Positions 1 through 64,000 of a stretch of 64,000 nucleotides of DNA are shown piece after piece (positions within the stretch are counted from its first letter, which is position 1; the number at the start of each line of letters is the position of its first letter). The translations under genes were made by a program, and so were the position numbers. This DNA comes from a virus (Duplodnaviria; Caudoviricetes), in IMG/VR virus record IMGVR_UViG_3300025413_001239. The stretch is one strand, 5' to 3'. The notes under the pieces were generated by a model that had not been told where the DNA came from, ran no database searches, and saw only the letters and a list, made by a program, of their open reading frames with translations.

Positions 1-1
1 A

Positions 2-1051
2 CTTAACACAGTTGATTACCCTAATAAGACAAAAAAGCAACAAATAGAATGGATTGGTAAATCTGAGGGCTATGAAATAGACTTCGGTAACGGTGTCGTA
101 GTGTTTACTACAAAGCCTGAAACAATCCTTGATGTTGAGTTTATCGTTGTACCTCTTGAAGAAGATGGTATCGAAAAACAAATAGGTGAAGCAACATGCC
201 CAGTCAGCGGTAAAACTATTCCTATTTGGACAGCCAATTATGTTATTAAGGGTTACGGTACTGGTTACGTTATGGGTGTTCCTAACGATGATAAGAGGGA
301 CCGAGACTTCGCTATCAGACATGCAATCGAATTTAATGAAGATAAAAGCAATATCTCAGATGAATCGTTTGTGAAGACTTTTGCTAAACCTAAGACTAAT
401 TACAGACTTAAGGATTGGTGTGTATCGAGGCAAAGAAGCTGGGGTTGTCCTATTCCTGTTGAGGATGAAACAGATACGCTTGACACGTTTGTAGATAGTT
501 CATTTTATACTATTGAATACGATAAGACAAGACCTGTTGATGTTTATGTTGGTGGTAACGAACACGCATGTGGTCATTTGATTTTTTCCAGATTTATCTG
601 TAAATTTTTATTTGATATTGGTTATATTGATTTCGATGAACCATTTAAACAAGTGATTCATCAAGGTATGATACTTGGAACCGATGGTGAGAAGATGTCT
701 AAATCTAAGGGTAATGTAATTAACCCTGATAGCTATTCACCTCAATTATTAAAAATGTATCTAATGTTTATAAACCATTATTTTGATGGCGGTAAATGGC
801 AAGATAACGGATATAAAGGTTGTGAAAGATTTAAAAATAAATTATTTAACTGGCTTAATACAGCTGAGGATAACATTACCGATACAATTGATTTTTATAA
901 ATTTGAATCAGTTATTTTAGACTATTGGGATAGATGGAAAACAAATAAAGTTGTTTCGGAATGGATGGTTTTTTATAATAACAATAAAGATAAAAAAATT
1001 AGCAAAGAGATGGCTACAAAAATAGAGTATTTCTTCAATACTTGTTTTTAA
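2..1051 (+). CDS. leuS: Leucyl-tRNA synthetase, compact phage form; 5' end lies outside the window
   Basis: Frame open from base 2 (QIEWIGKSEG...FTTKPET). Editing-domain GTGYVMGVP...RD, RLKDWCVSRQRSWGCPIP, DTLDTFVDSSFY and KMSKS motifs. Confidence 0.9.
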   Translation, partial: LNTVDYPNKTKKQQIEWIGKSEGYEIDFGNGVVVFTTKPETILDVEFIVVPLEEDGIEKQIGEATCPVSGKTIPIWTANYVIKGYGTGYVMGVPNDDKRDRDFAIRHAIEFNEDKSNISDESFVKTFAKPKTNYRLKDWCVSRQRSWGCPIPVEDETDTLDTFVDSSFYTIEYDKTRPVDVYVGGNEHACGHLIFSRFICKFLFDIGYIDFDEPFKQVIHQGMILGTDGEKMSKSKGNVINPDSYSPQLLKMYLMFINHYFDGGKWQDNGYKGCERFKNKLFNWLNTAEDNITDTIDFYKFESVILDYWDRWKTNKVVSEWMVFYNNNKDKKISKEMATKIEYFFNTCF

Positions 1052-1078
1052 AACATATGGGGGTTACCCCATATGTTT
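1051..1078. terminator. Bidirectional intrinsic terminator between convergent leuS and GIY-YIG genes
   Basis: Perfect inverted repeat AAACATATGGGG-GTTA-CCCCATATGTTT. Confidence 0.7.
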
Positions 1079-1807
1079 TGTTATTTCTTTAAACCAATTA
1101 TTTTTATTTGAAATAGTATATGCACTAGGTGAATTTTTTCTAAACTCTTCTTTAAGTTTATATTTATTTGCTTCCTCAATACATTTTTCAATTGTCCAAT
1201 AACCTACAGGTTTTCTTAATTCTGGAAATATTTTCATTATATCATTTAACCAATTATTTTTTTTTGCTGATGACCAAGCACCATGGTATTTTGTAATAAA
1301 TTCTTTTTTTGATTTACAATTTTTTGCCGCCTCATAACATTTATCTTTAGTCCAATATAATTTACCTGTCCCTAATTCACCACCATCACTTTTATTTAAT
1401 ACTGTCCAATTTAATTCTCTATATTTTTTTATTAATGACTTTTCAATTTGAATTGCTTCATCTAAATTTATATAATCGGAAATTTGAATTAAATTTGGTT
1501 CTAAACCAGTTTTCATAATATGTTGGTATACTGGACTATTAATTCTATGGTGGTTTTTATTTCGTTCATTTAAATTATGGGTTATACCAATATATATTGT
1601 TTTTTCACTAAACTCGTATATATAAACGCATCTAAATAGTTTATTACCTTTAATGTTCTCATAATTAGACCAAATTTCATTAACCCAACCATTTCTTCTC
1701 ATAGCCATAAATGCACCAGCAGCATTTTTAACAAAATCTTTTTTAGTTGAATATTTTTTTGATTCCTCAATACATTTTTCCTTTGTCCAATATTTTTTCT
1801 TTCTCAT
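1064..1807 (-). CDS. GIY-YIG homing endonuclease with repeated (Y)WTKEKC DNA-binding modules
   Basis: VYIYEF...IYIGITHNLNERNKNH motif; three WT.EKC..(A/S)KKY-type repeats. Confidence 0.8.
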   Translation of the reverse strand: MRKKKYWTKEKCIEESKKYSTKKDFVKNAAGAFMAMRRNGWVNEIWSNYENIKGNKLFRCVYIYEFSEKTIYIGITHNLNERNKNHHRINSPVYQHIMKTGLEPNLIQISDYINLDEAIQIEKSLIKKYRELNWTVLNKSDGGELGTGKLYWTKDKCYEAAKNCKSKKEFITKYHGAWSSAKKNNWLNDIMKIFPELRKPVGYWTIEKCIEEANKYKLKEEFRKNSPSAYTISNKNNWFKEITKHMG

Positions 1808-1927
1808 ATTAATAAATATATGTAAAAATTAAAAAGAGCATAAAAATTTTGATTTGCACCTTATTTATTTTTAAAATAATTGTTTGTATCAAAATTTTTT
1901 AGTATCTTCGCATAAAAGTAAAGTAAT

Positions 1928-2041
1928 ATGACAACAGTATTCGCAATGTTGGCGGTTTTTATTAGTCTTTTTGGTAATAAAATACATGAATTATGTATTC
2001 ATATTGCTGTAAAATTATATTTGTATTTTAATAAAAGTTAA
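1928..2041 (+). CDS. Short hydrophobic peptide; its 5' end is duplicated in the next gene
   Basis: 37-aa ORF after a promoter; 27-nt repeat at 1921-1947 and 2040-2066. Confidence 0.45.
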   Translation: MTTVFAMLAVFISLFGNKIHELCIHIAVKLYLYFNKS

Positions 2042-2046
2042 GTAAT

Positions 2047-2247
2047 ATGACAACAGTATTCGCAATTCTAGCATGGTTATTCTTAGCAAAGATTGTTTTT
2101 GAAAAACAATATAAGGCTTGTTTTAAAGCTGGTACGTATAGTAGTGATTCAGATAAACGATTTACAGCAAGATTATTTGCTATATTTGCACCATTAACTG
2201 TAATAATTTATGCAATTCGTGCAGTTTTTTTTGAAGATTGGATTTAA
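2047..2247 (+). CDS. Small membrane protein
   Basis: Two hydrophobic segments. Confidence 0.6.
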   Translation: MTTVFAILAWLFLAKIVFEKQYKACFKAGTYSSDSDKRFTARLFAIFAPLTVIIYAIRAVFFEDWI

Positions 2248-2274
2248 TTCCATATCTTTGTTGAAAATACACAT

Positions 2275-3000
2275 ATGGTACAACAGTTATTGAGTTTGTT
2301 AGTTCTAGTAATACTAGAGTTGGTGTTAGGTATTGATAACCTTATCTTCGTGAATATTATCATTGATAACTCACATCATAAGGTAAGAACCAAACTAAGG
2401 AGGGTTTGGGCTATTTGTGGTGTTATCACTAGGTCAATCTTATTGTTTGGTTTAAGTTGGCTTTTATCACAGAAGGGTAAACCTATTATAACGCTTTTTG
2501 ATAAGGGTTTTGATTTAGCTAGTCTGGTTATGTTATCGGGTGGTTTATTCCTGATATATAAGACTGTATTAGAGATACATGAGAAGCTAGAAGGTGAATC
2601 AACGCATTCACATAGCAATCATCAAATGCCGTTTCATAAGGCTGTAATCCAAATCATTCTTATTGATATGGTATTTAGCTTTGATAGTGTGATAACCGCT
2701 GGCGGTACGGCAAAGGTACTATGGGTCATGATTTTGGCCGTTATTATCGCCATGATTGGCATGTTTTACTTTAGTGAAGCAATCGCCAACTTTATACATA
2801 AGAGGCCAACCCTTAAGATATTAGCCCTGTCGTTTTTGGTTATGATTGGGTTTACGCTAGTAGTTGAAGGATTCAGTAGTGAAGCTGCTGAAACACTTAA
2901 CCTAAAGAATTACGTTTATTTTGCGATGTTATTCTCGTTTGGTGTTGAGTTAATTAATTTAAGAATCAGAAAAAAGAAGAATTATGATATTGATAAGTAG
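2275..3000 (+). CDS. terC: TerC-family integral membrane protein
   Basis: LELVLGIDNL, IILIDMVFSFDSVITA and PTLKILALSFLVMIG motifs. Confidence 0.9.
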   Translation: MVQQLLSLLVLVILELVLGIDNLIFVNIIIDNSHHKVRTKLRRVWAICGVITRSILLFGLSWLLSQKGKPIITLFDKGFDLASLVMLSGGLFLIYKTVLEIHEKLEGESTHSHSNHQMPFHKAVIQIILIDMVFSFDSVITAGGTAKVLWVMILAVIIAMIGMFYFSEAIANFIHKRPTLKILALSFLVMIGFTLVVEGFSSEAAETLNLKNYVYFAMLFSFGVELINLRIRKKKNYDIDK

Positions 3001-3310
3001 TCCTTATAGTCACCCAGATGTGACGATTAAGATGGAAAGGGTTAAGAAGATTGCAATATTTGTTGATGCTGAAATCAAGAAAAGCAATTTGGTTTTCTCA
3101 CCAGTATTATATGGACTTAAGGTCTTACAATATGTGGATGGAATGGACGATTGGGCAACATGGAAAACATTTTGCGAAAACGCAATTTTGGTATCTAATG
3201 AAGTTTGGGTGCTTATGTTCGAAGGTTGGGATAAATCCACAGGTGTTAAGGCTGAGATTGAATTCGCAATAGCTAATAACATCCCAGTCAAGTATATAAC
3301 CATTGAGTAA
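2984..3310 (+). CDS. DUF1937-like / nucleoside deoxyribosyltransferase-like protein
   Basis: ISSPYSHP...VFSPV...WDKSTGVKAEIEFA pattern. Confidence 0.7.
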   Translation: MILISSPYSHPDVTIKMERVKKIAIFVDAEIKKSNLVFSPVLYGLKVLQYVDGMDDWATWKTFCENAILVSNEVWVLMFEGWDKSTGVKAEIEFAIANNIPVKYITIE

Positions 3311-3522
3311 TGTTAGAGTTCAAAAAGCCTATACCTGTTATCGTTGAAGAAGACAAAGAAGGCTACGCATTATATGTTACTGATAGTGGTCTATTAGAGA
3401 ATGACATTTGGTGTATTGTGTTATGTGATGGTGGTCATGTTAGACATTATCGTTCTGACCAAATTAAAATTCATGCAAACGCAACGTTTGGGATTAAAAA
3501 AGATAAAAATGAAAAAGATTAA
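3310..3522 (+). CDS. Hypothetical protein
   Basis: ORF coupled to upstream gene. Confidence 0.6.
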   Translation: MLEFKKPIPVIVEEDKEGYALYVTDSGLLENDIWCIVLCDGGHVRHYRSDQIKIHANATFGIKKDKNEKD

Positions 3523-3763
3523 AGGTTTAGTGTTAATTGTACTTGGTGTACTTATTTTTATGTCGGGTCTGGTTATACTTACATCAAGCACCGATAGAGA
3601 TAATAATTATTTTTATTACAGTCGTGGTTATACCTTAATTGAAAAAAATCAGGGTGGCCATGAGTATAAGGGTAGATACAATGGTGATTATTTCTTCACT
3701 GTACGGTATGATGACGATAAGAATACTTTTTGGACTAAAGAGGTTATAGTTAAATATATCTAG
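3509..3763 (+). CDS. Membrane-anchored hypothetical protein (start moved to ATG 3509)
   Basis: MKKIKGLVLIVLGVLIFMSGLVIL signal/TM segment. Confidence 0.6.
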   Translation: MKKIKGLVLIVLGVLIFMSGLVILTSSTDRDNNYFYYSRGYTLIEKNQGGHEYKGRYNGDYFFTVRYDDDKNTFWTKEVIVKYI

Positions 3764-3784
3764 GAAATTTTATTAAATCTTATT

Positions 3785-4036
3785 ATGTTTATCAAAAAAT
3801 GTAGGAAATCTAAATTTAAAAATAAAATAACCATTTTAACCAAGGTTAATTATTTAATTAAAAGTGGTCGATGGAATAACAAAGATAATAGCCATCGCAT
3901 TTACTATTGTGAAACTTGTAAAGCATGGCATATGACTTCTATGGTTGAGTCAGAATTTGACCCGACAATAAAGCCTGTTGATGTTACTGTTACATTCACT
4001 GATAGATGGGATGCATTACTAAAAAAAGATATATGA
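3785..4036 (+). CDS. Small zinc-finger-like protein
   Basis: RIYYCETCKAWHMTS motif. Confidence 0.55.
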   Translation: MFIKKCRKSKFKNKITILTKVNYLIKSGRWNNKDNSHRIYYCETCKAWHMTSMVESEFDPTIKPVDVTVTFTDRWDALLKKDI

Positions 4037-4315
4037 TTTGGTTGTATATCATTTTAGGTTATTTCTTTTTATATAAGTTATTTTCAAACAGCAAATTACA
4101 TGATGAATAATTATGGGAAAATTAATAGTTAAGTACAATGGTGGGTTAAGCGCAATTTTATGCTCGTTGTGTGAAAAGATTATAAAGACTGGCAAGGACT
4201 ACACAGATGAAGAAGCAGCTTATTCTAGGGGTGAAATTAAGGATTTACCTGAACAGCATTGTGATAGTTGTAAATTACTTCTTGGTAAACCCAAATAATT
4301 TCGTATATTTGCAGC

Positions 4316-5050
4316 ATGTGTTATAAAAAGAAAATATTATTGGTCTTATTTACCCTTATATTCACATGTATAAGGGGTCAATTTAAAAGTACTAGCTCAA
4401 TTGGTGGTAATTATTCACAAGGAAATACTGGCCTTATGCTTGGTTCACTTCAATCTGTTTTACAGTTTGATTCAACTAAGTTTTATGCTAATGTATCACC
4501 TTACTTTTGTTATAGCCAAGTCATGTCTGGTGGTCAATGGGTTACAAAGCAACGTGAATCATACTTAACCACTTCATTTTTAAGAAAATTTGATGATGTC
4601 AATTTCTATGTATTTACAGATGTAGAAAATTCACTTCAAAAGAAATTCAATTTAAGAGCATCTGTTGGTGTTGGTTTAGGTAAATACATTGAAAATAAAA
4701 ATATACGTATATCAACTTCTTTAGGTGTTATGCCTGAATATTATAGTTCATTTTCAAATCAAATTGAAAAGTCCTTAAGATTATCTTTAAGATTACATAT
4801 ACAAACTAAAGGTAAAATGAATTTTAGCACTATAACGCTTATACAACCAGCGATTCTCATGGACCCATTCATAGGTTATAAAAATAACTTTAATTTGAGG
4901 TCAACAAATAACTTTAGTGTTCCGATAAGTAAAACGTTATCAGTAGGTTTACAAGTACTTGTAACAACATCTACGTTATCTGAATACACCAGTACAACGA
5001 TAAAAGCAACGGATATTACTTCATCATTCATAATAACATATTCAAAATAA
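4316..5050 (+). CDS. Outer-membrane beta-barrel protein, DUF481-like
   Basis: Signal peptide, GGNYSQGNT, LRASVGVGLG, alternating beta-strand pattern. Confidence 0.65.
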   Translation: MCYKKKILLVLFTLIFTCIRGQFKSTSSIGGNYSQGNTGLMLGSLQSVLQFDSTKFYANVSPYFCYSQVMSGGQWVTKQRESYLTTSFLRKFDDVNFYVFTDVENSLQKKFNLRASVGVGLGKYIENKNIRISTSLGVMPEYYSSFSNQIEKSLRLSLRLHIQTKGKMNFSTITLIQPAILMDPFIGYKNNFNLRSTNNFSVPISKTLSVGLQVLVTTSTLSEYTSTTIKATDITSSFIITYSK

Positions 5051-5258
5051 ATTTCATCAAAACGATAAAAAAACTAAAATAAATTTGTTTAATTCAATAA
5101 AATTAAGTATATTTGCAACATGAAAATAAATAGAAAGTTACTCGTCTTGATTACAAGCATTATCTTTGTAATCCCTTTTGTAATACTAGTTATATGTGCT
5201 ATTGATGCATCTCTTTATGGTCGTTCATTTGGTAGTACAGTTTTAGATAATTTAATAA

Positions 5259-5756
5259 ATGATTAGCATGAAAAAGTTATTCACACTATTTATGGTATTG
5301 ATTACCATATCTTCATATTCACAGAAATACATATCGTTCACGCCATCAATATTTACAAACGCTGGTTCATTCAATGATAGATTTAGCCCAACAATTGAGG
5401 TTGGACAACAATTTAAATCCTTTAGTCTTGGGTTAGACGTTGGTAAGCTAAATACAACACCACAAAATAGAAATGGTTATAAGGATAGCACTTTCTATTT
5501 TGAAGTTAGACCCAATCTGAATGTATTTCAACAAGATAAATTTACAAATACACTTACAATTGGTTTAGGTTATGTTGTTAATTCATCACAACCAATTATG
5601 AATGAATTTACAACTGGTATGGAATATACACCTAATGAAAGATGGTCTTATAATATTTACTTCGGTACTTATTACTTTAGTGGTAAATCAGCTGCTAGTA
5701 ATAGCAATTTTTTTGGCGTATCTTTTATGTATTTTCTTAAACCTTATAAATTTTAG
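5259..5756 (+). CDS. Secreted or outer-membrane beta-barrel-like protein
   Basis: Bacteroidota-style signal peptide (MKKLFTLF...SYSQ), amphipathic strands, terminal Phe. Confidence 0.55.
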   Translation: MISMKKLFTLFMVLITISSYSQKYISFTPSIFTNAGSFNDRFSPTIEVGQQFKSFSLGLDVGKLNTTPQNRNGYKDSTFYFEVRPNLNVFQQDKFTNTLTIGLGYVVNSSQPIMNEFTTGMEYTPNERWSYNIYFGTYYFSGKSAASNSNFFGVSFMYFLKPYKF

Positions 5757-5779
5757 ATATATATTAAATAAAAAATAAT

Positions 5780-6157
5780 ATGCTTTTACCAGTATATGGC
5801 GGAACGCTAATTAAAAAAGAAAACAAATGGTTTGTTACATTTACACGAACCATAAACACACCAACACTATTTCCAGAAGAGAAAGTTGTTGAAGAAGAAT
5901 TACAAGTATTTCCAGATGAAAAGTACCCTCTGGAATCGCTTGAAGCGAATGTGGATAAAATTGTTGATTTTACGGTAGCTAAGAAGTTTTTGGCTAAAGA
6001 AACTCTTTGGTATGCAAAGATAAACGTAACACCTAAAAAAGAAACTTGGGATGATTTGGTTGCTAAATTTAAGTCTGAGGTCAAATGGTCTTCTGATGTA
6101 AACGTTATGTTTATTGAATGGCTTAAGGAAACATATAAGGTCCCAAAAAAGAAGTAA
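5780..6157 (+). CDS. Hypothetical protein
   Basis: ORF in same-strand gene run. Confidence 0.6.
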   Translation: MLLPVYGGTLIKKENKWFVTFTRTINTPTLFPEEKVVEEELQVFPDEKYPLESLEANVDKIVDFTVAKKFLAKETLWYAKINVTPKKETWDDLVAKFKSEVKWSSDVNVMFIEWLKETYKVPKKK

Positions 6158-6315
6158 CATGAAGTTATGGCGATTATGGGCAAAGGCCCTTGGAGAGAAA
6201 GCTGGCAGCACAAATGAAGAGGCTGATAGGATAGCTATCATTAGAACAATTATTATTTTAATCTATCTTGGAACAAACATTTGTATTGTTGCTGGGATAA
6301 TAAGACATTGGTGAA

Positions 6316-6567
6316 ATGGAAGAGAAGTTAAAGGCTAAGGAATTAGTTCAAGAGTTTTACAATATTATTAGCGAAGGTATGGAAAGAAATCCACCAGAAG
6401 AACATATGATTTCTCATATACTCGCACCAATGTATTGGGATAAAGCTAAAGAATGTGCTAAAAGAGAACTAGCTAATATCCTTCAAGTGATTGATGAATC
6501 CATACTTTACAAGCAAAAGAAAAGGGATTTCTGGAAAAACGTTGATAATGAAATTGATAAGTTATGA
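6316..6567 (+). CDS. Small protein, paralog family M(T/E).K.KA.EL
   Basis: Similar to ORFs at 7344 and 7508. Confidence 0.6.
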   Translation: MEEKLKAKELVQEFYNIISEGMERNPPEEHMISHILAPMYWDKAKECAKRELANILQVIDESILYKQKKRDFWKNVDNEIDKL

Positions 6568-7343
6568 TAACAGCAGAACATTGGGTTAACCAACAATTCA
6601 GTAAACAGATTATATCAGAAGATATCTATGCTTCTAAACAAGGTATTATTGAAGCTATGGTAATATTTGCTAAACTTCATGTTGAAGCAGCATTAAAAGA
6701 AGCTATTAAACAACTACCAGTTGATGATAAATTAAATAAGGATATTTTTGTTATGGAAAAAATAATAAATTGCTATCCACTAACAAACATAAAATAAAAA
6801 GTTATGATATATATTTTATTAACATTATACTTGTTGGGTGTGTTTATAACACCTATCATTTATCTAAATATGTCTTTTTCACTTAAGTATACACCGATAA
6901 CCAGCTTTTTCGGTTTGATTATCAGGTCTGTATTTTGGCCATTAGCTATAATTGAACGTATCTTTTTTTATTGAAAATATTAAATTATGAATATTAAAAA
7001 AGTCTTAAAAAGATTAGTTGGTGTTAACATATTAATAAATCTATTTGTTATACTAGTATGTTTGGGTGATACTCAAAACAAATATGGTAAGGTATTCATA
7101 GAGAAATATTCTTGTGTGTTAATTATTTGTTTAAAATCATGTTGTGTTATAGTATTAGCACTTTTATTGATATTTTTAATAGCGTGGTGCTTTGGTATAA
7201 CCGAAGAAAATAACGATGACGACAATAATTTTGATTATTATTATTAAATTATGATAGAAAAATACTAAATCACGAGAGTTTTATTCTCGTTCAATGAACC
7301 CAGTTGGTAAAGATAATATTATTAACCCATTAAATAAATTAAA

Positions 7344-7511
7344 ATGACACCAAAAGAAAAAGCAAGAGAATTATTTGAAAAATATACAGATTATTCTGAC
7401 AGCCAAAAACAATGTGCATTAATTGCAGTTGAGGAAATATTAGGACATATGGGAGCTGATAGAGGTTATAAATTTTGGACTGAAGTTAAACAAGAATTAG
7501 AAAAGCTATGA
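7344..7511 (+). CDS. Small protein, tandem paralog (55 aa, not in ORF track)
   Basis: MTPKEKARELF...GHMGADRGYKFWTEVKQELEKL. Confidence 0.7.
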   Translation: MTPKEKARELFEKYTDYSDSQKQCALIAVEEILGHMGADRGYKFWTEVKQELEKL

Positions 7512-7735
7512 CACCAAAAGAAAAAGCTTGGGAGCTTGTATCTAAATTCGGCCAAATATACGTATGGGATAACAATATGCCTAACGAATTTAATGAAGAG
7601 TTCAGTGGAACAATGCCTAGGCAAATAGCCAAAGAATGCGCTTTAATATGTTGCAATGAAGTATTAGGTCATATGGGTGCTGATAGAGGTTATGCATTTT
7701 GGACCGAAGTAAAACAAGAAATTGATAGCTTATGA
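7508..7735 (+). CDS. Small protein, tandem paralog
   Basis: MTPKEKAWELV...GHMGADRGYAFWTEVKQEIDSL. Confidence 0.7.
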   Translation: MTPKEKAWELVSKFGQIYVWDNNMPNEFNEEFSGTMPRQIAKECALICCNEVLGHMGADRGYAFWTEVKQEIDSL

Positions 7736-8142
7736 AATTAAAAATTAACACGCCATTAATTAATGGTGAATACGTTAAATTACAAAATAGAAAAGAAATT
7801 CAACATTTCTTCTCGGCAATTTCTGATAACGAATTACAAAATTATATTGACACAGCCGTTGATTTAAATAATTTGTATTCAAATTATTATTTTCAATTTT
7901 TTGATTCATTTAATGATTTTCGTTACTATATTTTATTTAAAACGTTTGAGATTAAGAAAAATATTTTACTTAGAGAGTTAATTTCAAACTCTTTAAAAAA
8001 GAAGTATAATCTTGATGATATTACTCCTTATTTTAAGGATGGTATGTTGTTAAATAGTGAGGATGAAAATGATTTTTATGTTATGATTCAAATTTTTAAA
8101 GATACAACATTAGATGATATGTTAAAATATTCTAATCTATGA
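7732..8142 (+). CDS. Hypothetical protein
   Basis: Coupled ORF. Confidence 0.55.
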   Translation: MKLKINTPLINGEYVKLQNRKEIQHFFSAISDNELQNYIDTAVDLNNLYSNYYFQFFDSFNDFRYYILFKTFEIKKNILLRELISNSLKKKYNLDDITPYFKDGMLLNSEDENDFYVMIQIFKDTTLDDMLKYSNL

Positions 8143-8379
8143 TAACAGACGTTAAGGATATTTTAGAGTTTGCTGAATGGCGGCATAATAACCGATGGTT
8201 CGATTATGACATCGAAGCTAATAAATGGCGACATACCTTTATGTGGGGTAAATGAACTGTTCATTAAAACTTAAAAAATATTAGTAAAAATTAGATAAAA
8301 ATAAATGCGTGTATTTTTGTCTTTTTCATTTTTTCAATATATTTATTATTAAGGGTGTAAATACATCCATCGTTAAATT

Positions 8380-9612
8380 ATGTTAAGAGCAATTAAAATA
8401 AGACTTTACCCAAATAAAACTCAACAAAGTTATATTAATAACTTGATGGGTTGTTATCGTAAAGTATATAATCTATCTCTTAATTATAAGATAAACGAAT
8501 ATAACTTAAATGGTGAAAACGCTAATATGAAAAGTATTGGTAATCAATTTCATAATAATTGGACAAAATCAGATGATTACCAATACCTAAATAATCATAA
8601 CACAAAAGTTTTGAAACAAGCAATTATTAATATGCTTGATTCGTATAAAAGATTTTTTGTTAATGGTAATGGTTATCCTAAATTTAAATCAAAACATGAT
8701 AATAAACAATCATGCAGATTTCCATCAGAAGCAATATCTAAACGTAACGATTATTCATCATATAAACTAACACTTATATCACAATTAAAAGATATTAAAT
8801 TTAGTTGTTCTGAAGAATATTCAAAATACTTAAACAAGCATAAAGATAATATTAGGTCTGCAACATTAACCAAAAATAAATCAGGTGAGTATTATTTAAG
8901 TATCTTAATTGATGGAGATTTATTAAAATCATTAAACACACCAAGTAATCAATTTATTGGTATTGATTTAGGTATAAAGGATTTTATTATAACGTCTAAT
9001 GGGGAAAGATTTGAAAATATTAAGATAAAAAGGGGTAATGAAAAAAAGTTAGCTAGACTACATCGTAAGTTATCTAAAAAACAAAAAGGAAGCAAGAATA
9101 AAGAAAAAGCGAGAATTAAGTTAGCTAAATTTAATCATAAACTAACTAATATTAAAGAAGAATATTTACATAAGATAAGTAATCAATTATTAAACGAAAA
9201 TCAAGTTATTGTAATTGAGGACTTAAATGTGAAGGGTATGATGAAAAATCATAATTTAGCAAAATCAATACAAGAATTAAGTCTTTACAATTTTAAGAGT
9301 AAATTATTGTATAAGAGTAATTGGTATAATAGAACAATAATTGAGATAGATAGATTTTATCCTAGTTCAAAGTTATGTTCATCTTGTGGGTATAAGAATA
9401 TTGATTTAGAACTGAGTGATAGGGAATGGACTTGTCCATCATGTAAAACAAAGCATGATAGAGATTTTAATGCTTCTATTAATATTCTAAATGAGGGGGT
9501 AAGGTTATATAATAATATAATACCCATCCGTTGTGGGGAATTAACGCCTTTGGAGAGTAGTCAACAGACACTCAATGAATTAGGAAATCGGGATTTGCAT
9601 AATATTGTGTAA
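8380..9612 (+). CDS. tnpB: TnpB RNA-guided endonuclease
   Basis: N-terminal HTH (AIKIRLYPNKTQ); RuvC-I GIDLGIK, RuvC-II IEDLNVKGM, CSSCG/CPSC zinc finger, RuvC-III DRDFNASINI. Confidence 0.93.
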   Translation: MLRAIKIRLYPNKTQQSYINNLMGCYRKVYNLSLNYKINEYNLNGENANMKSIGNQFHNNWTKSDDYQYLNNHNTKVLKQAIINMLDSYKRFFVNGNGYPKFKSKHDNKQSCRFPSEAISKRNDYSSYKLTLISQLKDIKFSCSEEYSKYLNKHKDNIRSATLTKNKSGEYYLSILIDGDLLKSLNTPSNQFIGIDLGIKDFIITSNGERFENIKIKRGNEKKLARLHRKLSKKQKGSKNKEKARIKLAKFNHKLTNIKEEYLHKISNQLLNENQVIVIEDLNVKGMMKNHNLAKSIQELSLYNFKSKLLYKSNWYNRTIIEIDRFYPSSKLCSSCGYKNIDLELSDREWTCPSCKTKHDRDFNASINILNEGVRLYNNIIPIRCGELTPLESSQQTLNELGNRDLHNIV

Positions 9613-9626
9613 GTTTCGTTGAACGG
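9500..9626 (+). ncRNA. Predicted omegaRNA scaffold overlapping the tnpB 3' end (boundaries approximate)
   Basis: Position at the element right end, as is typical for TnpB systems; GC-richer segment CCCATCCGTTGTGGGGAATTAACGCC. Confidence 0.5.
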
Positions 9627-9767
9627 TACTGCTATGAGTAAAGCTAATTATGAAAAGAATTACATGAAAACAACTGAGGAATTAACTGAATTATTTCTTA
9701 AGGATAGAGAAAAAAATTTGGTGGTTAAAAAAGATTAACGTATATTTGCATTCATAAATAAATACAA

Positions 9768-12188
9768 ATGGAAATAATAGCAGGTAAATGGTATAAGAAT
9801 TCTCAATGGACAAGTTCAAATGACTTATGTAAAGCAACAGGTGTTGTAGGTTCTAATGTAATCCATTTTAATGAAAAAATTACTAATGGTAAGTTTAAAA
9901 AGGAAGATAATTTTTGGTGTTATTTATCAACTTGTGTAGAGGCTGAATATGAAGAGTATGGGAAATATTTACCTGATGGCCACCCAGATAAACGTAAAAC
10001 AAGAAAAATTGAGGATATGCCTGTTGAATTAGTTAATTTTCCATCAGAAGGTTATTGTGAAACAACTGATAAAAGACTTGTTAAGTACTTAATTAGTAGA
10101 CCTGAATCAATGGGTGGTAACCCCCTAAAAAGTGATGCGAAGGGTATCGCTTGGAATCCTACCAGTTATTGGTATGTCGTGGGTGTCTCACTTAAATCGG
10201 TCTACACATTAGAACATTTGGAAAAGTTCTTCACTGAAAAGCCTAAACCTATTAATGAATGGGGTTTAAATACCTATTTAGTAATCGTTAAAGAAGGTTA
10301 TTTAGATTATGGTTATAAACTTACCAATAAACCAAAAACTAAAATTGGTCACGTTGGTAGAATTGATTTTTTTCGTAATGATGAATCTGTTACAGGTGTA
10401 AGTGGTATTGAATGGGTATTTGAGAAGGACTTAGCTAAGTGGTTTGCAACCAAAGAAGAAGCTGAGGCATTTGCTAAAACACTTAATAAAGACTCAATGA
10501 ATAATGAATTTAAAAAGGGTGATTATATTGTTACTCTTAATGTAGGTGTTACAACTACTAGTTGTGGTAAAAATGGCTTTTGTTTTAAACAACGTGAGGA
10601 TGCTAACTATATAGAGCCAGTATGTGATTTAAAAAATAGTGACACTAATAGTCATTGGGGGTTAACATTTGATAAATCTAACCATTTAAAAGATTGGCGA
10701 TATGCAACTAAGGATGAGATTCAAATTTATAATGAGTTAAAAAAGCCTTTTGATGTAACTGCGTTGCCTAATGTTGGTAATTATATTACCGTTACACATA
10801 ATGATAATGAAGATGAAAAAATTATATGCAAGTATAATAGGAAATGGGATGCTTTAAGATGCTATGGTCCTATAATTAGTAATTTCGATTCTATTGGTAA
10901 ATTTACGTTTAACAATGATTTAGGTGTTTGTTTTATCGGTGATGATAGAAAGTATAGACCTTCGACTGATGAGGAGATTGCTTGGCTTGATGCTTGTGTT
11001 AAAAATGGTGGTATTGTTGGTGGTATAGTTGATATTATAGAACTTATTGATTTTAAAACATGCGCTGGTAGAATTGTTAAGGCTAAAAAGGACCGTCCGT
11101 ATTCCATACCAATAAAAATTGGTGAATATGGAACATTAGATGATGAATATGGAATTAAATTATCTAATTATAGCGGTACTTTTGGTTTTGTTGAGGACAC
11201 ATTTTATGAGGATTTTGAGGTAATGCCTAAGGGGTTCACGTTACCAGAACCTAAAGAAGAAATTGAGAAGGAACCTGAATATAAGGTTGTTGAATGTAAA
11301 TCACAAGCTGAATGGGACTTTGTATCTAAGAAGTTAGGTTATACATGGAATGAACCAAGATTTGATTATTGTAATGATAATTGCATTAATATTCAACGAA
11401 AATCTCGTAGTAATCTTGCTTTCTATAAAAAAGAAAATAGCTTAATATACTCATTCGATGAATGGTGTAAAAAGTTTAATCATACTTTTGATAAATTTGA
11501 TGGTATTGAGTATGTGGAACTAGATATAGATTTTTGTGGTTATAAAGAAGGTGATATAGCTAAAGTAATTAATACGGATGGTTCTGTATTTGAAATATTT
11601 GCACCAAATAGGAAATCGCAGTCAAGTTTTACTCCAAATGTATTTGCTAGTAGAACTTACTTAAATCCATCAACCAAAGAGGCGTATGATAAGCAACATG
11701 CTACGGTAACACTTGATACATCAGGTAGTATGGTTGGTCTTTATAAAGAAACACCTAAAACAGTTGATTTTAAGGTTGGTGATTGGGTTGTATTTGAAGT
11801 TGATAAATGCTTTGGTGATTTAAGTTATTGCAAGACTGTTGCTTGGGATAGAGATATGGTCCTTCAAATTGAAGGATTTGAAACTCGTGGTGGTAACCCC
11901 AAATTTACAGCTAAACAAATGCAAAATCGTTATCCTCACCATAATTGGGGAAGTTTTGATGGTGTAAATTCCTATGACATAGGCAATACTGTAAGTCTTT
12001 TCAGACACGCTTATTCTTGGGAAATTCCAAGTGAAACAACAAAAGATACAACTTATGAACTTAAACCAATTAGCACAGTTAAGACTTATCAATTGTTTAT
12101 TGAGAAAACACAAGCTAAGCCAGTTGTTGCTGATAAGCCAATTAATTTAATTAAAACAAGAAAGTTACAAATAAATTTGGTGGATTAA
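9768..12188 (+). CDS. Large modular hypothetical protein
   Basis: Recurring modules FK(K/V)GD(Y/W)(I/V)V and R.(A/S)T..EI. Confidence 0.75.
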   Translation: MEIIAGKWYKNSQWTSSNDLCKATGVVGSNVIHFNEKITNGKFKKEDNFWCYLSTCVEAEYEEYGKYLPDGHPDKRKTRKIEDMPVELVNFPSEGYCETTDKRLVKYLISRPESMGGNPLKSDAKGIAWNPTSYWYVVGVSLKSVYTLEHLEKFFTEKPKPINEWGLNTYLVIVKEGYLDYGYKLTNKPKTKIGHVGRIDFFRNDESVTGVSGIEWVFEKDLAKWFATKEEAEAFAKTLNKDSMNNEFKKGDYIVTLNVGVTTTSCGKNGFCFKQREDANYIEPVCDLKNSDTNSHWGLTFDKSNHLKDWRYATKDEIQIYNELKKPFDVTALPNVGNYITVTHNDNEDEKIICKYNRKWDALRCYGPIISNFDSIGKFTFNNDLGVCFIGDDRKYRPSTDEEIAWLDACVKNGGIVGGIVDIIELIDFKTCAGRIVKAKKDRPYSIPIKIGEYGTLDDEYGIKLSNYSGTFGFVEDTFYEDFEVMPKGFTLPEPKEEIEKEPEYKVVECKSQAEWDFVSKKLGYTWNEPRFDYCNDNCINIQRKSRSNLAFYKKENSLIYSFDEWCKKFNHTFDKFDGIEYVELDIDFCGYKEGDIAKVINTDGSVFEIFAPNRKSQSSFTPNVFASRTYLNPSTKEAYDKQHATVTLDTSGSMVGLYKETPKTVDFKVGDWVVFEVDKCFGDLSYCKTVAWDRDMVLQIEGFETRGGNPKFTAKQMQNRYPHHNWGSFDGVNSYDIGNTVSLFRHAYSWEIPSETTKDTTYELKPISTVKTYQLFIEKTQAKPVVADKPINLIKTRKLQINLVD

Positions 12189-12219
12189 TAAACATCACAT
12201 ATATTTGCATCATAAATAA

Positions 12220-12566
12220 ATGGTTATGGTTGATTACAAAATTAAAGGAACGAAAATACCCAAATTAAGCGGTGTCGATGTTAGATTATCTCATTGGGGT
12301 GAATCATCAACAAATACTCGAAATCATGAATCATCATCATCTCTTGTTTCATACGGTTCAAAAGTTTTTAATGGTGAAGTATGGATAATTTGCGATTTAC
12401 CAAAAAGCACTGATAGTTACCATTATATGTTTAAATTGGTAGATATTGAAAAGCTGCTGCGGAATCAAGTAATAGTCCTGAATCAACCGTTTCCCAACCA
12501 CAAAATGGTGATGGTCCAATCAAATTAATTAAAACAAAAGTTCTTAAAATAAATTTGGTAGATTAA
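12220..12566 (+). pseudogene. Probably frameshifted gene sharing its C-terminus with the 9768 protein
   Basis: Adding one A at ~12450 gives ...PIKLIKTKVLKINLVD*, matching PINLIKTRKLQINLVD*. Confidence 0.5.
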
Positions 12567-12630
12567 AAAATATCACGTATATTTGCATCATAATAACAAG
12601 GATAATTTTTAAACAAAAAAAACAAGTAAA

Positions 12631-13080
12631 ATGGCAGACGCTAAAAGTAAAAAAGTAACCGTTAAGGGTGAAGTAAGTGAAGAAGTAGTTAAAGTGAATC
12701 CTTTCTTGGAGTCAGCGTTGGAAAACGTGAACAAGACTGAGGCAGATGTTTTGACCGAAAAAGTCACATTGTTCTTGGAAGAAGCGGCAATCGAAACCGA
12801 AATGCAAATTGCTGAGCGTACCACTGGTGCTATCCCAAGAAAGGAATTGGAGTTAAGAACCGCTACTCGCAACCTTGATAAGGCTGAGGTGGCTCTTGAA
12901 AAAGCTAAAGTTGCTGTTCCAAGCAACAGTAAATTGGAAACGTATTTGTCAAATTTGTATTCGGCTGAAAATGCTGTAAGACATGCAAAGGTAACCGTTG
13001 AGGCTATCGAAGGTCAAATCACTGACTTGAATAAAGAAGTGGTTAAGCTTGAAGAAATCCTTGCACGTTTCAAAGCGTAA
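12631..13080 (+). CDS. Coiled-coil protein
   Basis: Heptad-rich E/K/A sequence with its own promoter and terminator. Confidence 0.75.
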   Translation: MADAKSKKVTVKGEVSEEVVKVNPFLESALENVNKTEADVLTEKVTLFLEEAAIETEMQIAERTTGAIPRKELELRTATRNLDKAEVALEKAKVAVPSNSKLETYLSNLYSAENAVRHAKVTVEAIEGQITDLNKEVVKLEEILARFKA

Positions 13081-13095
13081 TTTTAGTCTAAGATG

Positions 13096-13129
13096 AAAAA
13101 CCCCAACAAAATAAATTGTTGGGGTTTTT
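13096..13129 (+). terminator. Intrinsic terminator
   Basis: AAAACCCCAAC...GTTGGGGTTTTT. Confidence 0.8.
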
Positions 13130-13174
13130 GTTTTTATCAGAATTTATCTGTATATTTGCAATAAAATAACTTAT

Positions 13175-13429
13175 ATGAAAGTATTATTAACAACTTTATT
13201 ATTAACATTAGCTTCTTGTGCTTGTACAATAAAAAAACCAGCACCAGTTGAATTTGAAAAAAAGACTTTCATTGCAGATTCCGTGGTGTATCACGACTTA
13301 CAAACGGACAACATTGCTCAGGTGGACCCTTACACTCGAGTTCACTTAAAAGGAACCGATGTTTGGTTACAAATAAATGGTTTTGTTTGTGAAGGGCAAG
13401 AAGTTCAAGTTTTTGTCGCTAAAAAATAA
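13175..13429 (+). CDS. Putative lipoprotein
   Basis: Signal peptide with LASC lipobox. Confidence 0.6.
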   Translation: MKVLLTTLLLTLASCACTIKKPAPVEFEKKTFIADSVVYHDLQTDNIAQVDPYTRVHLKGTDVWLQINGFVCEGQEVQVFVAKK

Positions 13430-13434
13430 ACACT

Positions 13435-13728
13435 ATGAGTTTTATACTTTTTGAATCATTTAGTGGTGTTGAACATAAGATTAATACCAATCAGATTACA
13501 CACCTTAAGATTCATCCTAATGAAGATAAGTGCATATTAACAGGTGTTAATCATCAGGATGCTAGAACGTTACCTAATTTTGAAATACGCTTAGCGTGTG
13601 GCAAAGTCATAGATAGAAATACACTAATCGGAGCCGCATCACCTAGCTTCATAAGGTTACAAGAATCTCAATACAGAACTGTAAGATTTGAAATTGAGGA
13701 ATTAATAAGAAAATTAAAAGACTTATAA
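13435..13728 (+). CDS. Hypothetical protein
   Basis: ORF in operon. Confidence 0.6.
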   Translation: MSFILFESFSGVEHKINTNQITHLKIHPNEDKCILTGVNHQDARTLPNFEIRLACGKVIDRNTLIGAASPSFIRLQESQYRTVRFEIEELIRKLKDL

Positions 13729-13730
13729 GT

Positions 13731-14168
13731 ATGTCAATAACAACAGCATTTAAGAATGCTTTTATAAAAGCCAAACAACGAAATTGGCCTGAGATTTATA
13801 TCGGTGTGGACATTCATGATACCATGATTAAATCCAATTATAAGCATGGTGAAATACCAACTGAGTTTTACCCTTACGCTATCGAATGCTTACAAGCACT
13901 CTCAAAACGTAAAGACATCAAGCTTATGCTTTATACATGCAGCCACCAACATGAGATTGAACAATACATGGAACTCTTTAAATCCCATGATATACACTTC
14001 AATTTTGTTAACGAAAACACCGATGTTAAAACAGACTTGGGTGGTTATGGCAACTACGATAAAAAACCCTATTTTAACGTTCTACTGGATGATAAAAGCG
14101 GTTTCGATGGTGAACGAGATTGGCTGGACATTAAGATACTCTTAGATATTATTAACCCATTAACATAA
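13731..14168 (+). CDS. HAD-superfamily phosphatase-like protein
   Basis: IGVDIHDTM (motif I variant), LYTC, LLDDK motifs. Confidence 0.7.
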   Translation: MSITTAFKNAFIKAKQRNWPEIYIGVDIHDTMIKSNYKHGEIPTEFYPYAIECLQALSKRKDIKLMLYTCSHQHEIEQYMELFKSHDIHFNFVNENTDVKTDLGGYGNYDKKPYFNVLLDDKSGFDGERDWLDIKILLDIINPLT

Positions 14169-14208
14169 TCCAATGTACAAATCAAGATAAAATTAACGAA
14201 TTTTACTT

Positions 14209-14373
14209 ATGAATCAAAGAAACGATAAAGGCTTAAGAGAAGGTTATTGGGAAGTTTATTATCCAAATGGCAAATTGGGATGGTTTGGCACATATAAAAA
14301 TGGTATTTTTATTGGGTATTATGAAGATTACAACAAAGATGGAATCATGATTAATAAAGATTTTTTCTTATGA
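14209..14373 (+). CDS. MORN-like micro-protein 1 (54 aa)
   Basis: MNQRNDKGLREGYWEVYYPNGKL...KDFFL. Confidence 0.75.
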   Translation: MNQRNDKGLREGYWEVYYPNGKLGWFGTYKNGIFIGYYEDYNKDGIMINKDFFL

Positions 14374-14588
14374 GTAATATAGTTTATAAAGAATACTTCC
14401 ATGAGAATGGTAAGATTTGGCAACGTGGTTATAAGAAAGAACATAGAAGAATAGGTCACTGGGAATGTTTTTACAATAATGGCAACTTGAAATGGTTTGC
14501 CACATTTGATAAGAATCACAATTTAGTTGGATATAGTGAAGATTACGATGAGGATGGTAAATTATGACTTAAAGAATTTTACTTATGA
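14370..14588 (+). CDS. MORN-like micro-protein 2; in-frame TGA at 14565 precedes LKEFYL
   Basis: EYFHENGK...GHWECFYNNGNL. Confidence 0.65.
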
Positions 14589-14821
14589 ATCAATATAACT
14601 TAAACAGAAAAAGACATGGTCCATGGGAACAATACTACGAGAATGGTCAACTCTGGTATAAAGGTGAATTCATTGACGGAAAAAGACATGGTCCATGGGA
14701 ACGTCACATAAATGATGGTAATTTATTGGCTAAAGGTGAATATATTAATGATAATTACATCGGATTCTGGATATGGCATAATATTACAAATCAAGATAAA
14801 ATTAATGAATTTTACTTATGA
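14585..14821 (+). CDS. MORN-like micro-protein 3
   Basis: HGPWEQYYENGQLWYKGEF...EFYL. Confidence 0.8.
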   Translation: MNQYNLNRKRHGPWEQYYENGQLWYKGEFIDGKRHGPWERHINDGNLLAKGEYINDNYIGFWIWHNITNQDKINEFYL

Positions 14822-15060
14822 ATAAACTTAATGAAAACGGTGAAAGACATGGACTTTGGGAAAAATACCATACAAATGGTAAACATCATTATAAGGGCGA
14901 ATATATAAACGGTAAAAGAAACGGACTTTGGACATTTTATTGGTGGAATAATACCCCAAGTTATACTGGCTTCTTTAAAGATAATGCATTTATTGGTTAT
15001 TTTGTATTTCATTATAATTTTGCTGGTTTATTAATAAACTCTAAGAGTTTTTATCTTTAA
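14818..15060 (+). CDS. MORN-like micro-protein 4
   Basis: HGLWEKYHTNGKHHYKGEY...FYL. Confidence 0.8.
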   Translation: MNKLNENGERHGLWEKYHTNGKHHYKGEYINGKRNGLWTFYWWNNTPSYTGFFKDNAFIGYFVFHYNFAGLLINSKSFYL

Positions 15061-15107
15061 CATTTGTTAGTTTCAATTTATTAACGTATATTTGCAAAAA
15101 AAACACA

Positions 15108-15410
15108 ATGACAAAAGTACCTAAAGCGTATATTAACGCAAATTACACATTGGCAGTAAAGCCAACTGAAGAACAACTATTGGAATATTATAAGGATTTC
15201 GGCCACGATACTATAGAAAGTATCCTAGAAGAACAAGGTTCTTGGGAAGAAGTAATCCGTCAATGGTTCGTTAACACAATCTTCAATCAAGACTATAAAG
15301 ACTATCAAACAGCCAATAATATCTTCCAATATGAAGATGATGGTGAATCAATTGAAGTTGATATAGTTGATGATGATAAATGGGTAAGTGATGAAGATTA
15401 TATTTACTAA
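15108..15410 (+). CDS. Acidic hypothetical protein with its own promoter
   Basis: Promoter at ~15064-15095; D/E-rich. Confidence 0.7.
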   Translation: MTKVPKAYINANYTLAVKPTEEQLLEYYKDFGHDTIESILEEQGSWEEVIRQWFVNTIFNQDYKDYQTANNIFQYEDDGESIEVDIVDDDKWVSDEDYIY

Positions 15411-15420
15411 AAATTAAGTC

Positions 15421-15612
15421 ATGGAAAAAATATATCATTTAAGAATACTCGATGGAAGCAGTCGAGGTTATACAATCTCTGTTACCAGTGACAGAGTGGA
15501 TAGTTATCAAGCTAATTACCATTTCTATAATATAGTTGATGGGTATAAAGTTGATGTGGCCTTTTATCCAAGTGGTCGTACAATAATTGAAAGAATTGAA
15601 GATGGAGAATAA
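15421..15612 (+). CDS. Hypothetical protein
   Basis: ORF in operon. Confidence 0.55.
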   Translation: MEKIYHLRILDGSSRGYTISVTSDRVDSYQANYHFYNIVDGYKVDVAFYPSGRTIIERIEDGE

Positions 15613-15916
15613 AGAACTTTGTGGTTCGTGTGGTGTAAAAATGGCTCAATGGTGCTACCTATCAGGTTATGGGAACGGTGAAAGCCCTTACTCTTGTGAT
15701 GATTGTGTTACATCAGTAGACTACGATGGTTGTTCATGTAACTGGCACTACTTACAATACGAACAACCAGAAGGTATAGAAGGTAAAGACTTTAGATTCA
15801 TACTTAGTGAGGGTATAACAAAAGAAGATGGAATCTGGATTCGTTTAGATGAACAAGGAAGACCCTACCCTTGTGCTGAATACTGCTTCGATGAAGAAGG
15901 CTTCGATAAAGATTAA
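15602..15916 (+). CDS. Cys-rich hypothetical protein
   Basis: CGSC, CDDC and GRPYPCAEY motifs. Confidence 0.65.
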   Translation: MENKELCGSCGVKMAQWCYLSGYGNGESPYSCDDCVTSVDYDGCSCNWHYLQYEQPEGIEGKDFRFILSEGITKEDGIWIRLDEQGRPYPCAEYCFDEEGFDKD

Positions 15917-15920
15917 AAAT

Positions 15921-16154
15921 ATGAATCAGTATAACTCCGAGGGGCAACAACATGGTTATTGGGAATATTACTCATATGTTAAACTATCATCCAAAGTTGA
16001 ATACGTTAATGGTAAAATTCATGGTTTATTTGAGCGGTATTTCAGTAATGGTCAATTACATATTAAGGGAGACGTGTTTAATGATATACGAATTGGCTTC
16101 TGGAAACAATATAACTGTAATGGTGGGTTAGAAGTAACTGAATTTATACTATGA
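15921..16154 (+). CDS. MORN-like micro-protein 5
   Basis: MNQYNSEGQQHGYWEY...TEFIL. Confidence 0.8.
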   Translation: MNQYNSEGQQHGYWEYYSYVKLSSKVEYVNGKIHGLFERYFSNGQLHIKGDVFNDIRIGFWKQYNCNGGLEVTEFIL

Positions 16155-16459
16155 ATCAACTTAATAAAAACGGCGTTAAGCATGGGCCTTGGATTGAATA
16201 CTGGGTTAACGGTGTAATGGATTATTCATGCGAATTTATAAATGGTCGTAAGCATGGTTTATATATCGGTAATCATCCTAATGGTAATCTACAATCTAAA
16301 ATTATGTATGATATGGGCCACAGAGATGGAAAACAAGAAACATTTTACGAAAATGGTAAACTAGGACATTCTGGAAATTTTAAACGTGGTAAACGATTCG
16401 GTTATCATATCATAAATAATGAAGATGGTAGTTTATTCATTAATTATTTTTACTTATGA
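16151..16459 (+). CDS. MORN-like micro-protein 6
   Basis: HGPWIEY...FYENGKL...YFYL. Confidence 0.8.
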   Translation: MNQLNKNGVKHGPWIEYWVNGVMDYSCEFINGRKHGLYIGNHPNGNLQSKIMYDMGHRDGKQETFYENGKLGHSGNFKRGKRFGYHIINNEDGSLFINYFYL

Positions 16460-16692
16460 ATAAAAGAAATGAAAATTGTGAACCTCATGGACCTTGGGAA
16501 AAATACTACGAGGACAATATATTGAAAGCTAAAGGCTTATATGTAAATGGTAAAGCTCATGGTCAATGGGAATTTTATTGGGGTAATGGTAACTTTCAAT
16601 GGCAAGGCACTTATAAAATGAGTGAATTAGTAGGCTTCTGGATAGGGTATACTTATGAAGGTGATTTGGCTTCAAAAGAATTTTTTTTATGA
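16456..16692 (+). CDS. MORN-like micro-protein 7
   Basis: HGPWEKYY...HGQWEFYWGNGN...KEFFL. Confidence 0.8.
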   Translation: MNKRNENCEPHGPWEKYYEDNILKAKGLYVNGKAHGQWEFYWGNGNFQWQGTYKMSELVGFWIGYTYEGDLASKEFFL

Positions 16693-16771
16693 ATCAAATT
16701 TGCTTATATCAAATACCTTTCGTATATTTGCTGCCTATACTCTAGTATAGGCATTTTTAATTTAACATATT

Positions 16772-17062
16772 ATGAAAATAACAAAATTACTATTTGAAAA
16801 AAATTATAATGGTGAATACACTTGGTTGCCATTAGCAGATATACCAAAGGAGTTCTTGGTGCCTGAAAACATGATAATGGTTCATATTGAACATGGCTAC
16901 CATGATAGTAATGGTTGGAATGAAGGTCATACAAGAATTCAAATCGCTGAGGAAAGAGAGATGAATGAAAAGGAAAGAGAAGAACTGAGAACGTTTATCG
17001 CACAAAAAAAAGCTGAACGTAAAAAAGAAAGGTACGAACAGTATTTAGAACTTAAAAAATAA
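16772..17062 (+). CDS. Hypothetical protein with its own promoter
   Basis: Promoter at 16698-16729. Confidence 0.65.
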   Translation: MKITKLLFEKNYNGEYTWLPLADIPKEFLVPENMIMVHIEHGYHDSNGWNEGHTRIQIAEEREMNEKEREELRTFIAQKKAERKKERYEQYLELKK

Positions 17063-17067
17063 ATAAA

Positions 17068-17469
17068 ATGGAAAAAGAATTTATCCCTTACGAAGAAGCA
17101 TTAGCATTAAAAGAATTAGGTTTTGATGAACCTTGTTTTGGGTTTTTTAAAACTAATAAAGAATTTGAACAATACCATACCTTTTATAAAGGTAAATTCT
17201 TTGGATGTACAAATAAAATATTATCTAGAATGTTAGATGGTGAAAACGTCAATTCTAAAGTTTTATCACCAACATTCTCACAAGCATTCAGATGGTTTAG
17301 AGATAACCATAATTTACATGGTCAAGTAAATATTCGTACTTGGTTTATATATGAAACGTCTAATGGTAATTTAACCATGGTAGATTTATATGATAAGCTC
17401 AATAACTCTCACGAAGAATCCGAACTGGTATGTCTTAAAGGATTAATTCAAATAGTAAAAAATAAATAA
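17068..17469 (+). CDS. Conserved phage hypothetical protein
   Basis: MEKEFIPYEEALALKELGFDEPC...PTFSQAFRWFR pattern. Confidence 0.7.
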   Translation: MEKEFIPYEEALALKELGFDEPCFGFFKTNKEFEQYHTFYKGKFFGCTNKILSRMLDGENVNSKVLSPTFSQAFRWFRDNHNLHGQVNIRTWFIYETSNGNLTMVDLYDKLNNSHEESELVCLKGLIQIVKNK

Positions 17470-17534
17470 TGTTTGGAATAATAAACTAACTGGTAGCGAT
17501 AAAACATGGTGGAAAATAGTTAAACAGGCAAAAG

Positions 17535-17690
17535 ATGAATAAGATACTTAATGGCTTAAGAGAATGACCTTGGGAAATGTATAACCACATTGGTGGATTA
17601 TCCTACAAAGGAACTTATCTACAAAGTCAAAAGATTGGTTATTGGTATTTTGATTGGTTTGGTAAACGCAAAACAGAGTTTTACTTATGA
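17535..17690 (+). pseudogene. MORN-like micro-protein 8 with a nonsense codon (TGA at 17565 where paralogs have Gly)
   Basis: MNKILNGLRE*PWEMY...GYW...TEFYL. Confidence 0.65.
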
Positions 17691-17857
17691 ATAAGGTAAT
17701 TAAAGGTTTAAAAGAAGGGCTTTGGGAACAATATTTTTCTGATGGTAGCTTATATTACAGGGGAAGTTATTTGCACGACAAAATGGTTGGTTACTGGGTC
17801 GTTAATTATTTAGTCCGTTTTAAGCATCGTAAACAAGAAACTGAATTTTACTTATGA
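17687..17857 (+). CDS. MORN-like micro-protein 9 (56 aa)
   Basis: GLKEGLWEQYFSDGSLYYRG...TEFYL. Confidence 0.75.
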   Translation: MNKVIKGLKEGLWEQYFSDGSLYYRGSYLHDKMVGYWVVNYLVRFKHRKQETEFYL

Positions 17858-18087
17858 ATCAATTTAACGCTAGAGGTAGCAAACATGGTCATTGGAAAAG
17901 TAATATTGGCGATACGTATATCCATGATGGTTCTTATCTTAATGGCAAAAAACATGGCCCTTGGAAATCAACCTTCGCATTTTCCGATAAGTTAAGCTGG
18001 ACTGGTTTCTATAAAATGGATATGCAAGTCGGATTCTGGAAAAAGTATCAAAAAGGTAAATTATATAAAACTCTATTTTATATATGA
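17854..18087 (+). CDS. MORN-like micro-protein 10
   Basis: HGHW...NGKKHGPW...LFYI. Confidence 0.8.
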   Translation: MNQFNARGSKHGHWKSNIGDTYIHDGSYLNGKKHGPWKSTFAFSDKLSWTGFYKMDMQVGFWKKYQKGKLYKTLFYI

Positions 18088-18404
18088 ATCAATTTAACGA
18101 GAAAGGGGAAAAGCACGGCTATTGGGAACGAAAAATTGGTGGAGTATTCACCCATAAGGGTTCCTATGTTAATGGTAAACAACATGGCTTATGGTTATCA
18201 GCATCTTGGGAAGAATATCATACTAATGGTAAATTACATTATAGAGGACAATACAAAAATGGAAAATACATTGGTAGATGGATATACTATTTTTCTAACG
18301 GCAAGTTAGCTTTTCTGGGTCATTACTTAAATGGTAATTACATAGGCTTCTGGATAGTTAATGATGATGATGGTCAATTAAAATATAAAGCATTTTATCT
18401 ATGA
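18084..18404 (+). CDS. MORN-like micro-protein 11 (apparently chimeric)
   Basis: Shares a DNA block with protein 12 and a module with protein 4. Confidence 0.8.
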   Translation: MNQFNEKGEKHGYWERKIGGVFTHKGSYVNGKQHGLWLSASWEEYHTNGKLHYRGQYKNGKYIGRWIYYFSNGKLAFLGHYLNGNYIGFWIVNDDDGQLKYKAFYL

Positions 18405-18637
18405 ATCAAAGAAACGATAAAGGCTTAAGAGAAGGTTATTGGGAAGATAAACATGGTGATATGGTAATTTATAAGGGTTCCTATGTTAATGGTCAAAAAC
18501 ATGGCTTATGGTTATCAGCATCTCCAACTTCTAATCGGTTAAATTGGGCAGGTTATTTTGATATGGATACCAACGTGGGGTTCTGGTGTTGGTATCTTAA
18601 AGGTGAATTAAAAACAACACTAGAATTCTTTTTATGA
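18401..18637 (+). CDS. MORN-like micro-protein 12
   Basis: First 46 nt identical to protein 1. Confidence 0.8.
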   Translation: MNQRNDKGLREGYWEDKHGDMVIYKGSYVNGQKHGLWLSASPTSNRLNWAGYFDMDTNVGFWCWYLKGELKTTLEFFL

Positions 18638-19268
18638 TTAAGCAAAAACTACATGAATTTGATAATAATTGGTATAGAGGACAATGTATAAATAATATAC
18701 CTGTTGGATTTTGGTTATTTAAGACTAATACAATTTTTGGTAAACATAATAAGATTTTTTACTTATGATATATTATGATAAAATGGACAGAATTAGTGAA
18801 TTATCTAATTATCTTCTCTACGGTTTCAATTTTACTGGCCGTTACATTAACGGATTTAAAATCGGATTTAAAATCGGATTTTGGGCCATAATTGATTATT
18901 CAACCGAATTAACGCATAAAGAATTTTACTTATGAAAATACATCATCATGAAACAACATGGTCTAAAGGCACACTTATTGATGGTGCGCAAATTGGTTAT
19001 TGGGAATACTATCACCACGTTAATCGTGGCAATTTAAAATCAATTAATAAAGTATTTCTTTTATGAAAGAACACTACAAATCAAATTGGGCAAAGGGTAC
19101 ATTTATTAATGGTGATTTTCATGGCTATTGGGAATTTTATCAGTATGGTAATTCTAAAATACTAAGCAATAAAATCACAATTAAAACATTCTTCATATGA
19201 AAGAATACGTAAATCAAACTTGGTATAATAGAGGTGGTAACTTAAAACGAGCTGAATTTTATTTATGA
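18634..19268 (+). CDS. Five coupled minimal MORN-like ORFs 13-17 (18634-18768, 18765-18935, 18932-19066, 19063-19200, 19197-19268; 23-56 aa)
   Basis: Four have G...G(F/Y)W; all end F(Y/L/F)(L/I) with ATGA overlaps; below the ORF-track cut-off. Confidence 0.65.
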
Positions 19269-19489
19269 ACGACAAAAATACAACCGAATTAATTGAAAGG
19301 TATTATCAAAACGGACAACTTAGTATCAGAGTTACATTAGTAAACGGCAAAAGGACTGGTGCTTGTGAATCATATTTCCAAAATGGTAAATTGGAATTTA
19401 AAGGACCATGCCTAAATAACGAACCCATCGGATTCTGGCTGGATTATCATTATAGCGGTAAATTAAATACAACAGAATTTTACTTATGA
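19265..19489 (+). CDS. MORN-like micro-protein 18
   Basis: YYQNGQL...YFQNGKL...TEFYL. Confidence 0.8.
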   Translation: MNDKNTTELIERYYQNGQLSIRVTLVNGKRTGACESYFQNGKLEFKGPCLNNEPIGFWLDYHYSGKLNTTEFYL

Positions 19490-19701
19490 ACGAATATATA
19501 CTTGAAATAAATTATTATAATAACGGAAAAATACGTTTTAAGTCATCTTATACGGATAATCGAAATAAGACTACAACCGAATGGTATTTCGAAAACGGTC
19601 AGTTAGACTTGATGTGTCATTACTTAAATTATCAACAAATAGGATTCGCTAAATCCTATTATCAATATGGTGGTTTACATACAACAGAATTTTACTTATG
19701 A
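19486..19701 (+). CDS. MORN-like micro-protein 19
   Basis: YYNNGKI...YFENGQL...TEFYL. Confidence 0.8.
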   Translation: MNEYILEINYYNNGKIRFKSSYTDNRNKTTTEWYFENGQLDLMCHYLNYQQIGFAKSYYQYGGLHTTEFYL

Positions 19702-20066
19702 ATCAATATAACGCAAACGGTGAAAGACATGGCCCTTGGGAATTTTATCACAATAAAAAAATTGAATGCAAAGGCCAATACGTAAACGGACAAAAAGAAG
19801 GTCAATGGATATGGTATTACCCTAACGGAACAATAGCATTCAATTACGTAAACGGATTAATGCATGGCACGTTTGAAAGTCATGATGATAAGTCAATACT
19901 TGTTTGTAAAGGCCAATACGTAAACGGACAAAAAGAAGGTGAATGGTGGGAAACTAACATAACGAAAGCATACACATGGTTAAGAACTTATTCAAAAGAC
20001 CATATCAGATTTGAAAAAAAATATGAATACATGGGTCATTTAATACATAAAGCATTCTTCTTATGA
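19698..20066 (+). CDS. MORN-like micro-protein 20
   Basis: Internal duplication CKGQYVNGQKEG. Confidence 0.8.
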   Translation: MNQYNANGERHGPWEFYHNKKIECKGQYVNGQKEGQWIWYYPNGTIAFNYVNGLMHGTFESHDDKSILVCKGQYVNGQKEGEWWETNITKAYTWLRTYSKDHIRFEKKYEYMGHLIHKAFFL

Positions 20067-20368
20067 ATAAGAAAATTAATAGCTTAAAAGAAGAACCTTG
20101 GGAAACCTATTATACTAATGGTAAACTAGCCTCTAAGGGTGAATACATTAACGGCAAACATCACGGACCATACGAATCATTTTATATGAATGGTAACTTG
20201 TATTGGCAAGGCTATTTTAAAGACGGTATTTACCATGGCTTATTTAAAGTATTTTATAATAACGGACAAGTATTCTCTAAAGGTCAACACTTTAATGGTG
20301 GTAAATGTGGCATATGGGAATACTATCACGAAGATGGTCTAATAGATTATAAAGAATTTCACTTATGA
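20063..20368 (+). CDS. MORN-like micro-protein 21
   Basis: YYTNGKL...FYMNGNL...FYNNGQV...KEFHL. Confidence 0.8.
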   Translation: MNKKINSLKEEPWETYYTNGKLASKGEYINGKHHGPYESFYMNGNLYWQGYFKDGIYHGLFKVFYNNGQVFSKGQHFNGGKCGIWEYYHEDGLIDYKEFHL

Positions 20369-20383
20369 TGTTTAACGAACTTA

Positions 20384-20523
20384 TGTGCCGTAGGCCAGAT
20401 GTCCAACGGACGAGTGTGCCGTAGGCCAGATGTCCAACGGACTTGTGTGCCATCGCCATGAAGGCTCTGGACGAGTGTGCCGTAGGCCAGATGTCCAACG
20501 GACGAGTGTACACAAAAGTGTTC
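20384..20523 (+). repeat. Tandem 30-31 bp GC-rich hairpin units ending in a GTACAC-N4-GTGTWC palindrome
   Basis: GTGTGCCGTAGGCCAGATGTCCAACGGACGA x3 plus one variant unit. Confidence 0.9.
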
Positions 20524-20881
20524 ATGAAATTAGAAGTTATGGATAAATATAACAACATAAGACTCTTATTGTAAAAATTACTTAAAATTCCTTAAATTTA
20601 ATTCTATGTGTTCTTAAGTGTACCTAAAACAACCCGTTTACATTATTTGAGTTTTTTTTTGAATTTTTGGTAAAATGTGGTAAAAAGTGGGTAAATGTGG
20701 TAAAATCCAGACGTAAAAAACGGAAAATGGGGTTTTTAAGGCATTTTAAAGAGTTTTTTAAAATATAGCATTTTAGCCATTTTTGAAAAATCATTTTATA
20801 CCACCCACTAAAAATATTTTTTTTCGATATATTACAGGAAATTTTTATACGTCTATATACAGGGCATAAAACCGCTTTTAT

Positions 20882-20970
20882 ATACACAAAAGTGTACATG
20901 AAGTCCAGAGCCTTCATGGCGATGGTACACTCGTCCGTATGTCCTCGTGACTACGGTACATAAAGTCCAC
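20882..20970 (-). repeat. Inverted partner of the 20384 repeat block
   Basis: Reverse complement contains GTGTACCATCGCCATGAAGGCTCTGGAC and the palindrome. Confidence 0.85.
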
Positions 20971-20983
20971 ACACAAGCCTGAA

Positions 20984-20999
20984 TGTTCCACGTGAAACA
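20984..20999. promoter_or_regulatory. parS: Canonical parS centromere site
   Basis: TGTTCCACGTGAAACA matches the TGTTNCACGTGAAACA consensus. Confidence 0.8.
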
Positions 21000-21089
21000 T
21001 AAGATTTTGGCCAGGTTTTTACGGTACCCTTAAAGCTTAAATTTTTCATGTTCAGCCTTAAGAATTGTACCTGAGTACTTGTGGTTTAA

Positions 21090-21353
21090 TTAAACAGTTA
21101 TTTGCGCACTGGATGCGTCATATTTAATTGAACCATATTTACTGTACTGAATTCCAGATTTAAATTCAGGTTCCTTTAACCTAAGAAATTTGTATGCGTC
21201 CCATAGGGCCTTTTTAGCTTCTCTTTTTGTTTTAAATGTTATTGTGTATCCATAGAAGTTATTTCTAGTTGTTACAGAATTATGTGTTTGGATTGCTCTA
21301 CAAAGGGTACTGTTTCCGTTTATTTGACCCGTAATGTTAATAGTTGTTATCAT
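21090..21353 (-). CDS. Hypothetical protein, divergently transcribed
   Basis: ORF facing away from the early block. Confidence 0.65.
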   Translation of the reverse strand: MITTINITGQINGNSTLCRAIQTHNSVTTRNNFYGYTITFKTKREAKKALWDAYKFLRLKEPEFKSGIQYSKYGSIKYDASSAQITV

Positions 21354-21549
21354 ATATAAGTTATTTGATGAGCGGCAAAAGTATATGTATGTAAGTCACC
21401 GTAAAAGATGAATTTGGTTATGTGGTAATCTACTAGTATATTTGCAGTAGTTAAGTGGTTAATTGTTAAGGGTTTACATATAAATAAAATAAAAAAAGTT
21501 TTTGCCATATCAAAAAATACCCTTATCTTTGCATTCTAAATTAACAATT

Positions 21550-22323
21550 ATGGTATTAGAAAATGTTCAAAGTAAAAAAGTTATTAAAACAAGTTATGTT
21601 CGTGGTAAGTATCCTTTATTAACTCAAAACAATTACAAAACAATTAAGGGTGAAAAGTTGGGCATCAAAACACTTATATTGTATCTAAGTCCTTATAAGG
21701 ATAATAGTAAGGGTAAAAACTTATGTCCCAAGGCTAGTTTAGGTTGTAGCAAAGCTTGTTTATTTAATAGTGGTATGGGTGGTATGTATGAGCAAGTTGC
21801 TAATGGTAGACGTAATAAAACAGAATGGTTTCTCGAAGATAGGGAAAGTTTTGTTGGTACGCTTATTGTTGAGATTGCGAAAGCGGTAAAAAAGTATAGT
21901 GCTGATTGGCATTTGAGTATTCGCTTAAATGGTACTAGTGATATTGTTTGGGAAAACATTTATTATGGTGGTAAGAATATTTTCGAGCATTTTCCTGATG
22001 TAGATTTTTATGACTATACTAAAATTAGTAGTAGATTCAAAAAACAACTACCAAAAAATTACCACTTAACTTTTTCAAGGAGTGAAGAAAACGAAAGTGA
22101 AGCTTTAAGCTTATTGCGTAAGGGTTTCAATGTGGCTGCCGTATTCTTAAAAAAACCAACACATTACAAAGGGTTTAAGGTAGTTGATGGCGATTTATCT
22201 GATAACCGTATTGGTGACGAAAAGGGTGTAATTGTAGGTTTATCCTATAAGAACGCTACAGGTAAAAATGGTGGTGAATTAAACCAATATGCGAAGACTA
22301 GTGGGTTTGTAATATTTATTTAA
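21550..22323 (+). CDS. GP88-family radical-SAM-like phage protein (start moved to ATG 21550)
   Basis: CPKASLGCSKAC, IRLNGTSDI, FYDYTK, YHLTFS and DGDLSD motifs. Confidence 0.75.
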   Translation: MVLENVQSKKVIKTSYVRGKYPLLTQNNYKTIKGEKLGIKTLILYLSPYKDNSKGKNLCPKASLGCSKACLFNSGMGGMYEQVANGRRNKTEWFLEDRESFVGTLIVEIAKAVKKYSADWHLSIRLNGTSDIVWENIYYGGKNIFEHFPDVDFYDYTKISSRFKKQLPKNYHLTFSRSEENESEALSLLRKGFNVAAVFLKKPTHYKGFKVVDGDLSDNRIGDEKGVIVGLSYKNATGKNGGELNQYAKTSGFVIFI

Positions 22324-22382
22324 AAATAAATTTTGTTAGTAATAAAAATAGGCTTATATTTGCATAAATAAAAATAATAATT

Positions 22383-23273
22383 ATGGATATTAAACAACAA
22401 GCACAAGACATTTTAAGTAAACATGGATTAGATTTTACAATTAGTAAATTACCATTAATAGCTATTGATGAAGGTGGTAATCAGTTGATAACACCTTATT
22501 ATGGTTTAGTCAATTCGAGTAATAACGAATGCATCAATACTTGCCGAGAAGGTTATACCATATCCCAAAACAGTGATGTTATTGAGATGGTGTTAACGGG
22601 TATGCAAAAGTTTGGTGATGAGTTAACAGTTAGCAAGGCTGGGTCAATTAATAACGGACGAAGGGTATTTGTGCAGTTGGAAGTTAAGGGCTTAAAAAAG
22701 ATTGGTAATGATACCATGAAGCAGTTTGTTACTGTTATTGATAGTAACGATGGTAGTACAGGTCTTAGTGTGGGTATATCAGATATTCAAGCACATTGTA
22801 CTAATCAGTTTTTCAGATTCTACAAAAAGGGTAATTCAAGGTTCAGGCATACTGCAACTATTACTCAAAAGATTCAAGAGATTCCTAGTTTAATTGAAAC
22901 AGCTCTGAATGAAAACCTAAGGCAGGTTCGTACATACGAGCGTTTCTTAAGTACTGAATTAAGTAAGAACTTAGCTGATAAGATGGTTAAGGAAGTGTTA
23001 GGTTATGATAGGGTGTTTACGAGCTTAGAAGACTTCGCAAAGATGACTAATCGTTCAACTGATATGATGGATACGCTTTATAACAATATTCAACATGAAT
23101 TTGGTGAGGTTGGTGAAAACTTATTTGGTTTGTTTAATGGTGTAACTAGATACACTACTTATCATCAAAGTACCCCTAAGCGTTTTAATGGGCATGATGA
23201 AAGTCTCATTGTTGGTTCTGGCTATAAGAAAGCCTTAACAGCTTATGACCTTTGTCTAGCTGAAATAAGCTAA
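22383..23273 (+). CDS. DUF932-family (phage/plasmid TIGR03299-like) protein, copy 1
   Basis: YTISQN, GSINNGRRVFV, DSNDGS, CTNQ, LFGLFNGVT.Y motifs. Confidence 0.75.
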   Translation: MDIKQQAQDILSKHGLDFTISKLPLIAIDEGGNQLITPYYGLVNSSNNECINTCREGYTISQNSDVIEMVLTGMQKFGDELTVSKAGSINNGRRVFVQLEVKGLKKIGNDTMKQFVTVIDSNDGSTGLSVGISDIQAHCTNQFFRFYKKGNSRFRHTATITQKIQEIPSLIETALNENLRQVRTYERFLSTELSKNLADKMVKEVLGYDRVFTSLEDFAKMTNRSTDMMDTLYNNIQHEFGEVGENLFGLFNGVTRYTTYHQSTPKRFNGHDESLIVGSGYKKALTAYDLCLAEIS

Positions 23274-23278
23274 AATAC

Positions 23279-23320
23279 TTATCCACACTTAGCTTCGGTT
23301 GAGTGTGGATAACTTTTTTT
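23279..23320 (+). terminator. Terminator whose stem is formed by two inverted perfect DnaA boxes
   Basis: TTATCCACA-CTTAGC-TTCG-GTTGAG-TGTGGATAA followed by a T-run. Confidence 0.75.
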
Positions 23321-23324
23321 ATAC

Positions 23325-23400
23325 ATGGGTAAAAAAGTAACGGGTAGGTCGGAGTATACCCCCGATGTCGTTTAGAACTATCGTCTTGTCTCAATGACAC
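23325..23400 (-). ncRNA. Candidate small RNA, copy 1 (ends approximate)
   Basis: TATCTTTG promoter at 23403-23410; body conserved with 39061-39120; no ORF. Confidence 0.55.
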
Positions 23401-23807
23401 TGCAAAGATAAGGGTTTCGTTTCATATAAAAAAACTTTTTTTATTTTTGTTTATGTGAAAATATAGTATTATATTTGCATCACAATAAAATTAAGTAGTT
23501 ATGAAAGTTGCAAAATTAGTAAGAGTGTCATTAGTTTGTCGTGTAATTTGTGAGGATACAGCTAGTAAACAGGATATTTTGGAATTGGCTATTCCTAAGT
23601 TAAGTGAAGCACTTATGGATAATCCGTATGAATCGGTTGAAGAAATTCTTGATGATACAGAATGTCCTTTTGATTTATCAACTGATGATTAAAAATAAAT
23701 TTTTTTATGTGGAGATATACTAGTATATTTGCAGTATATTTGCAGTATAAAATTTATTATTAACAATTAAACAACGAAGATGTCCCCGTTCAAAGGGCAT
23801 GTAGCTT

Positions 23808-24344
23808 ATCGGACAATATTTCAAAGCGTGTACATTAGGCGCAAATGGTAAAACAGTTAACAAGTGGGTTTATTCGTGGGATTTCAATAATGGGCTTAAA
23901 TTAATGGAACATTCATTTATTGGCAATCCGTTTGTTTCAGCGGTTGAAAGTCTTATATGGAATAAGCCTGAACGTTTGGTATGGGCTGGTGATTATGCAG
24001 ATAAGTGTAAGCAACGTAAAAGTAATGTGTATGACCGTTGCACTGACAAAAACCAAGTTAAGCCTATTGCGATGGTATCTACAAAGGAAAGCAGGTTTAT
24101 TATAAACCATACTAAGGGCTTGTATGTGGATAAAAATAAAGTACCTAAAGACAAATCTCATTGGGGTTTGCAATTACATCCTTTGCCATTACTAACTTGT
24201 GAGGGCAATTTAAGAGGTGGGGGTAGTTTTAGTGGTGCTAAAGGTGCTGAATTTGTTGGTACATGGGCAAGAGATTTAATTTCAGTTAGTTCAAAAAAAC
24301 CTATTGGATTTAAGGAAATTACACCTAACTTTAGTGAAGGTTAA
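23808..24344 (+). CDS. Conserved phage protein; frame extends upstream of ATG 23904 to an ATC codon
   Basis: (I)GQYFKACTLG...NGLKLMEHSFIGNPFV...VWAGDYAD. Confidence 0.6.
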   Translation: MGQYFKACTLGANGKTVNKWVYSWDFNNGLKLMEHSFIGNPFVSAVESLIWNKPERLVWAGDYADKCKQRKSNVYDRCTDKNQVKPIAMVSTKESRFIINHTKGLYVDKNKVPKDKSHWGLQLHPLPLLTCEGNLRGGGSFSGAKGAEFVGTWARDLISVSSKKPIGFKEITPNFSEG

Positions 24345-24537
24345 TAGATTATTGGATAACCTTATTTTATATAAGGTTATCCTTTTTGATATATCTATTA
24401 GTATGTGAACATAATGGTTTTAATTTGCGTAAAGTGGTTTATTCAAATTATCACGATTGTCATAAGATACCTAAGCGTATTGATGAAGATGACGAAGATG
24501 TTAAAGAAGTGTTGGTTATCAGTTAAATTAAATGAGA

Positions 24538-24890
24538 TGAATGTAGAAAAAATGTCAAGGTTTGATGTAATCCATAAGTTATTTCAATTGGATTTAGTAA
24601 ATGGGGATACTAACGGTTGTGTATCCTATAGTGAGTTTAAGAATCGTGCTAGTATTATGAGGTACGGGAAACAAAACAAAAATCAATTGAAGATTGTTTT
24701 TGTTGGGTTTCCTAAGGAGAATTTATTTGGATTCTATGTTCAATGTGATACTGACCCAAAGTGTATGAAACAAGCTTATGAGTGGTATTGCAAGTTAATT
24801 AAGGGTAAATTAGATTTTGACGATGTGGATATTCACTTTGGTAATTGTGGGTTTCCAATCACTTATGGTTATATTCGTTATATTGAATAA
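24538..24890 (+). CDS. Hypothetical protein (start approximate)
   Basis: 3' part of ORF 24405-24890. Confidence 0.5.
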
Positions 24891-24992
24891 TTATCACGTT
24901 TTATATCTCTATTAATTTTTGAACATAAAGGTTGAAGGTTAGTCGTATCAAAAAATACTAGTATATTTGCATCATAATTAAAAGTTTAACAA

Positions 24993-25550
24993 ATGAAAAA
25001 ATTTAATGTTACTTCGGGAGTTCTTGTTGCTTCTGACCCATGTTACACGATTAACCCACCAACATGGTATCAAGGCATCATTGAGAATGTCAAAAACGGT
25101 GAGTGGATTGCTACCGTTGAAGAATACGGTGAGCGTATTGCTGAATTGTTTATATCGCATAAGGATACGCATTTGACCTTATCTGATATGTTTGTTGATG
25201 AAGTTGAATTTCCCTTTGCAGCTGCTGTTGATAGTGGGCAATTTGGCTTTTTTGATAAGGCAGGTTATCGTCAAGACTTATTGGCTAATGGTTTACCTAA
25301 GGCTGATTTTGGTGATGGTTACGATAGAGAAGAAGGCGACCTATGGTATCGTGCTGTTTGTGATTTGACTTTAGGTGATGAAGGTTGGGGTGTATTGCCT
25401 GACGGTGTTGCTTCAAGTTCTGGCTTTGGTGATGGTCGTTATACCGTATATGGTGTTAAGGATGGCAATGGTGAATGGGTTGGCTTACGGGTTGTCTTTA
25501 TCAATTTGGAAACAGATAAAGAAGACGAAGACGAAGACGATGAGTTATAA
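24993..25550 (+). CDS. DUF4241-like acidic protein
   Basis: LVASDPCY, AVDSGQFGFFD and SSGFGDGRY motifs. Confidence 0.6.
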   Translation: MKKFNVTSGVLVASDPCYTINPPTWYQGIIENVKNGEWIATVEEYGERIAELFISHKDTHLTLSDMFVDEVEFPFAAAVDSGQFGFFDKAGYRQDLLANGLPKADFGDGYDREEGDLWYRAVCDLTLGDEGWGVLPDGVASSSGFGDGRYTVYGVKDGNGEWVGLRVVFINLETDKEDEDEDDEL

Positions 25551-25589
25551 AAAAGATTTGGGGGTATAGAAATATACCCCTATATGGGT

Positions 25590-25655
25590 ATGTACACAAA
25601 AGTGTACTATACGTCACGAGGACGTTCGGACGAGTGTACTATACGTCACGAGGGC
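25590..25655 (+). repeat. Palindrome plus hairpin-unit repeat (same family as 20384)
   Basis: GTACACAAAAGTGTAC, then GTGTACTATACGTCACGAGG twice. Confidence 0.85.
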
Positions 25656-25711
25656 AAAATAAATTTGGTAGTTTGGAGATATAGCCTTATATTTGCATCA
25701 AATTAAAAGTT

Positions 25712-26886
25712 ATGAAGAAATTACAGTTTATTGTTACATTAGAGTTTGCTGATAAGATAAGCGATGATAATGAAATTATTGAAGTTGCTAAAAATATCGC
25801 TAGAGCGATTAAGAATGAAGTAAACCACGGTGAAGGTATTGCTCCTGACGATAGTGATTCGTATACTTTAGGCGGTGAAGTTAAGCCTCAATTTATTGAC
25901 GAGTTTGCACCTATTACAATTTAAATTAGGTTAAGTCCTTAAATACTAGTATATTTGCATTCTAAATTACGAAGCATGGCAAAGTTTTTTGTTGTTGATG
26001 GTTATTGGAAAGATGATAAGTCTTCCATTAATGGTTATATTGTTACTGATATGGATAGCAGTGTCGGTTACCCTGTTAATGGCTTAACAGATGAAGATAT
26101 ATTCTTTTATGGTTTAAATGAACTGGAGATTCAAGAAGCTATTGAGTTGGGTGAAGATACCGTTCAAGATTTTGTTATTACAACATATAGAGAATATTAA
26201 ATTTGGTGGTATCGAAAGATACTAGTATATTTGCATCAAATAAAACTTATAAATTATGACTTATATTGTAACTGATATTGAGTATGATACTGATGGTGAA
26301 GATGTTGATTTACCTGAAACGCTTAGTATAGATGTTCCTGATGAAATTGATAACGAGGATGAAATTTTAGATTATATTACTGATAAAATAAGTGATATAA
26401 CAGAATTTTGTACACTTGGTTTTATATTTGAAAAACACTAAAAATTTACAGATTATGCAATTGTATGGGGTTAAATTAAACGATGGTCACAAGGCAAGAG
26501 TTGACCAACAATTTGAGGGTTACTTAGGTAGCGGTTACATTGAATTTTACACTAGGGGTGAAGCCATAAAGAAGGCTAAAGCCTTCGGTGGTTCAATTAA
26601 ACCAATGGGTAAAAACTATACTGTTAAGTCCTTAACGGTTTTGCAGTTATCCAAAAAGGATATACATAAAGTAATTGTACAAAAACTTAAAGGCTTAGAA
26701 GCTTTTATAGATACAGAAGAAATTGATGAGCCTTTATATCAAGGCGATATATTCGAGCAAATTATTGGTGAGGTTTCAGAAATTACAAAAATGAAAGGTA
26801 CAACTTTTCCACCAAACTTTGAAATGGAGTTAAAAGTCTTAAATACGTTATGTTTCAATGCTGATTATATAATGTTAGTAGATTAA
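25712..26886 (+). CDS. Four small acidic hypothetical proteins (25712-25924, ~25975-26200, 26256-26441, ~26455-26886)
   Basis: Three are preceded by their own promoter. Confidence 0.6.
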
Positions 26887-26955
26887 AAATAAATTTGCTA
26901 ATTCAAAATATAGTCGTATATTTGCATCATTATTAACATCTAAAAATTTACAATT

Positions 26956-27222
26956 ATGGGAATGGTTAAAAGACAAAAGCACACTTTGTTATTGGGTGAG
27001 GGTATTCACCAACACACTTTGTATGGTAACATTGAAGTTGAGGAAGAACGTAAGGACTTTTCAAAAGTTGTTGTTACAAGTGATGGAGTGTTAAGGCACG
27101 AAAAACCTAATGGTTCATTTGGTGAGCATAAAACTTTACAAGTTGAAAAGGGTAAATGGGTTCAAGGTAAGCAAGTTGAATACAATCCATTTAAGCAATC
27201 CGTATCACAAGTGTTTGATTAA
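26956..27222 (+). CDS. Small His-rich (cupin-like) phage protein
   Basis: GEGIHQH...LRHE...EHKTL...QVEYNP. Confidence 0.6.
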   Translation: MGMVKRQKHTLLLGEGIHQHTLYGNIEVEEERKDFSKVVVTSDGVLRHEKPNGSFGEHKTLQVEKGKWVQGKQVEYNPFKQSVSQVFD

Positions 27223-27316
27223 AATGAAAAGGGTAAATTAATTTTTACCCTTTTTTTGTTTATATCAAAAATAGTCTTATATTTGCACCAATATTAACAA
27301 TTTAAAAATTACAGTT

Positions 27317-27709
27317 ATGAACCCATTAGTCCATTCAAAGAGTTCAGTTAAACGTTGGGGTGGTAAAGTTGAAGATTACTTACCTATTCACATTTTACTT
27401 GATAGCCCAAAAGAAACTATGAATAACAATACAAGTAGATGCTTAACACATAATACTTGGTTTTGTTACCATATCATACCTAAGATATTTGGTTACAATA
27501 TAACCAATTCCGATGGTCGTAGTATTGATACTGTTGATATTGCTATGTTACATTGCTGCGAAGATTTTCGTTTTCGTTTCGTTCCTACACCACAAGACTA
27601 TTTGAAACACATGACTGTTGAAGCGTGGATGTGTAATGGAGTAAAGGATGTAGAAAATCCCGAAAGCATACAAGCAGCTAAGGATTTTTTAGAGAAAATC
27701 AGACAATAA
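27317..27709 (+). CDS. DUF6915-like protein
   Basis: PLVHSKSSVKRWGGKVEDYLPIH motif (family assignment from memory). Confidence 0.55.
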   Translation: MNPLVHSKSSVKRWGGKVEDYLPIHILLDSPKETMNNNTSRCLTHNTWFCYHIIPKIFGYNITNSDGRSIDTVDIAMLHCCEDFRFRFVPTPQDYLKHMTVEAWMCNGVKDVENPESIQAAKDFLEKIRQ

Positions 27710-27800
27710 ATTTGGTAGGTAAGTAATTTACCCTTACATTTGCACTCTATTAATAAATATCGGGATATTCCGAAAAAGTCATCTAATAAAATTTAAAGTT

Positions 27801-28457
27801 ATGGAACTAAAAGAAGCGTTACAAAGGTTTAAGGACTTAAACTTAGAGAAAGCAGTATTAACCTTTGATTGTGGTGGTGATAGTATGGGTGATACTAGTT
27901 GGGAGTTATTATTAGCTGATGGTGAAGCAGTTAAGGACGATGATTTGGAAAGTTACTTTGACGATGAAGTTTATAGGGAAGTAGAGTTCTATGTTAATTC
28001 CGATGGGTATTACAACGGTGAAGCAGGTACTGTTGAGGTTACTATTGAAACTGACGGTGAGGATGATGAATTTTTCAGTTATTATAAGGATGCTATGAGT
28101 GAGTTTACAGAGCAAACCACTAACATCATTGAGGTTAAATTAACGCCCGAAATGTTAGCTTTCATTTCTGAAAATGTATCAAACATTAATGGTGATGATA
28201 GTGGCTTTACTATCAATTACAAAAAAGACTTGCTTTTGACTGATGAACAAGAAACGCTTGTTGATGAGATTGAAAACTTGTTACAAAAGGAGTGTGAAGA
28301 ATATGAGCCTGAAATGGAAGGTGATGATTGCACACTTGAAGATTGGTTTAGTTATACCACAAATTCGGATAATGACGAATTAACTGAATTAACTATTAAA
28401 GACGATAACCTTTTGGTTATCCTTACTAATAGTTTCCAAACATTTAGTGAAAGTTAG
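27801..28457 (+). CDS. DUF6878-like acidic protein
   Basis: FDCGGDSMG...YNGEAGTV pattern (family assignment from memory). Confidence 0.5.
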   Translation: MELKEALQRFKDLNLEKAVLTFDCGGDSMGDTSWELLLADGEAVKDDDLESYFDDEVYREVEFYVNSDGYYNGEAGTVEVTIETDGEDDEFFSYYKDAMSEFTEQTTNIIEVKLTPEMLAFISENVSNINGDDSGFTINYKKDLLLTDEQETLVDEIENLLQKECEEYEPEMEGDDCTLEDWFSYTTNSDNDELTELTIKDDNLLVILTNSFQTFSES

Positions 28458-28527
28458 GAAAAAGATTTGGGGGTATAGAAATATACCCCTATATTTGCAT
28501 TATTAAATAACACATAAAATACAGATT

Positions 28528-29235
28528 ATGGCGAAAATTATTGTTGAAAATTACAAGTTCGATTTTGACTTGGGTTGCAGGCTTTTAAAGTTAAAGCACA
28601 CAGAATGTCCTTTTGTTCAGTTGGAAGATTTTTGGGATGAAATTAAGCCCTTAACTTTCAAGGAGATTGCACAGCTTGAAAACTTGGAGATGCGAAGGAT
28701 TGGTATTGTATGCTTGGGATTGGAAAGGCTTGTTGCAGAAGTTAATCCAAACAGATTAAGTGAGGAAACGCTTATCAAAAAAACTACTTGGATTGGTGAG
28801 GATGGTGGTTTAATTGAACACACATTTGAAGATACCTACGAATTGTTTGAGGTTGATGGGGAATACTTTAATAATGGTTTAACCGATTGGCGTAAGATGG
28901 GTAACTGTTACTTTGTTAAGTTCAAGGATACTTCAACCGATAGGGTTTATATGATTTGGGTTAATTTGTCAAGTGTTTGGAGTACAAACAATAAGCCAAA
29001 GGCTAATAGACAAAATTGGTTTATTGAAGAAGTTCATAAGCGAGAAATTTCACCTATTGATTGTATTGCTTGGACTTTGCAAACGAATGTTGCGAAGGGT
29101 AACATTGAGAAGATTATTAGACAAGGTGATTGCATTTTGGTTAAGCCAAAACACGCAAAGGATGTTACTGACGATAGCCCTGTTAGGCACTTAACAAGTG
29201 AAGAATACAGAAACTTGTTAGTTGCAGAAAGCTAG
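28528..29235 (+). CDS. Conserved phage hypothetical protein
   Basis: LEMRRIGI, DTSTDRVY and IIRQGD motifs. Confidence 0.65.
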   Translation: MAKIIVENYKFDFDLGCRLLKLKHTECPFVQLEDFWDEIKPLTFKEIAQLENLEMRRIGIVCLGLERLVAEVNPNRLSEETLIKKTTWIGEDGGLIEHTFEDTYELFEVDGEYFNNGLTDWRKMGNCYFVKFKDTSTDRVYMIWVNLSSVWSTNNKPKANRQNWFIEEVHKREISPIDCIAWTLQTNVAKGNIEKIIRQGDCILVKPKHAKDVTDDSPVRHLTSEEYRNLLVAES

Positions 29236-29514
29236 AAAATAAATTTGGGGGTATAGAAATATACCCCTATATTTGCATCAAATTAATAATTATGGCAAAT
29301 ACATTAGAACAAAGAACGGTTTATTTAAACGGTAGAATGGTTACTGTTGGATTAACGGGTGATTTAGGTTATATTGCCATAAACGATACAAACATATATC
29401 CTGACGCTGATAGTCGTGAACAGCATAAAGAAACAATCATACCGTTAATTAATAAAGCTGATTTAAAGGCTTTAAAGGTTGCGATTGACGAGGTGTTAAT
29501 AAATAGTAAGTAAT

Positions 29515-30030
29515 ATGAATATTAAGTGTACGCATTGTGGTTCAACTAACATCAAGGCTATTGATAACGAGCCATTAGACTTCAATAACGAGACTTTCGA
29601 TAACGAGTTATATGTTAAGTTCGATTGTAATAATTGTGGCAAAGAATGTACGAAAGTATTCGATTTGAAGCCACAACACAAGAAGCTTGATGAGCTTGTT
29701 GATAGGGTTATCCACCATATCGAAAAGGACTTTAGAGACAAGGACTTAACTGCTGTTGATGATTTGTTAAAGTGTTGCCCAGTTAAAAACCTTGTGGCTT
29801 ATTTGCCTGAAGAGGAATGGGCTGAATTTAAACACCTATTGTTATAACAGTTTAATTAAACAGATATGCCCGAAGTAATTAAAATAGTTAAGGATTGTCC
29901 TTGTTGTGGGGATAATACCAAAGTAAAAAAGGATTTTGATTTTCCTGATACAATGTTATGTTGTGATAAGTGTGGTGCTGATTTTACTAATGATGGCGAG
30001 ATTATACTTGACCCTCGTTTAATTAAATAG
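29515..30030 (+). CDS. Two small zinc-ribbon proteins (29515-29847, 29866-30030)
   Basis: CTHC/CNNC and CPCC/CDKC pairs. Confidence 0.6.
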
Positions 30031-30122
30031 ATGTACACATTAGTGTACCATACGAGCGTGGATGCAGAAATATTTGGCTATATCAAATAAAGTCCTATAT
30101 TTGCACTCTAAACAAACAGAAT

Positions 30123-30959
30123 ATGAGTTATAGTATAATCTACGACAGAGCCTTTATCAAGGTTGACGACAAAAGAACAATACCCTTTCTATTGATGGGT
30201 AGTAACAACTGTTACGACTTAAACAATAAACGTGCTAGGGATTGGGAAAATGCTAGTTTTCATAGTAACGGTATCATTGGTGATAACGAAGCTATCATAA
30301 AGAGCATTGATGATTATCGTGCCAGTTTAATTGAACGGTATGACGGTGTAGAACGTAGTGATGTTTATGACGACAAGCATTTCGGGTACTTTACAAGCCT
30401 TGCCTTTTATGGTAAGGGTACTTGGAAAACAACGTTTTCAGCTTATAGAAGCTACTTTGCTAATGGCATTAAGACAGCTAGAACGATTGAGGAATATAAG
30501 GCGTTATGTATAACTTTTGACGTTAAAGTGTATGTTTGGGATAAACAAAAGGACTTTATTGATAAGGGTATCGAATACAAGGAACGTGTTCATATAAACG
30601 ATACACAACACTTGATTGATACGGTTAAGGAGTTTGAAGATTACTACAAGCCTTTCGGTTATATGGTTTATATAACTAGCCATATAAGCGAATATACAGC
30701 AAAGCGATTAAAGGCTAAAAGAGTACCTAAGCAAAAAGAAGTTAAGGACTTAACAAAAGTATGGGTGTTAGAGTGTTTAAATGTTAATGGTTACTTTGTT
30801 AAGAATGGTCGTAGAAGTTATCGTTATTCACCTTGGAGTGATAATGCTAAGAAGTTTATAACTGAAAGACAAGCACAAGGATACTTAAATAAAATGCTTA
30901 GAAATAAAGATATGTTTGAAGTTAAGCCACTTGAAGGTAGCTTTAAGGTATTGGTTTAA
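30123..30959 (+). CDS. Hypothetical protein
   Basis: Own promoter; terminator at ~30978-31020. Confidence 0.7.
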   Translation: MSYSIIYDRAFIKVDDKRTIPFLLMGSNNCYDLNNKRARDWENASFHSNGIIGDNEAIIKSIDDYRASLIERYDGVERSDVYDDKHFGYFTSLAFYGKGTWKTTFSAYRSYFANGIKTARTIEEYKALCITFDVKVYVWDKQKDFIDKGIEYKERVHINDTQHLIDTVKEFEDYYKPFGYMVYITSHISEYTAKRLKAKRVPKQKEVKDLTKVWVLECLNVNGYFVKNGRRSYRYSPWSDNAKKFITERQAQGYLNKMLRNKDMFEVKPLEGSFKVLV

Positions 30960-31025
30960 TTTCACATATATTCTGTAATACATACAAGGGAACGGTTTAT
31001 ACCGTAGCCCTTTTTTTTATACCTA

Positions 31026-31075
31026 TATGTTCCGCTGTCACGAGGACAGCGGACGAATGTACTCAAATGTGTATA
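31026..31075. repeat. Hairpin plus palindrome repeat-family member
   Basis: TCCGCTGTC-ACGAG-GACAGCGGA, then GTACTCAAATGTGTAT. Confidence 0.8.
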
Positions 31076-31789
31076 TTAGACTTTATTTCGTTTAACGTCA
31101 CGATTGTAATAGCTACACAACGGTTGTAAGTTGGTGTAATGGTTCAATTGAACCACTTCTTGTTCGGTTAGTGCGGAACTGTTAGGTATTTTATGGTCAA
31201 TATCCCAACCATAATTTGGAGTACCATTATACAACCCATAATTATCCCAGCTCATCCATGACTCAAATTTAGATTCAAGATGTTGTTTAAATTCTTCAAT
31301 TGTACAACCTAGTATTTCAGTTGTTTTTGATGGTTTATTAAACCCTTTAAGACGTAAAGCGGTTTGGATTCTTTTCCTAGTGGTTTCTTTAAGCCGATAA
31401 AGAATATCAGTTTCATACCTGTTTTTACGATAATTATAGGCATACATTGTAACAGCTTCTTTATTACGTTTTTTATATTCATTACTATATGCTTTAATCT
31501 TTTCAGCGTTTTCCTGATAACGAATTTTATTATACTCACTTTTTTTAACCTTAGTTAGTTCATAGTATTGGTTTAATTTAACCGTGTTAGCTTCTCGATA
31601 CTTAACGTTATACTCACGTTTTTTATCCTTATCATAACTAGCTTTAGTACGTTTTAAAACTTTATCTTTATTAGCTTCATAATATTGCTTTGACTTTTCA
31701 GTTATAGATTGTTTATTAGCTTCATAATAGAGTTTTTTTCTTAGTTTAATAGCTTCTTTTTGTTCTGGTGTATATGTTCTTTTTGCCAT
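31076..31789 (-). CDS. HNH homing endonuclease with EANK repeats
   Basis: LGCTIEEFKQHLE...WDIDHKIP...LNHYTNLQPL. Confidence 0.85.
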   Translation of the reverse strand: MAKRTYTPEQKEAIKLRKKLYYEANKQSITEKSKQYYEANKDKVLKRTKASYDKDKKREYNVKYREANTVKLNQYYELTKVKKSEYNKIRYQENAEKIKAYSNEYKKRNKEAVTMYAYNYRKNRYETDILYRLKETTRKRIQTALRLKGFNKPSKTTEILGCTIEEFKQHLESKFESWMSWDNYGLYNGTPNYGWDIDHKIPNSSALTEQEVVQLNHYTNLQPLCSYYNRDVKRNKV

Positions 31790-31791
31790 AG

Positions 31792-31962
31792 TTATAGTGG
31801 TATTTCAGTTATGTGTTTATTTTTAAATAAGTCTTTAGCGATTAAGTTTTCGATATACTTAGATTTGTTATTATATAGTTCATCAACTTTTTGCATTATT
31901 AATGGGTTAATTGAAACTGTTACAGTAACCTTTTTTTCCTTTTCATCTAGTTTTTTTCTCAT
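31792..31962 (-). CDS. Small ribbon-helix-helix-like protein (56 aa)
   Basis: KKVTVTVSINP...NKSKYIENLI; ATATTTAT motif upstream. Confidence 0.55.
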   Translation of the reverse strand: MRKKLDEKEKKVTVTVSINPLIMQKVDELYNNKSKYIENLIAKDLFKNKHITEIPL

Positions 31963-32097
31963 AGTGTTCTTTATTATAAATATATTAAAACATAAGAAAA
32001 AGTCAAGAAAAAAATAAGAATTTTAAAAAATAAATTTGGCGGTATAAAAAATAGCCGTACATTTGCATCATTATTAACAATTTAAAGATTTAAAAAA

Positions 32098-32922
32098 ATG
32101 GAACAAGTATTAGAAATTAAGGAGTTTACAAAAGACCTTTTAGGTGACACAGCCACTGTAAGGGCTAATTCAACTAGGGGTGAAGAAGTTATTAAAATTG
32201 CACTTGACAAAATTGTTGTTAGGGATAATTTTAACGTTAGGCAAAATTATGGTAACTTGGAAGAATTAGCTTACTCAATGATTGAGAATGGTCAAGTAAT
32301 GCCTGGTCATGTTGATGTTCTTGCCGATGGTCGTTTCGTTTTAACTGATGGACACAGAAGGTTTAAAGCCTTAAAACTATTGGCTGAAATGGGTCACGAA
32401 CCTTTATTTAAGGCGATTGTGAACCCTAAAAAAATGACAGAAGAGCAAAGGATTCTTCAAGTATTTACTACGCAAGATAACAAGCCTTTAGAACCAAACG
32501 AAGTTGCGGAACTAATTAACCGTTTAATTAATTTGGGGTACAAACAAACCGATGTTGCGAAACGTATTGGGCGTACAGGTGCATACGTTTCACAGATGCT
32601 TAACTATGTTACTGAAAGTCCTTTGATTAAAGAAGAAGTTAAAGAAGGCAATATTACAGTTGCAGCTGTTTTGGATTTGCAAAAGAAGATACCCAATAAA
32701 GAAGAAAGGGTTAAGGCAGTTAAGGATGCTGTTGCAAAGAAAAAAGAAGAAACGAAAGACGATAAGAAACCAACGCCAGTTTCAGCAAATGAAGTAATTG
32801 GTAAAAAAGATAAGGGTGCTATTGCTTTTGAGATTGTGTGTTTAATTGAACAGGCTTATAGCGAAGAACTTGAAGGTGCTGATTTGAAAATGATGGTTAG
32901 CATTATTAAGGGTTATCTTTAA
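32098..32922 (+). CDS. parB: ParB/Spo0J-like protein
   Basis: NVRQ, LEELAYSM, TDGHRRFKA CTPase motif; HTH KQTDVAKRIGRTGAYVSQML. Confidence 0.85.
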   Translation: MEQVLEIKEFTKDLLGDTATVRANSTRGEEVIKIALDKIVVRDNFNVRQNYGNLEELAYSMIENGQVMPGHVDVLADGRFVLTDGHRRFKALKLLAEMGHEPLFKAIVNPKKMTEEQRILQVFTTQDNKPLEPNEVAELINRLINLGYKQTDVAKRIGRTGAYVSQMLNYVTESPLIKEEVKEGNITVAAVLDLQKKIPNKEERVKAVKDAVAKKKEETKDDKKPTPVSANEVIGKKDKGAIAFEIVCLIEQAYSEELEGADLKMMVSIIKGYL

Positions 32923-33066
32923 TGGTTTAATTGAATAGGTTAAAGTGGGATAGTAGAAATACTATCCCATTTTTATTTTAAGAACTTAATAAAAATAAAT
33001 TTGCTCATATCAAATATACTAGTATATTTGCATTCTAATTAATTAACAATCTAAAAATTACAGATT

Positions 33067-33918
33067 ATGACAAAGGTACACGAAAGTTTTAAGTTAGTTT
33101 CTAAGGCTATTAGCCACAAAGGGGAATCAGGTATTAAGGTAGAAATTCCTGCTATCTACGAAACTACAAATGAAGATGTGATTAAATTCAGTCACGTTAA
33201 CAGGTTAACTAAAATCAATGGAATTATTACTTTGGGTAATAGTCTTATTGAACTAGCCCACAATCTTAGGGATATAGTTGTTGCTAAGATTGGTGATGAT
33301 TTTTACTACATTGATGGACAGCATTTGGCTAAAGCCTTATTCAAATTGGGGTTGCCAATAAGGTTTAAATTGGTTTATTTAAACGATGAAGAAGAAGCCC
33401 TTAAATTCATTACTAAAATGAATAGTAGTGCTAGAAATTGGTCTTTGAAGCAGTACATTGAAAGTTATTCAAAGGTTAATAAAGACTTGGTTTATTTAAA
33501 CGAGTTAAATGCTCAAACAAGTGTTAGTTATAGTACATTAGGTATTGTGCTAACTAATCAATCAATGTCCTATGTTAAGAAATCAATAAAGGATGGTACT
33601 TTCAAAATAACCGAAAAGAAGGCAGCAAAAATAAGAGTTGATGTTGTGATTAACTTTTATCAAATTACGGGTGTAAAGGTATCTCAATATTGCACTCACG
33701 GACTAATTGACTTTATTAAGAACTTACCAAACGGCTTGAATGATTACTTAGCTAATGAAGGTAGATTTTTAGCTGTTGTGGAATGTGGTAAAATCGTGCC
33801 AAAAGTACCACTAGGGCAACGTGAAACCTATGTCGAATTATTTTCAAAGTGTTGGAATAAAAGCAAAGGTGGTAAATTTAAAGCCTTAAAAGAAAGGTTG
33901 GCAGAAATGGAAAATTAA
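33067..33918 (+). CDS. ParB/Srx-fold (DGQH-type) protein
   Basis: YYIDGQHLAKAL; MNSSARNWSL. Confidence 0.6.
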   Translation: MTKVHESFKLVSKAISHKGESGIKVEIPAIYETTNEDVIKFSHVNRLTKINGIITLGNSLIELAHNLRDIVVAKIGDDFYYIDGQHLAKALFKLGLPIRFKLVYLNDEEEALKFITKMNSSARNWSLKQYIESYSKVNKDLVYLNELNAQTSVSYSTLGIVLTNQSMSYVKKSIKDGTFKITEKKAAKIRVDVVINFYQITGVKVSQYCTHGLIDFIKNLPNGLNDYLANEGRFLAVVECGKIVPKVPLGQRETYVELFSKCWNKSKGGKFKALKERLAEMEN

Positions 33919-35552
33919 TGGTTTAAATAAATGGGAAAGCCTAAAAAACTTTCCCATTTTTATAAAATAAATTTGCTCATATCAAATATACTAGTATATT
34001 TGCATTCTAATTACTTAACAATCTAAAAATTACAGATTATGACAATTTACGAACAAACGAAAAAAGATGCTTTAGAATTTATTCAGAATGGTGGTAAAGC
34101 ACAACAAGCTACTAATGAAAATCAAAGATTGGTTGCTGAGAATATTTTAGATTTTCTAAGGTTTAATGGCTTAAATGTTGTATTAGTGGCTGATGGTTGT
34201 GTTATTGATATTCACGTTCAAGTTTATAACGCATTTCAAGATTCAAAGCATAATGGGGTCGTGAGGGTATTCTACAAGTCTGCTAGTGATGTTATAAAAA
34301 ATAATAAGGTGCAGTATTTACCTTCGTTAATTACTAATAGTATTGTAGGTTATACAAGAGAATGGAAAGACTTTAACGGCAATGATGAGTTATTGGGTTT
34401 AATTAAACAAGAAATATTTGAGGTCTATAAATACAAAATTAAAAAATAAATTTGCTCATATCAAAAATACTCATATCTTTGCATCACAATAAAACAGAAT
34501 ATATGTTAAGTAGTTTAATCAAAAGAAATGCAGGTTCAAATGAACCAAAGTCGTTAAGGGTTGGTAATAGTACTTTTCCCGAAAATCAACCTAGCTTAAA
34601 TGAATCATTAAAGATTGGTAAAACTGTATTACCCAACAACCAACCTAGTTTAAATGAATGGTGTAAAGAATTTAAAGTCTCTAGTCGTGTTCCAAAATAT
34701 TCGCAATTTTCACATCACGGTTAATATAACTGCATAACGGTTGAAGATTGGTGTAATGGTTAAGAAAACTGAAAGGGGTTACCGAAAGGTAACTCTTTTT
34801 AGTTTAATTAAACAGGTAAAAATAAATTTGTTTATATCAAATTAAGTCCTTAACTTTGCAGTAAATAAAACAGATTATGATAGAAACACTTTTAACTTTC
34901 TTTTTGATGGGTATGGTTTATATAAATGGGGTTAAGCCATTACAAGGCTTTAAGGATAAGCCTTTCAGCGAAAAAAGACGCATTGTCTTGTCATTAAGAG
35001 ATATGGATTAAAAATAAATTTGGCTGAATCAAATTAAGTCCTTAACTTTGCAGTAAATAAAACATACAGAATATGGCTAAGAAACTTGTTAGACTTACAA
35101 CCCATCAAATAATTGATGAAACGGTTGCGTTTTACGAAAAAAATATTCGAGCAAAACAAGACAATTGGTGCGAGTATCTAACTGATGATGGTAGAATGTG
35201 TGCCGTTGGTAGATGCTTAACCCCTAAGAGTTTGCAGATAGCCCAAACAGAATTTGGAGGTAAGGACTTTGGTAGCTTAAACTTGAATAGGATTAAGTTT
35301 AAGGCTCAATATACAGGTAAATGTGACGACTTTTGGTCATCACTACAAAGCCTACACGATAGCGAGAAATATTGGAATGGTAACCATTTAAGTTATATGG
35401 GTGAAATTAAGGTTAAAGCCTTAAAAGAACGATTTGCAAATATTTAATCAAAAATGCTTGTATATGAATAAAACAATTTGGATTGGTATATCAATTATTG
35501 TTTCAGTTGAATTAATTGGTATTCTTATGGGTTTAATTAAACTAATAAACTA

Positions 35553-35690
35553 ATGAAAATTTTAATGTGTTTGGCACTAGTAGTGCTGTTAACAAGTTGT
35601 TCATTCAAGAACTTACACCGAGTACATAAGGGAGATAAGATATATCGCCCACCTTGTAATTGTGGTCCACACTTTGGTCCGTTTAATTAA
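35553..35690 (+). CDS. Small lipoprotein (45 aa)
   Basis: MKILMCLALVVLLTSC lipobox. Confidence 0.55.
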   Translation: MKILMCLALVVLLTSCSFKNLHRVHKGDKIYRPPCNCGPHFGPFN

Positions 35691-35753
35691 ACAGGTAAAA
35701 ATAAATTTGGTTGATTGAAATTAATTCCTTAATTTTGTTGAAAATTACAGATT

Positions 35754-36062
35754 ATGATTAAAGCAATTAAGATTGATGTTCAGAACAGAACAGTTACTGA
35801 GGTTGAAATTCAAAACAACTTGGAAGCCTATTATAAGGAGATAGGCTGCGATTTAGTTGAGTTTGTTAAGGTCGATGAGGTTAACGACCTTATGGTTGAT
35901 GAAGAGGGTTTATTCACAAAGAATCCATTCTTTATAATGGAAGGCTTATATCAACCAATGAGAGGCAACGGCTTAATAGTTGGGGTTGATTTTGAAGAGG
36001 GTGAAACCATAAGCACAACCCTTACAGTAGATGAAGTAAAAGCAAGAGTACACTTTGTATAG
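35754..36062 (+). CDS. DUF3846-like protein
   Basis: IGCDLVE...MVDEEGL...GNGLIVG. Confidence 0.65.
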   Translation: MIKAIKIDVQNRTVTEVEIQNNLEAYYKEIGCDLVEFVKVDEVNDLMVDEEGLFTKNPFFIMEGLYQPMRGNGLIVGVDFEEGETISTTLTVDEVKARVHFV

Positions 36063-36114
36063 ACACTTTTGTACTTTTTTGATTTTTCGTTATATTTATT
36101 AATAAATAGATATA

Positions 36115-36759
36115 ATGAAAAATCAAAAATTAACAAGTGAAGAACGCAAAGCAAAAAAAATTGAAGCTAATAAAGCTTATCGAGAAGCTAATAAAATTAA
36201 ATTAACCGAAACAAATAAAGCAAAATACGAAGCTAATAAGGTTAAGATAGCTGAAAGAGCTAAAATTTATTATGAAGCTAATAAAGCTAAGATAATTGAA
36301 AAAAAACAATTATATATCCAACTTAATAAAGAAACTATTGCAGCTAAGAAAAAAGCTTATTATGAAGCTAATAAAGAAAAGTTAAATAAATTAACTAGAG
36401 ATTGGGTTAAAAATAAATTAGCTACCGACCCTTTATATAAATTGAAAGCGAATATAAGAACTTTAGTCGGGAACTCTATTCGTAGAAACGGTTATAAAAA
36501 GTTAAGTAAAACCCATTTAATTTTAGGTTGCACATTTGAACAATTCAAAGAACATTTAGAGTCACAATTTGAGCCGTGGATGAATTGGAATAACCGTGGG
36601 TTATATAATGGTACTGAAAATTATGGTTGGGATATTGACCACATTATACCAGTATCTAGCGGCTTAACTGAACAAGAAGTGGTTCAATTAAACCATTATA
36701 CCAACTTAAAACCTCTATGTAGTTATATAAACCGTGACGTTAAAATAAATAAGGTATAA
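36115..36759 (+). CDS. HNH homing endonuclease, paralog of 31076-31789
   Basis: EANK repeats; LGCTFEQFKEHLE...WDIDHIIP...LNHYTNLKPL. Confidence 0.85.
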   Translation: MKNQKLTSEERKAKKIEANKAYREANKIKLTETNKAKYEANKVKIAERAKIYYEANKAKIIEKKQLYIQLNKETIAAKKKAYYEANKEKLNKLTRDWVKNKLATDPLYKLKANIRTLVGNSIRRNGYKKLSKTHLILGCTFEQFKEHLESQFEPWMNWNNRGLYNGTENYGWDIDHIIPVSSGLTEQEVVQLNHYTNLKPLCSYINRDVKINKV

Positions 36760-36994
36760 CATACACTTTTGTGTACACAAGGACGTTCGGTGCATTGAAT
36801 ACAAATAACCCCCAACCGATTTGATTGGGGGTTTATTTAAACCTATTAAGGTTCATTCATAAAGTCAGAAATGTTTAATGGTTCAATCAATTCCTCGCAT
36901 TGAATGAACAAGTCAAAATCATCATAATCCAAAAGCATAGCTGTTTATTTAAACGTAAAAAAATAGGGGTGCGATTGCTCACACCCCAGAGTTA

Positions 36995-37255
36995 TTATTT
37001 GATGGCTGCTTTCAATTCAGCCTTTAATCTCTTAGCATCTTCGCCCTTGAAGGTTGAAGCATTACCTAAGAAATAAATTACAATGCTTTCAGCTGTATCA
37101 TAGCCATAAGCATCGTTTTTGTCTTGTAGGGTGCATAAAGCATCTAAATAAGGCTTTGCACCAAAGTAAACCTTTGCACCCCAAACACGCTTAATTTCAC
37201 GTCCTATAACACATAAAGAACGAAAGTTAACTACTGCATTTTTTGTCTTTGTCAT
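36995..37255 (-). CDS. Conserved phage protein (start moved to ATG 37255)
   Basis: FGAKPYLDAL...YFLGNASTFKGEDAKRLKAELK. Confidence 0.7.
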   Translation of the reverse strand: MTKTKNAVVNFRSLCVIGREIKRVWGAKVYFGAKPYLDALCTLQDKNDAYGYDTAESIVIYFLGNASTFKGEDAKRLKAELKAAIK

Positions 37256-37433
37256 AAACTGTAATTTTATTAAGTGATTAAGAAATTTCAGCAAAGATAA
37301 GTAGTTTATTTAAACCAACAAATTTATTTTATCCCTTTTTATAAACCTATTAACATAACTACAATAAGGGCGTATATTTATACGATTTTTTAAAAAGTTT
37401 TTGTTTATGTTATTTTACACCCTTATCTTTGCA

Positions 37434-37500
37434 ATGTTATTATAACAGGACGACATAAAAAATCGGGAGGTGTACTCCACTATGCGCTTTATTTTTATAT
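37434..37500 (+). ncRNA. Candidate small RNA, copy 3 (ends approximate)
   Basis: Promoter TATCTTTG at 37424; ACAGGACGA...ATCGGGAGGTGTACTCC core. Confidence 0.5.
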
Positions 37501-37667
37501 AACCATACATACGTTGGAATTTACAATATTATTCTAATACCGCCAAATAAAGTTATCCCCAAAATGATTTTTAAAATGTGGATAACTTTATTGCAGTTTA
37601 TTTAAACCATAACCTATCTTTGCTGAAATTTATTAACCGCTTCGAGAGAAGCACAATATTACAGATT

Positions 37668-38534
37668 ATGAAATATGTTAATTTAAAAGGTCAAAAATTA
37701 CAAAATGATGACGTGTTCCCAACAGTAGAAATTAAGTCATTTAGCGAGGCAATTAACCTCAAAACTAGGAAAGGTTATGATAATTTAGTTATCAGTAACG
37801 GCGAAGTAGTTAACGTTTGTAGTGATAGTTATGCACTACTTAAAAATGAAGACTTTTTTTTAAAGGTAGAAGAAAAGTTAATTGTTGACGCTGATGTAGA
37901 ATACACTAAAAGGAGTATAAACCGAAATAACCGTTCTTTTGCGGTTGATTACATTTTAAATGACGATAGGTATGATATTGTAATTAATAGCGGCAAAAAG
38001 GACGTTATTAAACCAATGCTTCGCTTTGTTAACTCTTATGATGGTAGTGCCAAAACAAAGGGTTCTTTTGGGTATTTTAGACAAGTTTGCACTAATGGTT
38101 TACACATTGCTGAAACAATGTTAAACTTTGATGTTAAACATAGGGGTGCAATAGCTGAAATAGTTCTCCCTAAGATGGATAACCTAATTTCAAATTTTAT
38201 GGAAAACGAATACTACACGTTAAAAAGTAAAGCTGAAACCCTTACAAATAGCAAAATTAGTGATGTAGCTAAATTTGTACAGGATATTTGTAAAAAAACC
38301 AATATCTTTAAATTTGAAAAAAGCGAAAAGAACCCCGAACCTTCAAAGTACGCTGAACAGGTAATAAACACAATTTTTAGTGAGGCAAATTACCTAAACG
38401 TTGTACCTAATTTGTGGCTGGGTTATAACTCATTTAATTCAATCCTTACCGATGGAACGTTTAGCAAAACATTCGAGAAAGAAACCGAATTTGATAACCT
38501 TATATTCAATAGGGTGCTTGAAATGGCAGGTTAA
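37668..38534 (+). CDS. DUF932-family protein, copy 2 (start ATG 37668)
   Basis: YALLKNEDFF, VNSYDGS, RQVCTNGL, LWLGYNSFN motifs. Confidence 0.75.
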   Translation: MKYVNLKGQKLQNDDVFPTVEIKSFSEAINLKTRKGYDNLVISNGEVVNVCSDSYALLKNEDFFLKVEEKLIVDADVEYTKRSINRNNRSFAVDYILNDDRYDIVINSGKKDVIKPMLRFVNSYDGSAKTKGSFGYFRQVCTNGLHIAETMLNFDVKHRGAIAEIVLPKMDNLISNFMENEYYTLKSKAETLTNSKISDVAKFVQDICKKTNIFKFEKSEKNPEPSKYAEQVINTIFSEANYLNVVPNLWLGYNSFNSILTDGTFSKTFEKETEFDNLIFNRVLEMAG

Positions 38535-38839
38535 GTACTTAACCGCTTAAAAGTAAGGGTAACAGAAATGTTACCCTTTTTTTATGCCCTTAACTATCCA
38601 TGTACACTAATGTGTACCATACGTGTGAAAATAGCCGTTTTTAGCCCATTTTGAGCCGTTTATTACCAAAATAAGGTAATCATATTAACAGCTTTATTTT
38701 AAGCCAAATTTGAGCCTTAAAATCAATTCTTTGATTACAATAAACCTATTTTTGCACAATAAAGCTATTAACTTTATTATAAGCCTATTAACTTTATTAA
38801 CCACTTAACAAAACATAAAAAAATCTTATGTTAGTAAAA

Positions 38840-39189
38840 TGTGGATAATTTTTAGATGTTAATAACTATGTGGATAAAATGTGGATAAGTACTTAGTAAC
38901 ATTTGTGGATAACTTATGTGGATAAAATGTGAATAACTTTTTTACTTATCCACATTTGTTAATAACGTATGCGGATAAAATGTGGATAACTTTTTTTGGT
39001 GGTATGAAAAAAAAGTTGTACCTTGCATCCGCATAGGCACATATATAAAAAAATAAAAGGCAGGTCGGAGTACACCTCCCGATGTCCTTTAGAACTATCG
39101 TCTTGTTATATTAACACTGCAAAGATATAGCAGCAAAATGACATGGACAAAAAAAGTTATCCACATAAGTAAAATAAAAATGTGGATAA
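38840..39189. promoter_or_regulatory. Dense DnaA-box cluster (oriC-like)
   Basis: Perfect TTATCCACA/TGTGGATAA at 38840, 38869, 38880, 38904, 38917, 38946, 38981, 39157, 39181; TGTGAATAA at 38928; near-matches at 38857, 38957, 38970. Confidence 0.88.
39045..39117 (-). ncRNA. Candidate small RNA, copy 2 (ends approximate)
   Basis: Full TTTG-N20-TATCTTTG promoter; conserved body; ends in a T-run; no ORF. Confidence 0.55.
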
Positions 39190-39276
39190 CTTTATCTTGT
39201 TTAATTAAACCAATATCAAAAATTTACCCTATCTTTGCAGTCTTATTAACCGCCGAAAGGCACTAAATTACAGATT

Positions 39277-39864
39277 ATGAATACAGTTGAAACGGTACAA
39301 ACTACTGAAATTGCAGTAAGCGAAGTAGCTGCAAAAGTGATTAACTTAGCTAAATTAGCTATCCAAAAATCGCCAACAGGTGTTAGTTTTGTTAGTATTA
39401 GGAATTATACTAATCAATACGGCGAAATTTCAAACCAAACAATTAATTTAGGCGAAAGCTATGAGAAAGCTAAATTAAGGGATATTGAAACGCTTGAAGG
39501 CTTGGACATTACCAATGCTGAATATGGCTTTAAAAGTAGTGTTTTAATGCTTGAAAAAGCAAGGGTTGAATTAATTGAGGCTTTTATTAAGCCAAACGAA
39601 ACCCGCTCAAAAGGGCAAACAGAAGCCTATACAAACATCTGTAAAGGTATAAGAGTGCATAACCAAACGGGATTGCTTTATTTATACGGCTATCGTATAA
39701 ATAAGAGTGTTTTGCAAAGTGGTACATACCCAACTAAAAATAGTAAGGAATTAACCATAGCGAAGGATGAATTAAGAAAGCTATTAAAGACAAATAAATT
39801 TGTAAACTTCTCTTTACAGGTCGGCAATGAATTAAGAATGGCTGGGGATACTTTAGAATTGTAG
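39277..39864 (+). CDS. Conserved phage hypothetical protein
   Basis: Own promoter; leader with GCC-GAAA-GGC hairpin and TTACAGATTATG. Confidence 0.7.
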   Translation: MNTVETVQTTEIAVSEVAAKVINLAKLAIQKSPTGVSFVSIRNYTNQYGEISNQTINLGESYEKAKLRDIETLEGLDITNAEYGFKSSVLMLEKARVELIEAFIKPNETRSKGQTEAYTNICKGIRVHNQTGLLYLYGYRINKSVLQSGTYPTKNSKELTIAKDELRKLLKTNKFVNFSLQVGNELRMAGDTLEL

Positions 39865-39983
39865 TAAAAAAATAAGGTGGGTTAAATAGTGCTATGTCTA
39901 TTGATAACAATAGAGATTTTTAGACTTAAATGGGCTGCAATACAATTTTGCAGCCCACTTTTTTAATAACTAAATTTTATAGT

Positions 39984-40229
39984 ATGAGAAATTTTAAAGT
40001 AGTTGATGGGGATGTTGATTTTGAAGTAGTCGAAAGGGTAATCAAAGGTCGTTTTACCAAAAAAAGGTTTAAGACGATACATAGAGCCGCAAGGGAAAGA
40101 TTAGGCGGCAAAGTGCCTTATTGTGGCTGCGTTTATGATTGTTGCGGCTGTTTAAGCAGCAAAGGCGTATCTTTCGACTTTCGTAATGGCGCACTTGTTA
40201 TTCAAGCATCAAGATATTACAACTACTAA
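39984..40229 (+). CDS. Small Cys-rich protein
   Basis: YCGCVYDCCGC motif. Confidence 0.6.
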   Translation: MRNFKVVDGDVDFEVVERVIKGRFTKKRFKTIHRAARERLGGKVPYCGCVYDCCGCLSSKGVSFDFRNGALVIQASRYYNY

Positions 40230-40283
40230 ACTTAAAGGGCTGCATCCTTGCAGCCCACTTTTTTAACCACTTAAATAAAAAAA

Positions 40284-40424
40284 ATGAAAAAAATACTTCT
40301 TGCCTTATTGCTTATTGGATTTCTATCTAGTTGCAGTTATAGTGAGTACCAATGTGCTGCCCACTACAAAGTAACCGACTATTATAGTGGTCGGATTACT
40401 CCGAGATGGAAACTAGCCCACTAA
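40284..40424 (+). CDS. Small lipoprotein (46 aa)
   Basis: MKKILLALLLIGFLSSC lipobox. Confidence 0.6.
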   Translation: MKKILLALLLIGFLSSCSYSEYQCAAHYKVTDYYSGRITPRWKLAH

Positions 40425-40559
40425 AAATACCCTAAAAAACAGCTAAAAAGCCCAAAATTGGGCTTTTTTTATGCCCGTAAGGTAATCGTATCAAAAACAA
40501 CCAAACAGGCTAAAACAGGCTTAAAATGGCTATTTTAAGCTATATGACTATACGGCAGT

Positions 40560-40608
40560 CCCCCCTCCCGTCAAGGTGACAGTACCCCCTACCCGTAACC
40601 CCCCTCCC
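40560..40608 (-). other. G-quadruplex-capable motif
   Basis: Six C-tracts of 3-6 nt on the + strand within 49 bp. Confidence 0.55.
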
Positions 40609-40740
40609 GTATGACAGATTGGCATAGCCATATGGGGGTGGCGATACTGTGTTCAAAATTTTTTTTTCATTTTCGGGGTCAAATAATAACTAATCTGAAA
40701 TTTTTGGTTTTTAATAAAATGAAAGTCATTTTAAAAAATT

Positions 40741-41103
40741 TTATTTTTTAAAATTTTTGAGGTCCATATGTTCATATATTGATTTTATTAAATCAATAAA
40801 ATCTAAATATGGTAAGTCATTTTTTAATAAGTTAATTTTTGTTCTAACTAAAACAACGTTATCTTTTGTATACCCAGCATTTGAATTAATTCTATCAATT
40901 GAGAATGCCTTATCATTGATTCTATAATCGGACAAATCATCTTCAGTTAAAGTATCCAATAATTCTTTACCAGTATATTTACATTTACAGTTTTGTTGTT
41001 CATATAATTCTTTAATAAAATCTGTTGTTAAGTCAAAGGCTATACCTTTTTTTATTGCTCGTGCACGTGCTGCGGCAACTCTAATTTTAATTAAGTTATT
41101 CAT
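40741..41103 (-). CDS. HNH-like endonuclease domain; may be the frameshifted C-terminal half of 41159-41758
   Basis: CKYTG...SIDRINSNAGYTKDNVVLV. Confidence 0.7.
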   Translation of the reverse strand: MNNLIKIRVAAARARAIKKGIAFDLTTDFIKELYEQQNCKCKYTGKELLDTLTEDDLSDYRINDKAFSIDRINSNAGYTKDNVVLVRTKINLLKNDLPYLDFIDLIKSIYEHMDLKNFKK

Positions 41104-41158
41104 TCGCCATTTTAATGCCTTTTCTTCTCTTAATTTTCGTTCATCTTCTGGTAAAGAA

Positions 41159-41758
41159 TTATAAATTTCTTTTTTTTCTAATGAAATACATTTTTTTGTT
41201 ATGAAGAAATTCTCTTAGTTCATTATCTTGTAATGAATTTATCTTATAGTAGAATTTTTTTTCTGGGTCAACGTTAGGGTATGTTATGTATCTTAATACG
41301 TTATATATAGCATCTTTTGTGACGTTATATTGCTCAGCGAGTTCTTTAGTTGATATGTTAGTATCATTGAATTTTTCTCTGATATCCTTAACGTTATCTT
41401 CATTTAATTTTTGGGCCCAACTTCTTGGTCTGAGTCCAGTTTGTATTGCGTGTGCGATATTTTCTTGTCTGGTCATCCATTCAAGGTTCTTAAAGTAGTT
41501 ATTGGTTTTTACACCATCGATATGGTTTACGGTTGTTTTACCTTCTACGTTTTCGATGAATAGGGTTGCGACTATTCTATGAACTTTAATGTTTTTGTAT
41601 CTACAAAACTTATCGCTATAAAGATTGGGTCTTACATAACCATCATCGTTAAGGATTTTCTTAAGTTCTTTTTTAGTCTTAGCGTTTCTAAGATTACCCA
41701 AATTAGAGAATTCATACTTTGTTAAGTCTGGGTGTTTTTTCCAAATTTCTTCTTCCAT
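41159..41758 (-). CDS. NUMOD4-HNH homing endonuclease
   Basis: EIWK...YEFSNLGN; VHRIVA...VNHIDGVKTNN...NLEW. Confidence 0.88.
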   Translation of the reverse strand: MEEEIWKKHPDLTKYEFSNLGNLRNAKTKKELKKILNDDGYVRPNLYSDKFCRYKNIKVHRIVATLFIENVEGKTTVNHIDGVKTNNYFKNLEWMTRQENIAHAIQTGLRPRSWAQKLNEDNVKDIREKFNDTNISTKELAEQYNVTKDAIYNVLRYITYPNVDPEKKFYYKINSLQDNELREFLHNKKMYFIRKKRNL

Positions 41759-41779
41759 AGTCTTTTTTTTATATAAGTA

Positions 41780-41986
41780 TTAGTTTTCTTCGTCTTCCAA
41801 TTCAAAATTTTCTGCTCCAAAGTCCTTTATTCTTTCGTTAACAAGGTCTTGGTTATCTCTGAACTCGACTTCATCGAAGAATTGGTCAGGGTTATTCTGA
41901 AATAATTCAGCTTGTTCATCGGTGATTTCTGCGCTATAGTAAGCGGTTGTTGTGAAGCTTTCTGTCCACGTTAATTTTCTTGCCAT
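41780..41986 (-). CDS. Small acidic protein
   Basis: Own promoter at ~42001-42030. Confidence 0.6.
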   Translation of the reverse strand: MARKLTWTESFTTTAYYSAEITDEQAELFQNNPDQFFDEVEFRDNQDLVNERIKDFGAENFELEDEEN

Positions 41987-42167
41987 AAGTTTTTTTTTTG
42001 CAAATATACTTAATAATTTTTATTTTTGCAAATTTCGGAATAAATTTTTTTGGGGGGTCATTTTTTAAAAATTTTTTTGGAAAATTTTTGATTAAAATTA
42101 TTGGGGGTCTAAGAATAAATTTGTTAGTAATTAAAATTTCCTGTATCTTTGCAAAAAGTTTTTAGGT

Positions 42168-42542
42168 ATGCGAGCAATTCTTGCGATGAACAATTTGGGG
42201 TTTATTGGGCTTAATGATGCTTTGCCATGGAGATGCAAAGAAGACTTTAAGCATTTCAAAGCGTTAACGCTTAACTGTCGTCTTTTGGTTGGTTATAGAA
42301 CGTTTCAAACGCTTCCACCGTTAAAGGATAGGCTTATTGTGTTAGACGATAGTAATTTTTATGAGGGTGATGATATTGATTGGTGTATTGGTGGCAGGGC
42401 TACGTATGAGAAGTATGCGAGTCGGTTTACAGAGTTACATATATCACACATAGATGACAATACGTTAGGAGATACGTTGTTTCCCAATCTTAAGGATTTA
42501 AATTCAGAGTGTAAAATTTTTAATTATTATTTCAAGCCATAA
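42168..42542 (+). CDS. folA: Dihydrofolate reductase (short)
   Basis: IGLNDALPWRCKEDFKHFK, VGYRTF, IGG...Y, GDTLFP. Confidence 0.92.
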   Translation: MRAILAMNNLGFIGLNDALPWRCKEDFKHFKALTLNCRLLVGYRTFQTLPPLKDRLIVLDDSNFYEGDDIDWCIGGRATYEKYASRFTELHISHIDDNTLGDTLFPNLKDLNSECKIFNYYFKP

Positions 42543-42544
42543 GT

Positions 42545-43732
42545 ATGCAGTACAAGTTAATTTTAGAGAGAAAATCGGATAAGTTAGATAAATTAATAGA
42601 AGTTTACAAGAAGGACCCTAAAAAGGCTAGGGTTTTATTTTTGAATCAGGGTAAGGGTTCATATTATATAGAAAGGCTTGTTTTATTTGAGGATGGTGAG
42701 GACTTTGAGATTTGCACGTTTAGGAAGAGTTTTGGTATAAGTATTACGAATCGTATGTATAGTTCTGAGAAGAAGCTTAAGTCGATAAAGTATAAGGATG
42801 GTAAATTTTGGTTCATTAATAATATGCTTTCGCAAAAAAATTTTTTTGTTCAGTTAACATATAATTGTGTGAAGTTATTTTTTAATGATTGGGGTTGGAA
42901 TGAGGCTTATTTATACTTGTTAAATAAGTTTACTTGGATTAGGTTTATAGGTGAGAATTCCAGTTTATTTGGCACTGCGTTTAATACTTTTACGAAGAAT
43001 AAGTTATATAATTTGAATGATGCTTTAAGGCATGTTTATGGTGCACCGTTGCCAGTTGTAAAGTTATATCTTTCAAATACTTTAAGTATTGATAACAATC
43101 ACAGTTATGAAAATCTCATAATTCGTTTTAAGAAATTTAAGCAGCGATTAATTAATATTGAGAATTTGCGTTTGGAGATGCTTGAGCATCCATTTTTTGT
43201 TGATACGTTAAGGCTTGGTAATATGCTTAACAAGAAAGTGAATTGTTCTTGGAGCCTTAATCGTCTTGTTGCTGAGCATGACAAGTGGTCAATTGAGGTT
43301 TCGGATATTCTTGCTGAGTTTGAGGAATTAAAGTACTTAAATATTTCTAAGGTTTACTTAGACTTCGCTGAGTTTTCAAATTTAAATCCATTAAAGACGA
43401 ATCAAGACTTAATACGTGAGGGTGCGGTTCAGCATCATTGTGTTGGTAGTTATTCAAGCAGTGTTGATGATGGTCGTTGTTGCATATATCATGTTGATGG
43501 TTTCACGCTTGAGTTAAGGTTTGAAAAGCGGTGGGTTGATGGTGCGTACACTGATACTGAGCAACTTTATATTGTTCAGTTTAGGGGTCTTAGAAACATC
43601 GATGCGCCAACGGAACTTAGGTTAAGAGTTCAAGCGCAAATAGATGAGTTTAATAAGGACTTAAAGGACTATGAGCCACGTAATAAATTAAGTTATACTG
43701 AAGACTTATTTGGTGTTCAGATTGAATGGTAA
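42545..43732 (+). CDS. PcfJ-like protein
   Basis: L..EG..QHHCVGSY...IY...TLEL...Q.RG..N C-terminal motif. Confidence 0.75.
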   Translation: MQYKLILERKSDKLDKLIEVYKKDPKKARVLFLNQGKGSYYIERLVLFEDGEDFEICTFRKSFGISITNRMYSSEKKLKSIKYKDGKFWFINNMLSQKNFFVQLTYNCVKLFFNDWGWNEAYLYLLNKFTWIRFIGENSSLFGTAFNTFTKNKLYNLNDALRHVYGAPLPVVKLYLSNTLSIDNNHSYENLIIRFKKFKQRLINIENLRLEMLEHPFFVDTLRLGNMLNKKVNCSWSLNRLVAEHDKWSIEVSDILAEFEELKYLNISKVYLDFAEFSNLNPLKTNQDLIREGAVQHHCVGSYSSSVDDGRCCIYHVDGFTLELRFEKRWVDGAYTDTEQLYIVQFRGLRNIDAPTELRLRVQAQIDEFNKDLKDYEPRNKLSYTEDLFGVQIEW

Positions 43733-43733
43733 A

Positions 43734-45539
43734 TTAGCGTTTGTTTTTTTGTGCAAGGAATTTAGCATATCTTTCAGCTTTAGCTTTATCAGCTTCAATT
43801 TCTTCAGGTGTCTTAGTTATTGACAATTCTGGTTTTCTTTTTTCTGGGTTAGCTCTTCTGTACTGACTTGCAAGCAATTCAGCGGCTTTTCTAACGTCAA
43901 GGTTTTTAAAGTCTTCATCAGAAAGCATTTCTAAATTGGCTTTTTTCCAATTGACCCAGAAGGCTGATTTAGCTAACGGGAAATTAAGCAATTCTTCGGC
44001 ATCAAATCTTATCTTAGAGATTTTATGTTCTCTATCCATTTTTGTATTGGATATTTCCTGACCCTTTTTATCGGTGGTATAGGATTTGGATGGCTTAAGA
44101 AAGTTTGTTATTTCTTCATGATTAAGTGTTCTAACTTTGATAGCGGCATCGATTGCTGGGGTTTCGAATACTGAATAAACCTTTGTTTCGTTTTGAAATT
44201 TACCAGCTACACCAGCCTTAAGGTCAAAGTACTTGATTCTATCATCGAAGATTTTATTATAACCAGAATCTGTTGCGGCATCTAAGTCTGGTTGTTCTAG
44301 GTTAGGGTTGGTTCTAATATTAGAAACAATTATTTTTCCACTCTTATAGAGTTTTACTTGGAATCCACCGTCACCCATTGATGGTATATCAAAGTATCTT
44401 GACCAATCCATTGGTTTACCGTTAATGTCTATGCTGTTAAGCATATTTTCAGGTATACGGCCAATGTGTAATTTGCCTTGAAATTCTGCTTCAAATGTTG
44501 TTTGTCTTTTTTTTAGGGCTCTAGTGAAAGCGTTAGCGGCTTGTCTAGCTTGGATTATATCTATTGTTACTTCTCTAAATTTTGAATCGGATATAACATC
44601 TTTATTAGATACACCAGCTTTAGCTGCCGCTCTAAATTCAGGTTTTTCGTTATAAGGTATGATTTTATCATCTTTATTAACGCCGTACATTGATTCTTTT
44701 ATTGAGATTTCGTTATCGTAAGATTTGTTCTTATAGCTATCTAACAATTCCATAAAATCGGTTCTTCTTAGGACTTTAAATACAAGATTCTCAGTTGAGT
44801 ATTCGCCACCTTTTTCCAATCCAGACTTGCGCATATTCTTTATGAGTTCTTTAATTTTATCAATTTTTTTTATTGTTTTTTTAAAGTCCTTTTTTTCGTA
44901 GTCTTTTTTTATGTCTTTGATTTTATCGAAGATTTTTTGAACTTTTCTTTTGATAAGAGATTTATCTATTTTTAGTTTAGTTTTATCTGGTTCAACAATC
45001 CACTTATTGGATTTAACGGAATAAATAGCTGATGCGTAGAGTTTTTCTTTTACGTCTTGTATGTAGATTTCTACTGGAAATCCATCTATTTTAACATTAT
45101 GCTTAGAGTTCCAAAGGTTCTTTTCGGCATCGAAGTGTTTTTTAATAAAGTCTTTATCGTCTTTAAAGTCTTTAAAATCCATTACGATGTGTAAGTCAAT
45201 ATCTGAGAACTTGGACCAATTATAATTTGCGAGGCTACCAACAAAAAGTATGTCTTTCATTTTTACGTTAGGTGGTACATCAAGTGAATCAAAGAAATCC
45301 TTAGCTAATTTTGTTAGTGCTATTCTTATTTTAGGTATGAGTTTATTATCCTTAAAAATTTGTGGATTTAATTCATTTTTAATCTTAAGCGATTGCAGAA
45401 CATCATTCGGGATTTTAAGTTCCGTATTAAGGCTATTAATAGCCTTTTCGTTCATTTTATCTAATTCATTTAACTTGAAAATTGGTCTAGTTATAGCATC
45501 AGTATTTTCAAGTATGTATGGCTTTGTTAAGAATTTCAT
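43734..45539 (-). CDS. Pol-beta-superfamily nucleotidyltransferase domain protein
   Basis: VGSLANYNWSKFSDIDLH; PVEIYIQD; ENLVFKVLRR. Confidence 0.8.
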   Translation of the reverse strand: MKFLTKPYILENTDAITRPIFKLNELDKMNEKAINSLNTELKIPNDVLQSLKIKNELNPQIFKDNKLIPKIRIALTKLAKDFFDSLDVPPNVKMKDILFVGSLANYNWSKFSDIDLHIVMDFKDFKDDKDFIKKHFDAEKNLWNSKHNVKIDGFPVEIYIQDVKEKLYASAIYSVKSNKWIVEPDKTKLKIDKSLIKRKVQKIFDKIKDIKKDYEKKDFKKTIKKIDKIKELIKNMRKSGLEKGGEYSTENLVFKVLRRTDFMELLDSYKNKSYDNEISIKESMYGVNKDDKIIPYNEKPEFRAAAKAGVSNKDVISDSKFREVTIDIIQARQAANAFTRALKKRQTTFEAEFQGKLHIGRIPENMLNSIDINGKPMDWSRYFDIPSMGDGGFQVKLYKSGKIIVSNIRTNPNLEQPDLDAATDSGYNKIFDDRIKYFDLKAGVAGKFQNETKVYSVFETPAIDAAIKVRTLNHEEITNFLKPSKSYTTDKKGQEISNTKMDREHKISKIRFDAEELLNFPLAKSAFWVNWKKANLEMLSDEDFKNLDVRKAAELLASQYRRANPEKRKPELSITKTPEEIEADKAKAERYAKFLAQKNKR

Positions 45540-45562
45540 TTAATTAAATTTATTATAAATAT

Positions 45563-46654
45563 TTGATTTATTTGAATAAAGTCGGTATATTTGCTGAAAA
45601 TATGTATTTTATGGGTTTAGCAGGATTATTATTATCGTTAAGTGGTTTTTTTGGTTTTTTTGTATCGTTGAAGTTTATTTTGATAAATCACTTTAGGATA
45701 CCTAAAAGTATAGCTAAGTTGCTTTATAAGCAAATCAGCAATTCTAATTTTAAATTTGTTATGGAAGAGGAGTTGGTGTTTGACAAAAAGGACCCAAGCA
45801 TTTACAAATCTTTAGTTAAGTTAGATGGTGTATATGTGTTATTTGATAGGTCTGAGAGGCTATTTACAGCTGGTTGGCAATCTAAAGAAGGTCTTACCGA
45901 TATATACTTTTTTAGGTGGAATACTCAAAGGGTTAGGCATATTTTAGATGCTATTAGTAAGATAAAAAAAGAAGTAAGTGTTTATGCTATGTCACCGTAT
46001 GGTAATTCGCATATTGGCACTGTTGATTGTAAGGAATTTAGTATTGTCTTGGATAAGGAAATATATGAGGATATTGAAAACGATGTTTCTAGGGTAATAA
46101 AAGGTGAGTTATCTAAGACGAGTGCTTTATTGTATGGGCCGCCAGGTAACGGCAAATCACGTTTCATTCGTTACATATCACAAAAGTACGAGTTACCAAT
46201 ATATACGTTTTATTTTAATCCAGACTATACTAATTTGGATATACTTGAAGCATTTGCTATGATACCAAAGCATTCGATAGTTTTATTTGAGGATTTTGAT
46301 AATTACTTTGATGATAGGACATGTCTTATTAAAAGTGAGAATGTTAAGTTTACGTTTGATGTGCTTTTGAATTGCTTGGATGGTGTTTATAATGATTATA
46401 AGAAGACTATTTTCTTTATGACAGTGAATGACTTGGGTAAGGTTTCTGATGCGCTTAAAAAGCGTCCTAGCAGGTTTAAATACGTAAGAGAATTTAAGAA
46501 TCCAAGTACCGAATTAAAGTTGGAATTATTAGGCAATGAGGAATTAGCTGAGGGACTTGTTGATATTAGTCTTGACCAGACTTTCAAGATTAAGGATTTT
46601 ATTTCGATGAAGGGGTTGATAACGCTTAATGATGCAAAGGAATTAATAAATTAA
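45563..46654 (+). CDS. AAA+ ATPase (BCS1-like) with N-terminal TM segment; real start probably slightly downstream
   Basis: LLYGPPGNGKS, LFEDFD, LLNCLDG, ALKKRPSRF. Confidence 0.85.
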   Translation: MIYLNKVGIFAENMYFMGLAGLLLSLSGFFGFFVSLKFILINHFRIPKSIAKLLYKQISNSNFKFVMEEELVFDKKDPSIYKSLVKLDGVYVLFDRSERLFTAGWQSKEGLTDIYFFRWNTQRVRHILDAISKIKKEVSVYAMSPYGNSHIGTVDCKEFSIVLDKEIYEDIENDVSRVIKGELSKTSALLYGPPGNGKSRFIRYISQKYELPIYTFYFNPDYTNLDILEAFAMIPKHSIVLFEDFDNYFDDRTCLIKSENVKFTFDVLLNCLDGVYNDYKKTIFFMTVNDLGKVSDALKKRPSRFKYVREFKNPSTELKLELLGNEELAEGLVDISLDQTFKIKDFISMKGLITLNDAKELIN

Positions 46655-46656
46655 AT

Positions 46657-47025
46657 ATGGCAACAGTATTAGATAAGGATTTGGTTAGGGAATCAACGGT
46701 TAAGGTTGATGGTCGTGAGATTTTAGTTTCTCTTACAGAGAATCAATCGATTTCAATGAAGTTAAAGGGTTTAAAGTCTGGTGATGTGAGTATCAGTATT
46801 AATGACTTATATCATCAATTAGCTGGTACAGTTAAAGTTGATGTAAAGCCTGAGGTTAAAAAGGTTAAAAAAGCAAGCAATTCAGATATAAATCCGAATA
46901 TAAGTTTGCTTGAGTTAAGGACACATGCTTTAGTTACTAAGATGGATTTAAAGACCAAGGTTGAGTTAGAGGGTGTTATATGTGAATTAATTAAACAGCA
47001 AATAAAAATTTTTGAAGATGAGTGA
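46657..47025 (+). CDS. Hypothetical protein
   Basis: ORF in operon. Confidence 0.65.
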   Translation: MATVLDKDLVRESTVKVDGREILVSLTENQSISMKLKGLKSGDVSISINDLYHQLAGTVKVDVKPEVKKVKKASNSDINPNISLLELRTHALVTKMDLKTKVELEGVICELIKQQIKIFEDE

Positions 47026-47239
47026 TACACAGAGTAGGTTAGAAGTTATTTTAGATAATACCATAGGTATTTTGTTAGTGATATTTGGTTCAGCCCTTAT
47101 ATTAGCATTTTTTGTAATGTGGACATGGAATTATGTTATTCCTAGTGTTTTTAATTTGCCTAAGATAGGTTATTGGCAAGCGTTTACGTTATATGTTTTA
47201 TCTGGGTTATTAATAAAGACAATAACGATTACGAGGTAA

Positions 47240-47779
47240 TTACTTTTTACGTTTTTTTCTTTTCTTTTTAAATTTTGGCTTAACGTATTTTCGTTGAACA
47301 TTTTCTTTTATGGTTAGGCCGTAGGGTGGTTTTTTAAGTATTGATAAATCCAGCGACCATTGATACTTTGAGCGTTCTTTATAGAGTTCAAATGATTCTG
47401 CAACGTGTTGAACGACTTGTTTATGGTCCCAATTATTAACGGTTTCGAGTTGTTTAAAGACTTCTGGTTGTTTACCCATTGCGTTAGCTCTACCTATGTG
47501 TTTAACGAGGTGACAAATCACACAAAGTGAAGTTAATTTAGTTAATTTTTGTGTAAAATTAACTGTATCATATGCCCAAACTTCATGACATTCAACATTA
47601 TGCTTGTAACCTTGTTCCAACCCAGTTTTACCACATATCTCACACTTGTTATTTGCTAAATTATAGGTTAATTTTCTAATCCTATCCCAATCTTTTTTTG
47701 AAACCATTGTCCTAACAGATGAAAACCAACAACTCTTAGGTATTAATTCAACAATTAATTTCGGTATATATTTACACAT
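47240..47779 (-). CDS. HNH-like zinc-binding protein, full-length copy
   Basis: CEICG...ECHEVW...LCVICHLVKH. Confidence 0.8.
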   Translation of the reverse strand: MCKYIPKLIVELIPKSCWFSSVRTMVSKKDWDRIRKLTYNLANNKCEICGKTGLEQGYKHNVECHEVWAYDTVNFTQKLTKLTSLCVICHLVKHIGRANAMGKQPEVFKQLETVNNWDHKQVVQHVAESFELYKERSKYQWSLDLSILKKPPYGLTIKENVQRKYVKPKFKKKRKKRKK

Positions 47780-47889
47780 CTTTTACTATAAATATAAAAT
47801 ATTAAAACAAATAAAAAAATATTTTTTACATTATGCTACAAAAAACTAAACTTTTACATATTTCGAGATATTTATAATAAAGAAATATT

Positions 47890-48489
47890 ATGATTAGAAA
47901 ATGTAGAAATTGTTCAGAAGATAAAAATATTAGTGAATTTCATAAACATAACGGAAACTATAGATTAGACTGTAAAATTTGTTATAGAGAAAAGGAGCGA
48001 GGTAGAAGGGTTAATCGTTTATTAAAAATCGATAAAGACCACGCTACTAGAGTTATAGCACACCAAGAAAATATTAAAAATAGAGGTGAATGCCCAGTGG
48101 ATAGTTCTTGGTGTTATAAATGTAATCAGTATAAACTAAAAAAAGATTTTTCACCACATAATTATAAAAATAATGGTTGTTGTAGAGAATGTTCTACTAA
48201 TAATGACATACAACGGAATCGAATATTAAAAATAAGAGCGATTGATTATTTAGGCGGTAAATGTAAAAGATGCGGATTCACTGGACACTATTCGGCATAC
48301 GACTTTCACCATATAAATTATTTAGAAAAAGAATTTGATTGGGGTGTAGCTAGGAAAAAATCATTTTATAAAATAATATCAGAATTAGATAAATGTAACC
48401 TTTTATGTCGAAATTGTCATCAAATTATACACACTAAATTAAATAATGATGGTTCATTAAACCATGAATATATACCAACAAATATATAG
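47890..48489 (+). CDS. HNH homing endonuclease with zinc fingers
   Basis: CRNC, CKIC, CYKC, CKRC...DFHH...LLCRNCHQIIH. Confidence 0.85.
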   Translation: MIRKCRNCSEDKNISEFHKHNGNYRLDCKICYREKERGRRVNRLLKIDKDHATRVIAHQENIKNRGECPVDSSWCYKCNQYKLKKDFSPHNYKNNGCCRECSTNNDIQRNRILKIRAIDYLGGKCKRCGFTGHYSAYDFHHINYLEKEFDWGVARKKSFYKIISELDKCNLLCRNCHQIIHTKLNNDGSLNHEYIPTNI

Positions 48490-48750
48490 AGGGCAAAGGC
48501 TTATAAGTCCTAGGAGTTTTTGTGTTAGTGTTTTATCGTCATATTTCCAAATTTCGTGACATTCAAGCTTGTGTTTAAAGCCTTTTTCCAACCCAGTTTT
48601 TCCGCATATTTCGCAAACGTTTTTTGCTTTTTCGTAGGATTGGAATCTTAGTTTATCCCATTCTTTTTGTGTTAGTGTTGAGCGAACCGATGACCACCAA
48701 CACGTTTTTGGGACGAGTTCTATTTCTAATTTTGGTTTTTCTTTTGCCAT
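48487..48750 (-). pseudogene. Truncated 5' copy of the 47240-47779 gene
   Basis: Aligns to it up to LISLCPL, then diverges exactly at the HNH stop codon. Confidence 0.75.
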
Positions 48751-49214
48751 TTATGGATAATTACTTTATGTTTTATTGAGTCTCTAACGATAAAGTCATT
48801 ACGAAACATGTATTTATTTAGTAGGACACCTATTGTATTGCTATTAGCGTCACCACTTTGTTCAGCTATTTTATGTTCACACTTATTTAGTATTTCTTTA
48901 AGTTTATCTGTTTTTATGTACCATATTTCATTCAATTGTTTGAAGTATGTTACGAACCATTTGGCTTTAGTTACTAGTATACCAGATTCTTTACCTCGAC
49001 AATTTGTTTCTATGAACATGTTACCAGTATCATCATATATATCTGTTTTGCATTCATAGCTTATTTTTTCGTTATTGAATATTACGATGATGTCGTGTGT
49101 ATTATCCTTATTATTTGAGTCATAGATAGCACCCATTGAGATTAGGTCTTCGATTACGACATTTTCGCCAGCTTCACCTATTATTAGGTCTTTATTAAAA
49201 TTATAATTTGCCAT
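48726..49214 (-). CDS. PD-(D/E)XK nuclease-like protein
   Basis: GEAGE...HDI...YECKTD...NMFIET. Confidence 0.6.
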   Translation of the reverse strand: MANYNFNKDLIIGEAGENVVIEDLISMGAIYDSNNKDNTHDIIVIFNNEKISYECKTDIYDDTGNMFIETNCRGKESGILVTKAKWFVTYFKQLNEIWYIKTDKLKEILNKCEHKIAEQSGDANSNTIGVLLNKYMFRNDFIVRDSIKHKVIIHKWQKKNQN

Positions 49215-50020
49215 GGTGTAAATATACTAATTAATTTTTAATTTGTCAAATTAATTTAAATTTCGTATATTTGCAAAAAAAGAAATGGAAGAAGCATTTA
49301 AGCATTTTTTTGGTTTATGTGGTGAGGGTCATCCAAGTTTTTTATATGCTTGTGGTCTTACACCATTTTTGATATGGTTTAGGGATACGATTAAGTTGTA
49401 TTATAATTTGATTATTTCAAATTTAGGAAAGTTTTTAAGACGTTTTCTGTGATATTTTTATCTTCATTGAATATTAGTTCAAGGTTATTAAAGAGTTTTG
49501 AGTAAAGGAATTTTATATGTGCCTTATTGCTTAGTTGAAACTTATCGCCGTTTTCGGTTATTATTGTTCTTTTAAAGTGTTTTTTATCCTTAATTCTATG
49601 AACTGGATAGTTCATTTTTAGGTATTTAAGCATTAAATTTTGCATTGTTTGCATCTTATTTATAAATATGTTAAAGTTTGACAATTACGTTTTTTACGCT
49701 TTATGTGATTATTCTTATATTTTGTATAGGGACACACATTATCGTAGATATCGTTCATTTTGTTGTGGTTTTAGGTCAACAATTCAATTAGATAATTTTA
49801 GTAATGTTGATTGGGAGCGTTTATTTGCGATGTGTGGTTATTTGATGTTATTATTTGGGTTTAACGTAGAGGAAAGCATGGGTTATATTAAAAGATACTT
49901 TTTAGAGGATAAGTTTATTATTTTTGAATTACCGACAAGAAATATTAGAGAATATTTCCCAACTAGTTTTAATTAATATTTATTTTAAATAATTATTTAG
50001 TATATTAAAAAGAAAAAATT

Positions 50021-50335
50021 ATGGCGTTACAAATTACTGATGGAAACCTGAATGAGGTTTTAAGTACAAATGAATTAGTTATGGTAGATTTTTTTGCTGA
50101 TTGGTGTGGTCCTTGTAAGATACTAGGCCCAGTAGTTGACGAATTATCTAATGAGATTACAGATGTTGCGATTGGAAAGTTGAATGTATCTGATAATCCA
50201 GAAAAATCTGCTGAATATGGGGTTACCAGTATTCCATGTTTAATTTTCTTCAAGAATGGCAAAGAAGTTGATAGGGTTAGGGGTGTCTTACCCAAATCAG
50301 CTTTAAGGAGCAAAATTGATGGATTAAAAAATTAA
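50021..50335 (+). CDS. trxA: Thioredoxin
   Basis: VDFFADWCGPCK, SIPCL. Confidence 0.95.
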   Translation: MALQITDGNLNEVLSTNELVMVDFFADWCGPCKILGPVVDELSNEITDVAIGKLNVSDNPEKSAEYGVTSIPCLIFFKNGKEVDRVRGVLPKSALRSKIDGLKN

Positions 50336-50387
50336 ATTAAGGAGCTGGAAACGGCTCCTTTTTTATTTTTAAGGATATTTATGGTAT

Positions 50388-51469
50388 ATGGGTACTAAAT
50401 TAATAATAACTGAAAGACAGCTTGAAATTTTAAAGAATCATTTAAATGAATATTCTCACCATGAGTCTTTGGTGGAAAAGATTGTAAGCGATTTGAATAC
50501 AAATTATGAACCAATGATTGGCATTATGCGTGAGGATGGTGAGTATCATGAGAATCCGATGATTAAAATCAAGGTTGACGATAGTGAAATTGGGGTTGCT
50601 GATTTATATGAATATATGAAAAAGAAATACAAGCTTGGTGAAGAATTTATTAAGCAAGTAATAAAAGATTGGATGTTTGGTACTGTGAAGGATGGTAACA
50701 AACTATCTAAGAATGTTGCCATAAATTAATTTGATATGGACATCAAGGTGAAAATTAGGCAAGCGTTACGTGAACAGTACGGTGAGTTTAATACGCATCT
50801 GGAGCATATCTATGAAGAAAAGGTTACTGATATTTTAGCTACTGGTAACAAAAAGAAAAAAGAAGCTTGGAGTACATATAATCAAGTAGTTTTAGAGTTA
50901 AAGCATTCGATTAAAGATACATTAAAGGTCAAAAAGTTACAATATGAATTAACTGATGATTTTAACCCAAATGAGGTTTGTATTGAGATTATAAGGGAGG
51001 TCGATAAGCCATCACCAGAGTTAGAAAGGCTCTATATTAAGATAATGAATTTTATTTAAAATTAATGACCAAAGAGCATTCTCAAGATATTTATGAATAG
51101 ATAACATTTATTAAAATCTTGGCTATGCAATTTTCTGATTTTATAGTAAAAAATAGTTATGGTAAAAATACGTTACTTGATAAAGAATACAAAAAATTAA
51201 TCAATAATGTTATTGTTAATAGTTCTGAAGAGGAAGAGATAAGGTGGGAGACTTATAATTTAATCATCAAAGAGATGATAAAAATAAACGATTGTGAGTA
51301 CTTTGAGGAGATAAAATATAGGTTTACGGATGGTGAGAATCCAAATAAAGTTTTAATTGATATTATATCAAGGTACAAGCCAGAAAATCTTAATCACTTA
51401 ATTTTATATTTGATGGGTAGGGTTGAAGAGTATTTGGAAGAGGATTTCTTAAAAAGATTTTATTTATAA
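50388..51469 (+). CDS. Three hypothetical proteins (50388-50729, 50736-51059, ~51119-51469)
   Basis: First begins KLIITERQL; ATATTTAT motifs upstream of the first and third. Confidence 0.6.
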
Positions 51470-51504
51470 TTGGATTAATTGAAAATATTTAGTATATTTG
51501 CATT

Positions 51505-52908
51505 ATGGTTGAAACTAAGTCAATAGATAGGTTAGAGTTTTTAGCTCAGAAATTTGATGTATTTGAAACTGATAAAGAAAGTTTGGATGCTAAGATATCT
51601 GGGTTAAAGAGTAATGGGTATTTTATAATACCGTTGACACATGATGAAAAAGTGTTAGCTTTGATTTATACTAAGGAGATTAATGATAATATAAAAAAAT
51701 ACGTTAGTGTTTCTTTAGAGGTATTTTCAGAGATTATTTCTGCGGACCCAAGTGTTAATAAATCATTTGTTCAATGGATGTTAAATATCTTTACAAAATT
51801 TTTATTAAATGGTAAGTATGATAATGCTACTAGATTTGTGATTGAGGATTTACCGTTGGCCAATGAATACATTAAGATATTTGAGGGTAACAAGCGTAAG
51901 AATAAATTTAAGGAATTTTGCGCCGCATCTTATTTAAATAAGCATGTTCAAGACCCAACTGATATTAATCAATATAAATCATTATCACAGTTATTTGATG
52001 CTGTTGACCCATTCATTAAAAAGAATCCAAGTGAGATGGAATCTTTATTAATGAGGTTTGTTAATATGAATCAAGCTATAATTGCGACTAAAGATAGAAA
52101 GTTTACGCTTTTTATTCCATTAAGTCTTGAGGCCTGTGTTGCTTTTAATGGTTATGCTAACTGGTGTACTACGAGACCTGGTAACGGTATGTTTAAAAGT
52201 TATACATCAAATAAGCGACCAGATGGTAAAGATTCAAAATTGTATATAATAATTAACAATAAGTTCTTTAATAATGAATCAAATGAATTATATCAGATTC
52301 ACTTTGAAACTAATCAGATAAAAGATAGAACTAACAGTTCAAATGTTGATATTTTTGAATCGGTTATAAGTCAAAGTGAATCATTATCGAATTACTTTTA
52401 TGATGAATTGATGGGGATGGCTAAGTTAGTTAAAAATGGCTTAGAAAATAACAAGTACTTAGATTATTTGATTAAGTTTGGTTTTTGTGAAAGTCTTTTT
52501 GAGTTTATAGATGGTAATTCTCCAGTGATTAAATTCTTGGGCAATAGTGGAAAAATGGAGATACCTAGATTACCAGATATGAGCAAATTTACCTCATTAG
52601 ACCAACTTATGCTTATTGAGGTAAAATTAAGTGAATTACATCCTTCAATTGGCAAATTAGAGTCATTAGAGATGTTGATATTGACTAATAATAGATTAAA
52701 GTCGTTACCAAGTGAGATTGGTAATTTAAAGAATTTAACATTTTTAAATATTACTGGTAATAAAATTGAATACATACCAGAGGAGATAAAGTATCTTGAT
52801 AAAAGCAACGGTGGCCAATTACTACGTATTGCGATGAAAAAAGATGAAATAGGTGAAGAGAATTATAAGAAGTTAAAAAGGTTGTTACCAACAACTTTAT
52901 TATCATAA
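51505..52908 (+). CDS. Leucine-rich-repeat protein
   Basis: C-terminal LxxLxLxxNxLxxLPxxIGxLxxL repeats; central NWCT motif. Confidence 0.85.
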   Translation: MVETKSIDRLEFLAQKFDVFETDKESLDAKISGLKSNGYFIIPLTHDEKVLALIYTKEINDNIKKYVSVSLEVFSEIISADPSVNKSFVQWMLNIFTKFLLNGKYDNATRFVIEDLPLANEYIKIFEGNKRKNKFKEFCAASYLNKHVQDPTDINQYKSLSQLFDAVDPFIKKNPSEMESLLMRFVNMNQAIIATKDRKFTLFIPLSLEACVAFNGYANWCTTRPGNGMFKSYTSNKRPDGKDSKLYIIINNKFFNNESNELYQIHFETNQIKDRTNSSNVDIFESVISQSESLSNYFYDELMGMAKLVKNGLENNKYLDYLIKFGFCESLFEFIDGNSPVIKFLGNSGKMEIPRLPDMSKFTSLDQLMLIEVKLSELHPSIGKLESLEMLILTNNRLKSLPSEIGNLKNLTFLNITGNKIEYIPEEIKYLDKSNGGQLLRIAMKKDEIGEENYKKLKRLLPTTLLS

Positions 52909-52958
52909 CATAATGGGTCTTCAGAAATGAGGACCCTTTTTTATTTAAAACAAAATTT

Positions 52959-53468
52959 ATGAAATGGAAAAGAGCAGGTAAAGAAATTACCGTACCGTTA
53001 GCCGACTATTTAGAAAATTTAATAAAAGAAGAAAAAGCATTAAATCATGATTTAATGGTTTCTGTTGGTACGGATTCACAAAGAGATGGTAAATCATACA
53101 AATTTGCAACTGTTATTCTTATAACTGTTAAAGAAGATTTGGGTGGTGGGGTTATTGTTGGTAGAGGTGGTAAAATAATTGCTTCAACATATAATATAAA
53201 AACACATCAAAAGAGTAAAGAAGGTGTTAATGAAAGAATGCTTACTGAAGTTGGTAAATCAATTGAGATAGCTTACGAAATAAACCCACTTTTAGAAAAA
53301 TATGGTATAAAAATGGAAATTCACGCAGATATTAATCCAGACCCAAAATGGGAATCCAATAAGGCGTTAAGCAATGCTATTGGTTGGATTTTAGGTATGG
53401 GTTATGATTTTAAGGTAAAGCCAAATGCATTCGCCGCATCATACGTGGGGGACCGTTACGCTCATTAA
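52959..53468 (+). CDS. RNase H-like YkuK/DUF458-family protein
   Basis: VSVGTDSQ, RMLTEV..SI, EIHADIN, KVKP.AFAAS. Confidence 0.8.
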   Translation: MKWKRAGKEITVPLADYLENLIKEEKALNHDLMVSVGTDSQRDGKSYKFATVILITVKEDLGGGVIVGRGGKIIASTYNIKTHQKSKEGVNERMLTEVGKSIEIAYEINPLLEKYGIKMEIHADINPDPKWESNKALSNAIGWILGMGYDFKVKPNAFAASYVGDRYAH

Positions 53469-53552
53469 TTTTTTTTTATTATTTTTATAACTTTTATGAA
53501 ATTATACATATTTATATAGTAAGATAAAAGTATTTTTAAAAATATAAAAAAC

Positions 53553-53753
53553 ATGTCAAACACAAAAAAAACAGTTAGAATCTCAGAAAACGATTTGGTT
53601 AATTTAATCGATAACATTGTTGCAGAAGCGGTTAATGTTAAAAAGAAAGAATGGATTGCAGAACAAACTAAAAAGGGTGATAAAACAGCTATCTTAGAAT
53701 CTAAATTAGCAGCGTTAGAAGCCAAAATTAACGGTTTGACAAAAAGAAAGTAA
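53553..53753 (+). CDS. Small coiled-coil protein
   Basis: VRISENDLVNLI; terminator downstream. Confidence 0.6.
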   Translation: MSNTKKTVRISENDLVNLIDNIVAEAVNVKKKEWIAEQTKKGDKTAILESKLAALEAKINGLTKRK

Positions 53754-53880
53754 TCTAATTTAATTTAAAAATATAAGCTAGGAGGTGTAATAATATGCCT
53801 CCTAGCTTTTTATTTCTATACTTTACCTTTTTCCATGTGTATTTAATTATAAATATCTATATAAAAATGAAAAGTCGTTT

Positions 53881-54612
53881 TTATCGGTATATTTCAGGAT
53901 ATTTTTCTCCAAACTTACGAATTATTTCACCAGCCTTATAGTTTGCTTCATTTTCAATTGGTGAACCAGCTTTATTGTTAGCATCATGGTGTGATTGGTC
54001 AAGTCTACCTTCTATGTCTTGTTTCATGTGAGTTAATTCATGTGCTATGGACCTCATAATATCAACAACCGCTCTTTCTTTTGCGTAAACATGAACTTTC
54101 TTTTCACCGTAAGCGGCAGTTGTAACAAGTCCTTCACGACCATATTGCAACGTAACTTTTGTATGTGGAATTTCTAGGAAGTCACAAGCAAAATCAATAA
54201 ACTCATTCATCATAGCAACTTGGTCTTTTGAATGTCTATTGAAAAGGCCTTCTCTTAATAATTGTTTTATTTCTGGTTTCATATTTTCATTTAATTTTGG
54301 ATACCTAATCATTGATTGTGTGAATTGATAGCTCTTATGGTGTCCTTTGTTATGCTTAAATCCGAATCGTTTATAGAATTGGATAAGTCGATTTTTGGAA
54401 CCACCAAAATCGCTGGCTGGTGTTAAAGCGATTATTTGCTTGTTAGCATCAGCGTATTTAACAAGGTCTTCGAGTATTTTAGTACCAATTCCAGAATTTC
54501 TGGAGTCTTTTTTTATCACAATTCTGGTTAGAATTAGACTGCTAGTATTTTCATAAATGTCCAGACCGTCTAAGTATTCACCGTACTTGTTTATTAAAAT
54601 ATCCTCAATCAT
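53881..54612 (-). CDS. GNAT acetyltransferase-like domain fused to an HExxH zincin-like domain
   Basis: RNSGIGTKIL...LIQFYKRFGF; SIAHELTH...ENEAN. Confidence 0.7.
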   Translation of the reverse strand: MIEDILINKYGEYLDGLDIYENTSSLILTRIVIKKDSRNSGIGTKILEDLVKYADANKQIIALTPASDFGGSKNRLIQFYKRFGFKHNKGHHKSYQFTQSMIRYPKLNENMKPEIKQLLREGLFNRHSKDQVAMMNEFIDFACDFLEIPHTKVTLQYGREGLVTTAAYGEKKVHVYAKERAVVDIMRSIAHELTHMKQDIEGRLDQSHHDANNKAGSPIENEANYKAGEIIRKFGEKYPEIYR

Positions 54613-54665
54613 TATAATAAATATTTAATAGAAATAAAAAACCCCACATTTAGTGGGGTTCTTTA

Positions 54666-55937
54666 TTATTTTTTTGATTTTGTTTTATCAGATTTGATAG
54701 CGATTTCATTCTTATCACTATCAAAGGATATTTTAATTATTTCACCTTCCTTAACGTTACCGCTTAGTATTTCATCGGCAACTTGGTCTTCAACATAGCG
54801 TTGAATAGTTCTTGCTAGTGGTCTAGCACCGTAGTTTTCATCGTAGCCTTCTTTAGCTAAGAACTCAACAGCTTCTTTTTCAATCTCAAGTTTATAACCA
54901 ACTTCTTCAAGTCTTTTTTGAACTTCAGCAACTTCATTATAAATGATTTTGTTGATATCCTCTGGCTTAAGACTATTAAACACGATTGATTCGTCAATAC
55001 GGTTTAAGAATTCTGGTTTAAATTTCTTCTTTAGAGCTTTTTCAATGATGCTACGATTTCTAGCATCTTCACCAGCGATGGTTGTTGCGGTTTCGAATCC
55101 GATTGTTTTTCCAAAGGTATTTAATTCCTTAACACCAACATTAGATGTTAATATAATTAAAGCGTTTTTGAAATTAACTTTACGGCCAAGACCATCTGTT
55201 AATTGTCCTTCATCAAATAGTTGAAGCATAATGTTAAATACGTCATCATGCGCTTTTTCGATTTCATCGAATAGAATTACACAGTGTGGTTTACGTCTAA
55301 CTTTTTCAGTTAGTTGACCACCTTGGTCGTAACCAACATAACCTGGTGGTGGACCAATTAATCGTGATACTGAGTGTTTCTCCATGTATTCACTCATATC
55401 AACCTTTATAAGTGCTTCAACGTCACCATAAACGTGCTCAGCGAGTAGTTTAGCTAAATACGTGTTATGGCTTAAGATACCATTAGTGTAATATCTTCGA
55501 TTAGAACCTTCTTTTAATTCAAGGTCATACATAACCTCCTCATAACCTAAATTAATAACCTCAATAACTTTCGATTCAATTAATTTACCATCATTATCTG
55601 ATACCATTACAAATGACCCAATTTTTAAGTCTTTAACAAATACTTCAGTTAACCCAATTGGTTCAAATGTGGTTTCATTATATTCAGTAACAAATATAAT
55701 ATGATTATCAGCACATTTTAGTTCTTTACCATCAGATAATTTAAGTTGATATACTTCGTAAGGTATTGTTTCATGTAATGCTTCTATATCAACAAATCCA
55801 TCGTCAGTTAAGACTTCGTACTCGCTAATTTTGGTTGTTTTGGTAATCTTTTTTAAAGATTCTAATTCATGTTTATCAAATAATAAAATATTATCTGACC
55901 CATCAACTCTTTTTTTAATTTCTTCTATTCTACCCAT
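54666..55937 (-). CDS. clpC: C-terminal half of split ClpC/ClpB: C-intein (158 aa) plus AAA2 domain
   Basis: LKCADNH, MYDL...NGILSHN|TYLAK; DMSEYMEKHSVSRLIGPPPGYVGY; FKPEFLNRID; YGARPL. Confidence 0.9.
   Translation of the reverse strand: MGRIEEIKKRVDGSDNILLFDKHELESLKKITKTTKISEYEVLTDDGFVDIEALHETIPYEVYQLKLSDGKELKCADNHIIFVTEYNETTFEPIGLTEVFVKDLKIGSFVMVSDNDGKLIESKVIEVINLGYEEVMYDLELKEGSNRRYYTNGILSHNTYLAKLLAEHVYGDVEALIKVDMSEYMEKHSVSRLIGPPPGYVGYDQGGQLTEKVRRKPHCVILFDEIEKAHDDVFNIMLQLFDEGQLTDGLGRKVNFKNALIILTSNVGVKELNTFGKTIGFETATTIAGEDARNRSIIEKALKKKFKPEFLNRIDESIVFNSLKPEDINKIIYNEVAEVQKRLEEVGYKLEIEKEAVEFLAKEGYDENYGARPLARTIQRYVEDQVADEILSGNVKEGEIIKISFDSDKNEIAIKSDKTKSKK
55464..55937 (-). other. C-fragment of split intein
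   Basis: Block B-like ADNH, block F YDL, block G SHN followed by Thr. Confidence 0.88.
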
Positions 55938-56069
55938 TTTATTTTATTTTTAAATTAAGATTCGTAAATTGGCATATATCTTTTCTAAAAGTCGTTTTAT
56001 GTAATGCTAAAGAATAACTTTTAATTACATAAATTAAATCATTTATATTATATATACTTTTTCCATTTT

Positions 56070-56432
56070 TTATAAATTTATTCTATTGATTAATTGAATA
56101 TATGAGTTAATACTTAATTTTTTAGATAGATATTTTTTTATTATTTCTGGATTATTGTATTTTTTTGGATTATCCAAAAACTCAAAAAGAATTTCTAGAA
56201 ATAAATCTTTTTCAATATCACTTTCACTACAACAACTCATAAAATCACCAAATGATGGGATAAAAGTATTAATATCAGTCATTATTATTATTTATATGTT
56301 TTAGTATTTCTTTAATAACATCTACCCATTGATTGGTTTGAGTTATATGTTTAATTTTGTTTTCTGAAAAAGAAGATACTTGTCTAAGACCTTCTTTATC
56401 TGTAATAATAATCTCCATTTTATTTTCCATAT
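56070..56432 (-). CDS. Two small ORFs inserted between the intein halves
   Basis: Preceded by a TATATTTG promoter at ~56445-56452. Confidence 0.5.
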
Positions 56433-56452
56433 TATTTTTTTTTACAAATATA

Positions 56453-57673
56453 CTACTTTTTATTAAGGAAAGCAATACATTTATTTATTATTTCTTGTTT
56501 ATTTCCCCATCGATATTCTGAATCCCAAATTACTAACACTTTATAACCTTCTTCAAGTGCAACATCTAATTTTCGTTTATCTTTATCCCACATTTCTTGT
56601 GCTGTAATGGTTTTTCTAAACGGATGTGGATAATCATCAGCTTTATATTTATTTGGATTTCCATGAAACATATCACCATGAAATTCAATTATCCGTTTAT
56701 TTTTAATATCGGTAAAATCATATAACCAAACACCACCTTCTTTTTTAGTTAATTTAAACTCACTATTATGTGTTGCGAAATGAACTTTATCCCTATCACT
56801 AATATCATATGTTTCTAAAATTTTATAGAACAAATCTTGAGATATTTTAGAATATCCAATAACTATATTACCATTGGTTAATAACGATTTTAACCATTTA
56901 TTTTGTCTTTCAGTAAAACGTTTTTTACCTTCTTCTTCACCATACTTTGCAATGCATTTTTCAAGACTAAAAGTTGACTGATGTTCTGATACATTTTGTT
57001 TTGCATCTTCTTTTGAATAACCTTTATTAACCCAATATTCTATATTGGATGGTATTAATCTAGTTTCAAAATCAACTTGTTTCGCAGCTTCAGTTTGGTT
57101 TTTACTAATTATATCTTTCGCCTCGTTTTCAGAATATCCTTTATTAACCCAGAAATCAGAATTTGTTGGTGTTAAACAAATACGTTTTATATCTTCATCA
57201 GAGTAACCTTTTTCTTTTAACATTTTTTTAGATTTACCATGATAAGTTTTAACACATTTAGATGATTTTTGTTGTTGTTTAGAAATTTCATTAATAGCTT
57301 CTTCTTTAGTGTAACCTTTATTAACCCAATATTCCTCACATAAACGATTCCTTTGTTTTAATTCTTCATTACGTTTATCCAATTCAACCAAAGCGTCTTT
57401 ATCATTCCAACCACGTTCAATCCAATATCCTAATTCTCCCCATTTTTTAGTTTTAAAACCATAATTTTTAACCAACCAACCACGCATTAACGATAACGAA
57501 ACAACACCTTCTTGTTCTTGTAATTTAATCATTAATGATTCCATTTTTTTTTTAATCGTTTCATTATCGTAGTGTATGTTTTTATCTAATTTTAAAACAT
57601 GGTCTTTAAACGTTTCTAAATCTGGAAACACTTCATTCACTTCTTTAATTCCTTTACTTGTTTTTATCTTCAT
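56453..57673 (-). CDS. Free-standing Vsr/PD-(D/E)XK-type homing endonuclease with YW...GY repeats
   Basis: YWVNKGYS repeats; YDF...IIEFHGD.FH...GYKVLVIWDSEY. Confidence 0.8.
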   Translation of the reverse strand: MKIKTSKGIKEVNEVFPDLETFKDHVLKLDKNIHYDNETIKKKMESLMIKLQEQEGVVSLSLMRGWLVKNYGFKTKKWGELGYWIERGWNDKDALVELDKRNEELKQRNRLCEEYWVNKGYTKEEAINEISKQQQKSSKCVKTYHGKSKKMLKEKGYSDEDIKRICLTPTNSDFWVNKGYSENEAKDIISKNQTEAAKQVDFETRLIPSNIEYWVNKGYSKEDAKQNVSEHQSTFSLEKCIAKYGEEEGKKRFTERQNKWLKSLLTNGNIVIGYSKISQDLFYKILETYDISDRDKVHFATHNSEFKLTKKEGGVWLYDFTDIKNKRIIEFHGDMFHGNPNKYKADDYPHPFRKTITAQEMWDKDKRKLDVALEEGYKVLVIWDSEYRWGNKQEIINKCIAFLNKK

Positions 57674-57719
57674 GACATCTATTTTATAATAAATATCATG
57701 AAGTTTTAAAAAGTTCGGA

Positions 57720-59531
57720 CTAATTGGTGTCGGGTACGATATTTTTTATATTAATAATTTTAATCTCACCAGTTAGTTTATTTCTAACTGTTATTTCTGT
57801 ATCACCACAAATACACTTACCAACACCTGTTGGACCTAAAAAGATGAATGTACCAACTGGTTTATTTTTAGGCTTAATACCAATACGATTTCTCTTGATG
57901 GCTTTAACAACTTTAGCAACAGCTTCGTCTTGACCTATGACTTTACCAGTTAACTCCTTATCAAGGGTAAGTAATTTTTTACTTTCTTGGGTTGAGATTT
58001 TAGTTAATGGGATACCAGTCATCATCGATACAACTTCGGATATTTGTTCAACACCAACAATTGTTTCTCTTTTTTCAAGCTTAGTAGTCCAAGCTTTCAT
58101 AGCGGCTTCTAGTTGCTCATTGATTTTGTTTTGTTCATCCCTAATTTTTGCAGCGTCTTCGTATTTTTGTTTGCTAACAACTTCTTTTTTCCTGATGATA
58201 AGTTTGTTTTTCTTATCTTCAAGGTCCTTAATATTCTGTGGTTTTTCAAGACTAATATTAGTTGCAGCACCAGCTTCATCCATAACATCTATGGCCTTAT
58301 CTGGCATTGACCTTTCCATGATGTATCTATCAGAAAGCTTCACACATTCTTCAATAGCTTCGTCAGTATAAACAACGTTATGGTGTTTTTCATACTTTTC
58401 TTTAATATTTTGAAGAATAACCTTAGTTTCTTCGAGGGTTGGTTCCTCAACAAGAACTTGTTGAAATCTTCTTGTTAAAGCACCATCTTTTTCGATGTGC
58501 TCACGATATTCATCAAGGGTTGTTGCGCCGATGATTTGTATTTCACCACGAGCCAATGCTGGTTTAAAGATGTTACTAGCATCTAAGGCACCAGATGCGT
58601 TACCAGCACCAACGATTGTATGTAATTCATCGATGAATAAAATGATATCTGTGTTTGCTTTACATTCTTCAAGAACGGCTTTCATTCTTTCTTCAAATTG
58701 ACCACGATACTTGGTGCCAGCAACAAGAGAAGCTAATTCAAGTGAATAAATCTTTTTATTAGCTATAATTCTAGGTGCGTTACCTTCTTTAATAAGAAGT
58801 GCAAGCCCTTCAACGATTGAGGATTTACCAACACCTGGTTCACCGATGATAACTGGGTTGTTTTTCTTTCTACGAGAAAGAATTTGTGAAATCCTCTTGA
58901 TTTCGTTAGTACGCCCAACTACTGGGTCGATTTCATTTTTTTCTACTGCTTTGCTGATATCTCTACAGAAATTATCCAACACTGGTGTTTTACCACCATC
59001 AGATTTTCTTTTAGATTTTCTAAAACGTTCTGAATCGTTTGTAAAATCATCTTGTACATCTTCATCGTCCATCGGACCGTTTTTAAAGTTTTCTTTACTT
59101 TGCATTATCATTTTTTTAAATGTTACATAATTGACACCGAATTCATTTAATATATCAGAAATCGGTGTTTTAAAGGCTAAAATAGACAATAATAAGTGTC
59201 TTGTGTCGATTACTTTATCATTAAGTTTCTCACATTCACTATCTATTATTTTAAATACATGTTTAGCATCTTCAGAGAAGATTATATTATTACTAAATTT
59301 GACTAGTACTCTTGGTGTTAAATCGCTTCTTAGGTAATCATAAACAGCGATTTGTAATGCACTAATATCAATTTTATTCTTTGTTAGAATTTCTACACAC
59401 TCATTATCGTTATCGTTTAATAGTGATATAACTAAGTGTTCTGGTTTAACTTTATTATCATCAAAGCTTTTAGCTTCTTCATTAGCTTTATTAATAATAA
59501 ATTTAACCTTAGGATATATTTCTCTATTCAT
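57720..59531 (-). CDS. clpC: N-terminal half of split ClpC/ClpB: N-domain, AAA1, M-domain, Walker A2 and a 31-aa N-intein
   Basis: [44 protein letters not shown]; GPTGVGK|CICGDT...*. Confidence 0.92.
57723..57815 (-). other. N-fragment of split intein (31 aa)
   Basis: [10 protein letters not shown] block A directly after the Walker A Lys. Confidence 0.85.
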
Positions 59532-59803
59532 TAATTATTTTTTGCAAAGATACGGTAAAAAAACTTAAATATCAAGTTGACATTATAATTTTTTTTTAGT
59601 ATCTTTGCATAAATAAAATATATGTACGAAAAAAAAATTGAATTATTATTAATAAGTGGTTCTTCTGTGATTAAAGTTGAACACTTAGAATGTAGTTACA
59701 GTTATCAAAGTAACTATATTATAATCTGTGAAAATAAAGATGATTCACTGATATGTACCCCTTACGAATTATCGAGGGTTAAATCGTTTAAAATTACACG
59801 TCA

Positions 59804-60250
59804 ATGATATTAAAAAAACAAGAGAAAGATGGTTTAGTAAAAGCAATGTATGATTCATCAAACATAATTGCTTCAATTTATAACTCTAAAAATAATGATT
59901 TAGAGATTGTATTTAAGTCTGGTACAAAATATAGATATAGTAATGTATCTAAATCAGATTACATGAGATTTGAAATTGATGAAAGTCAAGGCAAAATTTT
60001 TAATAGTCACATTAAAAAATATGATGCGACAAAATTAGAGAATGTCGATATTACTAAGATTCTGGATGAAACAACTTCATTAAAAAAACAAGAGCATGAA
60101 GCTTTGGTTTTAGCTAAAAAAGAACGTCTTATAAAAACAATGAAAGGTATTGTATTATTAGCTGATGGTGGAAGACCATTTGTTGATAATCTTGAAACAC
60201 TTAAAACTGAAATTGACGAATACGTCAATAAATTAAAAGAAGAGGTGTGA
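59804..60250 (+). CDS. KTSC-domain protein
   Basis: SSNII...YN...LEIVFKSG..YRYSNV...ESQGK.FN. Confidence 0.85.
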   Translation: MILKKQEKDGLVKAMYDSSNIIASIYNSKNNDLEIVFKSGTKYRYSNVSKSDYMRFEIDESQGKIFNSHIKKYDATKLENVDITKILDETTSLKKQEHEALVLAKKERLIKTMKGIVLLADGGRPFVDNLETLKTEIDEYVNKLKEEV

Positions 60251-60300
60251 GTAATAAATCAACAAGATGATAAAGGAATTAATTTTAAATTTATAATATT

Positions 60301-62724
60301 ATGAAAAATGGGTTAGATGAACAATATATCGAATTATTAGAGGATATATTAAAAAATGGTATTGAAAAAGAAACCAGAAATGGTAAGGTATTATCTGTTT
60401 TTGGACGTGAAATTAGATATAAATTTAAAGATGGTAAATTTCCACTTATAACTACCAAAAAAATGTACTTTAAGGGTATTGTAACTGAATTACTATGGTT
60501 CTTACAAGGACGTACTGATTTACGTTATTTACTTGAGAACGATTGTAATATTTGGACGGGAGACGCTTATAAGAGATATATTTTTAATTCAGAATGGTAT
60601 CCAATTGCTGGTTCACCTAGTGGATTTATTGGCACTAAATCTGATAGTGATGAAATAATGACACAAGGAATATTCATTGAACGTATTAAAACAGACGATG
60701 AGTTTTCAAGGACATGGGGTGATTTAGGACCTGTGTATGGGTCTGGTTGGCGTAATTGGAAGTTCACAGATAAGTTTACAAATGGAGAACAGATTACTTA
60801 TGTAAATGGAAAGGTAGACCAGATTGCAAACTTAATCGAAGACCTTAAAACAAATCCAGATTCTCGCAGACTTATGGTAAATGCGTGGAATTGTTCAGAG
60901 CTCGACCAAATGGTTTTACCACCATGCTTTACTGAAGATATGATGGTTGCATGTGTGGATGGTTATAGGAAAATATCTGAAATAACCACTAACGATTTGG
61001 TGTTAACTGAAGATTGTTCTTATCAAAAAGTTTATGAACTACATGAAACAATGTATAATGGCGATTTAATTAAATTTAAAGTATTTGGCAATACTAAATA
61101 TATAACATGCACCCCTAATCATCCGTTTTTAATTAAAGATAAAGGTTATATTAGTGCTAATGAAATAATTGAAGATGATTACTTAGCGATACCTATAAAT
61201 AGAAATTCAATTATACCGTCATTTGATACGTTGTTAAAATGCAACCAATATGGTGAAAAATTAGTAACCACAAAATTAGATAATTTTGATTATTGGTTTT
61301 TAATGGGGTATTTTATGGGAGATGGTTGGTTAATAAGTTCAAAAGAAGAGGTTTGTTTTGTAATAAATGACAACCAAACGGATTTAATACTACCTAGATT
61401 AAAAAATATAATAGGTTTAGCTAAATTAAATAATTCTGGTATTAATTGCACAAAATATGTCGGTAAGAAAAAACAAGTTTTTGAAATTTTATCTATGTTT
61501 GGAAAATATGCTGATGGCAAATTTATACCAAAATTTGTTTATGATGCGCCTAAGGAGTACATTGAACAATTTATTGAAGGTTATTTTATGGCCGATGGGT
61601 GTAAAACAAAAGACGGTATAAGTTATAGTACAGTATCTGAAAATATTGCGTATGGGGTACAATTACTATATGCAAAGTTAGGTGTTAAAGTTAGTGTATA
61701 TTTTCAAAATAGACCTAAAAAAAAGGTTATTGAGGGGCGTGAGGTAAACCAAAAAAATACATTTTCAATAAATGTATACAAACAAAAAAATAAAACAAAA
61801 AAATATATTTTAGACACCGACTATTTGTGGGTTAAAATTAAAGAAATTAATAAAATTAATTTTAATGGTTATGTTTATAATATATCGGTTGGTAACAATC
61901 ACACGTATAACGTGTACAATCTAATCAACCATAATTGTCATTATGGATTTCAATGTTATACTAGAGAATTGGGTTTGGAAGAAAGAAGAGAGATTGCTAG
62001 AAATAAATTAAATTCTATAGAATGGGGTGATGTTATTAAATTAGCTCATTACAATGAGACTTATGATAAGTATAATATACCAACCAGAGCATTATCATTG
62101 AAATGGAATCAACGTTCAGTTGATACACCATTAGGTTTGCCATTTAATATAGCATCTTATGGTCTATTGTTAGAGATACTTGCAAAAGAAGTTAACATGG
62201 TACCAGATGAATTGATTGGTGGTCTTGGTGATTGTCATATTTACTTAAACCAAATTGAAGGTGTTAAAGAACAGATTGGAAGAGAATATACAGTTGAAGA
62301 GGGTTTACCTAAAACGATTAAATTAATAGGTTACGGTAAAGAATTGGAATTTTCATTGACAGATAAAAGAGAAATAGAATATTATGGTAAAACCGAAGGT
62401 AGCAATGAAACTTTGTGGAGAACTGAAAAATTTAAAGATAATGAAGTATTCTACCAGACAGAATTTGGATGGGGTGTTTTTCTAAATACTGACACTTTTG
62501 AAACTGTCACATACGATGGAACTGAATGGGGTGGTCAAAAAATAAACATCTCTAAGAGAACTCGTGAACCGTTTCCGTTACCAAGACTTAAGCACATGAA
62601 AACTGATGCTTTCTATAAGTCATTATCTGAAGACCAATCGTTGTATGGACATTTAGATAATAAAGATTTTCAAATTGAGAATTATCAATCACATCCGTCA
62701 ATTAAATTTCCGTTAAGTAACTAA
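60301..62724 (+). CDS. thyA: Thymidylate synthase with cis-intein
   Basis: FPLITTKK, ELLWFLQG, LGPVYG, PDSRR, LPP|C, QRSVD...PFNIASY, GDCHIY. Confidence 0.95.
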   Translation: MKNGLDEQYIELLEDILKNGIEKETRNGKVLSVFGREIRYKFKDGKFPLITTKKMYFKGIVTELLWFLQGRTDLRYLLENDCNIWTGDAYKRYIFNSEWYPIAGSPSGFIGTKSDSDEIMTQGIFIERIKTDDEFSRTWGDLGPVYGSGWRNWKFTDKFTNGEQITYVNGKVDQIANLIEDLKTNPDSRRLMVNAWNCSELDQMVLPPCFTEDMMVACVDGYRKISEITTNDLVLTEDCSYQKVYELHETMYNGDLIKFKVFGNTKYITCTPNHPFLIKDKGYISANEIIEDDYLAIPINRNSIIPSFDTLLKCNQYGEKLVTTKLDNFDYWFLMGYFMGDGWLISSKEEVCFVINDNQTDLILPRLKNIIGLAKLNNSGINCTKYVGKKKQVFEILSMFGKYADGKFIPKFVYDAPKEYIEQFIEGYFMADGCKTKDGISYSTVSENIAYGVQLLYAKLGVKVSVYFQNRPKKKVIEGREVNQKNTFSINVYKQKNKTKKYILDTDYLWVKIKEINKINFNGYVYNISVGNNHTYNVYNLINHNCHYGFQCYTRELGLEERREIARNKLNSIEWGDVIKLAHYNETYDKYNIPTRALSLKWNQRSVDTPLGLPFNIASYGLLLEILAKEVNMVPDELIGGLGDCHIYLNQIEGVKEQIGREYTVEEGLPKTIKLIGYGKELEFSLTDKREIEYYGKTEGSNETLWRTEKFKDNEVFYQTEFGWGVFLNTDTFETVTYDGTEWGGQKINISKRTREPFPLPRLKHMKTDAFYKSLSEDQSLYGHLDNKDFQIENYQSHPSIKFPLSN
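60925..61935 (+). mobile_element. LAGLIDADG intein (337 aa) in thyA
   Basis: CFTED...TPNHPF...GYFMGDG / GYFMADG...VYNISV...NHN|C. Confidence 0.92.
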
Positions 62725-62960
62725 TGACATTAGAATCACAATATAAGCAGTATTTAGAACAACATCCAGAATCTACGTTTACTTTTGAAGAATGGAAAAC
62801 TTGGTTTGGACTTAAAATAAAGGAAGCGTTCAAGGATAAAATACTCTGTCATAAACATGGAACGATGTATCAAATACATGAGCCATGTCCGAAGTGTTTA
62901 GAAGAAAAAAATAATTAATTGTAAAAAACACATATTTATTAATAAGAAAAATAAAATAAA

Positions 62961-63323
62961 ATGAAAGATTTCTCACTATCAAAATTAAACGATTATATAG
63001 CGGATAAATTATCCTTGATTTTATCAATGATGATAACTTTTTATCTTGTTACAGCATTAGTTATAATCCCATTGTTTTATCCTGGTGCACCAACTACTCT
63101 TGTAACTTGGGCACAATATTTATGTTCGGTTGTATTTCAAGGTATTGCTTTACCAGTGTTAGGTTATACTGCTAGGAAAGCATCAGATAAATCCGATGCG
63201 TTAATGGCTAAGATGTTTGAAATGACAGAAGAAATCGACCGTTTAGTTAAGAATATAAAAGTACAAGAAGATATTATTGAAAAAGAAGTTGGGGAAGTTT
63301 TAATACTAGAAAAAAATAAATAA
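62961..63323 (+). CDS. Membrane protein, DUF1003-like
   Basis: Two TM segments followed by a coiled-coil tail. Confidence 0.55.
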   Translation: MKDFSLSKLNDYIADKLSLILSMMITFYLVTALVIIPLFYPGAPTTLVTWAQYLCSVVFQGIALPVLGYTARKASDKSDALMAKMFEMTEEIDRLVKNIKVQEDIIEKEVGEVLILEKNK

Positions 63324-63346
63324 TTTATGTAAAACCCTATAAAAAG

Positions 63347-64000
63347 ATGAATCAGGAATTAACTATTGTTATACCTTGTAAAAATGAAGGTAGATTGGTT
63401 ATCACTACATTAAAATTGTTACAAAAACAAGAAATTGATTGTGAGATAATAATTGCTGATTCATCGACAGATGATACTATAAGTTCATTAATTAACTATA
63501 AGAATAATTCATTACAAGATATAAAATTAGTTGGTGGTGGTTTACCATCAATCGCTAGAAATAATGGTGCTAAATTTGTTACAACACCTTATGTTTTATT
63601 TTTAGATGCTGATATTCTTTTACGTAATCATAATGTAATTATTAATTGTTTAGATACAATTATTAAGAAAGACTTAGATTTAGTTACTTGTAAGTTTCAC
63701 ACATCAGAAAAAAAATTTGATTACATATATCGTTGGTTTGATGTTATACAATGGGTTTCATCTAAAACTAAGCCATTTGCTATTGGTGGGTTTATGTTAT
63801 TTAATGTTGAGACATTTAGAAAGTTAGGTGGGTTTAATGAAAATGATAAAATAGCTGAAGATTATCATTTAAGCTCTAAAATACAACCAAAAAAATTTAA
63901 AATAGTAAACGTTTACGCACACACGCCAGCAAGAAGATTTATTAAAAAAGGTCTTTCTTATATGGTTAAATTAGCTTGGAATTCATGGTTAAATAGAAAT
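63347..64000 (+). CDS. Glycosyltransferase family 2, 3' end outside the window
   Basis: TIVIPCKNE, IIADSSTDDT, ARNNGA, LFLDAD, GGF...EDY. Confidence 0.9.
   Translation, partial: MNQELTIVIPCKNEGRLVITTLKLLQKQEIDCEIIIADSSTDDTISSLINYKNNSLQDIKLVGGGLPSIARNNGAKFVTTPYVLFLDADILLRNHNVIINCLDTIIKKDLDLVTCKFHTSEKKFDYIYRWFDVIQWVSSKTKPFAIGGFMLFNVETFRKLGGFNENDKIAEDYHLSSKIQPKKFKIVNVYAHTPARRFIKKGLSYMVKLAWNSWLNRN

Follow-up and report, generated by a model that had tools for sequence, protein, structure and literature searches.

The window analyzed here is a stretch of 64,000 nucleotides from IMG/VR virus record IMGVR_UViG_3300025413_001239, a 148.7-kb record that CheckV estimates to be 44% complete. Between positions 8139 and 9738 it holds a small gene interrupted by an insert that carries a tnpB gene, and the features of this locus, all on the plus strand, are as follows.

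8139 to 8248, plus strand: 5' half of the interrupted 73-aa gene, comprising codons 1 to 36 and two bases of codon 37.
8245 to 8248, plus strand: predicted TAM, the left-flank GGGG, of which 8247-8248 are the GG core dinucleotide of the target.
8249 to 9626, plus strand: transposase-less element assigned to the IS607 family, 1378 bp, present once in the record, with boundaries that can shift within the shared GGTA.
8256 to 8283, plus strand: left-end arm of an imperfect subterminal inverted repeat, 28 nt, 7 nt inside the junction.
8340 to 8346, plus strand: TATTTAT box, invariant in seven elements, 33 nt 5' of the tnpB ATG.
8380 to 9612, plus strand: tnpB, 410 aa, with RuvC residues D196, E280, and D362 and a zinc finger of the form CSSC...CPSC.
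9523 to 9626, plus strand: 3' part of the putative omega-RNA scaffold, four covarying helices (e.g., 9523-9537 and 9589-9618).
9600 to 9627, plus strand: matching right-end arm of the inverted repeat, directly at the junction, with the GG core at 9625-9626 within ACGG (C at -3).
9627 to 9646, plus strand: predicted guide template UACUGCUAUGAGUAAAGCUA in the right flank, unique in the record.
9627 to 9738, plus strand: 3' half of the 73-aa gene, beginning with the third base of codon 37 and running through the stop.

The junctions named in the original prediction are found in the window exactly as claimed: on the left the sequence runs ...TTTATGTGGGG up to position 8248 and continues with TAAATGAAC, and on the right it runs ...GTTGAACGG up to 9626 and continues with TACTGCTATGAG. 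When 8249-9626 is taken out in silico, 8139-8248 and 9627-9738 join into a 222-nt ORF of 73 aa, and the fusion of two frames that had been proposed is thereby confirmed. Because GGTA is common to both junctions, the breakpoint could formally lie anywhere within these 4 nt; we set it after GG, following the convention for IS607. The ATG of the 5' half (8139) shares bases with the stop codon of the preceding gene (ATGA), and at the junction this half reads ...TTT ATG TGG GG/T AAA TGA. In the occupied state its frame continues inside the element and terminates at 8255 (...MWGK and stop), leaving the remainder as a C-terminal fragment; a small frame at 9619-9738 stops 30 nt 5' of the next gene, which encodes 806 aa. 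The interrupted gene is presumably dispensable in the occupied phage.

When the 73-aa product was searched against 5.8 billion proteins, a single cluster came back, made up of proteins that are also 73 aa long and share 79% amino acid identity with it; its members sit on ENA metagenome contigs. Three independent contigs among them were read, L083 (731 nt), L166 (4.3 kb), and L165 (86.7 kb), and each aligns with the fused window sequence over 222 of 222 nt, ungapped, at 79-80% nucleotide identity. Their joint reads ...GAATGGGG/TACCGCTATAAG..., i.e., ATGGGG/TACC, with no base extra or missing. By tblastx, L165 is collinear with window positions 3173-15916, including the 806/822-aa gene and an array of MORN mini-genes, and is without the 1378-bp insert. 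Since an uninterrupted 73-aa homologue occurs on three contigs, ungapped and with the joint TGGGG/TACC, the observation is not due to chance. The empty allele that the original prediction had proposed to look for in relatives thus exists, and its joint on L083, L165, and L166 agrees with the predicted junction rather than differing from it.

The upstream neighbor of the interrupted gene (window 7732-8142, 136 aa) is not homologous to its counterpart at 2-439 on L083 (partial, at least 145 aa) and at 9078-9998 on L165 (306 aa), while the flanks beyond are collinear. Synteny with L083 is therefore downstream-sided, and the longer L165 shows broad collinearity; the difference looks like a local gene replacement beside the insertion site. 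A closer empty allele was sought in IMG/VR and in JGI metagenome contigs, where degenerate DNA patterns of the empty junction had no match and the 73-aa homologue (P0001) as a query had none either. The search of IMG/VR for relatives of the 806-aa downstream protein found none, and megablast of 7000-11000 against GenBank phages returned no match.

Within the 410-aa ORF, the Pfam domains HTH_OrfB_IS605, OrfB_IS605, and Cas12f1-like_TNB are above threshold. Residues 3-373 align with the TnpB of ISDra2 (8EXA/8H1J, E 1e-50), with D196, E280, and D362 falling on the catalytic residues D191, E278, and D361 and with both CxxC pairs present, so the RuvC triad is intact, as had been claimed. The ISDra2 TnpB-omegaRNA complex (PDB 8EXA, 8H1J, and 8BF8) is alike in architecture, in triad and zinc finger, and in taking its guide from the right flank; it differs in its Y1 transposase, TTGAT TAM, and subterminal hairpins, where the present element has a GG core and belongs to a serine-recombinase lineage. 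From IMG/VR we recovered 80 TnpB relatives. Many lie on contigs 100-550 kb long, and identity reaches 57-71% in the closest. Members of the close subfamily (55-71% identity) came from viral contigs only, and the best match among 185,000 species genomes was 50-51% identical. Some large phage contigs hold two or three diverged copies of the TnpB lineage (L015/L018, L016/L024, and L022/L023/L025), suggesting that jumbo phages were invaded more than once or that the element transposed within their genomes.

Both junctions of the insert carry GG (8247-8248 and 9625-9626), and target duplication is absent. The two inverted-repeat arms, 8256-8283 and 9600-9627, are 79% complementary, with a local alignment score of 33 against 14.9 +/- 2.6 for shuffles (maximum 25). 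This offset arrangement recurs in six relatives (L003, L004, L005, L008, L026, and L031), although the left end of L031 was placed by local alignment only and is tentative, its inverted-repeat scan having been swamped by AT-rich noise. The left-end arm is probably the binding region of TnpA. At the right, an end of the form ...(T)TGAACGG is common to eight elements, whose sequences are unrelated immediately beyond it. Ends of the IS607 family are described as having a (G)GG target, no target duplication, and offset imperfect inverted repeats (Chen et al. 2018, PMC6188088). IS607 and IS1535, of Helicobacter pylori and Mycobacterium tuberculosis, are accordingly like the present element in their insertion at (G)GG without target duplication and in having no inverted repeats at the tips, with an imperfect repeat at unequal distances from the ends (PMC6188088).

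Neither the serine recombinase domain Resolvase (PF00239) nor Y1_Tnp (PF01797) has a match anywhere in the accessible 148.7-kb record, an estimated 44% of the genome, and across this sequence the claim that tnpA is missing stands. A transposase is instead found in relatives. L031, with a TnpB 63% identical to that of the window and a right end reading ...TTGAACGG, encodes a 204-aa TnpA that overlaps the tnpB start and combines a MerR-type HTH with a Resolvase domain, the same pairing of N-terminal MerR-like HTH and resolvase catalytic domain as in the TnpA of IS607 and IS1535 (PMC6188088). L014 and L016 also carry a TnpA adjoining tnpB (Pfam Resolvase, E 1e-19, and MerR_1), and L029 and L087 have a TnpA match by tblastn only. 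These few are the only loci with a tnpA among the roughly 160 fetched, and the lineage is therefore mostly TnpB-only. The window copy differs from IS607 and IS1535 in being without tnpA, and the sequences are unrelated beyond the family level. Taken together, the GG at the junctions, the lack of a duplication, the inverted repeat, and the TnpA of relatives with the same end uphold the prediction of an IS607-type element with a GG core and support the reading of 8249-9626 as a non-autonomous member of the family. Because it has no tnpA and is present as a single copy in the record, we file it as a non-autonomous IS607 derivative rather than a complete IS607.

Two related alternatives were considered for the insert: an IS200/IS605-type element, moved by a Y1 transposase through a single-strand mechanism, or an IStron, in which splicing by a group I intron would save the 73-aa protein. 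The best match among solved structures, ISDra2 TnpB, does belong to the IS605 family, and the insert lies in sense orientation within its gene, as IStrons do. However, the relatives' TnpA is a serine recombinase, and IS200/IS605 was rejected on the lack of a PF01797 match in the record and on G-rich junctions with a GG core, which together with the offset inverted repeats stand in place of subterminal hairpins and a TTAC/TTGAT-type target. The IStron was rejected as well, since the Rfam group I intron (Intron_gpI) had no match at E<=1 in window positions 7500-10500 or in nine related loci, and the left non-coding end measures 131 nt. We consider this pair of alternatives extremely improbable.

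Several further observations concern the wider lineage. In a sister subfamily (L014-L025 and L080, TnpB 53-57% identical), to which the TnpA_S carriers L014 and L016 belong, the right end reads ...GTTCAAGTTTTAAYATACTG/T and not ...TTGAACGG/T, which suggests a core dinucleotide of TG rather than GG at that end. In silico removal of the element opens frames across the joint in L026 (2888/4282; 113 + 199 aa, minus strand) and in L005 (2852/4244; 43 + 26 aa), so elements of this lineage may often insert within phage genes. L012 and L013 share the same element and left context and diverge right after ...GAACGG/T at 4262, with the L012 contig ending 16 nt further on; the divergence may reflect either a genuine rearrangement or a break in the assembly where the element ends.

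A consensus built from the last ~115-155 nt of eight elements contains 22 pairs in four helices, of which 14 show compensatory double changes. In this alignment 92.6% of cells are paired, compared to 39-47% when the partners are slid by 1-3 columns, and the covariation score is 0.69, compared to 0.09-0.23 in the slid controls. In the window the helices (~9523-9618) overlap the last ~30 codons of tnpB, after which UUGAACGG closes the scaffold and the flank begins; the right end lies 14 nt past the tnpB stop. This arrangement supports a structured omega-RNA scaffold that stops at the right-end boundary. The predicted start of the guide at 9627 is corroborated by three features, the invariant GAACGG of eight elements, the divergence that follows it, and the end of the covarying scaffold at that point. 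The predicted guide template itself, TACTGCTATGAGTAAAGCTA (9627-9646), has a single occurrence in the record.

The nature of the guide bears on the possibility that TnpB has been domesticated and serves the phage as a weapon for competitor exclusion or host targeting, and is no longer a selfish element. Such a role would suit a close subfamily found in viral contigs only, with no cellular-genome match above 50-51%. Yet the guide has no other match in the record and is simply the right flank of the element, the arrangement that a selfish element has by default, which makes a weapon unlikely; in addition, transposon architecture is kept at the ends, and the insertion destroys a phage gene. On balance we regard domestication as very unlikely.

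RAGATH-18 (RF03064), which forms the core of the reRNA in a different clade of IS607 TnpBs (PMC11061315), gave a weak Rfam match of 25.7 bits at 9547-9586 and of 27 bits in L031, at a place equivalent to that in ISFba1. Membership was rejected because both scores lie below the gathering score of 44.9 and the scaffold lies partly within the 3' end of tnpB; we read the match as a distant resemblance. The ISFba1 TnpB (Cell Res 2024, PMC11061315) is otherwise alike in its IS607 association, its length of ~390-410 aa, and its G-rich TAM. It differs in a reRNA of ~187 nt that lies wholly downstream of tnpB, whereas the window scaffold overlaps the coding end, and in its published TAMs, AGGAG/GAGGG (PMC11061315), versus the GGGG predicted here.

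The left flanks of related elements read GGGG, AGGG, TGGG, AGGG, GGGG, AGGG, and once TCGG, i.e., NGGG in six of seven. The rule is not absolute, as L004 has TCGG and L031, at its putative left flank, ACGG. The contrast between NGGG left flanks and ACGG right ends, along with the similar TGGG published for CboTnpB, lends support to the G-rich TAM of the original prediction. In the CboIStron of C. botulinum, TnpA_S uses TGGG as its integration site, where GG is a strict requirement, and its excision leaves no scar; CboTnpB recognizes a TGGG TAM with the strictest discrimination at -3, and the UCGG end of its scaffold spares the element's own right end (10.1101/2023.11.20.567912). The window element is like the CboIStron TnpA_S/TnpB system (Zedaveinyte et al.) in its GG core, its scarless donor joint, and its xGGG left versus xCGG right, and also in an omega-RNA drawn from the tnpB 3' end plus the right flank and in the frequency of TnpB-only copies. 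It differs in being without a group I intron and tnpA, with a left non-coding end of 131 nt, in its carrier, which is a large lytic-type phage rather than a bacterial chromosome, and in a TAM (GGGG) that is predicted.

Upstream of tnpB, the TATTTAT box was compared in the leaders of the window element and of L003, L004, L005, L007, L008, and L026, where it is invariant in all seven; it is a probable element-borne promoter element. It is followed by a putative GGG...CCC hairpin, noted by eye, which in the window reads GGGTGT-AAAT-ACATCC (8353-8368) and varies in sequence between elements; box and hairpin together (8340-8369) may constitute an element-borne promoter of phage type with a 5' stem-loop. 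RNAalifold gave no consensus structure for the tnpB 5' leaders because the leader alignment was out of register.

These features also bear on whether the insert is a decaying relic, an IS607 remnant stranded after the loss of tnpA, in which TnpB and the omega-RNA would be inactive, homing would play no role, and the 73-aa gene would simply be dispensable. In favor of a relic are the lack of tnpA in the 148.7-kb record and the single copy there, and a matching cleavable target was not found in any collection searched. On the other hand, TnpB is not truncated and keeps every catalytic and zinc-binding residue, the omega-RNA helices are intact in the window copy, and the promoter-like box is invariant. 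Most relatives are likewise TnpB-only yet intact, which indicates selection on TnpB itself. We therefore think decay an unlikely account of this locus.

The anatomy of the element, the empty-site joint, the conserved ends, the RNA covariation, and the link to TnpA in relatives are all directly observed, and the explanation that we hold with high confidence is that the element, which has no transposase, belongs to a lineage of the IS607 family found circulating among large phages, and that its omega-RNA and TnpB would target the empty site. Counted against this explanation are the missing tnpA in a 44%-complete record and the single copy there. We propose that a serine-recombinase TnpA, acting in trans at some time, inserted the element at GG in the 73-aa gene. 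Transcription continuing past the right end into the flank would then provide the guide UACUGCUAUGAGUAAAG(CUA), and the RNP would cut phage genomes in which a GGGG left flank is directly joined to guide-matching sequence, i.e., the empty site. The occupied site would be spared because its right end, ACGG, places C at TAM position -3, and from the pairing of xGGG on the left with ACGG on the right, a contrast like that in C. botulinum, we infer that the RNP would cut the empty site only. If an occupied genome, be it a sibling copy under replication or that of a coinfecting phage, then served as the repair template, the element would be restored or spread; phage replication offers many sibling templates and coinfection offers foreign ones. 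Expression of the RNA, the TAM, cleavage, and homing are all inferred from this anatomy, and the homing would be directed against element-free phage relatives.

The empty alleles at hand set limits on such homing. Against the guide, their target carries mismatches at positions 4, 10, and 20, joined in L083 by one at 17, and ISFba1 TnpB loses all or most of its cutting activity when a single mismatch falls at positions 1-13 (PMC11061315). Because of the mismatches at 4 and 10, these relatives are probably poor targets that cannot be cleaved. The empty-allele phage is ~20% diverged, and the 3-4 mismatches in the 20-nt target match the divergence across the whole gene and thus give no sign of selected escape. 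An empty allele with a perfect guide match was found in none of IMG/VR, JGI metagenome contigs, and the three contigs read from the 73-aa cluster.

A broader scenario, which we offer tentatively and with more doubt than conviction, is an IS607 lineage confined to phages, where rare master copies with a TnpA would seed new GG sites and the TnpB-only copies, far greater in number and including the present one, would persist and spread as RNA-guided gene drives between coinfecting jumbo phages. Such spread would be a form of "non-restorative homing" or marker exclusion, the RNA-programmed counterpart of the free-standing homing endonucleases Seg and Mob of T4, and if it were true, the two guide mismatches in the related empty allele could be read as drive resistance. 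A 2026 review lists "non-restorative homing" into coinfecting phages or plasmids as a possibility (PMC13565253), and the literature searched held no experimental test of TnpB-only gene drives between phages.

Here, we describe a clean but ordinary example of the known IS607 TnpB/omega-RNA kind, which reveals no new mechanism. The points that distinguish it are modest and comprise its giant-phage carrier, a close subfamily recovered from viral contigs only, an omega-RNA that overlaps the coding end (of the Cbo type and not the RAGATH-18 type), and the availability of an exact empty site. The locus provides a natural "before and after" pair, in which an occupied site and a collinear empty site are accompanied by conserved ends and a covarying scaffold. 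With such a pair, guide, TAM, and target can be predicted directly, and the locus may therefore serve as a possible test system for TnpB-only gene drives between coinfecting phages.

Follow-up and report, generated by a model that had tools for sequence, protein, structure and literature searches.

A tandem family of ATGA-chained MORN_2 (YwqK-like) mini-genes in a large tailed phage

Between positions 14209 and 20368 of a 64,000-nucleotide stretch of tailed-phage DNA (the window), 21 mini-genes lie in tandem on the plus strand. They form three runs of 4, 3 and 14 genes: members 1-4 (14209-15060), members 5-7 (15921-16692) and members 8-21 (17535-20368). Within the runs, stop and start overlap as ATGA at each of the 18 junctions; the overlap is missing solely where run 1 ends with the TAA stop of member 4 and no member follows. 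Coordinates and junctions agree with the first-pass annotation, which had described 21 ORFs in three runs with a fixed overlapping junction. All the reading frames it listed are present, but three entries need correction: the start given for member 5 is wrong, member 8 was listed as its remainder, and the stop of member 2 is premature. The features are as follows.

8380-9612, within the window: TnpB/IS605 OrfB transposon gene
13127-13158, plus strand: promoter motif TTTG-N20-TATATTTG of Bacteroidota type, heading operon 1, directly after a terminator-like hairpin (13096-13129)
14176-14208, plus strand: ghost 3' end left by a lost member, encoding TNQDKINEFYL without a start codon; 32/33 nt equal the end of member 3 (14785-14817)
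14209-14373, plus strand: member 1, 54 aa; N-terminus and upstream junction 92.6% identical to those of member 12 over 68 nt
14370-14588, plus strand: member 2, 65 aa to a premature TGA (14565-14567); six codons on, an intact LKEFYL and ATGA end
14585-14821, plus strand: member 3, 78 aa, three repeats; chosen for the structure model
14818-15060, plus strand: member 4, 80 aa, closing run 1; TAA end without ATGA
15063-15094, plus strand: promoter motif heading operon 2
15108-15916, plus strand: three small non-MORN genes (100, 63 and 104 aa) without family match, head of operon 2
15921-16154, plus strand: member 5, 77 aa; begins at ATG 15921 (MNQYN), not at the start of the 101-aa ORF
16151-16459, plus strand: member 6, 102 aa, four repeats
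16456-16692, plus strand: member 7, 78 aa, closing run 2
16689-16697, plus strand: ghost 5' start ATGAATCAA (MNQ) left by a lost member, leading straight into the following promoter
16699-16753, plus strand: promoter motif (16699-16730) heading operon 3, then a hairpin with T-run (16732-16753)
16772-17469, plus strand: a pair of non-MORN genes of 96 and 133 aa, head of operon 3
17535-17690, plus strand: member 8, 51 codons, in-frame TGA at codon 11 (17565-17567); ATG 17577 would yield a 37-aa remainder
17687-17857, plus strand: member 9, 56 aa
17854-18087, plus strand: member 10, 77 aa, strongly basic (charge +8.8)
18084-18404, plus strand: member 11, 106 aa
18401-18637, plus strand: member 12, 78 aa
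18634-18768, plus strand: member 13, 44 aa, one repeat and C-terminal cap
18765-18935, plus strand: member 14, 56 aa, divergent
18932-19066, plus strand: member 15, 44 aa, MKxH subtype
19063-19200, plus strand: member 16, 45 aa, a sheet of four strands in its model
19197-19268, plus strand: member 17, 23 aa, reduced to N- and C-terminal caps
19265-19489, plus strand: member 18, 74 aa
19486-19701, plus strand: member 19, 71 aa
19698-20066, plus strand: member 20, 122 aa; internal duplication, 19757-19808 versus 19895-19946, 88% identical
20063-20368, plus strand: member 21, 101 aa, four repeats, closing run 3

Each run is the 3' part of an operon headed by a Bacteroidota-type promoter motif; copies stand at 13127, 15063 and 16699, then at 21413, and the run interiors hold none. 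Stop/start overlap and interiors free of the promoter motif, as looked for in coupled operons, are both found. The window contains 39 copies of the general motif TTTG-N17-22-TAnnTTTG, where shuffles give 3.7. Along the 148.7 kb record to which the window belongs, and which covers 44% of the genome, 35 of the 37 plus-strand copies fall within the first 60 kb; the 70-80 kb segment, in which the terminase gene lies and the portal gene begins, has only two, one per strand, and that from 80 to 110 kb, with the major head gene, has none. The array sits in the promoter-dense, small-gene half of a tailed-phage genome of ~340 kb, and it is solely from the promoter motif that we infer a Bacteroidota host and early timing. 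For the 133-aa gene that precedes the MORN members in operon 3, IMG/VR contains 111 relatives of its family, one of them between the MORN runs of phage G001.

The chaining of the genes is far beyond chance: the array region holds 19 coupled ATGA sites, whereas 200 shuffles gave 0.13 on average and never more than 2, and the whole record has, on both strands, only 55. The members vary chiefly in the count of 24-residue repeats and in non-structural residues, and their most conserved parts are the two termini. Fourteen of the 21 begin with MN (member 8, counted from its true ATG, is a fifteenth), and 20 end in F-(Y/F/I/L/H)-(L/I). As far as the sequences go, the conservation of the junction exceeds what the protein requires. 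At its synonymous Tyr site TAC is over-represented in G001 (12/13 versus 13% elsewhere, p = 3e-9), in L038 (8/9, p = 9e-6) and in the present phage, G000 (8/13, p = 0.01). Moreover, G000, G001, L038 and L041 strongly avoid the string T-TTA-TGA, yet it is universal (8/8) in L034 and L049, a pattern suggesting that slippage is of consequence, whether favoured or selected against. A ribosome slipping by -1 at the stop would enter the next frame, which always lies at -1, exactly at the ATG directly following, and would fuse the units into longer MORN proteins. However, the -1 relation is automatic with any ATGA overlap, the junction in G000 is the non-slippery C-TTA-TGA, there is neither a heptamer nor a stimulatory structure, and every unit keeps its own conserved N-terminal Met-Asn cap, so that we consider fusion by slippage extremely improbable.

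The array genes encode MORN_2/YwqK-like beta-hairpin proteins. Nine of the ten members tested match Pfam MORN_2 (PF07661, a 22-residue repeat HMM with a gathering score of 29.6 bits), five above that score at 33-44 bits and four at 19-28 bits, the tenth giving no hit; a search of the phage's own genome returned 12 matches. The best score with the eukaryotic MORN profile PF02493 (a 23-residue HMM) was 18.7 bits, under the threshold of 22.5 bits, and kinship to eukaryotic MORN is at the level of clan and fold only. The family profile matches the MORN repeats of SET7/9, MORN1 and RSPH1 in the PDB. An AlphaFold (AF2) model of member 3 has six strands and a pLDDT of 94.7; its top fold match in Swiss-Prot is YwqK of Bacillus subtilis (P96723; TM 0.77, rmsd 2.4 Å, 76 residues), and Foldseek against the PDB returns SET7/9 and MORN1. 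Member 16 was modelled with a pLDDT of 82.7 in its best model and about 70 in the remaining four. The MORN-like, YwqK-type identity put forward by the first-pass annotation is thereby borne out, the HMM search and the structure prediction that it had called for giving the same MORN_2/YwqK-type answer. The proteins are hydrophilic, with pI values from 5.6 to 9.9, and no signal peptide or membrane segment was found in them.

Bacterial poly-immunity loci resemble the array in that they line up small immunity-type binders in tandem, some of them YwqK-type; these loci are chromosomal or on mobile elements and linked to secretion-system toxins, a link not seen at the array. YwqK itself is the immunity protein of the LXG deaminase toxin YwqJ in Bacillus subtilis, and neutralises it through binding (PMC8321402, bioRxiv 10.64898/2026.09.29.755374). 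It shares with the array proteins the Pfam family and the fold, and both are small, soluble, cytoplasmic and plausibly act by binding. However, their sequence identity is only 21%, and YwqK is a 154-aa protein with its toxin gene adjacent, whereas the array proteins (23-122 aa) are chained, 21 together, and phage-borne. Searches of neighbouring and interleaved genes (Pfam, PHROGs, PADLOC) found no toxin domain and no adjacent cognate polymorphic toxin gene, LXG or other; neither members nor neighbours matched any toxin, defence or anti-defence family. The first-pass annotation had suggested anti-defence, toxin neutralisation or receptor masking as roles; nothing in the present results points to an anti-defence one. 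Multigene families of MORN-repeat and other repeat proteins exist in Marseillevirus, Orpheovirus, Pithovirus and Pandoravirus, where they are thought to work via protein-protein contacts (PMC5753266, PMC6418002). These are also lineage-specific tandem expansions of MORN type in large viral genomes, with matching folds (BFVD), but their genes are mostly longer and separately expressed, while the array has units of 2-4 repeats, ATGA-chained in polycistronic phage operons. Eukaryotic MORN proteins (the SET7/9 N-domain, MORN1, RSPH1, junctophilin) have the same beta-hairpin repeat fold and differ in being long scaffolds, or domains within larger proteins. In the ESM Atlas and BFVD, the nearest clusters consist of small proteins from uncultured tailed phages that bear the name "MORN variant", given by automatic annotation only. 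These proteins, which include ESM Atlas clusters of 70-113 aa (100% viral), are the closest in both structure and sequence and belong to the same size class; UniProt A0A6J5M5J6 (84 aa), for example, shows 47% identity and a TM of 0.93. Our literature search found no account of their arrays, junctions or function.

Compared at sequence level, the array genes are real, protein-coding and selected. Selection follows from paralog pN lying below pS (medians 0.42 and 0.68 in G000) and dN/dS is 0.2-0.5 in the closest paralog pairs of three phages, values to be read with synonymous sites saturated and alignments partly guided by protein similarity. In nucleotide-guided alignments, mismatches per codon position are 0.39, 0.35 and 0.45. 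The youngest paralogs are members 10-12, with dS of 0.5-0.7 and dN/dS of 0.6-0.8 for the pairs 10-12 and 11-12. The first-pass annotation had named a lack of selection on protein sequence as grounds to abandon its reading; selection was found, even in the seven shortest members (pooled pN 0.38 versus pS 0.62, Fisher p = 2e-8). This last result bears on whether the array is mostly debris, an old expansion in decay whose frames stay open only for the translation of a few functional members downstream. Such decay would account for the premature stops in two members, for the five members of 23-45 aa with at most one repeat, for tree branches far longer in G000 than in G001 or L020, and for sizes that stray from the clean 54/78/102 series of other phages. 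It is nevertheless unlikely, given the low pN of the short members, the 45-aa member still modelled as a small sheet, and the retention of the family in many distant phages. Both nonsense mutations leave reinitiation possible: in member 2 the next ATG is 18 nt away, and in member 8 an in-frame ATG comes after 9 nt. Still, function may have been lost in several members, namely those of 23-45 aa and the two with stops, and to speak of a panel of 21 binders therefore overstates the working set.

The ATGA-chained family recurs in at least 11 other phage and metagenome contigs, among them G001 (at least 23 members), L020 (15), L019 (8) and nine metagenome contigs, with member sizes stepping through 54, 78, 102, 126 and 151 aa. 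G000 carries two members elsewhere besides the 21 of the array, and L038 has 13 in 3 kb; tandem paralogs with copy number varying between lineages are thus what is found. The tree mixes members from G000 and G001, in shared subtypes plus phage-specific clusters, and some subtypes are therefore older than the split of the two phages. Strains tell another story: the array region is 100% identical in seven contigs from other samples, and a 99.5% variant (two contigs) keeps the gene order and has one SNP in 884 array bases (E9Q at 19722, member 20) versus 11 in 1,708 flanking bases. This amounts to one array SNP in nine near-identical-strain assemblies. The invariance among relatives that the first-pass annotation held would refute it therefore exists among strains, because the seven contigs are identical and the variant carries that one change, but not at depth, where copy numbers and members differ.

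That annotation had proposed an expanding, recombining library. If this were so, with the junction as recombination homology, new binder combinations would arise on an ecological time scale. Past recombination at junctions has indeed left traces: the ghost 3' end before member 1, the ghost 5' start after member 7, and the 68-nt tract spanning two junctions. The internal duplication in member 20 and the whole-repeat differences between members point the same way. Short-read assemblies also break off where the junction is repeated, with three contigs ending at 14223-14225, and a long-read study of a marine virome recovered 37-fold more MORN-repeat proteins than the assemblies (PMC9238414). Against this, the paralogs are only 30-50% identical in protein, with synonymous sites near saturation (median pS 0.68), the repeats of the array consist of direct paralogue similarity only, a recent whole-gene duplicate is absent, and nearly all of the 90%-identity protein clusters checked are singletons. 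The near-identity of strains counts against it too. The statement that the window lacks a reverse transcriptase or recombinase holds for the former, RVT_1 matching nowhere in the 148.7 kb record; as to the latter, the window does contain a transposon gene, the TnpB/IS605 OrfB. With no RVT_1 in the 44% of the genome that the record covers and no variation between strains, the array is probably not a programmed diversity generator (DGR, shufflon). Active shuffling is thus highly unlikely; what the short conversion tracts and the ghost ends of genes document is recombination in the past only, and the array is an old gene family.

The conserved termini fit structural caps and, equally well, an end-to-end assembly. 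Translational coupling is typical of complex subunits, and the mini-proteins might be made in equal amounts as subunits that stack or dimerise into longer, mixed MORN sheets rather than act singly, with the C-terminal EFYL strand set against the N-terminal NQYN strand. The member 3 model exposes edge strands at both ends, 78-aa units match internal modules of long (~1,090 aa) MORN_2 proteins nearly end to end, and eukaryotic MORN1 dimerises (titles of PDB 6t4r, 6t69 and 6t6q). However, conserved caps are also expected of stand-alone repeat proteins, and the free variation of run lengths and member sizes from phage to phage speaks against a fixed stoichiometric assembly; we find subunits of this kind distinctly unlikely.

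In all probability the mini-proteins serve as small protein binders, a set produced at an early stage of infection. The fuller reading, a tandem multigene family of tiny soluble MORN_2 (YwqK-like) proteins in the early-type region of the phage, forming a coupled binder panel that evolves by birth and death, has in our judgement about an even chance of being right. Host RNA polymerase would transcribe the three operons early in infection, and ribosomes would move from gene to gene by termination-reinitiation, yielding similar amounts of each mini-protein. By analogy with YwqK, each might hold a host or phage protein. The family would turn over slowly: junctions and repeats would be sites of unequal crossing-over, gene conversion would act now and then, and some copies would decay, programmed shuffling presumably playing no part. 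There is a slim chance that a repeat protein is delivered here in pieces, as equal-amount units joining via their terminal strands into combinatorial MORN sheets, or as -1 fusions in the T-TTA-TGA lineages. Were this true, the avoidance of T-TTA-TGA would represent selection on how often neighbouring units join.

The array of translationally coupled micro-genes described by the first-pass annotation is confirmed, with corrections for three members: 21 small plus-strand ORFs occupy 14209-20368 as three runs, with 4, 3 and 14 genes (members 1-4, 5-7 and 8-21), and at 18/18 within-run junctions the stop of one member and the start of the next share the four-base overlap ATGA. The start codon is at 15921 in member 5 and at 17535 in member 8, whose eleventh codon is an in-frame TGA; member 2 contains a premature TGA six codons ahead of its otherwise intact LKEFYL-ATGA end. 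There are 19 coupled ATGA sites in the 6.2 kb of the array; 200 shuffles gave a mean of 0.13 and at most 2, and the two strands of the full record together have only 55. Four-base overlaps are found at 4 of about 18 neighbour pairs outside the array in the phage's small-gene region, whereas in the array they are universal. Two solitary family members lie outside the window:

Solitary members of the family
G000:C1:4175-4576, plus strand: 133 aa
G000:C1:125851-126087, minus strand: 78 aa, on the strand opposite to the array and 100 kb from it

The IMG/VR virus record is 148.7 kb long and 44% complete according to CheckV, and its proteins also occur on a 343 kb contig. It has genes for a large terminase subunit, a portal and a major head protein; the phage is therefore tailed, with a genome of about 340 kb. 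The two in-frame TGAs prompted us to consider an alternative code in which TGA is read as Gly or Trp. This was rejected: with TGA as a sense codon, long-ORF coverage moves from 0.857 to 0.877 (100 aa) and the number of ORFs from 92 to 95 (200 aa), there is almost no gain whether TGA or TAG is made sense, and TGA serves as the stop at all junctions. The code is thus standard and, judging from the sequence, the TGAs of members 2 and 8 are nonsense mutations. Other genes of this phage are interrupted or of a mobile type:

Interrupted and mobile-type genes
8380-9612: TnpB / IS605 OrfB-type gene of 410 aa, within the small-gene region, with Pfam matches HTH_OrfB_IS605, OrfB_IS605 and Cas12f1-like_TNB
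54666-59531, minus strand: Lon-like ATP-dependent protease (phrog_4871) in two separate ORFs, 57720-59531 (profile positions 5-510) and 54666-55937 (510-761), with a 406-aa ORF between them (56453-57673) that is possibly an inserted mobile gene
60301-62724: thymidylate synthase of 807 aa with ThyA in two halves (residues 3-210 and 592-665); the insert between them, about 380 residues long, matches families found in other interrupted phage genes and so is probably an intein or a comparable insertion
G000:C1:78894-83231 (= L062:3895-8232): portal gene of 1,445 aa, in which an HNH-endonuclease-like segment at residues ~773-859 suggests an intein or inserted homing endonuclease

The nearest cellular relatives of TnpB (40-51% identity) were uninformative as to the host, being spread over Prevotella, Mycoplasmatota and Clostridia. 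No Rfam family matched in the window, and an 806-aa neighbour gene has no relative in IMG/VR.

That the members are made of MORN-type repeats, as had been claimed from the sequence, is borne out both by profile searches and by structure prediction. Pfam MORN_2 is matched by nine of ten tested members, in five cases with a score above the gathering threshold, and a profile of the family finds the MORN repeats of known structure in SET7/9 (E = 1e-7), MORN1 and RSPH1. AlphaFold2 models member 3 (78 aa, 32 homologues) as six beta strands with a mean pLDDT of 94.7. The best Swiss-Prot fold match of this model is the Bacillus subtilis immunity protein YwqK (TM 0.77, rmsd 2.4 A), and those in the PDB are SET7/9 and MORN1; its BFVD matches are led by 'MORN variant' proteins of uncultured tailed phages (47% identity, TM 0.93), and many MORN proteins of giant viruses come next. 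The members are hydrophilic and aromatic-rich, with a pI of 5.6-9.9, and contain neither a signal peptide nor a membrane segment. Each is built from an N-cap (MNQxNxxG), n repeats of about 24 residues and a C-cap (GxLxxKEFYL), and in related phages their sizes rise in clean steps of 54, 78, 102, 126 and 151 aa. An alternative that we hold to be improbable is a 'split repeat protein', whose equimolar units would co-assemble end to end. As to function, YwqK acts by binding its toxin (PMC8321402), and the array does not fall into the YwqK immunity class when judged by an adjacent toxin gene. No toxin, defence or anti-defence family was found among the members or neighbouring genes, PADLOC gave no match for the members, and NCBIfam gave only weak sub-threshold matches to a Leptospira MORN_2 adhesin model. 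A profile search of 1.8 billion representatives returned, as its best 150 matches, long multi-repeat MORN_2 proteins, with no function-specific pointer.

Selection on the protein sequence, on which the first-pass annotation had made its proposal depend, is present. Mismatches at codon positions 1, 2 and 3 amount to 0.39, 0.35 and 0.45 in nucleotide-guided alignments of eight members, and pN is lower than pS throughout (Nei-Gojobori; medians of 0.42 and 0.68 in this phage), even with synonymous sites near saturation, pN itself being somewhat lowered by protein-guided alignment. The closest pairs in three phages have dN/dS values of 0.2-0.5, and the array's youngest paralogues (pairs 10-12 and 11-12) values of 0.6-0.8. 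These data bear on the idea that the array is mostly decaying debris, its frames staying open solely for the sake of coupling. The stepped sizes are retained by only about eight members of this phage, and five are 23-45 aa long; one of these, member 16 (45 aa), is still modelled as a four-stranded sheet, at moderate confidence (82.7 for the best model and about 70 for the remaining four). When each of the seven shortest members is set against its best relative, pooled pN is nevertheless 0.38 and pS 0.62 (p = 2e-8), and we consider the debris explanation unlikely.

TTTG-N17-22-TAnnTTTG is the established promoter consensus of the Bacteroidota. The window contains 39 copies, 33 of them plus-strand, where shuffles give 3.7, an approximately 10-fold excess; a sigma-70 promoter scan did no better than shuffles (61 versus 52.7). 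Of the 37 plus-strand copies in the record, 35 fall within the first 60 kb; only two, one per strand, are found at 70-80 kb (terminase gene and portal start) and none at 80-110 kb (major head gene). The motif suggests that the host belongs to the Bacteroidota and that the array genes are early.

Promoter motifs and hairpins near the array
13127, 15063 and 16699: promoter motif copies; the next is at 21413, with none within the runs
13096-13129 and 16732-16753: terminator-like hairpins

With promoter copies before the runs and none inside them, each MORN run is the tail of an operon, headed by two or three unrelated small genes. Within the runs, both nonsense mutations lie 9-18 nt from a usable ATG, and the ATGA overlap is missing at a single place, the end of run 1, where member 4 closes with TAA and has no member after it. 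The junction also carries a constraint beyond the needs of the protein: the genome-preferred Tyr codon is TAT, and the penultimate Tyr, before the final Leu, is mostly encoded by TAC, in comparison with the rest of the same genes.

TAC at the junction Tyr and elsewhere in the same genes
G001, a distantly related phage fragment: 12/13 at the junction, 13% elsewhere, p 3e-9
L038, a further array-bearing contig: 8/9, 15%, p 9e-6
G000, this phage: 8/13, 26%, p 0.01

Where the junction Tyr is TAT, the codon after it is CTA or ATA, so that the pattern T-TTA-TGA is almost absent. We examined both features in the array junctions and in L008/L009, L038, L041, L058, L034 and L049; T-TTA-TGA is avoided in most arrays, the exception being the related contigs L034 and L049, which have it at all eight junctions. 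That neighbouring units might be fused through -1 slippage seems to us scarcely credible. The constraint may reflect the efficiency of reinitiation, the avoidance of -1 slippage or the homogenisation of junctions by gene conversion. Taken with the spacing between nonsense mutations and ATGs and the loss of ATGA at the end of run 1, it would fit termination-reinitiation, without proving it.

Relatives were sought with a scan for the junction pattern and with family-profile (HMM) searches. In G001, a 77.7 kb fragment, the family is represented by 23 ORFs (E <= 1e-3) and by 26 matches in six-frame translation, arranged as four or five runs; L020 has 15 chained members and L019 has 8, with 11-nt overlaps. 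Nine metagenome contigs also bear the chained family, one of them being 3 kb made up of 13 members. G001 and this phage have only about 27 ORFs in common, at 27-55% identity. Their members are intermixed in the tree, with some supported cross-phage groups, and those of L020 and L019 largely group by phage, in a tree built on a short alignment with many unresolved forks. Among INPHARED cultured phages, tblastn found no match for member 3 and one weak match for a G001 member. In G001, the same promoter type stands immediately ahead of two runs, and a homologue of the non-MORN 133-aa gene (17068-17469, between runs 2 and 3) again lies between runs. Its family has 111 relatives in large-phage contigs of IMG/VR, and the only matches of a DNA search against cultured phages, two of about 80 nt in the huge-phage records LR756500 and LR756502, fall within this gene. 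It is not a marker of the array, since 79 loci around its homologues (1.24 Mb) contain no MORN family member.

The first-pass annotation had further proposed an expanding, recombining library of small binders. Comparison among relatives gives this a divided answer: distant phages differ in the members they have and in their number, but near-identical strains do not vary. The array is 100% identical in seven contigs from other samples. Samples with this phage include JGI 3300025401, 3300025423 and 3300006115, ENA ERZ27272015 and SRR5260661. In a strain variant of 99.5% identity, a single non-synonymous SNP is seen in 884 array bases, as against 11 SNPs and the loss of 61 nt of repeat in the 1.7 kb that follow the array. 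Of six members found in a collection of 15 billion proteins, five are in singleton clusters at 90% identity. Past recombination has left traces: ahead of member 1 there is a ghost of the 3' end of a member (32/33 nt), after member 7 a ghost start (ATGAATCAA), across the junctions that precede members 1 and 12 a 68-nt tract that is 92.6% identical, and within member 20 an internal duplication. Short-read contigs break exactly at the repeated junction of the 68-nt tract, which fits the report that long reads of viral communities yield 37 times more MORN-repeat proteins than assemblies (PMC9238414). No reverse transcriptase is encoded in the whole 148.7 kb record, in agreement with the earlier claim. 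With invariant strains, no reverse transcriptase and traces that are old, the library is not borne out, and an active shuffling library is very unlikely. The picture is one of slow birth-and-death evolution with unequal crossing-over and no running shuffling machine.

Directly 3' of the array, at 20377-20963, lies an element of about 590 bp with G+C-rich ends and an A+T-rich interior. Its ends are 58-nt imperfect inverted repeats (81% complementary), a 32-nt direct repeat is present three times at its left end, and by its sequence it resembles a miniature transposable element. In strain variant L226, 61 nt (20408-20468) are absent, and with them part of the repeat block.

The reading we favour, to which we give an even chance, is that of small soluble MORN_2 binders made from three early polycistronic mRNAs. 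Host-type promoters would give rise to these mRNAs, ATGA would be the point where ribosomes pass on to the next gene, and the products would be a set of proteins that, like YwqK, act via binding to other proteins. MORN-type multigene families are known from giant eukaryotic viruses (PMC5753266), and small 'MORN variant' entries exist among known phage proteins, as automatic annotations; our search of the literature for MORN arrays in phages found no description. What is new with respect to the known MORN families is the chained, quantised mini-gene form and the constrained junction. This is a genuine gene family under selection, and the finding is descriptive.

Rows of tiny repeat-protein genes fill kilobases in large phages, and are often missed by gene callers and missed or broken by short-read assemblers. 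The present array is a clean and well-bounded case, with a confident fold, defined operons, quantised sizes, a nucleotide-constrained junction and relatives in a dozen contigs. If its proteins do bind host factors, they would be a source of small natural binding scaffolds (54-102 aa) and would point to new phage-host interaction targets in the Bacteroidota; if instead the members assemble together, they would represent an unusual route to a repeat protein, from separately encoded pieces.

Follow-up and report, generated by a model that had tools for sequence, protein, structure and literature searches.

Conserved parS and DnaA-box cassettes among the predicted early genes of a huge uncultured phage as possible docking sites for host ParB and DnaA

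The origin region of a bacterial chromosome is marked by two kinds of address label, parS sites and DnaA boxes, and a parS no more than 30 bp from a DnaA box occurs in at least 120 genomes of bacteria, Chryseosolibacter and Alistipes among them. A mobile element may also rely on the partition system of another replicon, as with the island SGI1, which reportedly hijacks the parABS system of IncC plasmids. DnaA-dependent origins such as P1 oriR and oriC minichromosomes place a box cluster beside an AT-rich tract with flanking transcription. Orphan ParB-like regulators, among them KorB of RK2 and HerB/YfjB of the F leading region (bioRxiv 10.64898/2026.07.07.736705), have a ParB-like HTH, belong to the time early after entry and lack an adjacent ParA. 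Among phages, T5-like genomes carry paired DnaA boxes in inverted repeats, which lie in an untranslated stretch at the distal limit of the first-step-transfer genes (bioRxiv 10.1101/866236). Our literature search found no report of a phage with its host's own parS, nor of parS joined to DnaA-box arrays.

The locus described here lies in a window of 64,000 nucleotides (the whole stretch of DNA that was analysed), which is part of a 148.7 kb record, itself a fragment that represents 44% of a phage genome of ~340 kb. Its source is a huge uncultured phage. The product of DUF932 gene 2 is 50% identical to DUF932 proteins of Flavobacterium psychrophilum phages, and the phage ClpB is 50% identical to Bacteroidota proteins; these identities support Bacteroidota as the probable host phylum. 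We searched for the Bacteroidota sigma-A promoter motif (-33 TTTG and -7 TAnnTTTG with a spacer of 19-20 bp, TTTG-N19/20-TAnnTTTG) and assigned strict matches to genes starting no more than 130 bp downstream. Between 20.4 and 40.7 kb, 18 of 36 genes were preceded by a strict promoter and 24 of 36 by the -7 motif alone, which makes the one host-type promoter per gene of the preliminary description roughly true. Promoters of this type were enriched ~20-fold in this block, and in the distal part of the record they stood before only 2 of 87 genes. Among 34 plus-strand sites in the window, 24 fell in 21.4-38.3 kb and shared an extended common consensus. The genes of the block form a one-directional run with host promoters, and the main DnaA-box array lies near the distal end of this run. 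Judged by promoter type, these genes would be expressed early. Promoters of the same type span 9.7 to 49 kb, however, and since they pass both ends, they give the block no sharp limits; synteny likewise runs from a MORN array to PcfJ. The earlier idea of a 20 kb imitation of a bacterial origin region is thus retained in that every element is present above chance, but not as a discrete, self-contained unit.

The zones that had been proposed to bound the block are real and are conserved in relatives. In the left non-coding zone (20369-21089), a GC-rich 31-bp unit is repeated four times in tandem (20384-20509) and recurs as an inverted copy (20903-20960); between them lie 10-bp repeats in an AT-rich core (20668-20706) and a palindrome TACAC-N4-GTGTA (20883). 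Relative L057 keeps this repeat family and layout between the MORN array and GP88. The left zone also holds the parS, TGTTCCACGTGAAACA (20984-20999), a perfect match to the chromosomal-type 16-bp palindrome TGTTNCACGTGAAACA with no further match in the 148.7 kb record; two Bacteroidota chromosomes each have a single copy of this exact 16-mer. The right non-coding zone (40425-40740) carries an AGCC/A-tract motif and a C-rich/G-rich element (40556-40650, GC 60%), and is homologous to L048:15360-15620.

The window contains 15 perfect DnaA boxes, defined by the 9-bp consensus TTATCCACA, where 0.79 would be expected in 64 kb; none of 100 shuffled sequences reached this count. Twelve of the 16 perfect boxes in the record fall in 23279-39189. 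As had been described, the parS stands at one end of the block and a box cluster near the other, with nine perfect boxes inside 350 bp (38840-39189). The array proper (38840-38989) consists of seven perfect boxes and one TTATTCACA box, most of them in the same orientation, with start-to-start spacings of 11, 11, 13, 18, 24, 29 and 35 bp; the spacings of 11, 11 and 13 bp among the seven put boxes of one strand in helical phase, which is an oriC-like feature. Beside it lies the proximal part of a cassette (38555-38835), with homologous stretches in L048 and, at two places, in L051. This part comprises a terminator hairpin (38555-38578), a palindrome GTACAC-N4-GTGTAC (38602), a conserved AGCC/T-tract motif (38631) and an AT-rich tract with a duplicated 19-mer (38690-38835; GC 23% vs 30% in the genome). 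Inspection by eye revealed no DnaA-trio-like motif beside the array, and the 20-mer of the 11-bp double box was not found in five Bacteroidota genomes.

Perfect boxes also occur as inverted pairs. The pair at 23279/23304 (23279-23312) forms a 15-bp hairpin followed by a T-run (-22 kcal/mol, z -7.6) and is likely to act as a terminator in both directions, for DUF932 gene 1 on one side and small RNA A on the other; the same inverted pair follows DUF932 gene 1 in L049. A second pair (39157-39189; hairpin z -7.0) sits upstream of the promoter of a conserved hypothetical 195-aa gene (39277-39864, plus strand), which lies directly downstream of the cassette, and its position is kept in L048, L049 and L051. 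Some boxes at equivalent places are TTATTAACA-type variants, and selection may therefore act partly on the hairpins.

A promoter-driven small RNA is present in three copies in the window. Unit A (23320-23450, minus strand; promoter ~23403-23450, RNA ~23396-23320) is directed toward the first box pair, and unit C (38996-39150, minus strand; promoter ~39120-39150, RNA ~39113-38996, with its own terminator) toward the DnaA array. Unit B (37400-37595, plus strand; promoter 37400-37431, RNA start ~37438) ends at a hairpin that includes the DnaA box 37577-37585 and a degenerate partner, and an equivalent unit precedes DUF932 gene 2 in L048, L049 and L051. RNA C shows a folding z of -2.1 (126-nt form), and its 5' hairpin is preserved via compensatory changes. 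Every DnaA-box array has a promoter that faces it, and the arrangement noted before, a DUF932 gene followed by DnaA boxes with a small RNA running toward them, indeed occurs twice (23279/23304 with RNA A; 38840-38989 with RNA C).

Gene order is common to three related phage contigs (L048, L049 and L051). L048 and L051 retain the full cassette in the same order, which runs from the terminator and the palindrome through the AGCC motif, the AT-rich tract and the DnaA array (parS included or not) to the RNA and a promoter, and then to the inverted pair, another promoter and the 195-aa gene; only the palindrome and the inverted box pair were seen in L049. A DnaA-box cluster is present in L048, L049, L051 and L315, and the number of boxes among close relatives ranges from 3 to 20, with 20 in L051, where the cassette is duplicated. 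The expected co-occurrence of parS and DnaA boxes was found in close relatives, since L048 and L051 each have a perfect 16-bp parS at a distance of 7-10 bp from a DnaA box. It was not found in distant ones: both were absent around the homologous genes of L053-L056, L419 and L420, and for L419 and L420 the 10 kb around that gene contained neither a perfect box nor a parS. There are also phages with a homologous ParB and without parS. Since distant relatives share the flanking genes without the sites, the element is dispensable for the wider group, which weakens its reading as an essential origin.

The phage encodes a divergent ParB-like protein (32098-32922, plus strand; HTH_ParB/KorB, GHRRF motif), which scored above the cut-offs for HTH_ParB (28.7 bits; cut-off 22.6) and KorB (26.7; 22.3) and below those for ParB_N (17.2; 26.3) and TIGR00180 (49.7; 58.45). 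ParB contacts parS through R173, N178, G201 and R204 in Caulobacter numbering (PMC7383237); at these positions the phage family has G, Q and a deletion, and two Bacteroidota ParBs retain the residues. The CTP-binding motifs are altered as well (GHRR for GERR; QD--NK with a two-residue gap for the ENLQR box). The protein thus resembles KorB and HerB in its ParB-like HTH, its predicted early place and its lack of an adjacent ParA, but it differs from them in its altered CTP motifs and in sequence, where similarity to KorB is weak (E 5e-6). In the 148.7 kb record we found no ParA partner for it, and neither the ParA family (PF13614) nor the DnaA family had a match there, although copies are possible elsewhere since the record is 44% of the genome. 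Since the record has neither DnaA nor ParA, and the phage ParB is without the parS-reading residues, it is probably host proteins that bind these sites.

We tentatively favour the explanation that the parS and the DnaA arrays are docking sites in cis for host DnaA and ParB, which we consider plausible without calling it probable, and we prefer it to the jamming of the host. The block would form the core of an early region transcribed by host RNA polymerase, in which conserved non-coding cassettes between early genes would display both signals of the origin region. Short promoter-driven RNAs would run into the arrays, and hairpins of inverted DnaA boxes may serve as the flanking terminators, so that incoming phage DNA would resemble origin-proximal chromosome. 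Host DnaA might assemble on the cassette and bring about local opening, first replication rounds or DnaA-gated transcription; host ParB might load and, through it, SMC and ParA, by which phage DNA could be compacted, positioned or distributed. A single parS per genome matches two Bacteroidota chromosomes, and one site would be enough for a role in cis. If host ParB and DnaA do load, this would be a new viral route to use or disturb the start of host replication and chromosome segregation, and could help to show how very large phages position and maintain their genomes within environmental bacteria that grow slowly.

Comparison with chromosomal composites of parS and DnaA boxes (ParABS; B. subtilis DBCs, E. 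coli datA) shows the same 16-bp parS and the same 9-bp box, with a parS-to-box distance of 7-30 bp and a single parS as further likenesses. Unlike on chromosomes, the phage sites lie in a region of predicted early genes, with no canonical ParB, ParA or DnaA encoded alongside in the record, and small-RNA promoters point at the arrays, which have hairpins of boxes on their flanks. Like SGI1, the phage would be a mobile element whose centromere site is served by the ParB of another replicon, but SGI1 pairs an island with a helper plasmid and not a phage with a host chromosome. The cassette shares with P1 oriR and oriC minichromosomes a box cluster beside an AT-rich tract and flanking transcription; with its parS added, it would resemble an oriC minichromosome that carries parS, a replicon and centromere wholly served by the host. 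We regard it as distinctly unlikely that cassette and parS amount to such a minimal replicon, copied by host DnaA and segregated by host ParABS/SMC in dividing Bacteroidota as a chromosome-mimicking carrier state of a jumbo lytic-type phage that would lack an initiator and a ParA of its own. Unlike P1 oriR and its kind, the array has no Rep gene or iterons and is missing in more distant relatives, and any origin role is putative.

The same sites could instead act in trans as a decoy, which is the jamming suggested earlier, with multiplying phage DNA titrating host DnaA and ParB so that re-initiation is blocked and segregation disturbed. In E. coli and B. subtilis, initiation is delayed when additional datA or DnaA-box clusters are present, and the high-affinity consensus boxes, their variable number (3 to 20) and the duplicated cassette suit a dosage element more than an origin built with precision. 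The dispensability of the element in distant relatives also speaks for a decoy. Yet early jamming would be weak, since a single entering genome sets just 10-20 boxes and one parS against those that the host has itself; once the phage has reached a high copy number, the host has been lost already, and the tight pairing of parS, box and promoter suggests local assembly. We therefore consider a decoy unlikely. We are similarly doubtful that the boxes serve transcription control only, with the pairs as intrinsic terminators, the arrays as DnaA roadblocks or operators that gate small RNAs and early genes by the DnaA state of the host, and parS as a separate matter. Box-bound DnaA can block RNA polymerase and regulates promoters such as those of dnaA and mioC, and the pairs are strong hairpins with T-runs exactly between convergent units, the hairpin being retained where boxes are variant; each array is also faced by a promoter. 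Terminators do not need perfect 9-mers, however, seven boxes of the same orientation in 150 bp are not hairpins, and the parS among boxes in two relatives would be left unexplained.

Two further alternatives concern the arrangement of the genome. In the T5-like case, the non-coding zones would halt or tether the DNA once the first-expressed genes have entered, in an injection that proceeds by steps. The T5 injection stop signal (bioRxiv 10.1101/866236) is likewise non-coding and rich in repeats, inverted repeats and palindromes, pairs consensus with variant (TTATTAACA-type) boxes, adjoins pre-early genes with host promoters and has been called oriC-like; the array here lies similarly near the distal end of a one-directional run with host promoters. 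T5 differs in that its eight boxes form pairs separated by 3 bp within a terminal repeat that is proven, and in the lack of parS; here, 3-20 boxes stand at 11-13 bp spacing or in hairpin pairs, together with parS and small RNAs. An entry pause is very unlikely in our judgement, considering that the role of the boxes in T5 is itself only proposed, that the placement of the block at a genome terminus is a presumption, that host-type promoters reach ~49 kb and that a box pair already follows DUF932 gene 1, just 2 kb into the block. In favour of the earlier suggestion that 20.4-40.7 kb is a long terminal repeat, which the assembler would have collapsed to a single copy, independent assemblies often break inside both zones (20480-20833 and 40556-40874). 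The same assemblies break at internal repeats too (~25.4-25.6 and 36.3-36.5 kb; duplicated promoter or HNH sequences), however, and local repeats in both zones explain the breaks. IMG/VR found no end repeats, contigs of ~149 kb span the block, contigs of up to 343 kb carry DUF932 gene 1, and no second copy or alternative junction was seen, which makes such a repeat extremely improbable. The locus also provides a second, independent case for the T5 hypothesis that DnaA boxes in first-entering DNA matter.

Among the other protein genes of the block, all on the plus strand, a GP88-family gene (PF17338; 21502-22323, E 1e-42) is syntenic in L049/L057. Both DUF932 genes (PF06067) scored well above the cut-off of 23 bits, gene 1 (22383-23273) with 61.1 bits and also a TIGR03299 match, and gene 2 (37668-38534) with 51.9 bits; the structural model of gene 1 (pLDDT 81) matched no clear solved fold. 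A second ParB-like protein (33067-33918; phrog_12305) has a DGQH motif. Genes around the first ParB-like gene, including DUF932, DUF3846 and PcfJ, are of types typical of plasmid leading regions.

The preliminary description had likened the early-type block (20384-40740) to a bacterial chromosome origin region, and host-origin-like elements are confirmed there. The claimed parS, TGTTCCACGTGAAACA at 20984-20999, is the sole parS in the 148.7 kb record. Perfect TTATCCACA DnaA boxes are clustered as proposed, with 15 in the window (0.79 expected) and nine within 38840-39189; 12 of the 16 perfect boxes in the record lie between 23279 and 39189. The two DUF932 genes (22383-23273 and 37668-38534) and two ParB-like genes (32098-32922 and 33067-33918, both plus strand) were also found, as were a GP88 gene and a DUF3846 gene, with PcfJ just outside the block. 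Both bounding zones (20369-21089 and 40425-40740) are free of genes and, as had been described, rich in repeats. The description of about one host-type promoter per gene is roughly right: a strict Bacteroidota-type promoter precedes 18 of the 36 block genes and the -7 motif 24 of them, compared with 2/87 genes in the distal 80 kb. Overall, the proposed interpretation is supported in part: the origin-like signals are real, conserved and located in an early-type region, but promoters of this type (9.7 to 49 kb) run past the block.

Repeat analysis yielded a shared upstream sequence of 45-80 nt with the consensus AAAATAAATTTG-N19/20-TAtaTTTGCA, whose -33 TTTG / -7 TAnnTTTG layout is the known Bacteroidota promoter type. 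This suggests a Bacteroidota host, and protein comparisons agree (DUF932 gene 2 protein, 50% identity to Flavobacterium psychrophilum phage proteins; ClpB, ~50% identity to Bacteroidota proteins). The phage DNA has a GC content of 30%, and the record, of which the window covers bases 5870-69869, is 44% complete (CheckV). An identical DUF932 gene 1 protein is encoded on other contigs, the largest of 343 kb, which points to a jumbo phage of ~340 kb. No near-identical DNA was found in phage and plasmid collections, IMG/VR scans with single proteins (DUF932 gene 2, ParB and the 195-aa protein) returned no near relatives, and a genome contig collection scanned with DUF932 gene 2 gave nothing. Neither PolB nor a DnaB-type helicase was found in the record, which covers 44% of the genome, and a tRNA search of the phage DNA found none.

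The arrangement of a DUF932 gene and a small RNA converging on DnaA boxes, said to occur twice, was found after both DUF932 genes. Downstream of gene 1, two perfect, inverted boxes fold into a 15-bp hairpin followed by a T-run (z -7.6); 90 bp beyond it lies a minus-strand promoter, and a short predicted RNA reads back toward the hairpin. The non-coding cassette between DUF932 gene 2 and the 195-aa gene (39277-39864) opens with a terminator hairpin, followed by the palindrome GTACAC-N4-GTGTAC, a conserved AGCC/T-tract motif and a tract of 23% GC in which a 19-mer is duplicated. Then come seven perfect boxes and one variant on one strand and one perfect box on the other, several of them 11-13 bp apart, a second minus-strand RNA with its own promoter and terminator, a second inverted box pair (z -7.0) and the promoter of the conserved 195-aa gene. 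A third small-RNA copy is located on the plus strand upstream of DUF932 gene 2. Common to the predicted RNAs are a 5' hairpin, which is the sole part with compensatory changes, as well as a second, short hairpin and a single-stranded stretch that is conserved. Over their full length, their folds did not exceed shuffled sequences in stability (z -0.4 to +0.6), Rfam gave no family match at the gathering threshold or E <= 1, and the conserved stretch AAGACGATAG has no complementary target in the 148.7 kb record.

Several further elements were observed in the non-coding parts. Five copies of the palindrome TACAC-N4-GTGTA are present in the 148.7 kb record (0.17 expected), each of them intergenic and within the block (20883, 25593, 30034, 36762, 38603); it is kept in three contigs of related phages (L048, L049, L051) and often fused to the GC-rich repeat ACACTCGTCCG. 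Three or four repeats of the type TGTGGTAAA / AGTGGGTAA, phased at 10-11 bp, lie at 20668-20706 beside parS and in another related contig (L057:5035-5080); they are two bases off a DnaA box and might serve as weak DnaA sites. A conserved C-rich then G-rich element, with 60% GC in this 30% GC genome, was detected at 40556-40650 and at L048:15500-15620, and several independent contigs stop at 40556-40568. Directly before the right zone, a 46-codon ORF (40284-40424) has at its start a lipoprotein signal of typical form, MKKILLALLLIGFLSSC.

For the ParB-like protein, 81 homologues were found, and the contigs with the closest ones (80%, 73% and 69% identity) have the gene order of this phage: MORN array, gene-free zone, GP88, DUF932, many small genes and ParB, then small genes, an RNA, DUF932, the cassette, the 195-aa gene and PcfJ. 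These contigs also retain the cassette. L048 carries a perfect 16-bp parS immediately 3' of DUF932 gene 2, 7 bases from a DnaA box, followed by a small RNA and an inverted box pair. In L051 the cassette is duplicated, with 20 perfect boxes among which lie a perfect parS and a near-parS, and L049 keeps the box-pair terminator and RNA 3' of DUF932 gene 1, with three boxes past the 195-aa gene. Homologous zones were found in L057 (left) and L048 (right). Hence these elements are under selection and move as a set, though the parS position differs in this phage. Co-occurrence of the elements in relatives, expected earlier, holds for L048 and L051 but not for more distant phages: no perfect box or parS lies within 10 kb in L053-L056 (ParB 55-66% identical) or in the jumbo phages L419 and L420 (195-aa gene 55% identical). 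L419 has TTATTAACA/TTATCAACA variants instead of perfect boxes, 3' of an RNA-like unit. A metagenome scan with the AGCC motif gave L315 as the only further relative among the matches listed, which were mostly chance matches. In four of the five longer ParB-homologue contigs (L053, L054, L056, L048), the distance between the ParB gene and a contig end is 4-8 kb; many phages may have this region close to a genome end or to repeats that break assemblies.

With regard to the proteins that may bind these sites, the 148.7 kb record contains no DnaA or ParA family match. In an alignment, the phage ParB family was compared with Thermus Spo0J and with ParBs from two Bacteroidota genomes at the key positions defined in PMC7383237. 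The HTH glutamine is kept, but the parS-specific arginine is replaced by G and the conserved asparagine by Q, the GHAR segment is deleted and the CTP pocket lacks its ENLQR box. Exactly one perfect parS, identical to that of the phage, occurs in each of the two Bacteroidota genomes. A perfect DnaA box at <=30 bp from parS is common in bacterial chromosomes (e.g., Chryseosolibacter, Alistipes), so the phage cassette appears to copy a natural chromosomal arrangement. From the missing DnaA and ParA, the altered phage ParB and the chromosome-like cassette, we infer that host ParB and host DnaA are the likely ligands.

The reading that we favour, though tentatively, is that host proteins dock in cis on the phage DNA, as the boxes, parS, AT-rich tract and inward-facing promoters are tightly coupled and look like a site of local assembly. 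For a partition complex and a DnaA oligomer to be built on the phage's own DNA, one parS and one array would be enough. The outcome might be early opening or priming of replication, DnaA-gated transcription, or compaction and positioning dependent on ParB/SMC/ParA. Box number varies and more distant relatives have lost the sites, which argues against an essential origin and is compatible with two other readings, a trans-acting sink for host proteins and transcription control alone, by terminator hairpins and DnaA roadblocks. We regard both as rather unlikely, to an equal degree.

In T5-like phages, the terminal repeat has an untranslated part that contains eight DnaA boxes (bioRxiv 10.1101/866236); a T5-like entry pause seems improbable here. 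Least probable of all, with very little chance of being correct, is that the block is a terminal repeat. Independent assemblies do break in both bounding zones, but they likewise break at internal duplicated promoters and paralogous HNH genes, and the block is bridged by contigs of ~149 kb. Nothing speaks for this idea in particular.

Arrays of DnaA boxes are no rarity among phages; in IMG/VR, 43 contigs contain the exact double-box 20-mer, beside ERF, RusA, integrase or RNR genes. Mobile elements are likewise already known to make orphan ParB-like proteins early (KorB; HerB, bioRxiv 10.64898/2026.07.07.736705). Our literature search found no description of a host-type parS on a phage, nor of its fusion with DnaA-box arrays. 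Eight small 'viral' IMG/VR contigs of 42-46% GC (L160, L161, L164, L167, L168, L170, L173, L178) combine two parS matches apiece with 5-7 perfect DnaA boxes, and are perhaps misfiled bacterial origin regions or a different mobile element that pairs the two kinds of site.

For DUF932, a Foldseek structure search gave nothing at E <= 0.001, and neither a PDB sequence match nor a PADLOC match was obtained. The best VIA-align Z, 7.9 to a generic alpha/beta domain, falls within the chance range. A general tie between DUF932 and DnaA boxes was set aside, since Flavobacterium phage 6H has no boxes near its DUF932 gene.

The window starts with a fragment of a leucyl-tRNA synthetase, and genes for ClpB-D2 and a thymidylate synthase, both intein-containing (the latter with a LAGLIDADG endonuclease), and for a TnpB/Cas12f-like protein are at 54666-55937 (-), 60301-62724 (+) and 8380-9612 (+). 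The contig L060 (PLXT01000052.1, 103 kb), labelled as a Methanobacterium MAG, has no ParB homologue and encodes a ClpB-like protein 70% identical to that of the phage, compared with ~50% for Bacteroidota; the contig probably comes from a related phage and was binned with an archaeal MAG. The inverted gene pair 31076-31789 (-) / 36115-36759 (+) is paralogous (74-83% DNA identity over ~370 bp), with lysine-rich 15-residue repeats and an HNH-like C-terminus; several assemblies break at these genes, and relatives have DUF723 genes at similar positions. The early promoters can be classed by the perfect palindromes that lie within or across their spacers. One class, GGGGTATAG-AAA-TATACCCC, has three copies (25561-25580, 28470-28489, 29248-29267), and the 20-bp palindrome CAAATATACTAGTATATTTG has two (33011-33030, 33983-34002), within 82-bp promoter regions of 99% identity. 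L049 and L051 have similar palindromes, and all of these look like operators for phage regulators.

Follow-up and report, generated by a model that had tools for sequence, protein, structure and literature searches.

A bacterial centromere site, parS, is present in exact canonical form at positions 20984–20999 of the 64,000-nucleotide stretch of viral DNA analysed here (referred to below as the window). Its sequence is that of the parS found in Bacteroidota, the likely host phylum, and canonical copies recur between genes in related phages that carry a ParB/KorB-like gene. The explanation we put first, and to which we give an even chance, is that the site would be a loading site for the ParB of the host, as in phage phi29. 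The occurrence of host-type parS on a virulent phage is already known from phi29. What is new is the lineage (uncultured T4-like jumbo phages of non-sporulating Bacteroidota-type hosts), the pairing of parS with DnaA boxes in cassettes and the presence of a ParB/KorB-like clamp in the same genome.

The parS site and its surroundings

The sequence-only reading had reported a canonical parS and an extended form of it, placed in an intergenic region right next to an inverted repeat block. Both forms were confirmed from the window letters: the 16-mer TGTTCCACGTGAAACA is identical to the chromosomal consensus TGTTNCACGTGAAACA at all 16 positions, and A...T flanks extend it to an 18-bp near-palindrome (20983–21000) in the context ...gcctgaATGTTCCACGTGAAACATaagatt... 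The reported location also holds, as the site lies outside every plausible gene and only 23 bp separate it from the end of the right repeat arm. The gap that contains the site is non-coding and repeat-rich and is situated between gene blocks. The last MORN-repeat gene ends at 20368, and from there to 22323 the following features were delineated:

20377–20509, plus strand: three direct GC-rich units of ~31 nt each, forming the left arm of the inverted-repeat block (repeat family D1, inverted pairs I1–I3)
20560–20880, no strand: AT-rich non-coding core between the repeat arms (repeat family D2; no ORF with a homologue there)
20883–20896, no strand: 14-bp palindrome TACACAAAAGTGTA, one of the dispersed GTACAC-N4-GTGTAC palindromes
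20903–20960, minus strand: inverted copies of the GC-rich units, forming the right arm (pair I1, 58 nt, 81% complementary)
20984–20999, plus strand (match strand): exact canonical parS (16/16 against the consensus)
21090–21353, minus strand: possible 87-aa gene with its stop facing parS (no known family)
21413–21444, plus strand: Bacteroidota-type promoter (TTTG-N-TAnnTTTG) of the GP88-like gene at 21502–22323 (promoter pattern scan)

Extra copies of the GC-rich unit are found near 25603 and 31023, and the AT-rich core includes overlapping TGGTAAAA-type repeats with 10-bp spacing at 20668–20705. GTACAC-N4-GTGTAC palindromes occur in the window at 20883–20896, 25592, 30033 and 38602; the family is present in the close relatives L347, L350, L370 and L003 and absent from the G209 subclade, and it may serve as a private binding site of a phage-encoded protein. 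Neither Pfam nor PHROG matched the 87-aa ORF, and among the loci compared it had no homologue. There is no DnaA box or promoter directly beside the parS of the window. The terminator scan made no call at parS and found no T-run after the palindrome, and no Rfam RNA family was matched at the site.

The number of sites to be expected by chance was computed from base composition (GC 31%, both strands) and amounts to 1.1e-4 exact 16-mers for the window and 2.6e-4 for the record. Position 20984–20999 is the sole match in the window at up to two mismatches. The genome-wide scan that had been suggested together with the sequence-only reading likewise returned this one match at up to one mismatch across the whole 148,708-bp record. 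Very large scans yield chance 16-mers, so a lone site is no proof of function; the exact 16-mer is present in at least 119 IMG/VR stretches.

The phage and its likely host

The record comprises 148,708 bp and was estimated by CheckV to be 44% complete, and the virus is therefore a jumbo phage. The terminase gene of a related, syntenic contig indicates a T4-like backbone. The T4-type large terminase shares only ~30% identity with its counterparts in cultured phages. The region had no match among cultured phages in DNA searches run in near and distant modes, and protein searches revealed no close cultured relative. An IS605-type OrfB/TnpB (Cas12f-like) gene resides inside the phage early region (window 8380–9612), and a ClpB-like AAA gene and thymidylate synthase contain intein-type (Hint or LAGLIDADG) insertions (window 54666–55937 and 60301–62724).

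Promoters of the pattern TTTG-N17-21-TAnnTTTG are abundant in the window (39 vs 5.3 expected) and nearly all of them are located 5' of plus-strand genes. This TTTG/TAnnTTTG promoter, which we take to be the housekeeping type of Bacteroidota, points to a Bacteroidota-type host. The exact TGTTNCACGTGAAACA was found in 101 of 151 sampled Bacteroidota genomes, usually in 1–3 copies, and the reversed control pattern had 0 matches in the 151 genomes; a lake Flavobacterium genome carries the identical 16-mer. The phage site thus equals the centromere of the likely host phylum and, since the consensus is identical, the host ParB should recognise the phage parS. The ParB proteins of Flavobacterium and Chryseobacterium have the canonical parS-reading residues, GK(K/D)RS..N and GHGR. 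With the window region 20900–21100 the host genomes share only a core of 20–30 bp and no flank, and capture of host DNA was ruled out on this ground.

parS sites in related phages

For this region the closest contig is G001 (160 kb), which shares synteny with the window from before the window's start to 23300. At the homologous place G001 has neither a parS nor any nucleotide similarity to the gap. No ParB-like gene was found in its assembled part, and as the contig stops before the ParB region, G001 cannot settle the co-occurrence of gene and site. On the 276-kb contig of P0002, only 7.5 kb is present upstream of the ParB gene, so that the place homologous to 20984 is not covered.

Relatives collected by their terminase (50 contigs, ~2.2 Mb) include none with a ParB-like gene. 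Exact parS occurs in them solely inside terL of three near-identical contigs (L007 6641–6656, also G005 and G052), where it falls in the variable linker NVSRGTG. The genome of the window reads ADVKGSG at this place and has no site, and the terL copy was therefore judged to be coding-driven or due to chance. Intergenic parS is absent from these 2.2 Mb. A scan of viral contigs for the ParB-like gene with the single protein gave no match; alignment-based scans recovered ParB-like neighbourhoods in other metagenomes, with 81 homologous proteins that are mostly 50–80% identical.

Several of these neighbourhoods contain parS. L347, with a ParB-like protein 80% identical to that of the window phage, has the perfect site TGTTTCACGTGAAACA; L350 (69%) has a perfect parS and, 29 bp away, another with two mismatches; and L348 (73%) has a parS-like site with two mismatches. 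In the more distant G209 (50%) there are five sites in 4.5 kb, 7–12 kb upstream of the gene, and L380 and L387 are near-identical to G209 at the sites and show the same pattern. L377 carries a one-mismatch site ~190 bp upstream of its ParB-like gene. All the sites in the relatives lie within ~12 kb of the ParB-like gene, and all those inspected are located between plausible genes, at non-homologous places, and overlapped just by short opposite-strand ORFs. In 398 kb of non-redundant DNA from ParB-like-bearing relatives there are 5 exact sites vs 0.0007 expected and 9 at up to one mismatch vs 0.038 expected, with 0 matches to the reversed control. About half of the ParB-like-bearing loci have no parS within the DNA available, and a complete 51.6-kb phage with a member of the ParB-like family has none at up to two mismatches.

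Conservation in relatives, which had been proposed as a check on the site, was thus observed in one sense and not in the other: the homologous place in G001 is without a site, whereas the ParB-like-bearing relatives have canonical parS in other intergenic gaps. Among the G209 sites the 16-mer is kept at 15–16 of 16 positions while the spacers to the flanking inverted arms (TTTTGGCAGT) differ freely, a pattern that marks the site itself as the target of selection. Judged from such comparisons, the parS sites are under selection in the related phages. Because sites recur in the relatives, and because the 16-mer is kept while the spacers vary, we regard the window copy as a member of a selected site family whose own position is unconserved. 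A search for perfect palindromes found no second motif common to both subclades.

DnaA boxes and cassette exchange

The window contains 15 perfect DnaA boxes vs 0.8 expected. In L347, L348 and L350 a perfect DnaA box is found within ~15 bp of parS, and in G209 each of the five parS sites is followed 60–90 bp later by one or two perfect DnaA boxes. One feature of the window relates the two types of sites to each other:

38840–38989, no strand: array of perfect DnaA boxes in the slot where L347 and L350 carry parS (alignment)

The window slot 38535–39276 aligns well with L350 18570–19159, and the two parS of L350 correspond to extra DnaA boxes in the window. This replacement indicates that the two site types share one cassette slot and have been exchanged over time.

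The five cassettes of G209 (G209:C1:46142-50717; L400–L404) are built as TTTTGGCAGT-spacer-parS-spacer-ACTGCCAAAA, after which the DnaA boxes follow. Their arms resemble the -33 part (TTTGGnGGTA) of the promoters of this clade, so parS may sit where the -7 element would be.

The ParB/KorB-like protein

The gene of the protein in question is preceded by a promoter at 32035–32065:

32098–32922, plus strand: ParB/KorB-like protein of 274 aa with a GHRR motif and the helix-turn-helix GRTGAYVSQML (profile matches and predicted fold)

The protein matches HTH_ParB and KorB, ParB_N only weakly, and in addition PHROG families annotated as ParB-like partition protein, and it can be aligned with the structures of Spo0J, KorB and Noc. 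The predicted model (pLDDT 89.9) has its best fold matches among the Noc, KorB and ParB clamps (8qa9, 8qa8, 7nfu), and the phage family keeps DGHRRfkA, that is, the GxRR nucleotide motif.

The recognition helix resembles that of KorB (GKSPAFITQHV). In Caulobacter ParB parS is contacted by Q162, G170, K171, S172, R173, N178, G201 and R204, with R173 reading guanine 1 (PMC7383237). The phage family keeps the first four of these eight contacts; R173 is changed to G, P or D and N178 mostly to Q, and the GHxR stretch is absent, so that the equivalents of R173, N178, G201 and R204 are missing. The helix also varies among the relatives (TG, TP, VSQ, VYQ), while the site stays canonical; in the family member of the complete 51.6-kb phage it reads GKSRSYVDQ. 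The N-terminus of ParB carries the ParA-binding motif LG(R/K)GL (PMC12704722). Host ParB has LGRGL there and the phage family LG(N/D)(R/T). Neither PF13614 nor PF01656, used to look for ParA, had a match in the 148.7-kb record, which is 44% complete. From these features we argue that the ParB/KorB-like protein probably does not read parS canonically.

Comparison with known systems

The closest parallel is phi29. PMC2731898 describes five parS sites bound by host Spo0J, together with Spo0A boxes, and refers to Meijer et al. (2005) for the binding of host Spo0J/ParB to host-type parS in phi29 (and Nf). According to the same paper and PMC9437464, Spo0J carries the phage genome into the spore and the Spo0A boxes restrain the lytic programme. 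Both phi29 and the window phage are lytic-type phages with copies of the host chromosomal parS and not plasmid-prophages, and both have, at early promoters, sites for a second host DNA-binding master protein, which is Spo0A in phi29 and DnaA in the window phage. On the other hand, phi29 is a 19-kb podovirus of a spore former, whereas the window phage is a T4-like jumbo phage of non-sporulating hosts. The pay-off in phi29 is entrapment of the genome in the spore; with hosts that do not form spores, it cannot simply be transferred. The number of parS is five in phi29, one in the window phage and one to five in its relatives. To our knowledge phi29 encodes no ParB. The window phage differs in having its own ParB/KorB-like protein, the reading residues of which are non-canonical.

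The chromosomal ParABS systems of Bacteroidota and other bacteria (TGTTNCACGTGAAACA, ParB-CTP clamp, SMC loading) use a 16-mer identical to that of the phage, and the mechanism of site recognition should therefore be the same. Unlike in these systems, the phage site is not beside parAB or a cellular oriC, no ParA was found on the record and the replicon is a virus. KorB/OB of plasmid RK2 (PDB 8qa8, 8qa9, 1r71) resembles the phage protein in fold and in the pattern of the recognition helix. Other KorB-like traits are the lack of a ParA partner for the phage protein and the location of the relatives' sites beside promoters. In contrast, the OB operator of RK2 is a different palindrome, and no KorA-like partner was identified in the phage. 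Centromere-like sites and a ParB-family protein on a phage are also known from P1 (ParAB-parS) and N15 (SopAB-sopC). The P1 and N15 systems have private sites unlike those of the host, and each has its own ParA. The site of the window phage is, in contrast, host-type, no ParA was found in its 148.7-kb record (44% complete), and its ParB-like protein is without LG(R/K)GL.

Possible readers of the site

If the host ParB is the reader, phage DNA entering a Bacteroidota-type cell would be bound by chromosomal ParB, which would nucleate at 20984–20999, form a closed CTP clamp and spread into the adjoining early region. Nucleation, CTP closure and spreading are proposed on the basis of established ParB biology. 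By analogy with phi29, the phage genome would then be tied to the segregation or organisation machinery of the host (ParA, possibly SMC), and the infecting genome might be placed or inherited while lytic growth is held back. The host DnaA boxes at early promoters would serve as growth-state sensors, the role of the Spo0A boxes in phi29. As a variant, bound ParB could act as a promoter-proximal regulator (repression); alternative outcomes are that SMC is loaded or that host ParB is titrated by phage DNA as it replicates. Positioning or condensation of the phage DNA through host ParB/SMC, or competition with the host centromere, as proposed in the sequence-only reading, would be possible consequences. 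The host ParB is favoured as the reader because the phage protein is without four of the eight canonical contacts, without LG(R/K)GL and, in the 148.7-kb record, without a ParA, and because its helix varies while the site is constant.

The main alternative, possible but tentative, is that the ParB/KorB-like clamp of the phage (32098–32922) itself loads on the site or uses it as an operator. The protein would be a private CTP-switch regulator acting on sites that equal or copy the host centromere, and it may also occupy the parS of the host or be in competition with host ParB. Across the relatives, whose ParB-like proteins are only 50–80% identical, gene and sites show tight linkage, and the 2.2 Mb without the gene hold no intergenic parS. 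This linkage is confounded, since both gene and sites belong to the early region that is driven by host-type promoters. In L377 the parS-like site occupies the promoter region of the ParB-like gene, as an autoregulatory operator would, and the sites of L347 and L350 adjoin promoters, as KorB operators do. In fold and in its GxRR motif the protein belongs with the clamp family, Noc, KorB and ParB being the best matches, and parS has no competitor among the perfect palindromes as a motif common to both subclades. Against loading by this protein speaks the KorB-like helix, which is without four of the eight parS contacts including R173 and GHxR, as does its variation among relatives whose site remains canonical. 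Nor does the site always accompany the family: it is missing from the complete 51.6-kb phage, the helix of which differs, though, and several other loci have no site within 10 kb. The host ParB and the phage protein need not exclude each other as readers.

A wider interpretation, which we consider doubtful as a whole, is that the early region imitates a bacterial origin. Repeated intergenic cassettes would pair landing sites for host ParB and DnaA, either of which could take the place of the other in a given slot, and the KorB-like clamp may share or contest the sites. A virulent giant phage would in this manner sense the replication state of the host and park its genome as a silent, actively segregated episome in non-sporulating Bacteroidota.

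It is improbable that the window copy is functionless, either as a 16-mer that arose by chance or as the decaying remnant left behind by site turnover. The copy is single, is absent from the syntenic interval of G001 and, unlike the sites of the relatives, has no adjoining promoter or DnaA box; exact parS has also arisen inside terL of the three near-identical relatives, and the many IMG/VR stretches with the 16-mer fit chance occurrence too. However, chance predicts 2.6e-4 sites per record and even fewer for non-coding DNA; in the relatives the site family exceeds expectation more than a hundredfold, with no control matches, and the copy is perfect, with no decay. Highly improbable is a role of the palindrome as an RNA or DNA hairpin (terminator or processing site) or an origin as captured host DNA: the site is palindromic, intergenic and beside other hairpin-forming repeats, but it is without T-run, terminator call or RNA family, the exact host consensus, which diverged phages carry at places that are not homologous, is nothing that a hairpin would require, and the match to host genomes stops at the core.

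If the host ParB does load on the site, centromere borrowing would be a recurrent strategy and not a peculiarity of phi29 and spore formers, and it would reach giant T4-like phages of abundant freshwater Bacteroidota. The mutable 16-bp site would then be a handle on the persistence of lytic phages (carrier state, lytic deferment) in hosts that grow slowly. The pairing of parS with DnaA boxes, next to a clamp with a different reading helix, offers a test case for the cross-talk of CTP clamps on a shared site. If the early region does imitate an origin, the phi29 strategy would exist in a general form that does not depend on sporulation.

Other parS-bearing contigs

Exact parS is also found in a set of contigs of ~7–12 kb from the IMG/VR sample 3300045988 (L041, L062, L063, L073, L012, L027, L049 and L081). 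In these the sites occur mostly as pairs 42 bp apart, ~300–750 bp from the contig end. L041 and L062 carry one parS pair per end, the two pairs being inverted relative to each other; in L063 and L073, too, both ends have sites. The contigs look like small elements with centromere sites in terminal inverted repeats. Finally, L059 (IMGVR_UViG_3300037518_000322, 116 kb, GC 65%) has eleven exact parS, the eight listed positions of which span ~4 kb, and it may represent a plasmid-like or chromosomal centromere array.

Follow-up and report, generated by a model that had tools for sequence, protein, structure and literature searches.

The region described here lies in a 64,000-nt stretch of DNA (the window) from a 148.7-kb record, a fragment of a T4-like jumbo phage whose type is indicated by a T4-type Gp23 capsid protein (E 1.8e-61). 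Its promoters are composed of a -33 TTTG and a -7 TAnnTTTG box and are of the Bacteroidota type. Behind three of these promoters, at 23410 and 39127 on the minus strand and at 37424 on the plus strand, we found a small ORF-less element, as a sequence-only reading of this DNA had proposed; the record holds no other copies. Two inward-facing copies enclose DUF932 gene B, copy 3 on its 5' side and copy 2 on its 3' side. The features of the locus are listed below; P0 and P1 denote two hairpins of the element.

21502-22323, plus strand: GP88-family gene (Pfam PF17338, E 1.1e-42), immediately 5' of DUF932 gene A
22383-23273, plus strand: DUF932 gene A (Pfam PF06067, E 1.7e-16), convergent with copy 1
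23279-23312, unstranded: inverted pair of exact DnaA boxes (DNA fold -11.3 kcal/mol, z -6.3)
23326-23410, minus strand: copy 1 (family model 68.9 bits, E 3e-15), with -7 box TATCTTTG 23403-23410, RNA from about 23400 to 23326, P0 23398-23388, P1 23383-23363, GUAUACUCC 23359-23351 and U-run 23336-23331
23470-23477, plus strand: back-to-back partner of the copy 1 promoter, TATATTTG, driving ORF 23501-23692
37424-37497, plus strand: copy 3, diverged and with a short P1 (family model 75.8 bits), with -7 box 37424-37431, P0 37435-37447, P1 37451-37465, GGAG-GUGUA-CUCC 37466-37478 and U-run 37488-37496
37553-37585, unstranded: inverted pair of DnaA boxes, with TTATCCCCA as one arm, separating copy 3 from the promoter that follows (DNA fold -9.5 kcal/mol, z -4.4)
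37578-38534, plus strand: DUF932 gene B (Pfam PF06067, E 1.2e-13), probable ATG at 37641
37615-37622, plus strand: own -7 box of DUF932 gene B, TATCTTTG
38840-38989, unstranded: array of nine DnaA boxes (seven exact), 54-200 nt past the 3' end of copy 2
38994-39024, plus strand: degenerate convergent promoter (TTTGG, 19 nt, TACCTTGC), immediately preceded by a DnaA box
39043-39127, minus strand: copy 2 (family model 74.5 bits), with -7 box 39120-39127, RNA from about 39117 to 39043, P0 39116-39104, P1 39100-39080, GGAG-GUGUA-CUCC 39079-39067 and U-run 39058-39043
39157-39189, unstranded: inverted pair of exact DnaA boxes with a T-run, directly upstream of the promoter of copy 2 (DNA fold -12.2 kcal/mol, z -7.1)
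39230-39237, plus strand: back-to-back partner of the copy 2 promoter, driving ORF 39277-39864

Since DUF932 gene B has a separate -7 box at 37615-37622, copy 3 is not its direct leader. The degenerate promoter at 38994-39024 on the plus strand would be the remnant of a convergent promoter found in relatives. A 29-nt core pattern (up to three mismatches) matched only 23361-23389 and 39078-39106, both on the minus strand, where no match was expected, and TATCTTTGCANTGT with at most one mismatch gave five matches against 0.28 expected; the diverged copy 3 can be aligned with the others across promoter, core and U-run. The T-rich runs reported beyond the element were recovered as a U-run 3' of all three copies. 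Copy 1 lies inside a 64-codon GTG frame, the same frame stops after three codons in copy 2 and the copies are therefore non-coding; they differ by indels of 1 to about 20 nt, and the reading frame is not conserved.

A strict pattern initially yielded 45 metagenome loci, and the covariance model that was run afterwards identified 99 copies (84 distinct) across 52 sequences. Each phage fragment carries two to eight of them: single records hold eight (between 2.8 and 30.2 kb of a 63.9-kb record), five and two copies, besides the three described here. No member was found among the INPHARED phages and no true member in 185,579 prokaryote genomes; the sole genome match of the pattern (L058) was dismissed as chance. 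That the element belongs to no known RNA family was borne out by the search against Rfam 15, in which no family reached its gathering score anywhere in the window and no match up to E 10 overlapped the element on its own strand. The element belongs to an undescribed, multi-copy family of predicted small structured RNAs of giant T4-like phages from lake water.

The predicted RNA measures about 65-80 nt, and the parts of the unit have a fixed order: host-type TAnnTTTG promoter, P0, a junction RGA, P1, a near-invariant GGAG-GUAUA-CUCC block and, 4 nt 3' of it, URY. P0 is a 5' hairpin that begins 2-3 nt past the -7 box, and P1 is a hairpin of variable length. A strict TAnnTTT[GA] stands at constant spacing in 71 of the 84 copies, and at least five U within 32 nt past CUCC were counted in 55 of 83, preceded by a stem that varies between copies. 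Typically the element is intergenic, its promoter stands back to back with a second one, and it is aimed against the flanking genes. Among 76 contexts the next gene is convergent in 45, a separate promoter precedes a co-directional gene in 22 and a direct leader is possible in nine, so that most copies appear to be self-contained early transcription units. The gene pair GP88 and DUF932 adjoins the element in relatives too, and inward-facing copy pairs bracket DUF932 genes in at least five lineages.

Changes on both sides were observed in all four base pairs of P0 and all six of P1. Paired cells amount to 92.4%, compared with 83.8% in shuffled alignments (none of 500 reached the observed value) and 31-60% in slid controls, and RNAalifold recovered P0 and the base of P1. 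Within both hairpins G.U (71) clearly exceeds A.C (14), which fixes the RNA strand. P0 and P1 are thereby shown, from the alignment, to be under RNA-level selection on the strand of the element. The covariation anticipated among homologues is thus present in these two hairpins, but not in the 3' hairpin to which the sequence-only reading had assigned it: the hairpin GGAG-GUAUA-CUCC (P2) displays none, 25 cells break the GGAG:CUCC pairing, and the exchange of A-U for G-U, taken as kept pairing, alters one side of the pair and is confined to copy 1. The GGAG strand mutates without compensation, while GUAUACUCC is nearly invariant (82 of the 84 distinct sequences) and 80-82 of 82 copies share G116, U117, A120 and C155-158. 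This invariance of the core is partly biased, because the seed patterns for homologues had fixed it; GUAUACUCC is still kept in 40 further copies found by the model at the same loci. A 3-bp pairing between loop and tail is compatible with the data but unproven, with 94.7% of cells paired, no change on both sides and shuffled columns that pair equally well.

Exact DnaA boxes (TTATCCACA) occur 16 times in the whole record, where about 1.9 were expected, and 13 of the 16 are no farther than about 250 nt from one of the three copies. Inverted pairs are formed by the boxes at 23279/23304, 37553/37577 and 39157/39181; the last pair, upstream of the promoter of copy 2, was absent from the earlier reading. 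Folded in silico as single-stranded DNA, five inverted pairs reached -7.7 to -12.2 kcal/mol (z -3.7 to -7.1) with the box in the stem. One of them, at 23279-23312, is followed by T8 on the plus strand and also has the form of a terminator of DUF932 gene A. The proposed link between the element and boxes beyond its 3' end extends to relatives, in which 21 of the 41 exact boxes are found 3-115 nt past a copy and one upstream, with a concentration 38-65 nt beyond the end of the model match; downstream enrichment was seen in at least eight other phage lineages. However, about 75% of the homologous copies have no box nearby, and homologues of this kind had been named beforehand as evidence against the proposal, an objection that thus applies in part. 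Since the part of the phage that was searched yielded no DnaA domain, the DnaA bound at the boxes would be that of the host. They are best explained as a frequent but optional neighbour in an intergenic cassette, which is not needed for the general function of the RNA.

The explanation we prefer, although we put it at somewhat less than an even chance, is an early small RNA that presents the invariant motif to a common partner. The RNA would be made early, in quantity and from several genes; the motif would be the binding site of one conserved partner, either a host or phage protein or an RNA; the transcript would function either as a sponge or within a ribonucleoprotein, and the variable P0 and P1 would have no task beyond that of a scaffold and of shielding the 5' end. 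The retention of one motif throughout all paralogues and phages makes a shared partner likelier than a purely local antisense role. The fixed placement next to promoters, DUF932 genes and DnaA boxes nevertheless suggests a local cis role, which a purely trans-acting sponge leaves unexplained.

Such a local role could consist in the control of neighbouring genes: in part of the family a promoter flanked by DnaA boxes, 9-19 nt past the element, would fire back through the element toward the next gene, whose long leader is fully complementary to the element RNA, so that transcriptional interference or an RNA duplex would result and host DnaA would modulate the opposing promoter. Classical antisense RNAs with three hairpins opposite a leader are ColE1 RNA I and R1 CopA. 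The downstream module on the opposite strand is conserved (box, -33 TTTGG, about 20 nt and -7 GTTGTACCTTTG), stands at fixed distance in about 14 of 78 contexts and agrees with the gathering of boxes described above, and 18 of the 25 cells that break GGAG:CUCC are A.C, i.e., G.U in an antisense RNA. The convergent promoter is, however, present at a minority of copies only, and of those in the window copy 2 has a degenerate form (TACCTTGC), copy 3 a poorer one and copy 1 none; moreover, a local role leaves the motif common to all copies unexplained, and we regard this switch as unlikely, if still of some weight. The boxes could also point to replication, as the sequence-only reading had suggested, with the transcript forming an R-loop or a primer; its extension would uncover the DnaA-box hairpin or array on the strand that is displaced, and host DnaA would load a helicase there. 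T4, to which the phage is related in type, has promoter-driven R-loop origins. The strong and directional enrichment of boxes downstream, here and in the other lineages, fits this idea, as do the predicted dependence on host DnaA and the inverted boxes, which fold as single-stranded hairpins with the box in the stem like an A-site (PMC6127211). Five to eight copies per 30 kb (up to eight in 30 kb) are implausible for origins, though; most copies are box-less, a U-run lies between RNA and boxes, the box pairs are also shaped like ordinary terminators and adjoin promoters, and the GC skew shows no switch at the box array. A general role in priming or activating origins is therefore rather unlikely. 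For the present locus, it is similarly doubtful that RNA, U-run, DnaA-box hairpins and nine-box array together constitute either a DnaA-assisted, transcript-primed start of replication or a switch that senses host DnaA via face-to-face promoters; if so, the early programme or the replication of a T4-like jumbo phage would be tied to the host initiator by a structured RNA dedicated to this task.

The repeats might instead matter as DNA, in the manner of the mobile regulatory PeSL cassettes, in which early promoter and stem-loops offer homology for the shuffling of small genes in a hyperplastic region and the RNA would be a by-product. The T4-like phage, the strong promoters of host consensus, the intergenic position among small ORFs, the bracketing of DUF932 genes by inward-facing pairs and the succession of stem-loop and promoter at 39157-39237 and 37553-37622 are in line with this, and a 1.45-kb indel between L019 and L031 comprises one gene and one whole module. 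Yet the crossover of this indel lies in the microhomology GTTAAAGT outside the element, copies within a genome differ greatly in P0 and P1 and thus share little homology, and compensatory changes with a one-strand G.U bias indicate selection on RNA folding rather than on DNA homology. In PeSLs the stem-loop precedes the promoter, whereas here the conserved structure follows it, and a stem-loop directly upstream of the promoter (39157-39189, 37553-37585) is not general among the 84 copies; the cassette is a distinctly improbable explanation. Still less probable is a cis element of the nut/put type, by which the nascent RNA, through a small hairpin and invariant pentaloop, would alter its own polymerase to pass the U-run terminator. 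One copy per promoter at fixed distance, a hairpin of boxB size with invariant pentaloop and terminator-like U-runs after two thirds of the copies would suit it, and a mechanism in cis would account for the need of many copies, but in 45 of 76 contexts a polymerase that read through would enter a convergent gene in the antisense direction, and in 22 the downstream gene has its own promoter. The sequence-only reading had also drawn attention to GGAGGUG, a Shine-Dalgarno match which copies 2 and 3 indeed carry, and had considered a decoy sRNA. Such a decoy would titrate the ribosomal anti-Shine-Dalgarno sequence. The match is located inside a hairpin stem and is not conserved: 78 of 82 copies have GGAGGUA, and the variants GGGAAG, GGUAGG and GGAAGG spoil it. 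As furthermore GUAUACUCC and not GGAGG is the invariant part, the purine run is paired as part of a stem and no S21 or RegB gene was found in the 44% of the genome searched, the decoy is hardly credible.

Among known systems, a structured RNA with its own promoter, directed toward a DnaA box, recalls ColE1-type origins (RNA II, RNA I and a downstream DnaA box), and in a subset of copies the face-to-face promoter would give a fully overlapping antisense pair as in ColE1. For the ABC-primosome A-site, a DnaA box in the stem of a single-stranded DNA hairpin is described (Masai et al., 1990, as presented in PMC6127211), and the boxes of the element region can take up the same position. In contrast to both, the element, known here from sequence alone, is multi-copy, mostly box-less and without sequence similarity to them, and has a U-run before the boxes. 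With T4 oriF and oriG it shares the T4-like phage, the promoter and a short transcript into an AT-rich region; those transcripts, however, need no conserved fold or DnaA boxes and come from few positions in the genome. Lambda nut and HK022 put are likewise paralogous promoter-proximal RNAs with a small hairpin and terminators after them, but they head operons, whereas the element mostly faces convergent genes or another promoter. The PeSL (promoter-early stem-loop) cassettes of T4-type phages (Arbiol et al., 2010, PMC2839356; Comeau et al., 2014, PMC4122927) resemble it as repeated small intergenic cassettes of a T4-like genome that combine an early promoter of host consensus with adjacent stem-loops and flank small accessory genes. 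In these cassettes, however, a terminator upstream of the promoter forms the stem-loop, and their descriptions mention neither a covarying transcribed RNA nor an invariant motif; the conserved structure of the element, by contrast, belongs to the predicted transcript 3' of the promoter, shows covariation at the RNA level and is common to very diverged phages.

The ORF-less unit that the sequence-only reading had described behind TAnnTTTG promoters is present three times, at exactly the positions it named, and coding potential was rejected, since no reading frame is common to the copies. The copies and the genes mentioned most often below are:

21502-22323 (+), GP88-family gene
22383-23273 (+), DUF932 gene A
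23326-23410 (-), element, copy 1
37424-37497 (+), element, copy 3
37578-38534 (+), DUF932 gene B
39043-39127 (-), element, copy 2

A 29-nt core occurs at two sites only, 23361-23389(-) and 39078-39106(-), with none expected, and the promoter-plus-start motif has five matches against 0.28 expected; copy 3 is a version of this element in which the middle hairpin is shortened. The window corresponds to positions 5870-69869 of an IMG/VR virus record of 148.7 kb (completeness estimated at 44%), in which blastn and a covariance model found these three copies and no others. Since a T4-type Gp23 capsid protein (E 1.8e-61) is encoded on it, the record is part of the genome of a T4-like jumbo phage. GC content is about 31%, and the phage promoters have the TTTG / TAnnTTTG form (-33 and -7 elements), the Bacteroidota housekeeping-sigma consensus. 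The only cultured phages related at the DNA level are Flavobacterium phages, via a DUF932 gene. No tRNA or tmRNA gene was found in the window. A gathering-threshold Rfam scan gave no match anywhere in the window, and an E-value scan of 37350-39250 gave none on the element, in line with the earlier remark that it was not recognised as any known RNA family.

For the seed search a fixed-core pattern was run against IMG/VR and metagenomes, where it matched 6 and 45 loci, respectively, representing 44 distinct variants. The covariance model R1 built from these matches identified 99 copies, 84 of them distinct, among the 52 sequences searched, and many of its matches are diverged copies invisible to the fixed-core pattern. 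Several copies per locus are common (six each in L053 and L037), as can also be seen in whole IMG/VR records:

Element copies in IMG/VR records (record length; estimated completeness; copies; arrangement)
63.9 kb; 19%; 8; within 2.8-30.2 kb
86.9 kb; 22%; 5; within 12 kb
109 kb; 32%; 2; inward-facing pair

From the record sizes and completeness estimates, all carriers look like fragments of genomes larger than 300 kb. A blastn search of the cultured phages in INPHARED detected no element. Within 185,579 prokaryote genomes the pattern had a single match, L058, which was dismissed as a chance match because its GC content is 54% and the covariance model finds nothing there; at that pattern's sensitivity the element is therefore neither a host RNA nor a CRISPR-repeat mimic. 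The motif strings were found in no paper, and a related-locus search with both DUF932 proteins yielded no relatives. In one locus (L013:~170-190) the contig enters a CCTGAAT tandem repeat directly 3' of the element, which could mark the end of a genome or be an artefact of assembly.

In the model alignment the consensus begins with the -7 box, followed by 2-3 nt, a 5' hairpin (P0), the junction R-G-A, a middle hairpin (P1), the block GGAG-GUAUA-CUCC, 4 nt, U-R-Y, about 7 nt and a U-run. P1 is closed by CGA/UCG; its loop measures 3 to about 20 nt and is in many cases A-rich, GNRA or UUCG. Two-sided changes occur in all four pairs of P0 and all six pairs of P1, so that the covariance model proposed in the sequence-only reading did bring out covariation among the homologues, in these two helices. 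Over both helices 92.4% of the cells are paired, compared with 83.8% for shuffled partners (0 of 500 shuffles reach the observed value) and 31-60% for slid partners, in an alignment which was itself fitted to the covariance model. The compensatory pairs GUC/GAC, AUC/GAU, GCAU/AUGC and GUUCA/UGAAC can already be seen in the raw sequences, and RNAalifold independently recovered P0 and the base of P1. The covariance-model alignment was needed because MAFFT with RNAalifold on the pattern matches recovered only the invariant stem. As G.U pairs exceed A.C combinations by 71 to 14 in P0 and P1, the fold under selection belongs to the strand following the promoter, as RNA or single-stranded nucleic acid. 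Taken singly, none of the three window copies folds better than shuffled sequences do (z 0.14, -0.79 and 0.03), and support for the structure thus comes from the family only.

The 3' block behaves differently from what had been claimed. Its CUCC strand and its G-U-A-U-A loop show little or no variation (conserved in 78-82 of 82 copies), and changes in the GGAG strand are uncompensated, with 25 unpaired cells of which 18 are A.C; the G.U of copy 1, previously taken as pairing kept between copies, is a one-sided change. Likewise, the GGAGGUG match to a Shine-Dalgarno sequence is peculiar to a few copies, 78 of the 82 having GGAGGUA. The loop GUA and the tail URY can pair over 3 bp in 94.7% of the cells versus 2-54% when slid. 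Two-sided changes at these positions are absent from the alignment, with which this candidate pseudoknot is compatible, without covariation; an alternative helix, AGGU:ACCU, was weaker. The complement of GUAUACUCC, which would mark targets paired in trans, occurs in the window about as often as expected (9 hits versus 8.7). In two members (L028:9362-9491 and L025:6059-6193) the invariant UAUACUCC is duplicated within an insertion of about 40 nt, a small hairpin separating the two copies. Tandem palindromes, TGCTAAAnTCTTTAGCA and CTAAATAnTTTAG, lie between element and DnaA box in other loci (L052:560-620, L054, L048, L024; L046 and L050) and may be extra RNA hairpins or operators.

The element typically forms one half of a back-to-back promoter pair, with -33 elements about 45 bp apart and the ATG of the partner gene about 120-130 nt away. 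The orientation of the next downstream gene was as follows:

Next gene downstream of the element (number of contexts)
Convergent: 45
Co-directional, own promoter between: 22
Co-directional, element could be a direct leader: 9

This distribution identifies the element as a self-contained unit. Recurrent neighbors are DUF932 and GP88 genes, and copies that face each other lie on either side of DUF932 both in the window (37423-39128) and in at least five other lineages. For DUF932, no sequence relative and no Foldseek match were found in the PDB, the AlphaFold model has a mean pLDDT of 65, and the papers naming the domain assign it no function. Genes for DUF3846, DUF1281_C (Api92-like) and probable SprT-like proteins also lie beside DUF932 and GP88 around the elements (window 35754-36062(+), L048:10539-11357, L008:8559-9047), a set which, in our view, resembles plasmid leading regions. 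The window further encodes a ParB/KorB-like protein at 32098-32922(+) (HTH_ParB 1.5e-06, KorB 5.3e-06), and several promoters in the vicinity of the elements contain or adjoin GTTTAWWTAAAC palindromes (e.g., ~37303-37314, ~37594-37606 and ~39198-39209); by analogy with the RK2 KorB regulon, the palindromes could act as operators for the ParB/KorB-like protein. Just past the region, at 41159-41758(-), is an HNH/NUMOD4 homing-endonuclease-like gene.

The DnaA boxes reported beyond the 3' ends proved to be a directional, optional feature. The exact box TTATCCACA occurs 16 times in the window genome, where about 1.9 are expected, and 13 of the 16 adjoin the three copies. Of the 41 exact boxes in other phages, 21 follow a copy at a distance of 3-115 nt, with most at +38 to +65, and one precedes a copy by no more than 300 nt. 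This directional association is thus genuine and is found again in at least eight lineages, yet about three quarters of the homologous copies have no box. Nine boxes, several in direct pairs 11 bp apart, fill 150 bp at 38840-38989; this array looks like a local expansion, the equivalent place in relatives holding one or two boxes only. One subfamily has the box directly next to the -33 element of a conserved opposite-strand promoter (TTTGG, about 20 nt, GTTGTACCTTTG), which is oriented so as to transcribe through the element in the direction of the partner gene; the window has only a degenerate form of this promoter. Inverted box pairs carry A- and T-runs and also read as ordinary terminators, e.g., 23279-23312 plus T8 directly behind DUF932 A. 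As ssDNA they are predicted to fold into stable hairpins whose stem contains the box, the same form as the ABC-primosome A-site (PMC6127211). No DnaA, S21 or RegB domain is encoded in the 148.7-kb record, an estimated 44% of the genome.

Taken together, these data establish a multi-copy, promoter-fused family of self-contained units under RNA-level selection, with an invariant motif and optional downstream DnaA boxes. Our preferred but tentative reading is that the promoters would produce an early, abundant small RNA, in which P0 and P1 would serve as scaffold and the near-invariant GGAG-GUAUA-CUCC/URY block would bind one conserved partner. A shared partner is preferred because identical motifs in all paralogues and phages would not be needed for local antisense pairing or priming. 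A cis-antisense, convergent-promoter switch modulated by DnaA fits the subfamily with the opposing promoter and is unlikely, if the foremost of the other explanations. That the RNA is an origin primer or activator agrees with the boxes and hairpins of the window; copy number and the box-less majority do not fit, and we regard this as rather doubtful.

Recombination cassettes like the promoter-early stem-loops (PeSLs) of T4-type phages are improbable still: a 1.45-kb indel between two related phages (L019:141-1593 versus L031:~200) does take along one small gene and a whole module of element, convergent promoter, DnaA box and terminator, but the crossover, at GTTAAAGT microhomology, lies outside the element. 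Antitermination of the nut/put type is contradicted by the orientation data and very improbable, and a Shine-Dalgarno decoy, contradicted by the conservation pattern, is hardly credible. The preferred small-RNA reading and these alternatives are partly compatible, and not all are mutually exclusive.

We file the element as a regulatory cassette, or small RNA, of large phages. If the small-RNA reading holds, the family, with 84 distinct sequences, two covarying helices and a near-invariant 9-mer, would be a well-supported addition to the short list of conserved jumbo-phage non-coding RNAs, and promoter cassettes of T4-like hyperplastic regions could carry selected RNA beyond promoter and terminator signals. 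The invariant motif offers a direct handle on the putative partner by pull-down or mutation, and the directional association with DnaA boxes hints, in a testable way, that the host replication initiator is read or used by these phages. The nearest described counterparts are the PeSL cassettes, in which the stem-loop precedes the promoter; neither a covarying transcribed RNA nor an invariant motif has been reported for them.
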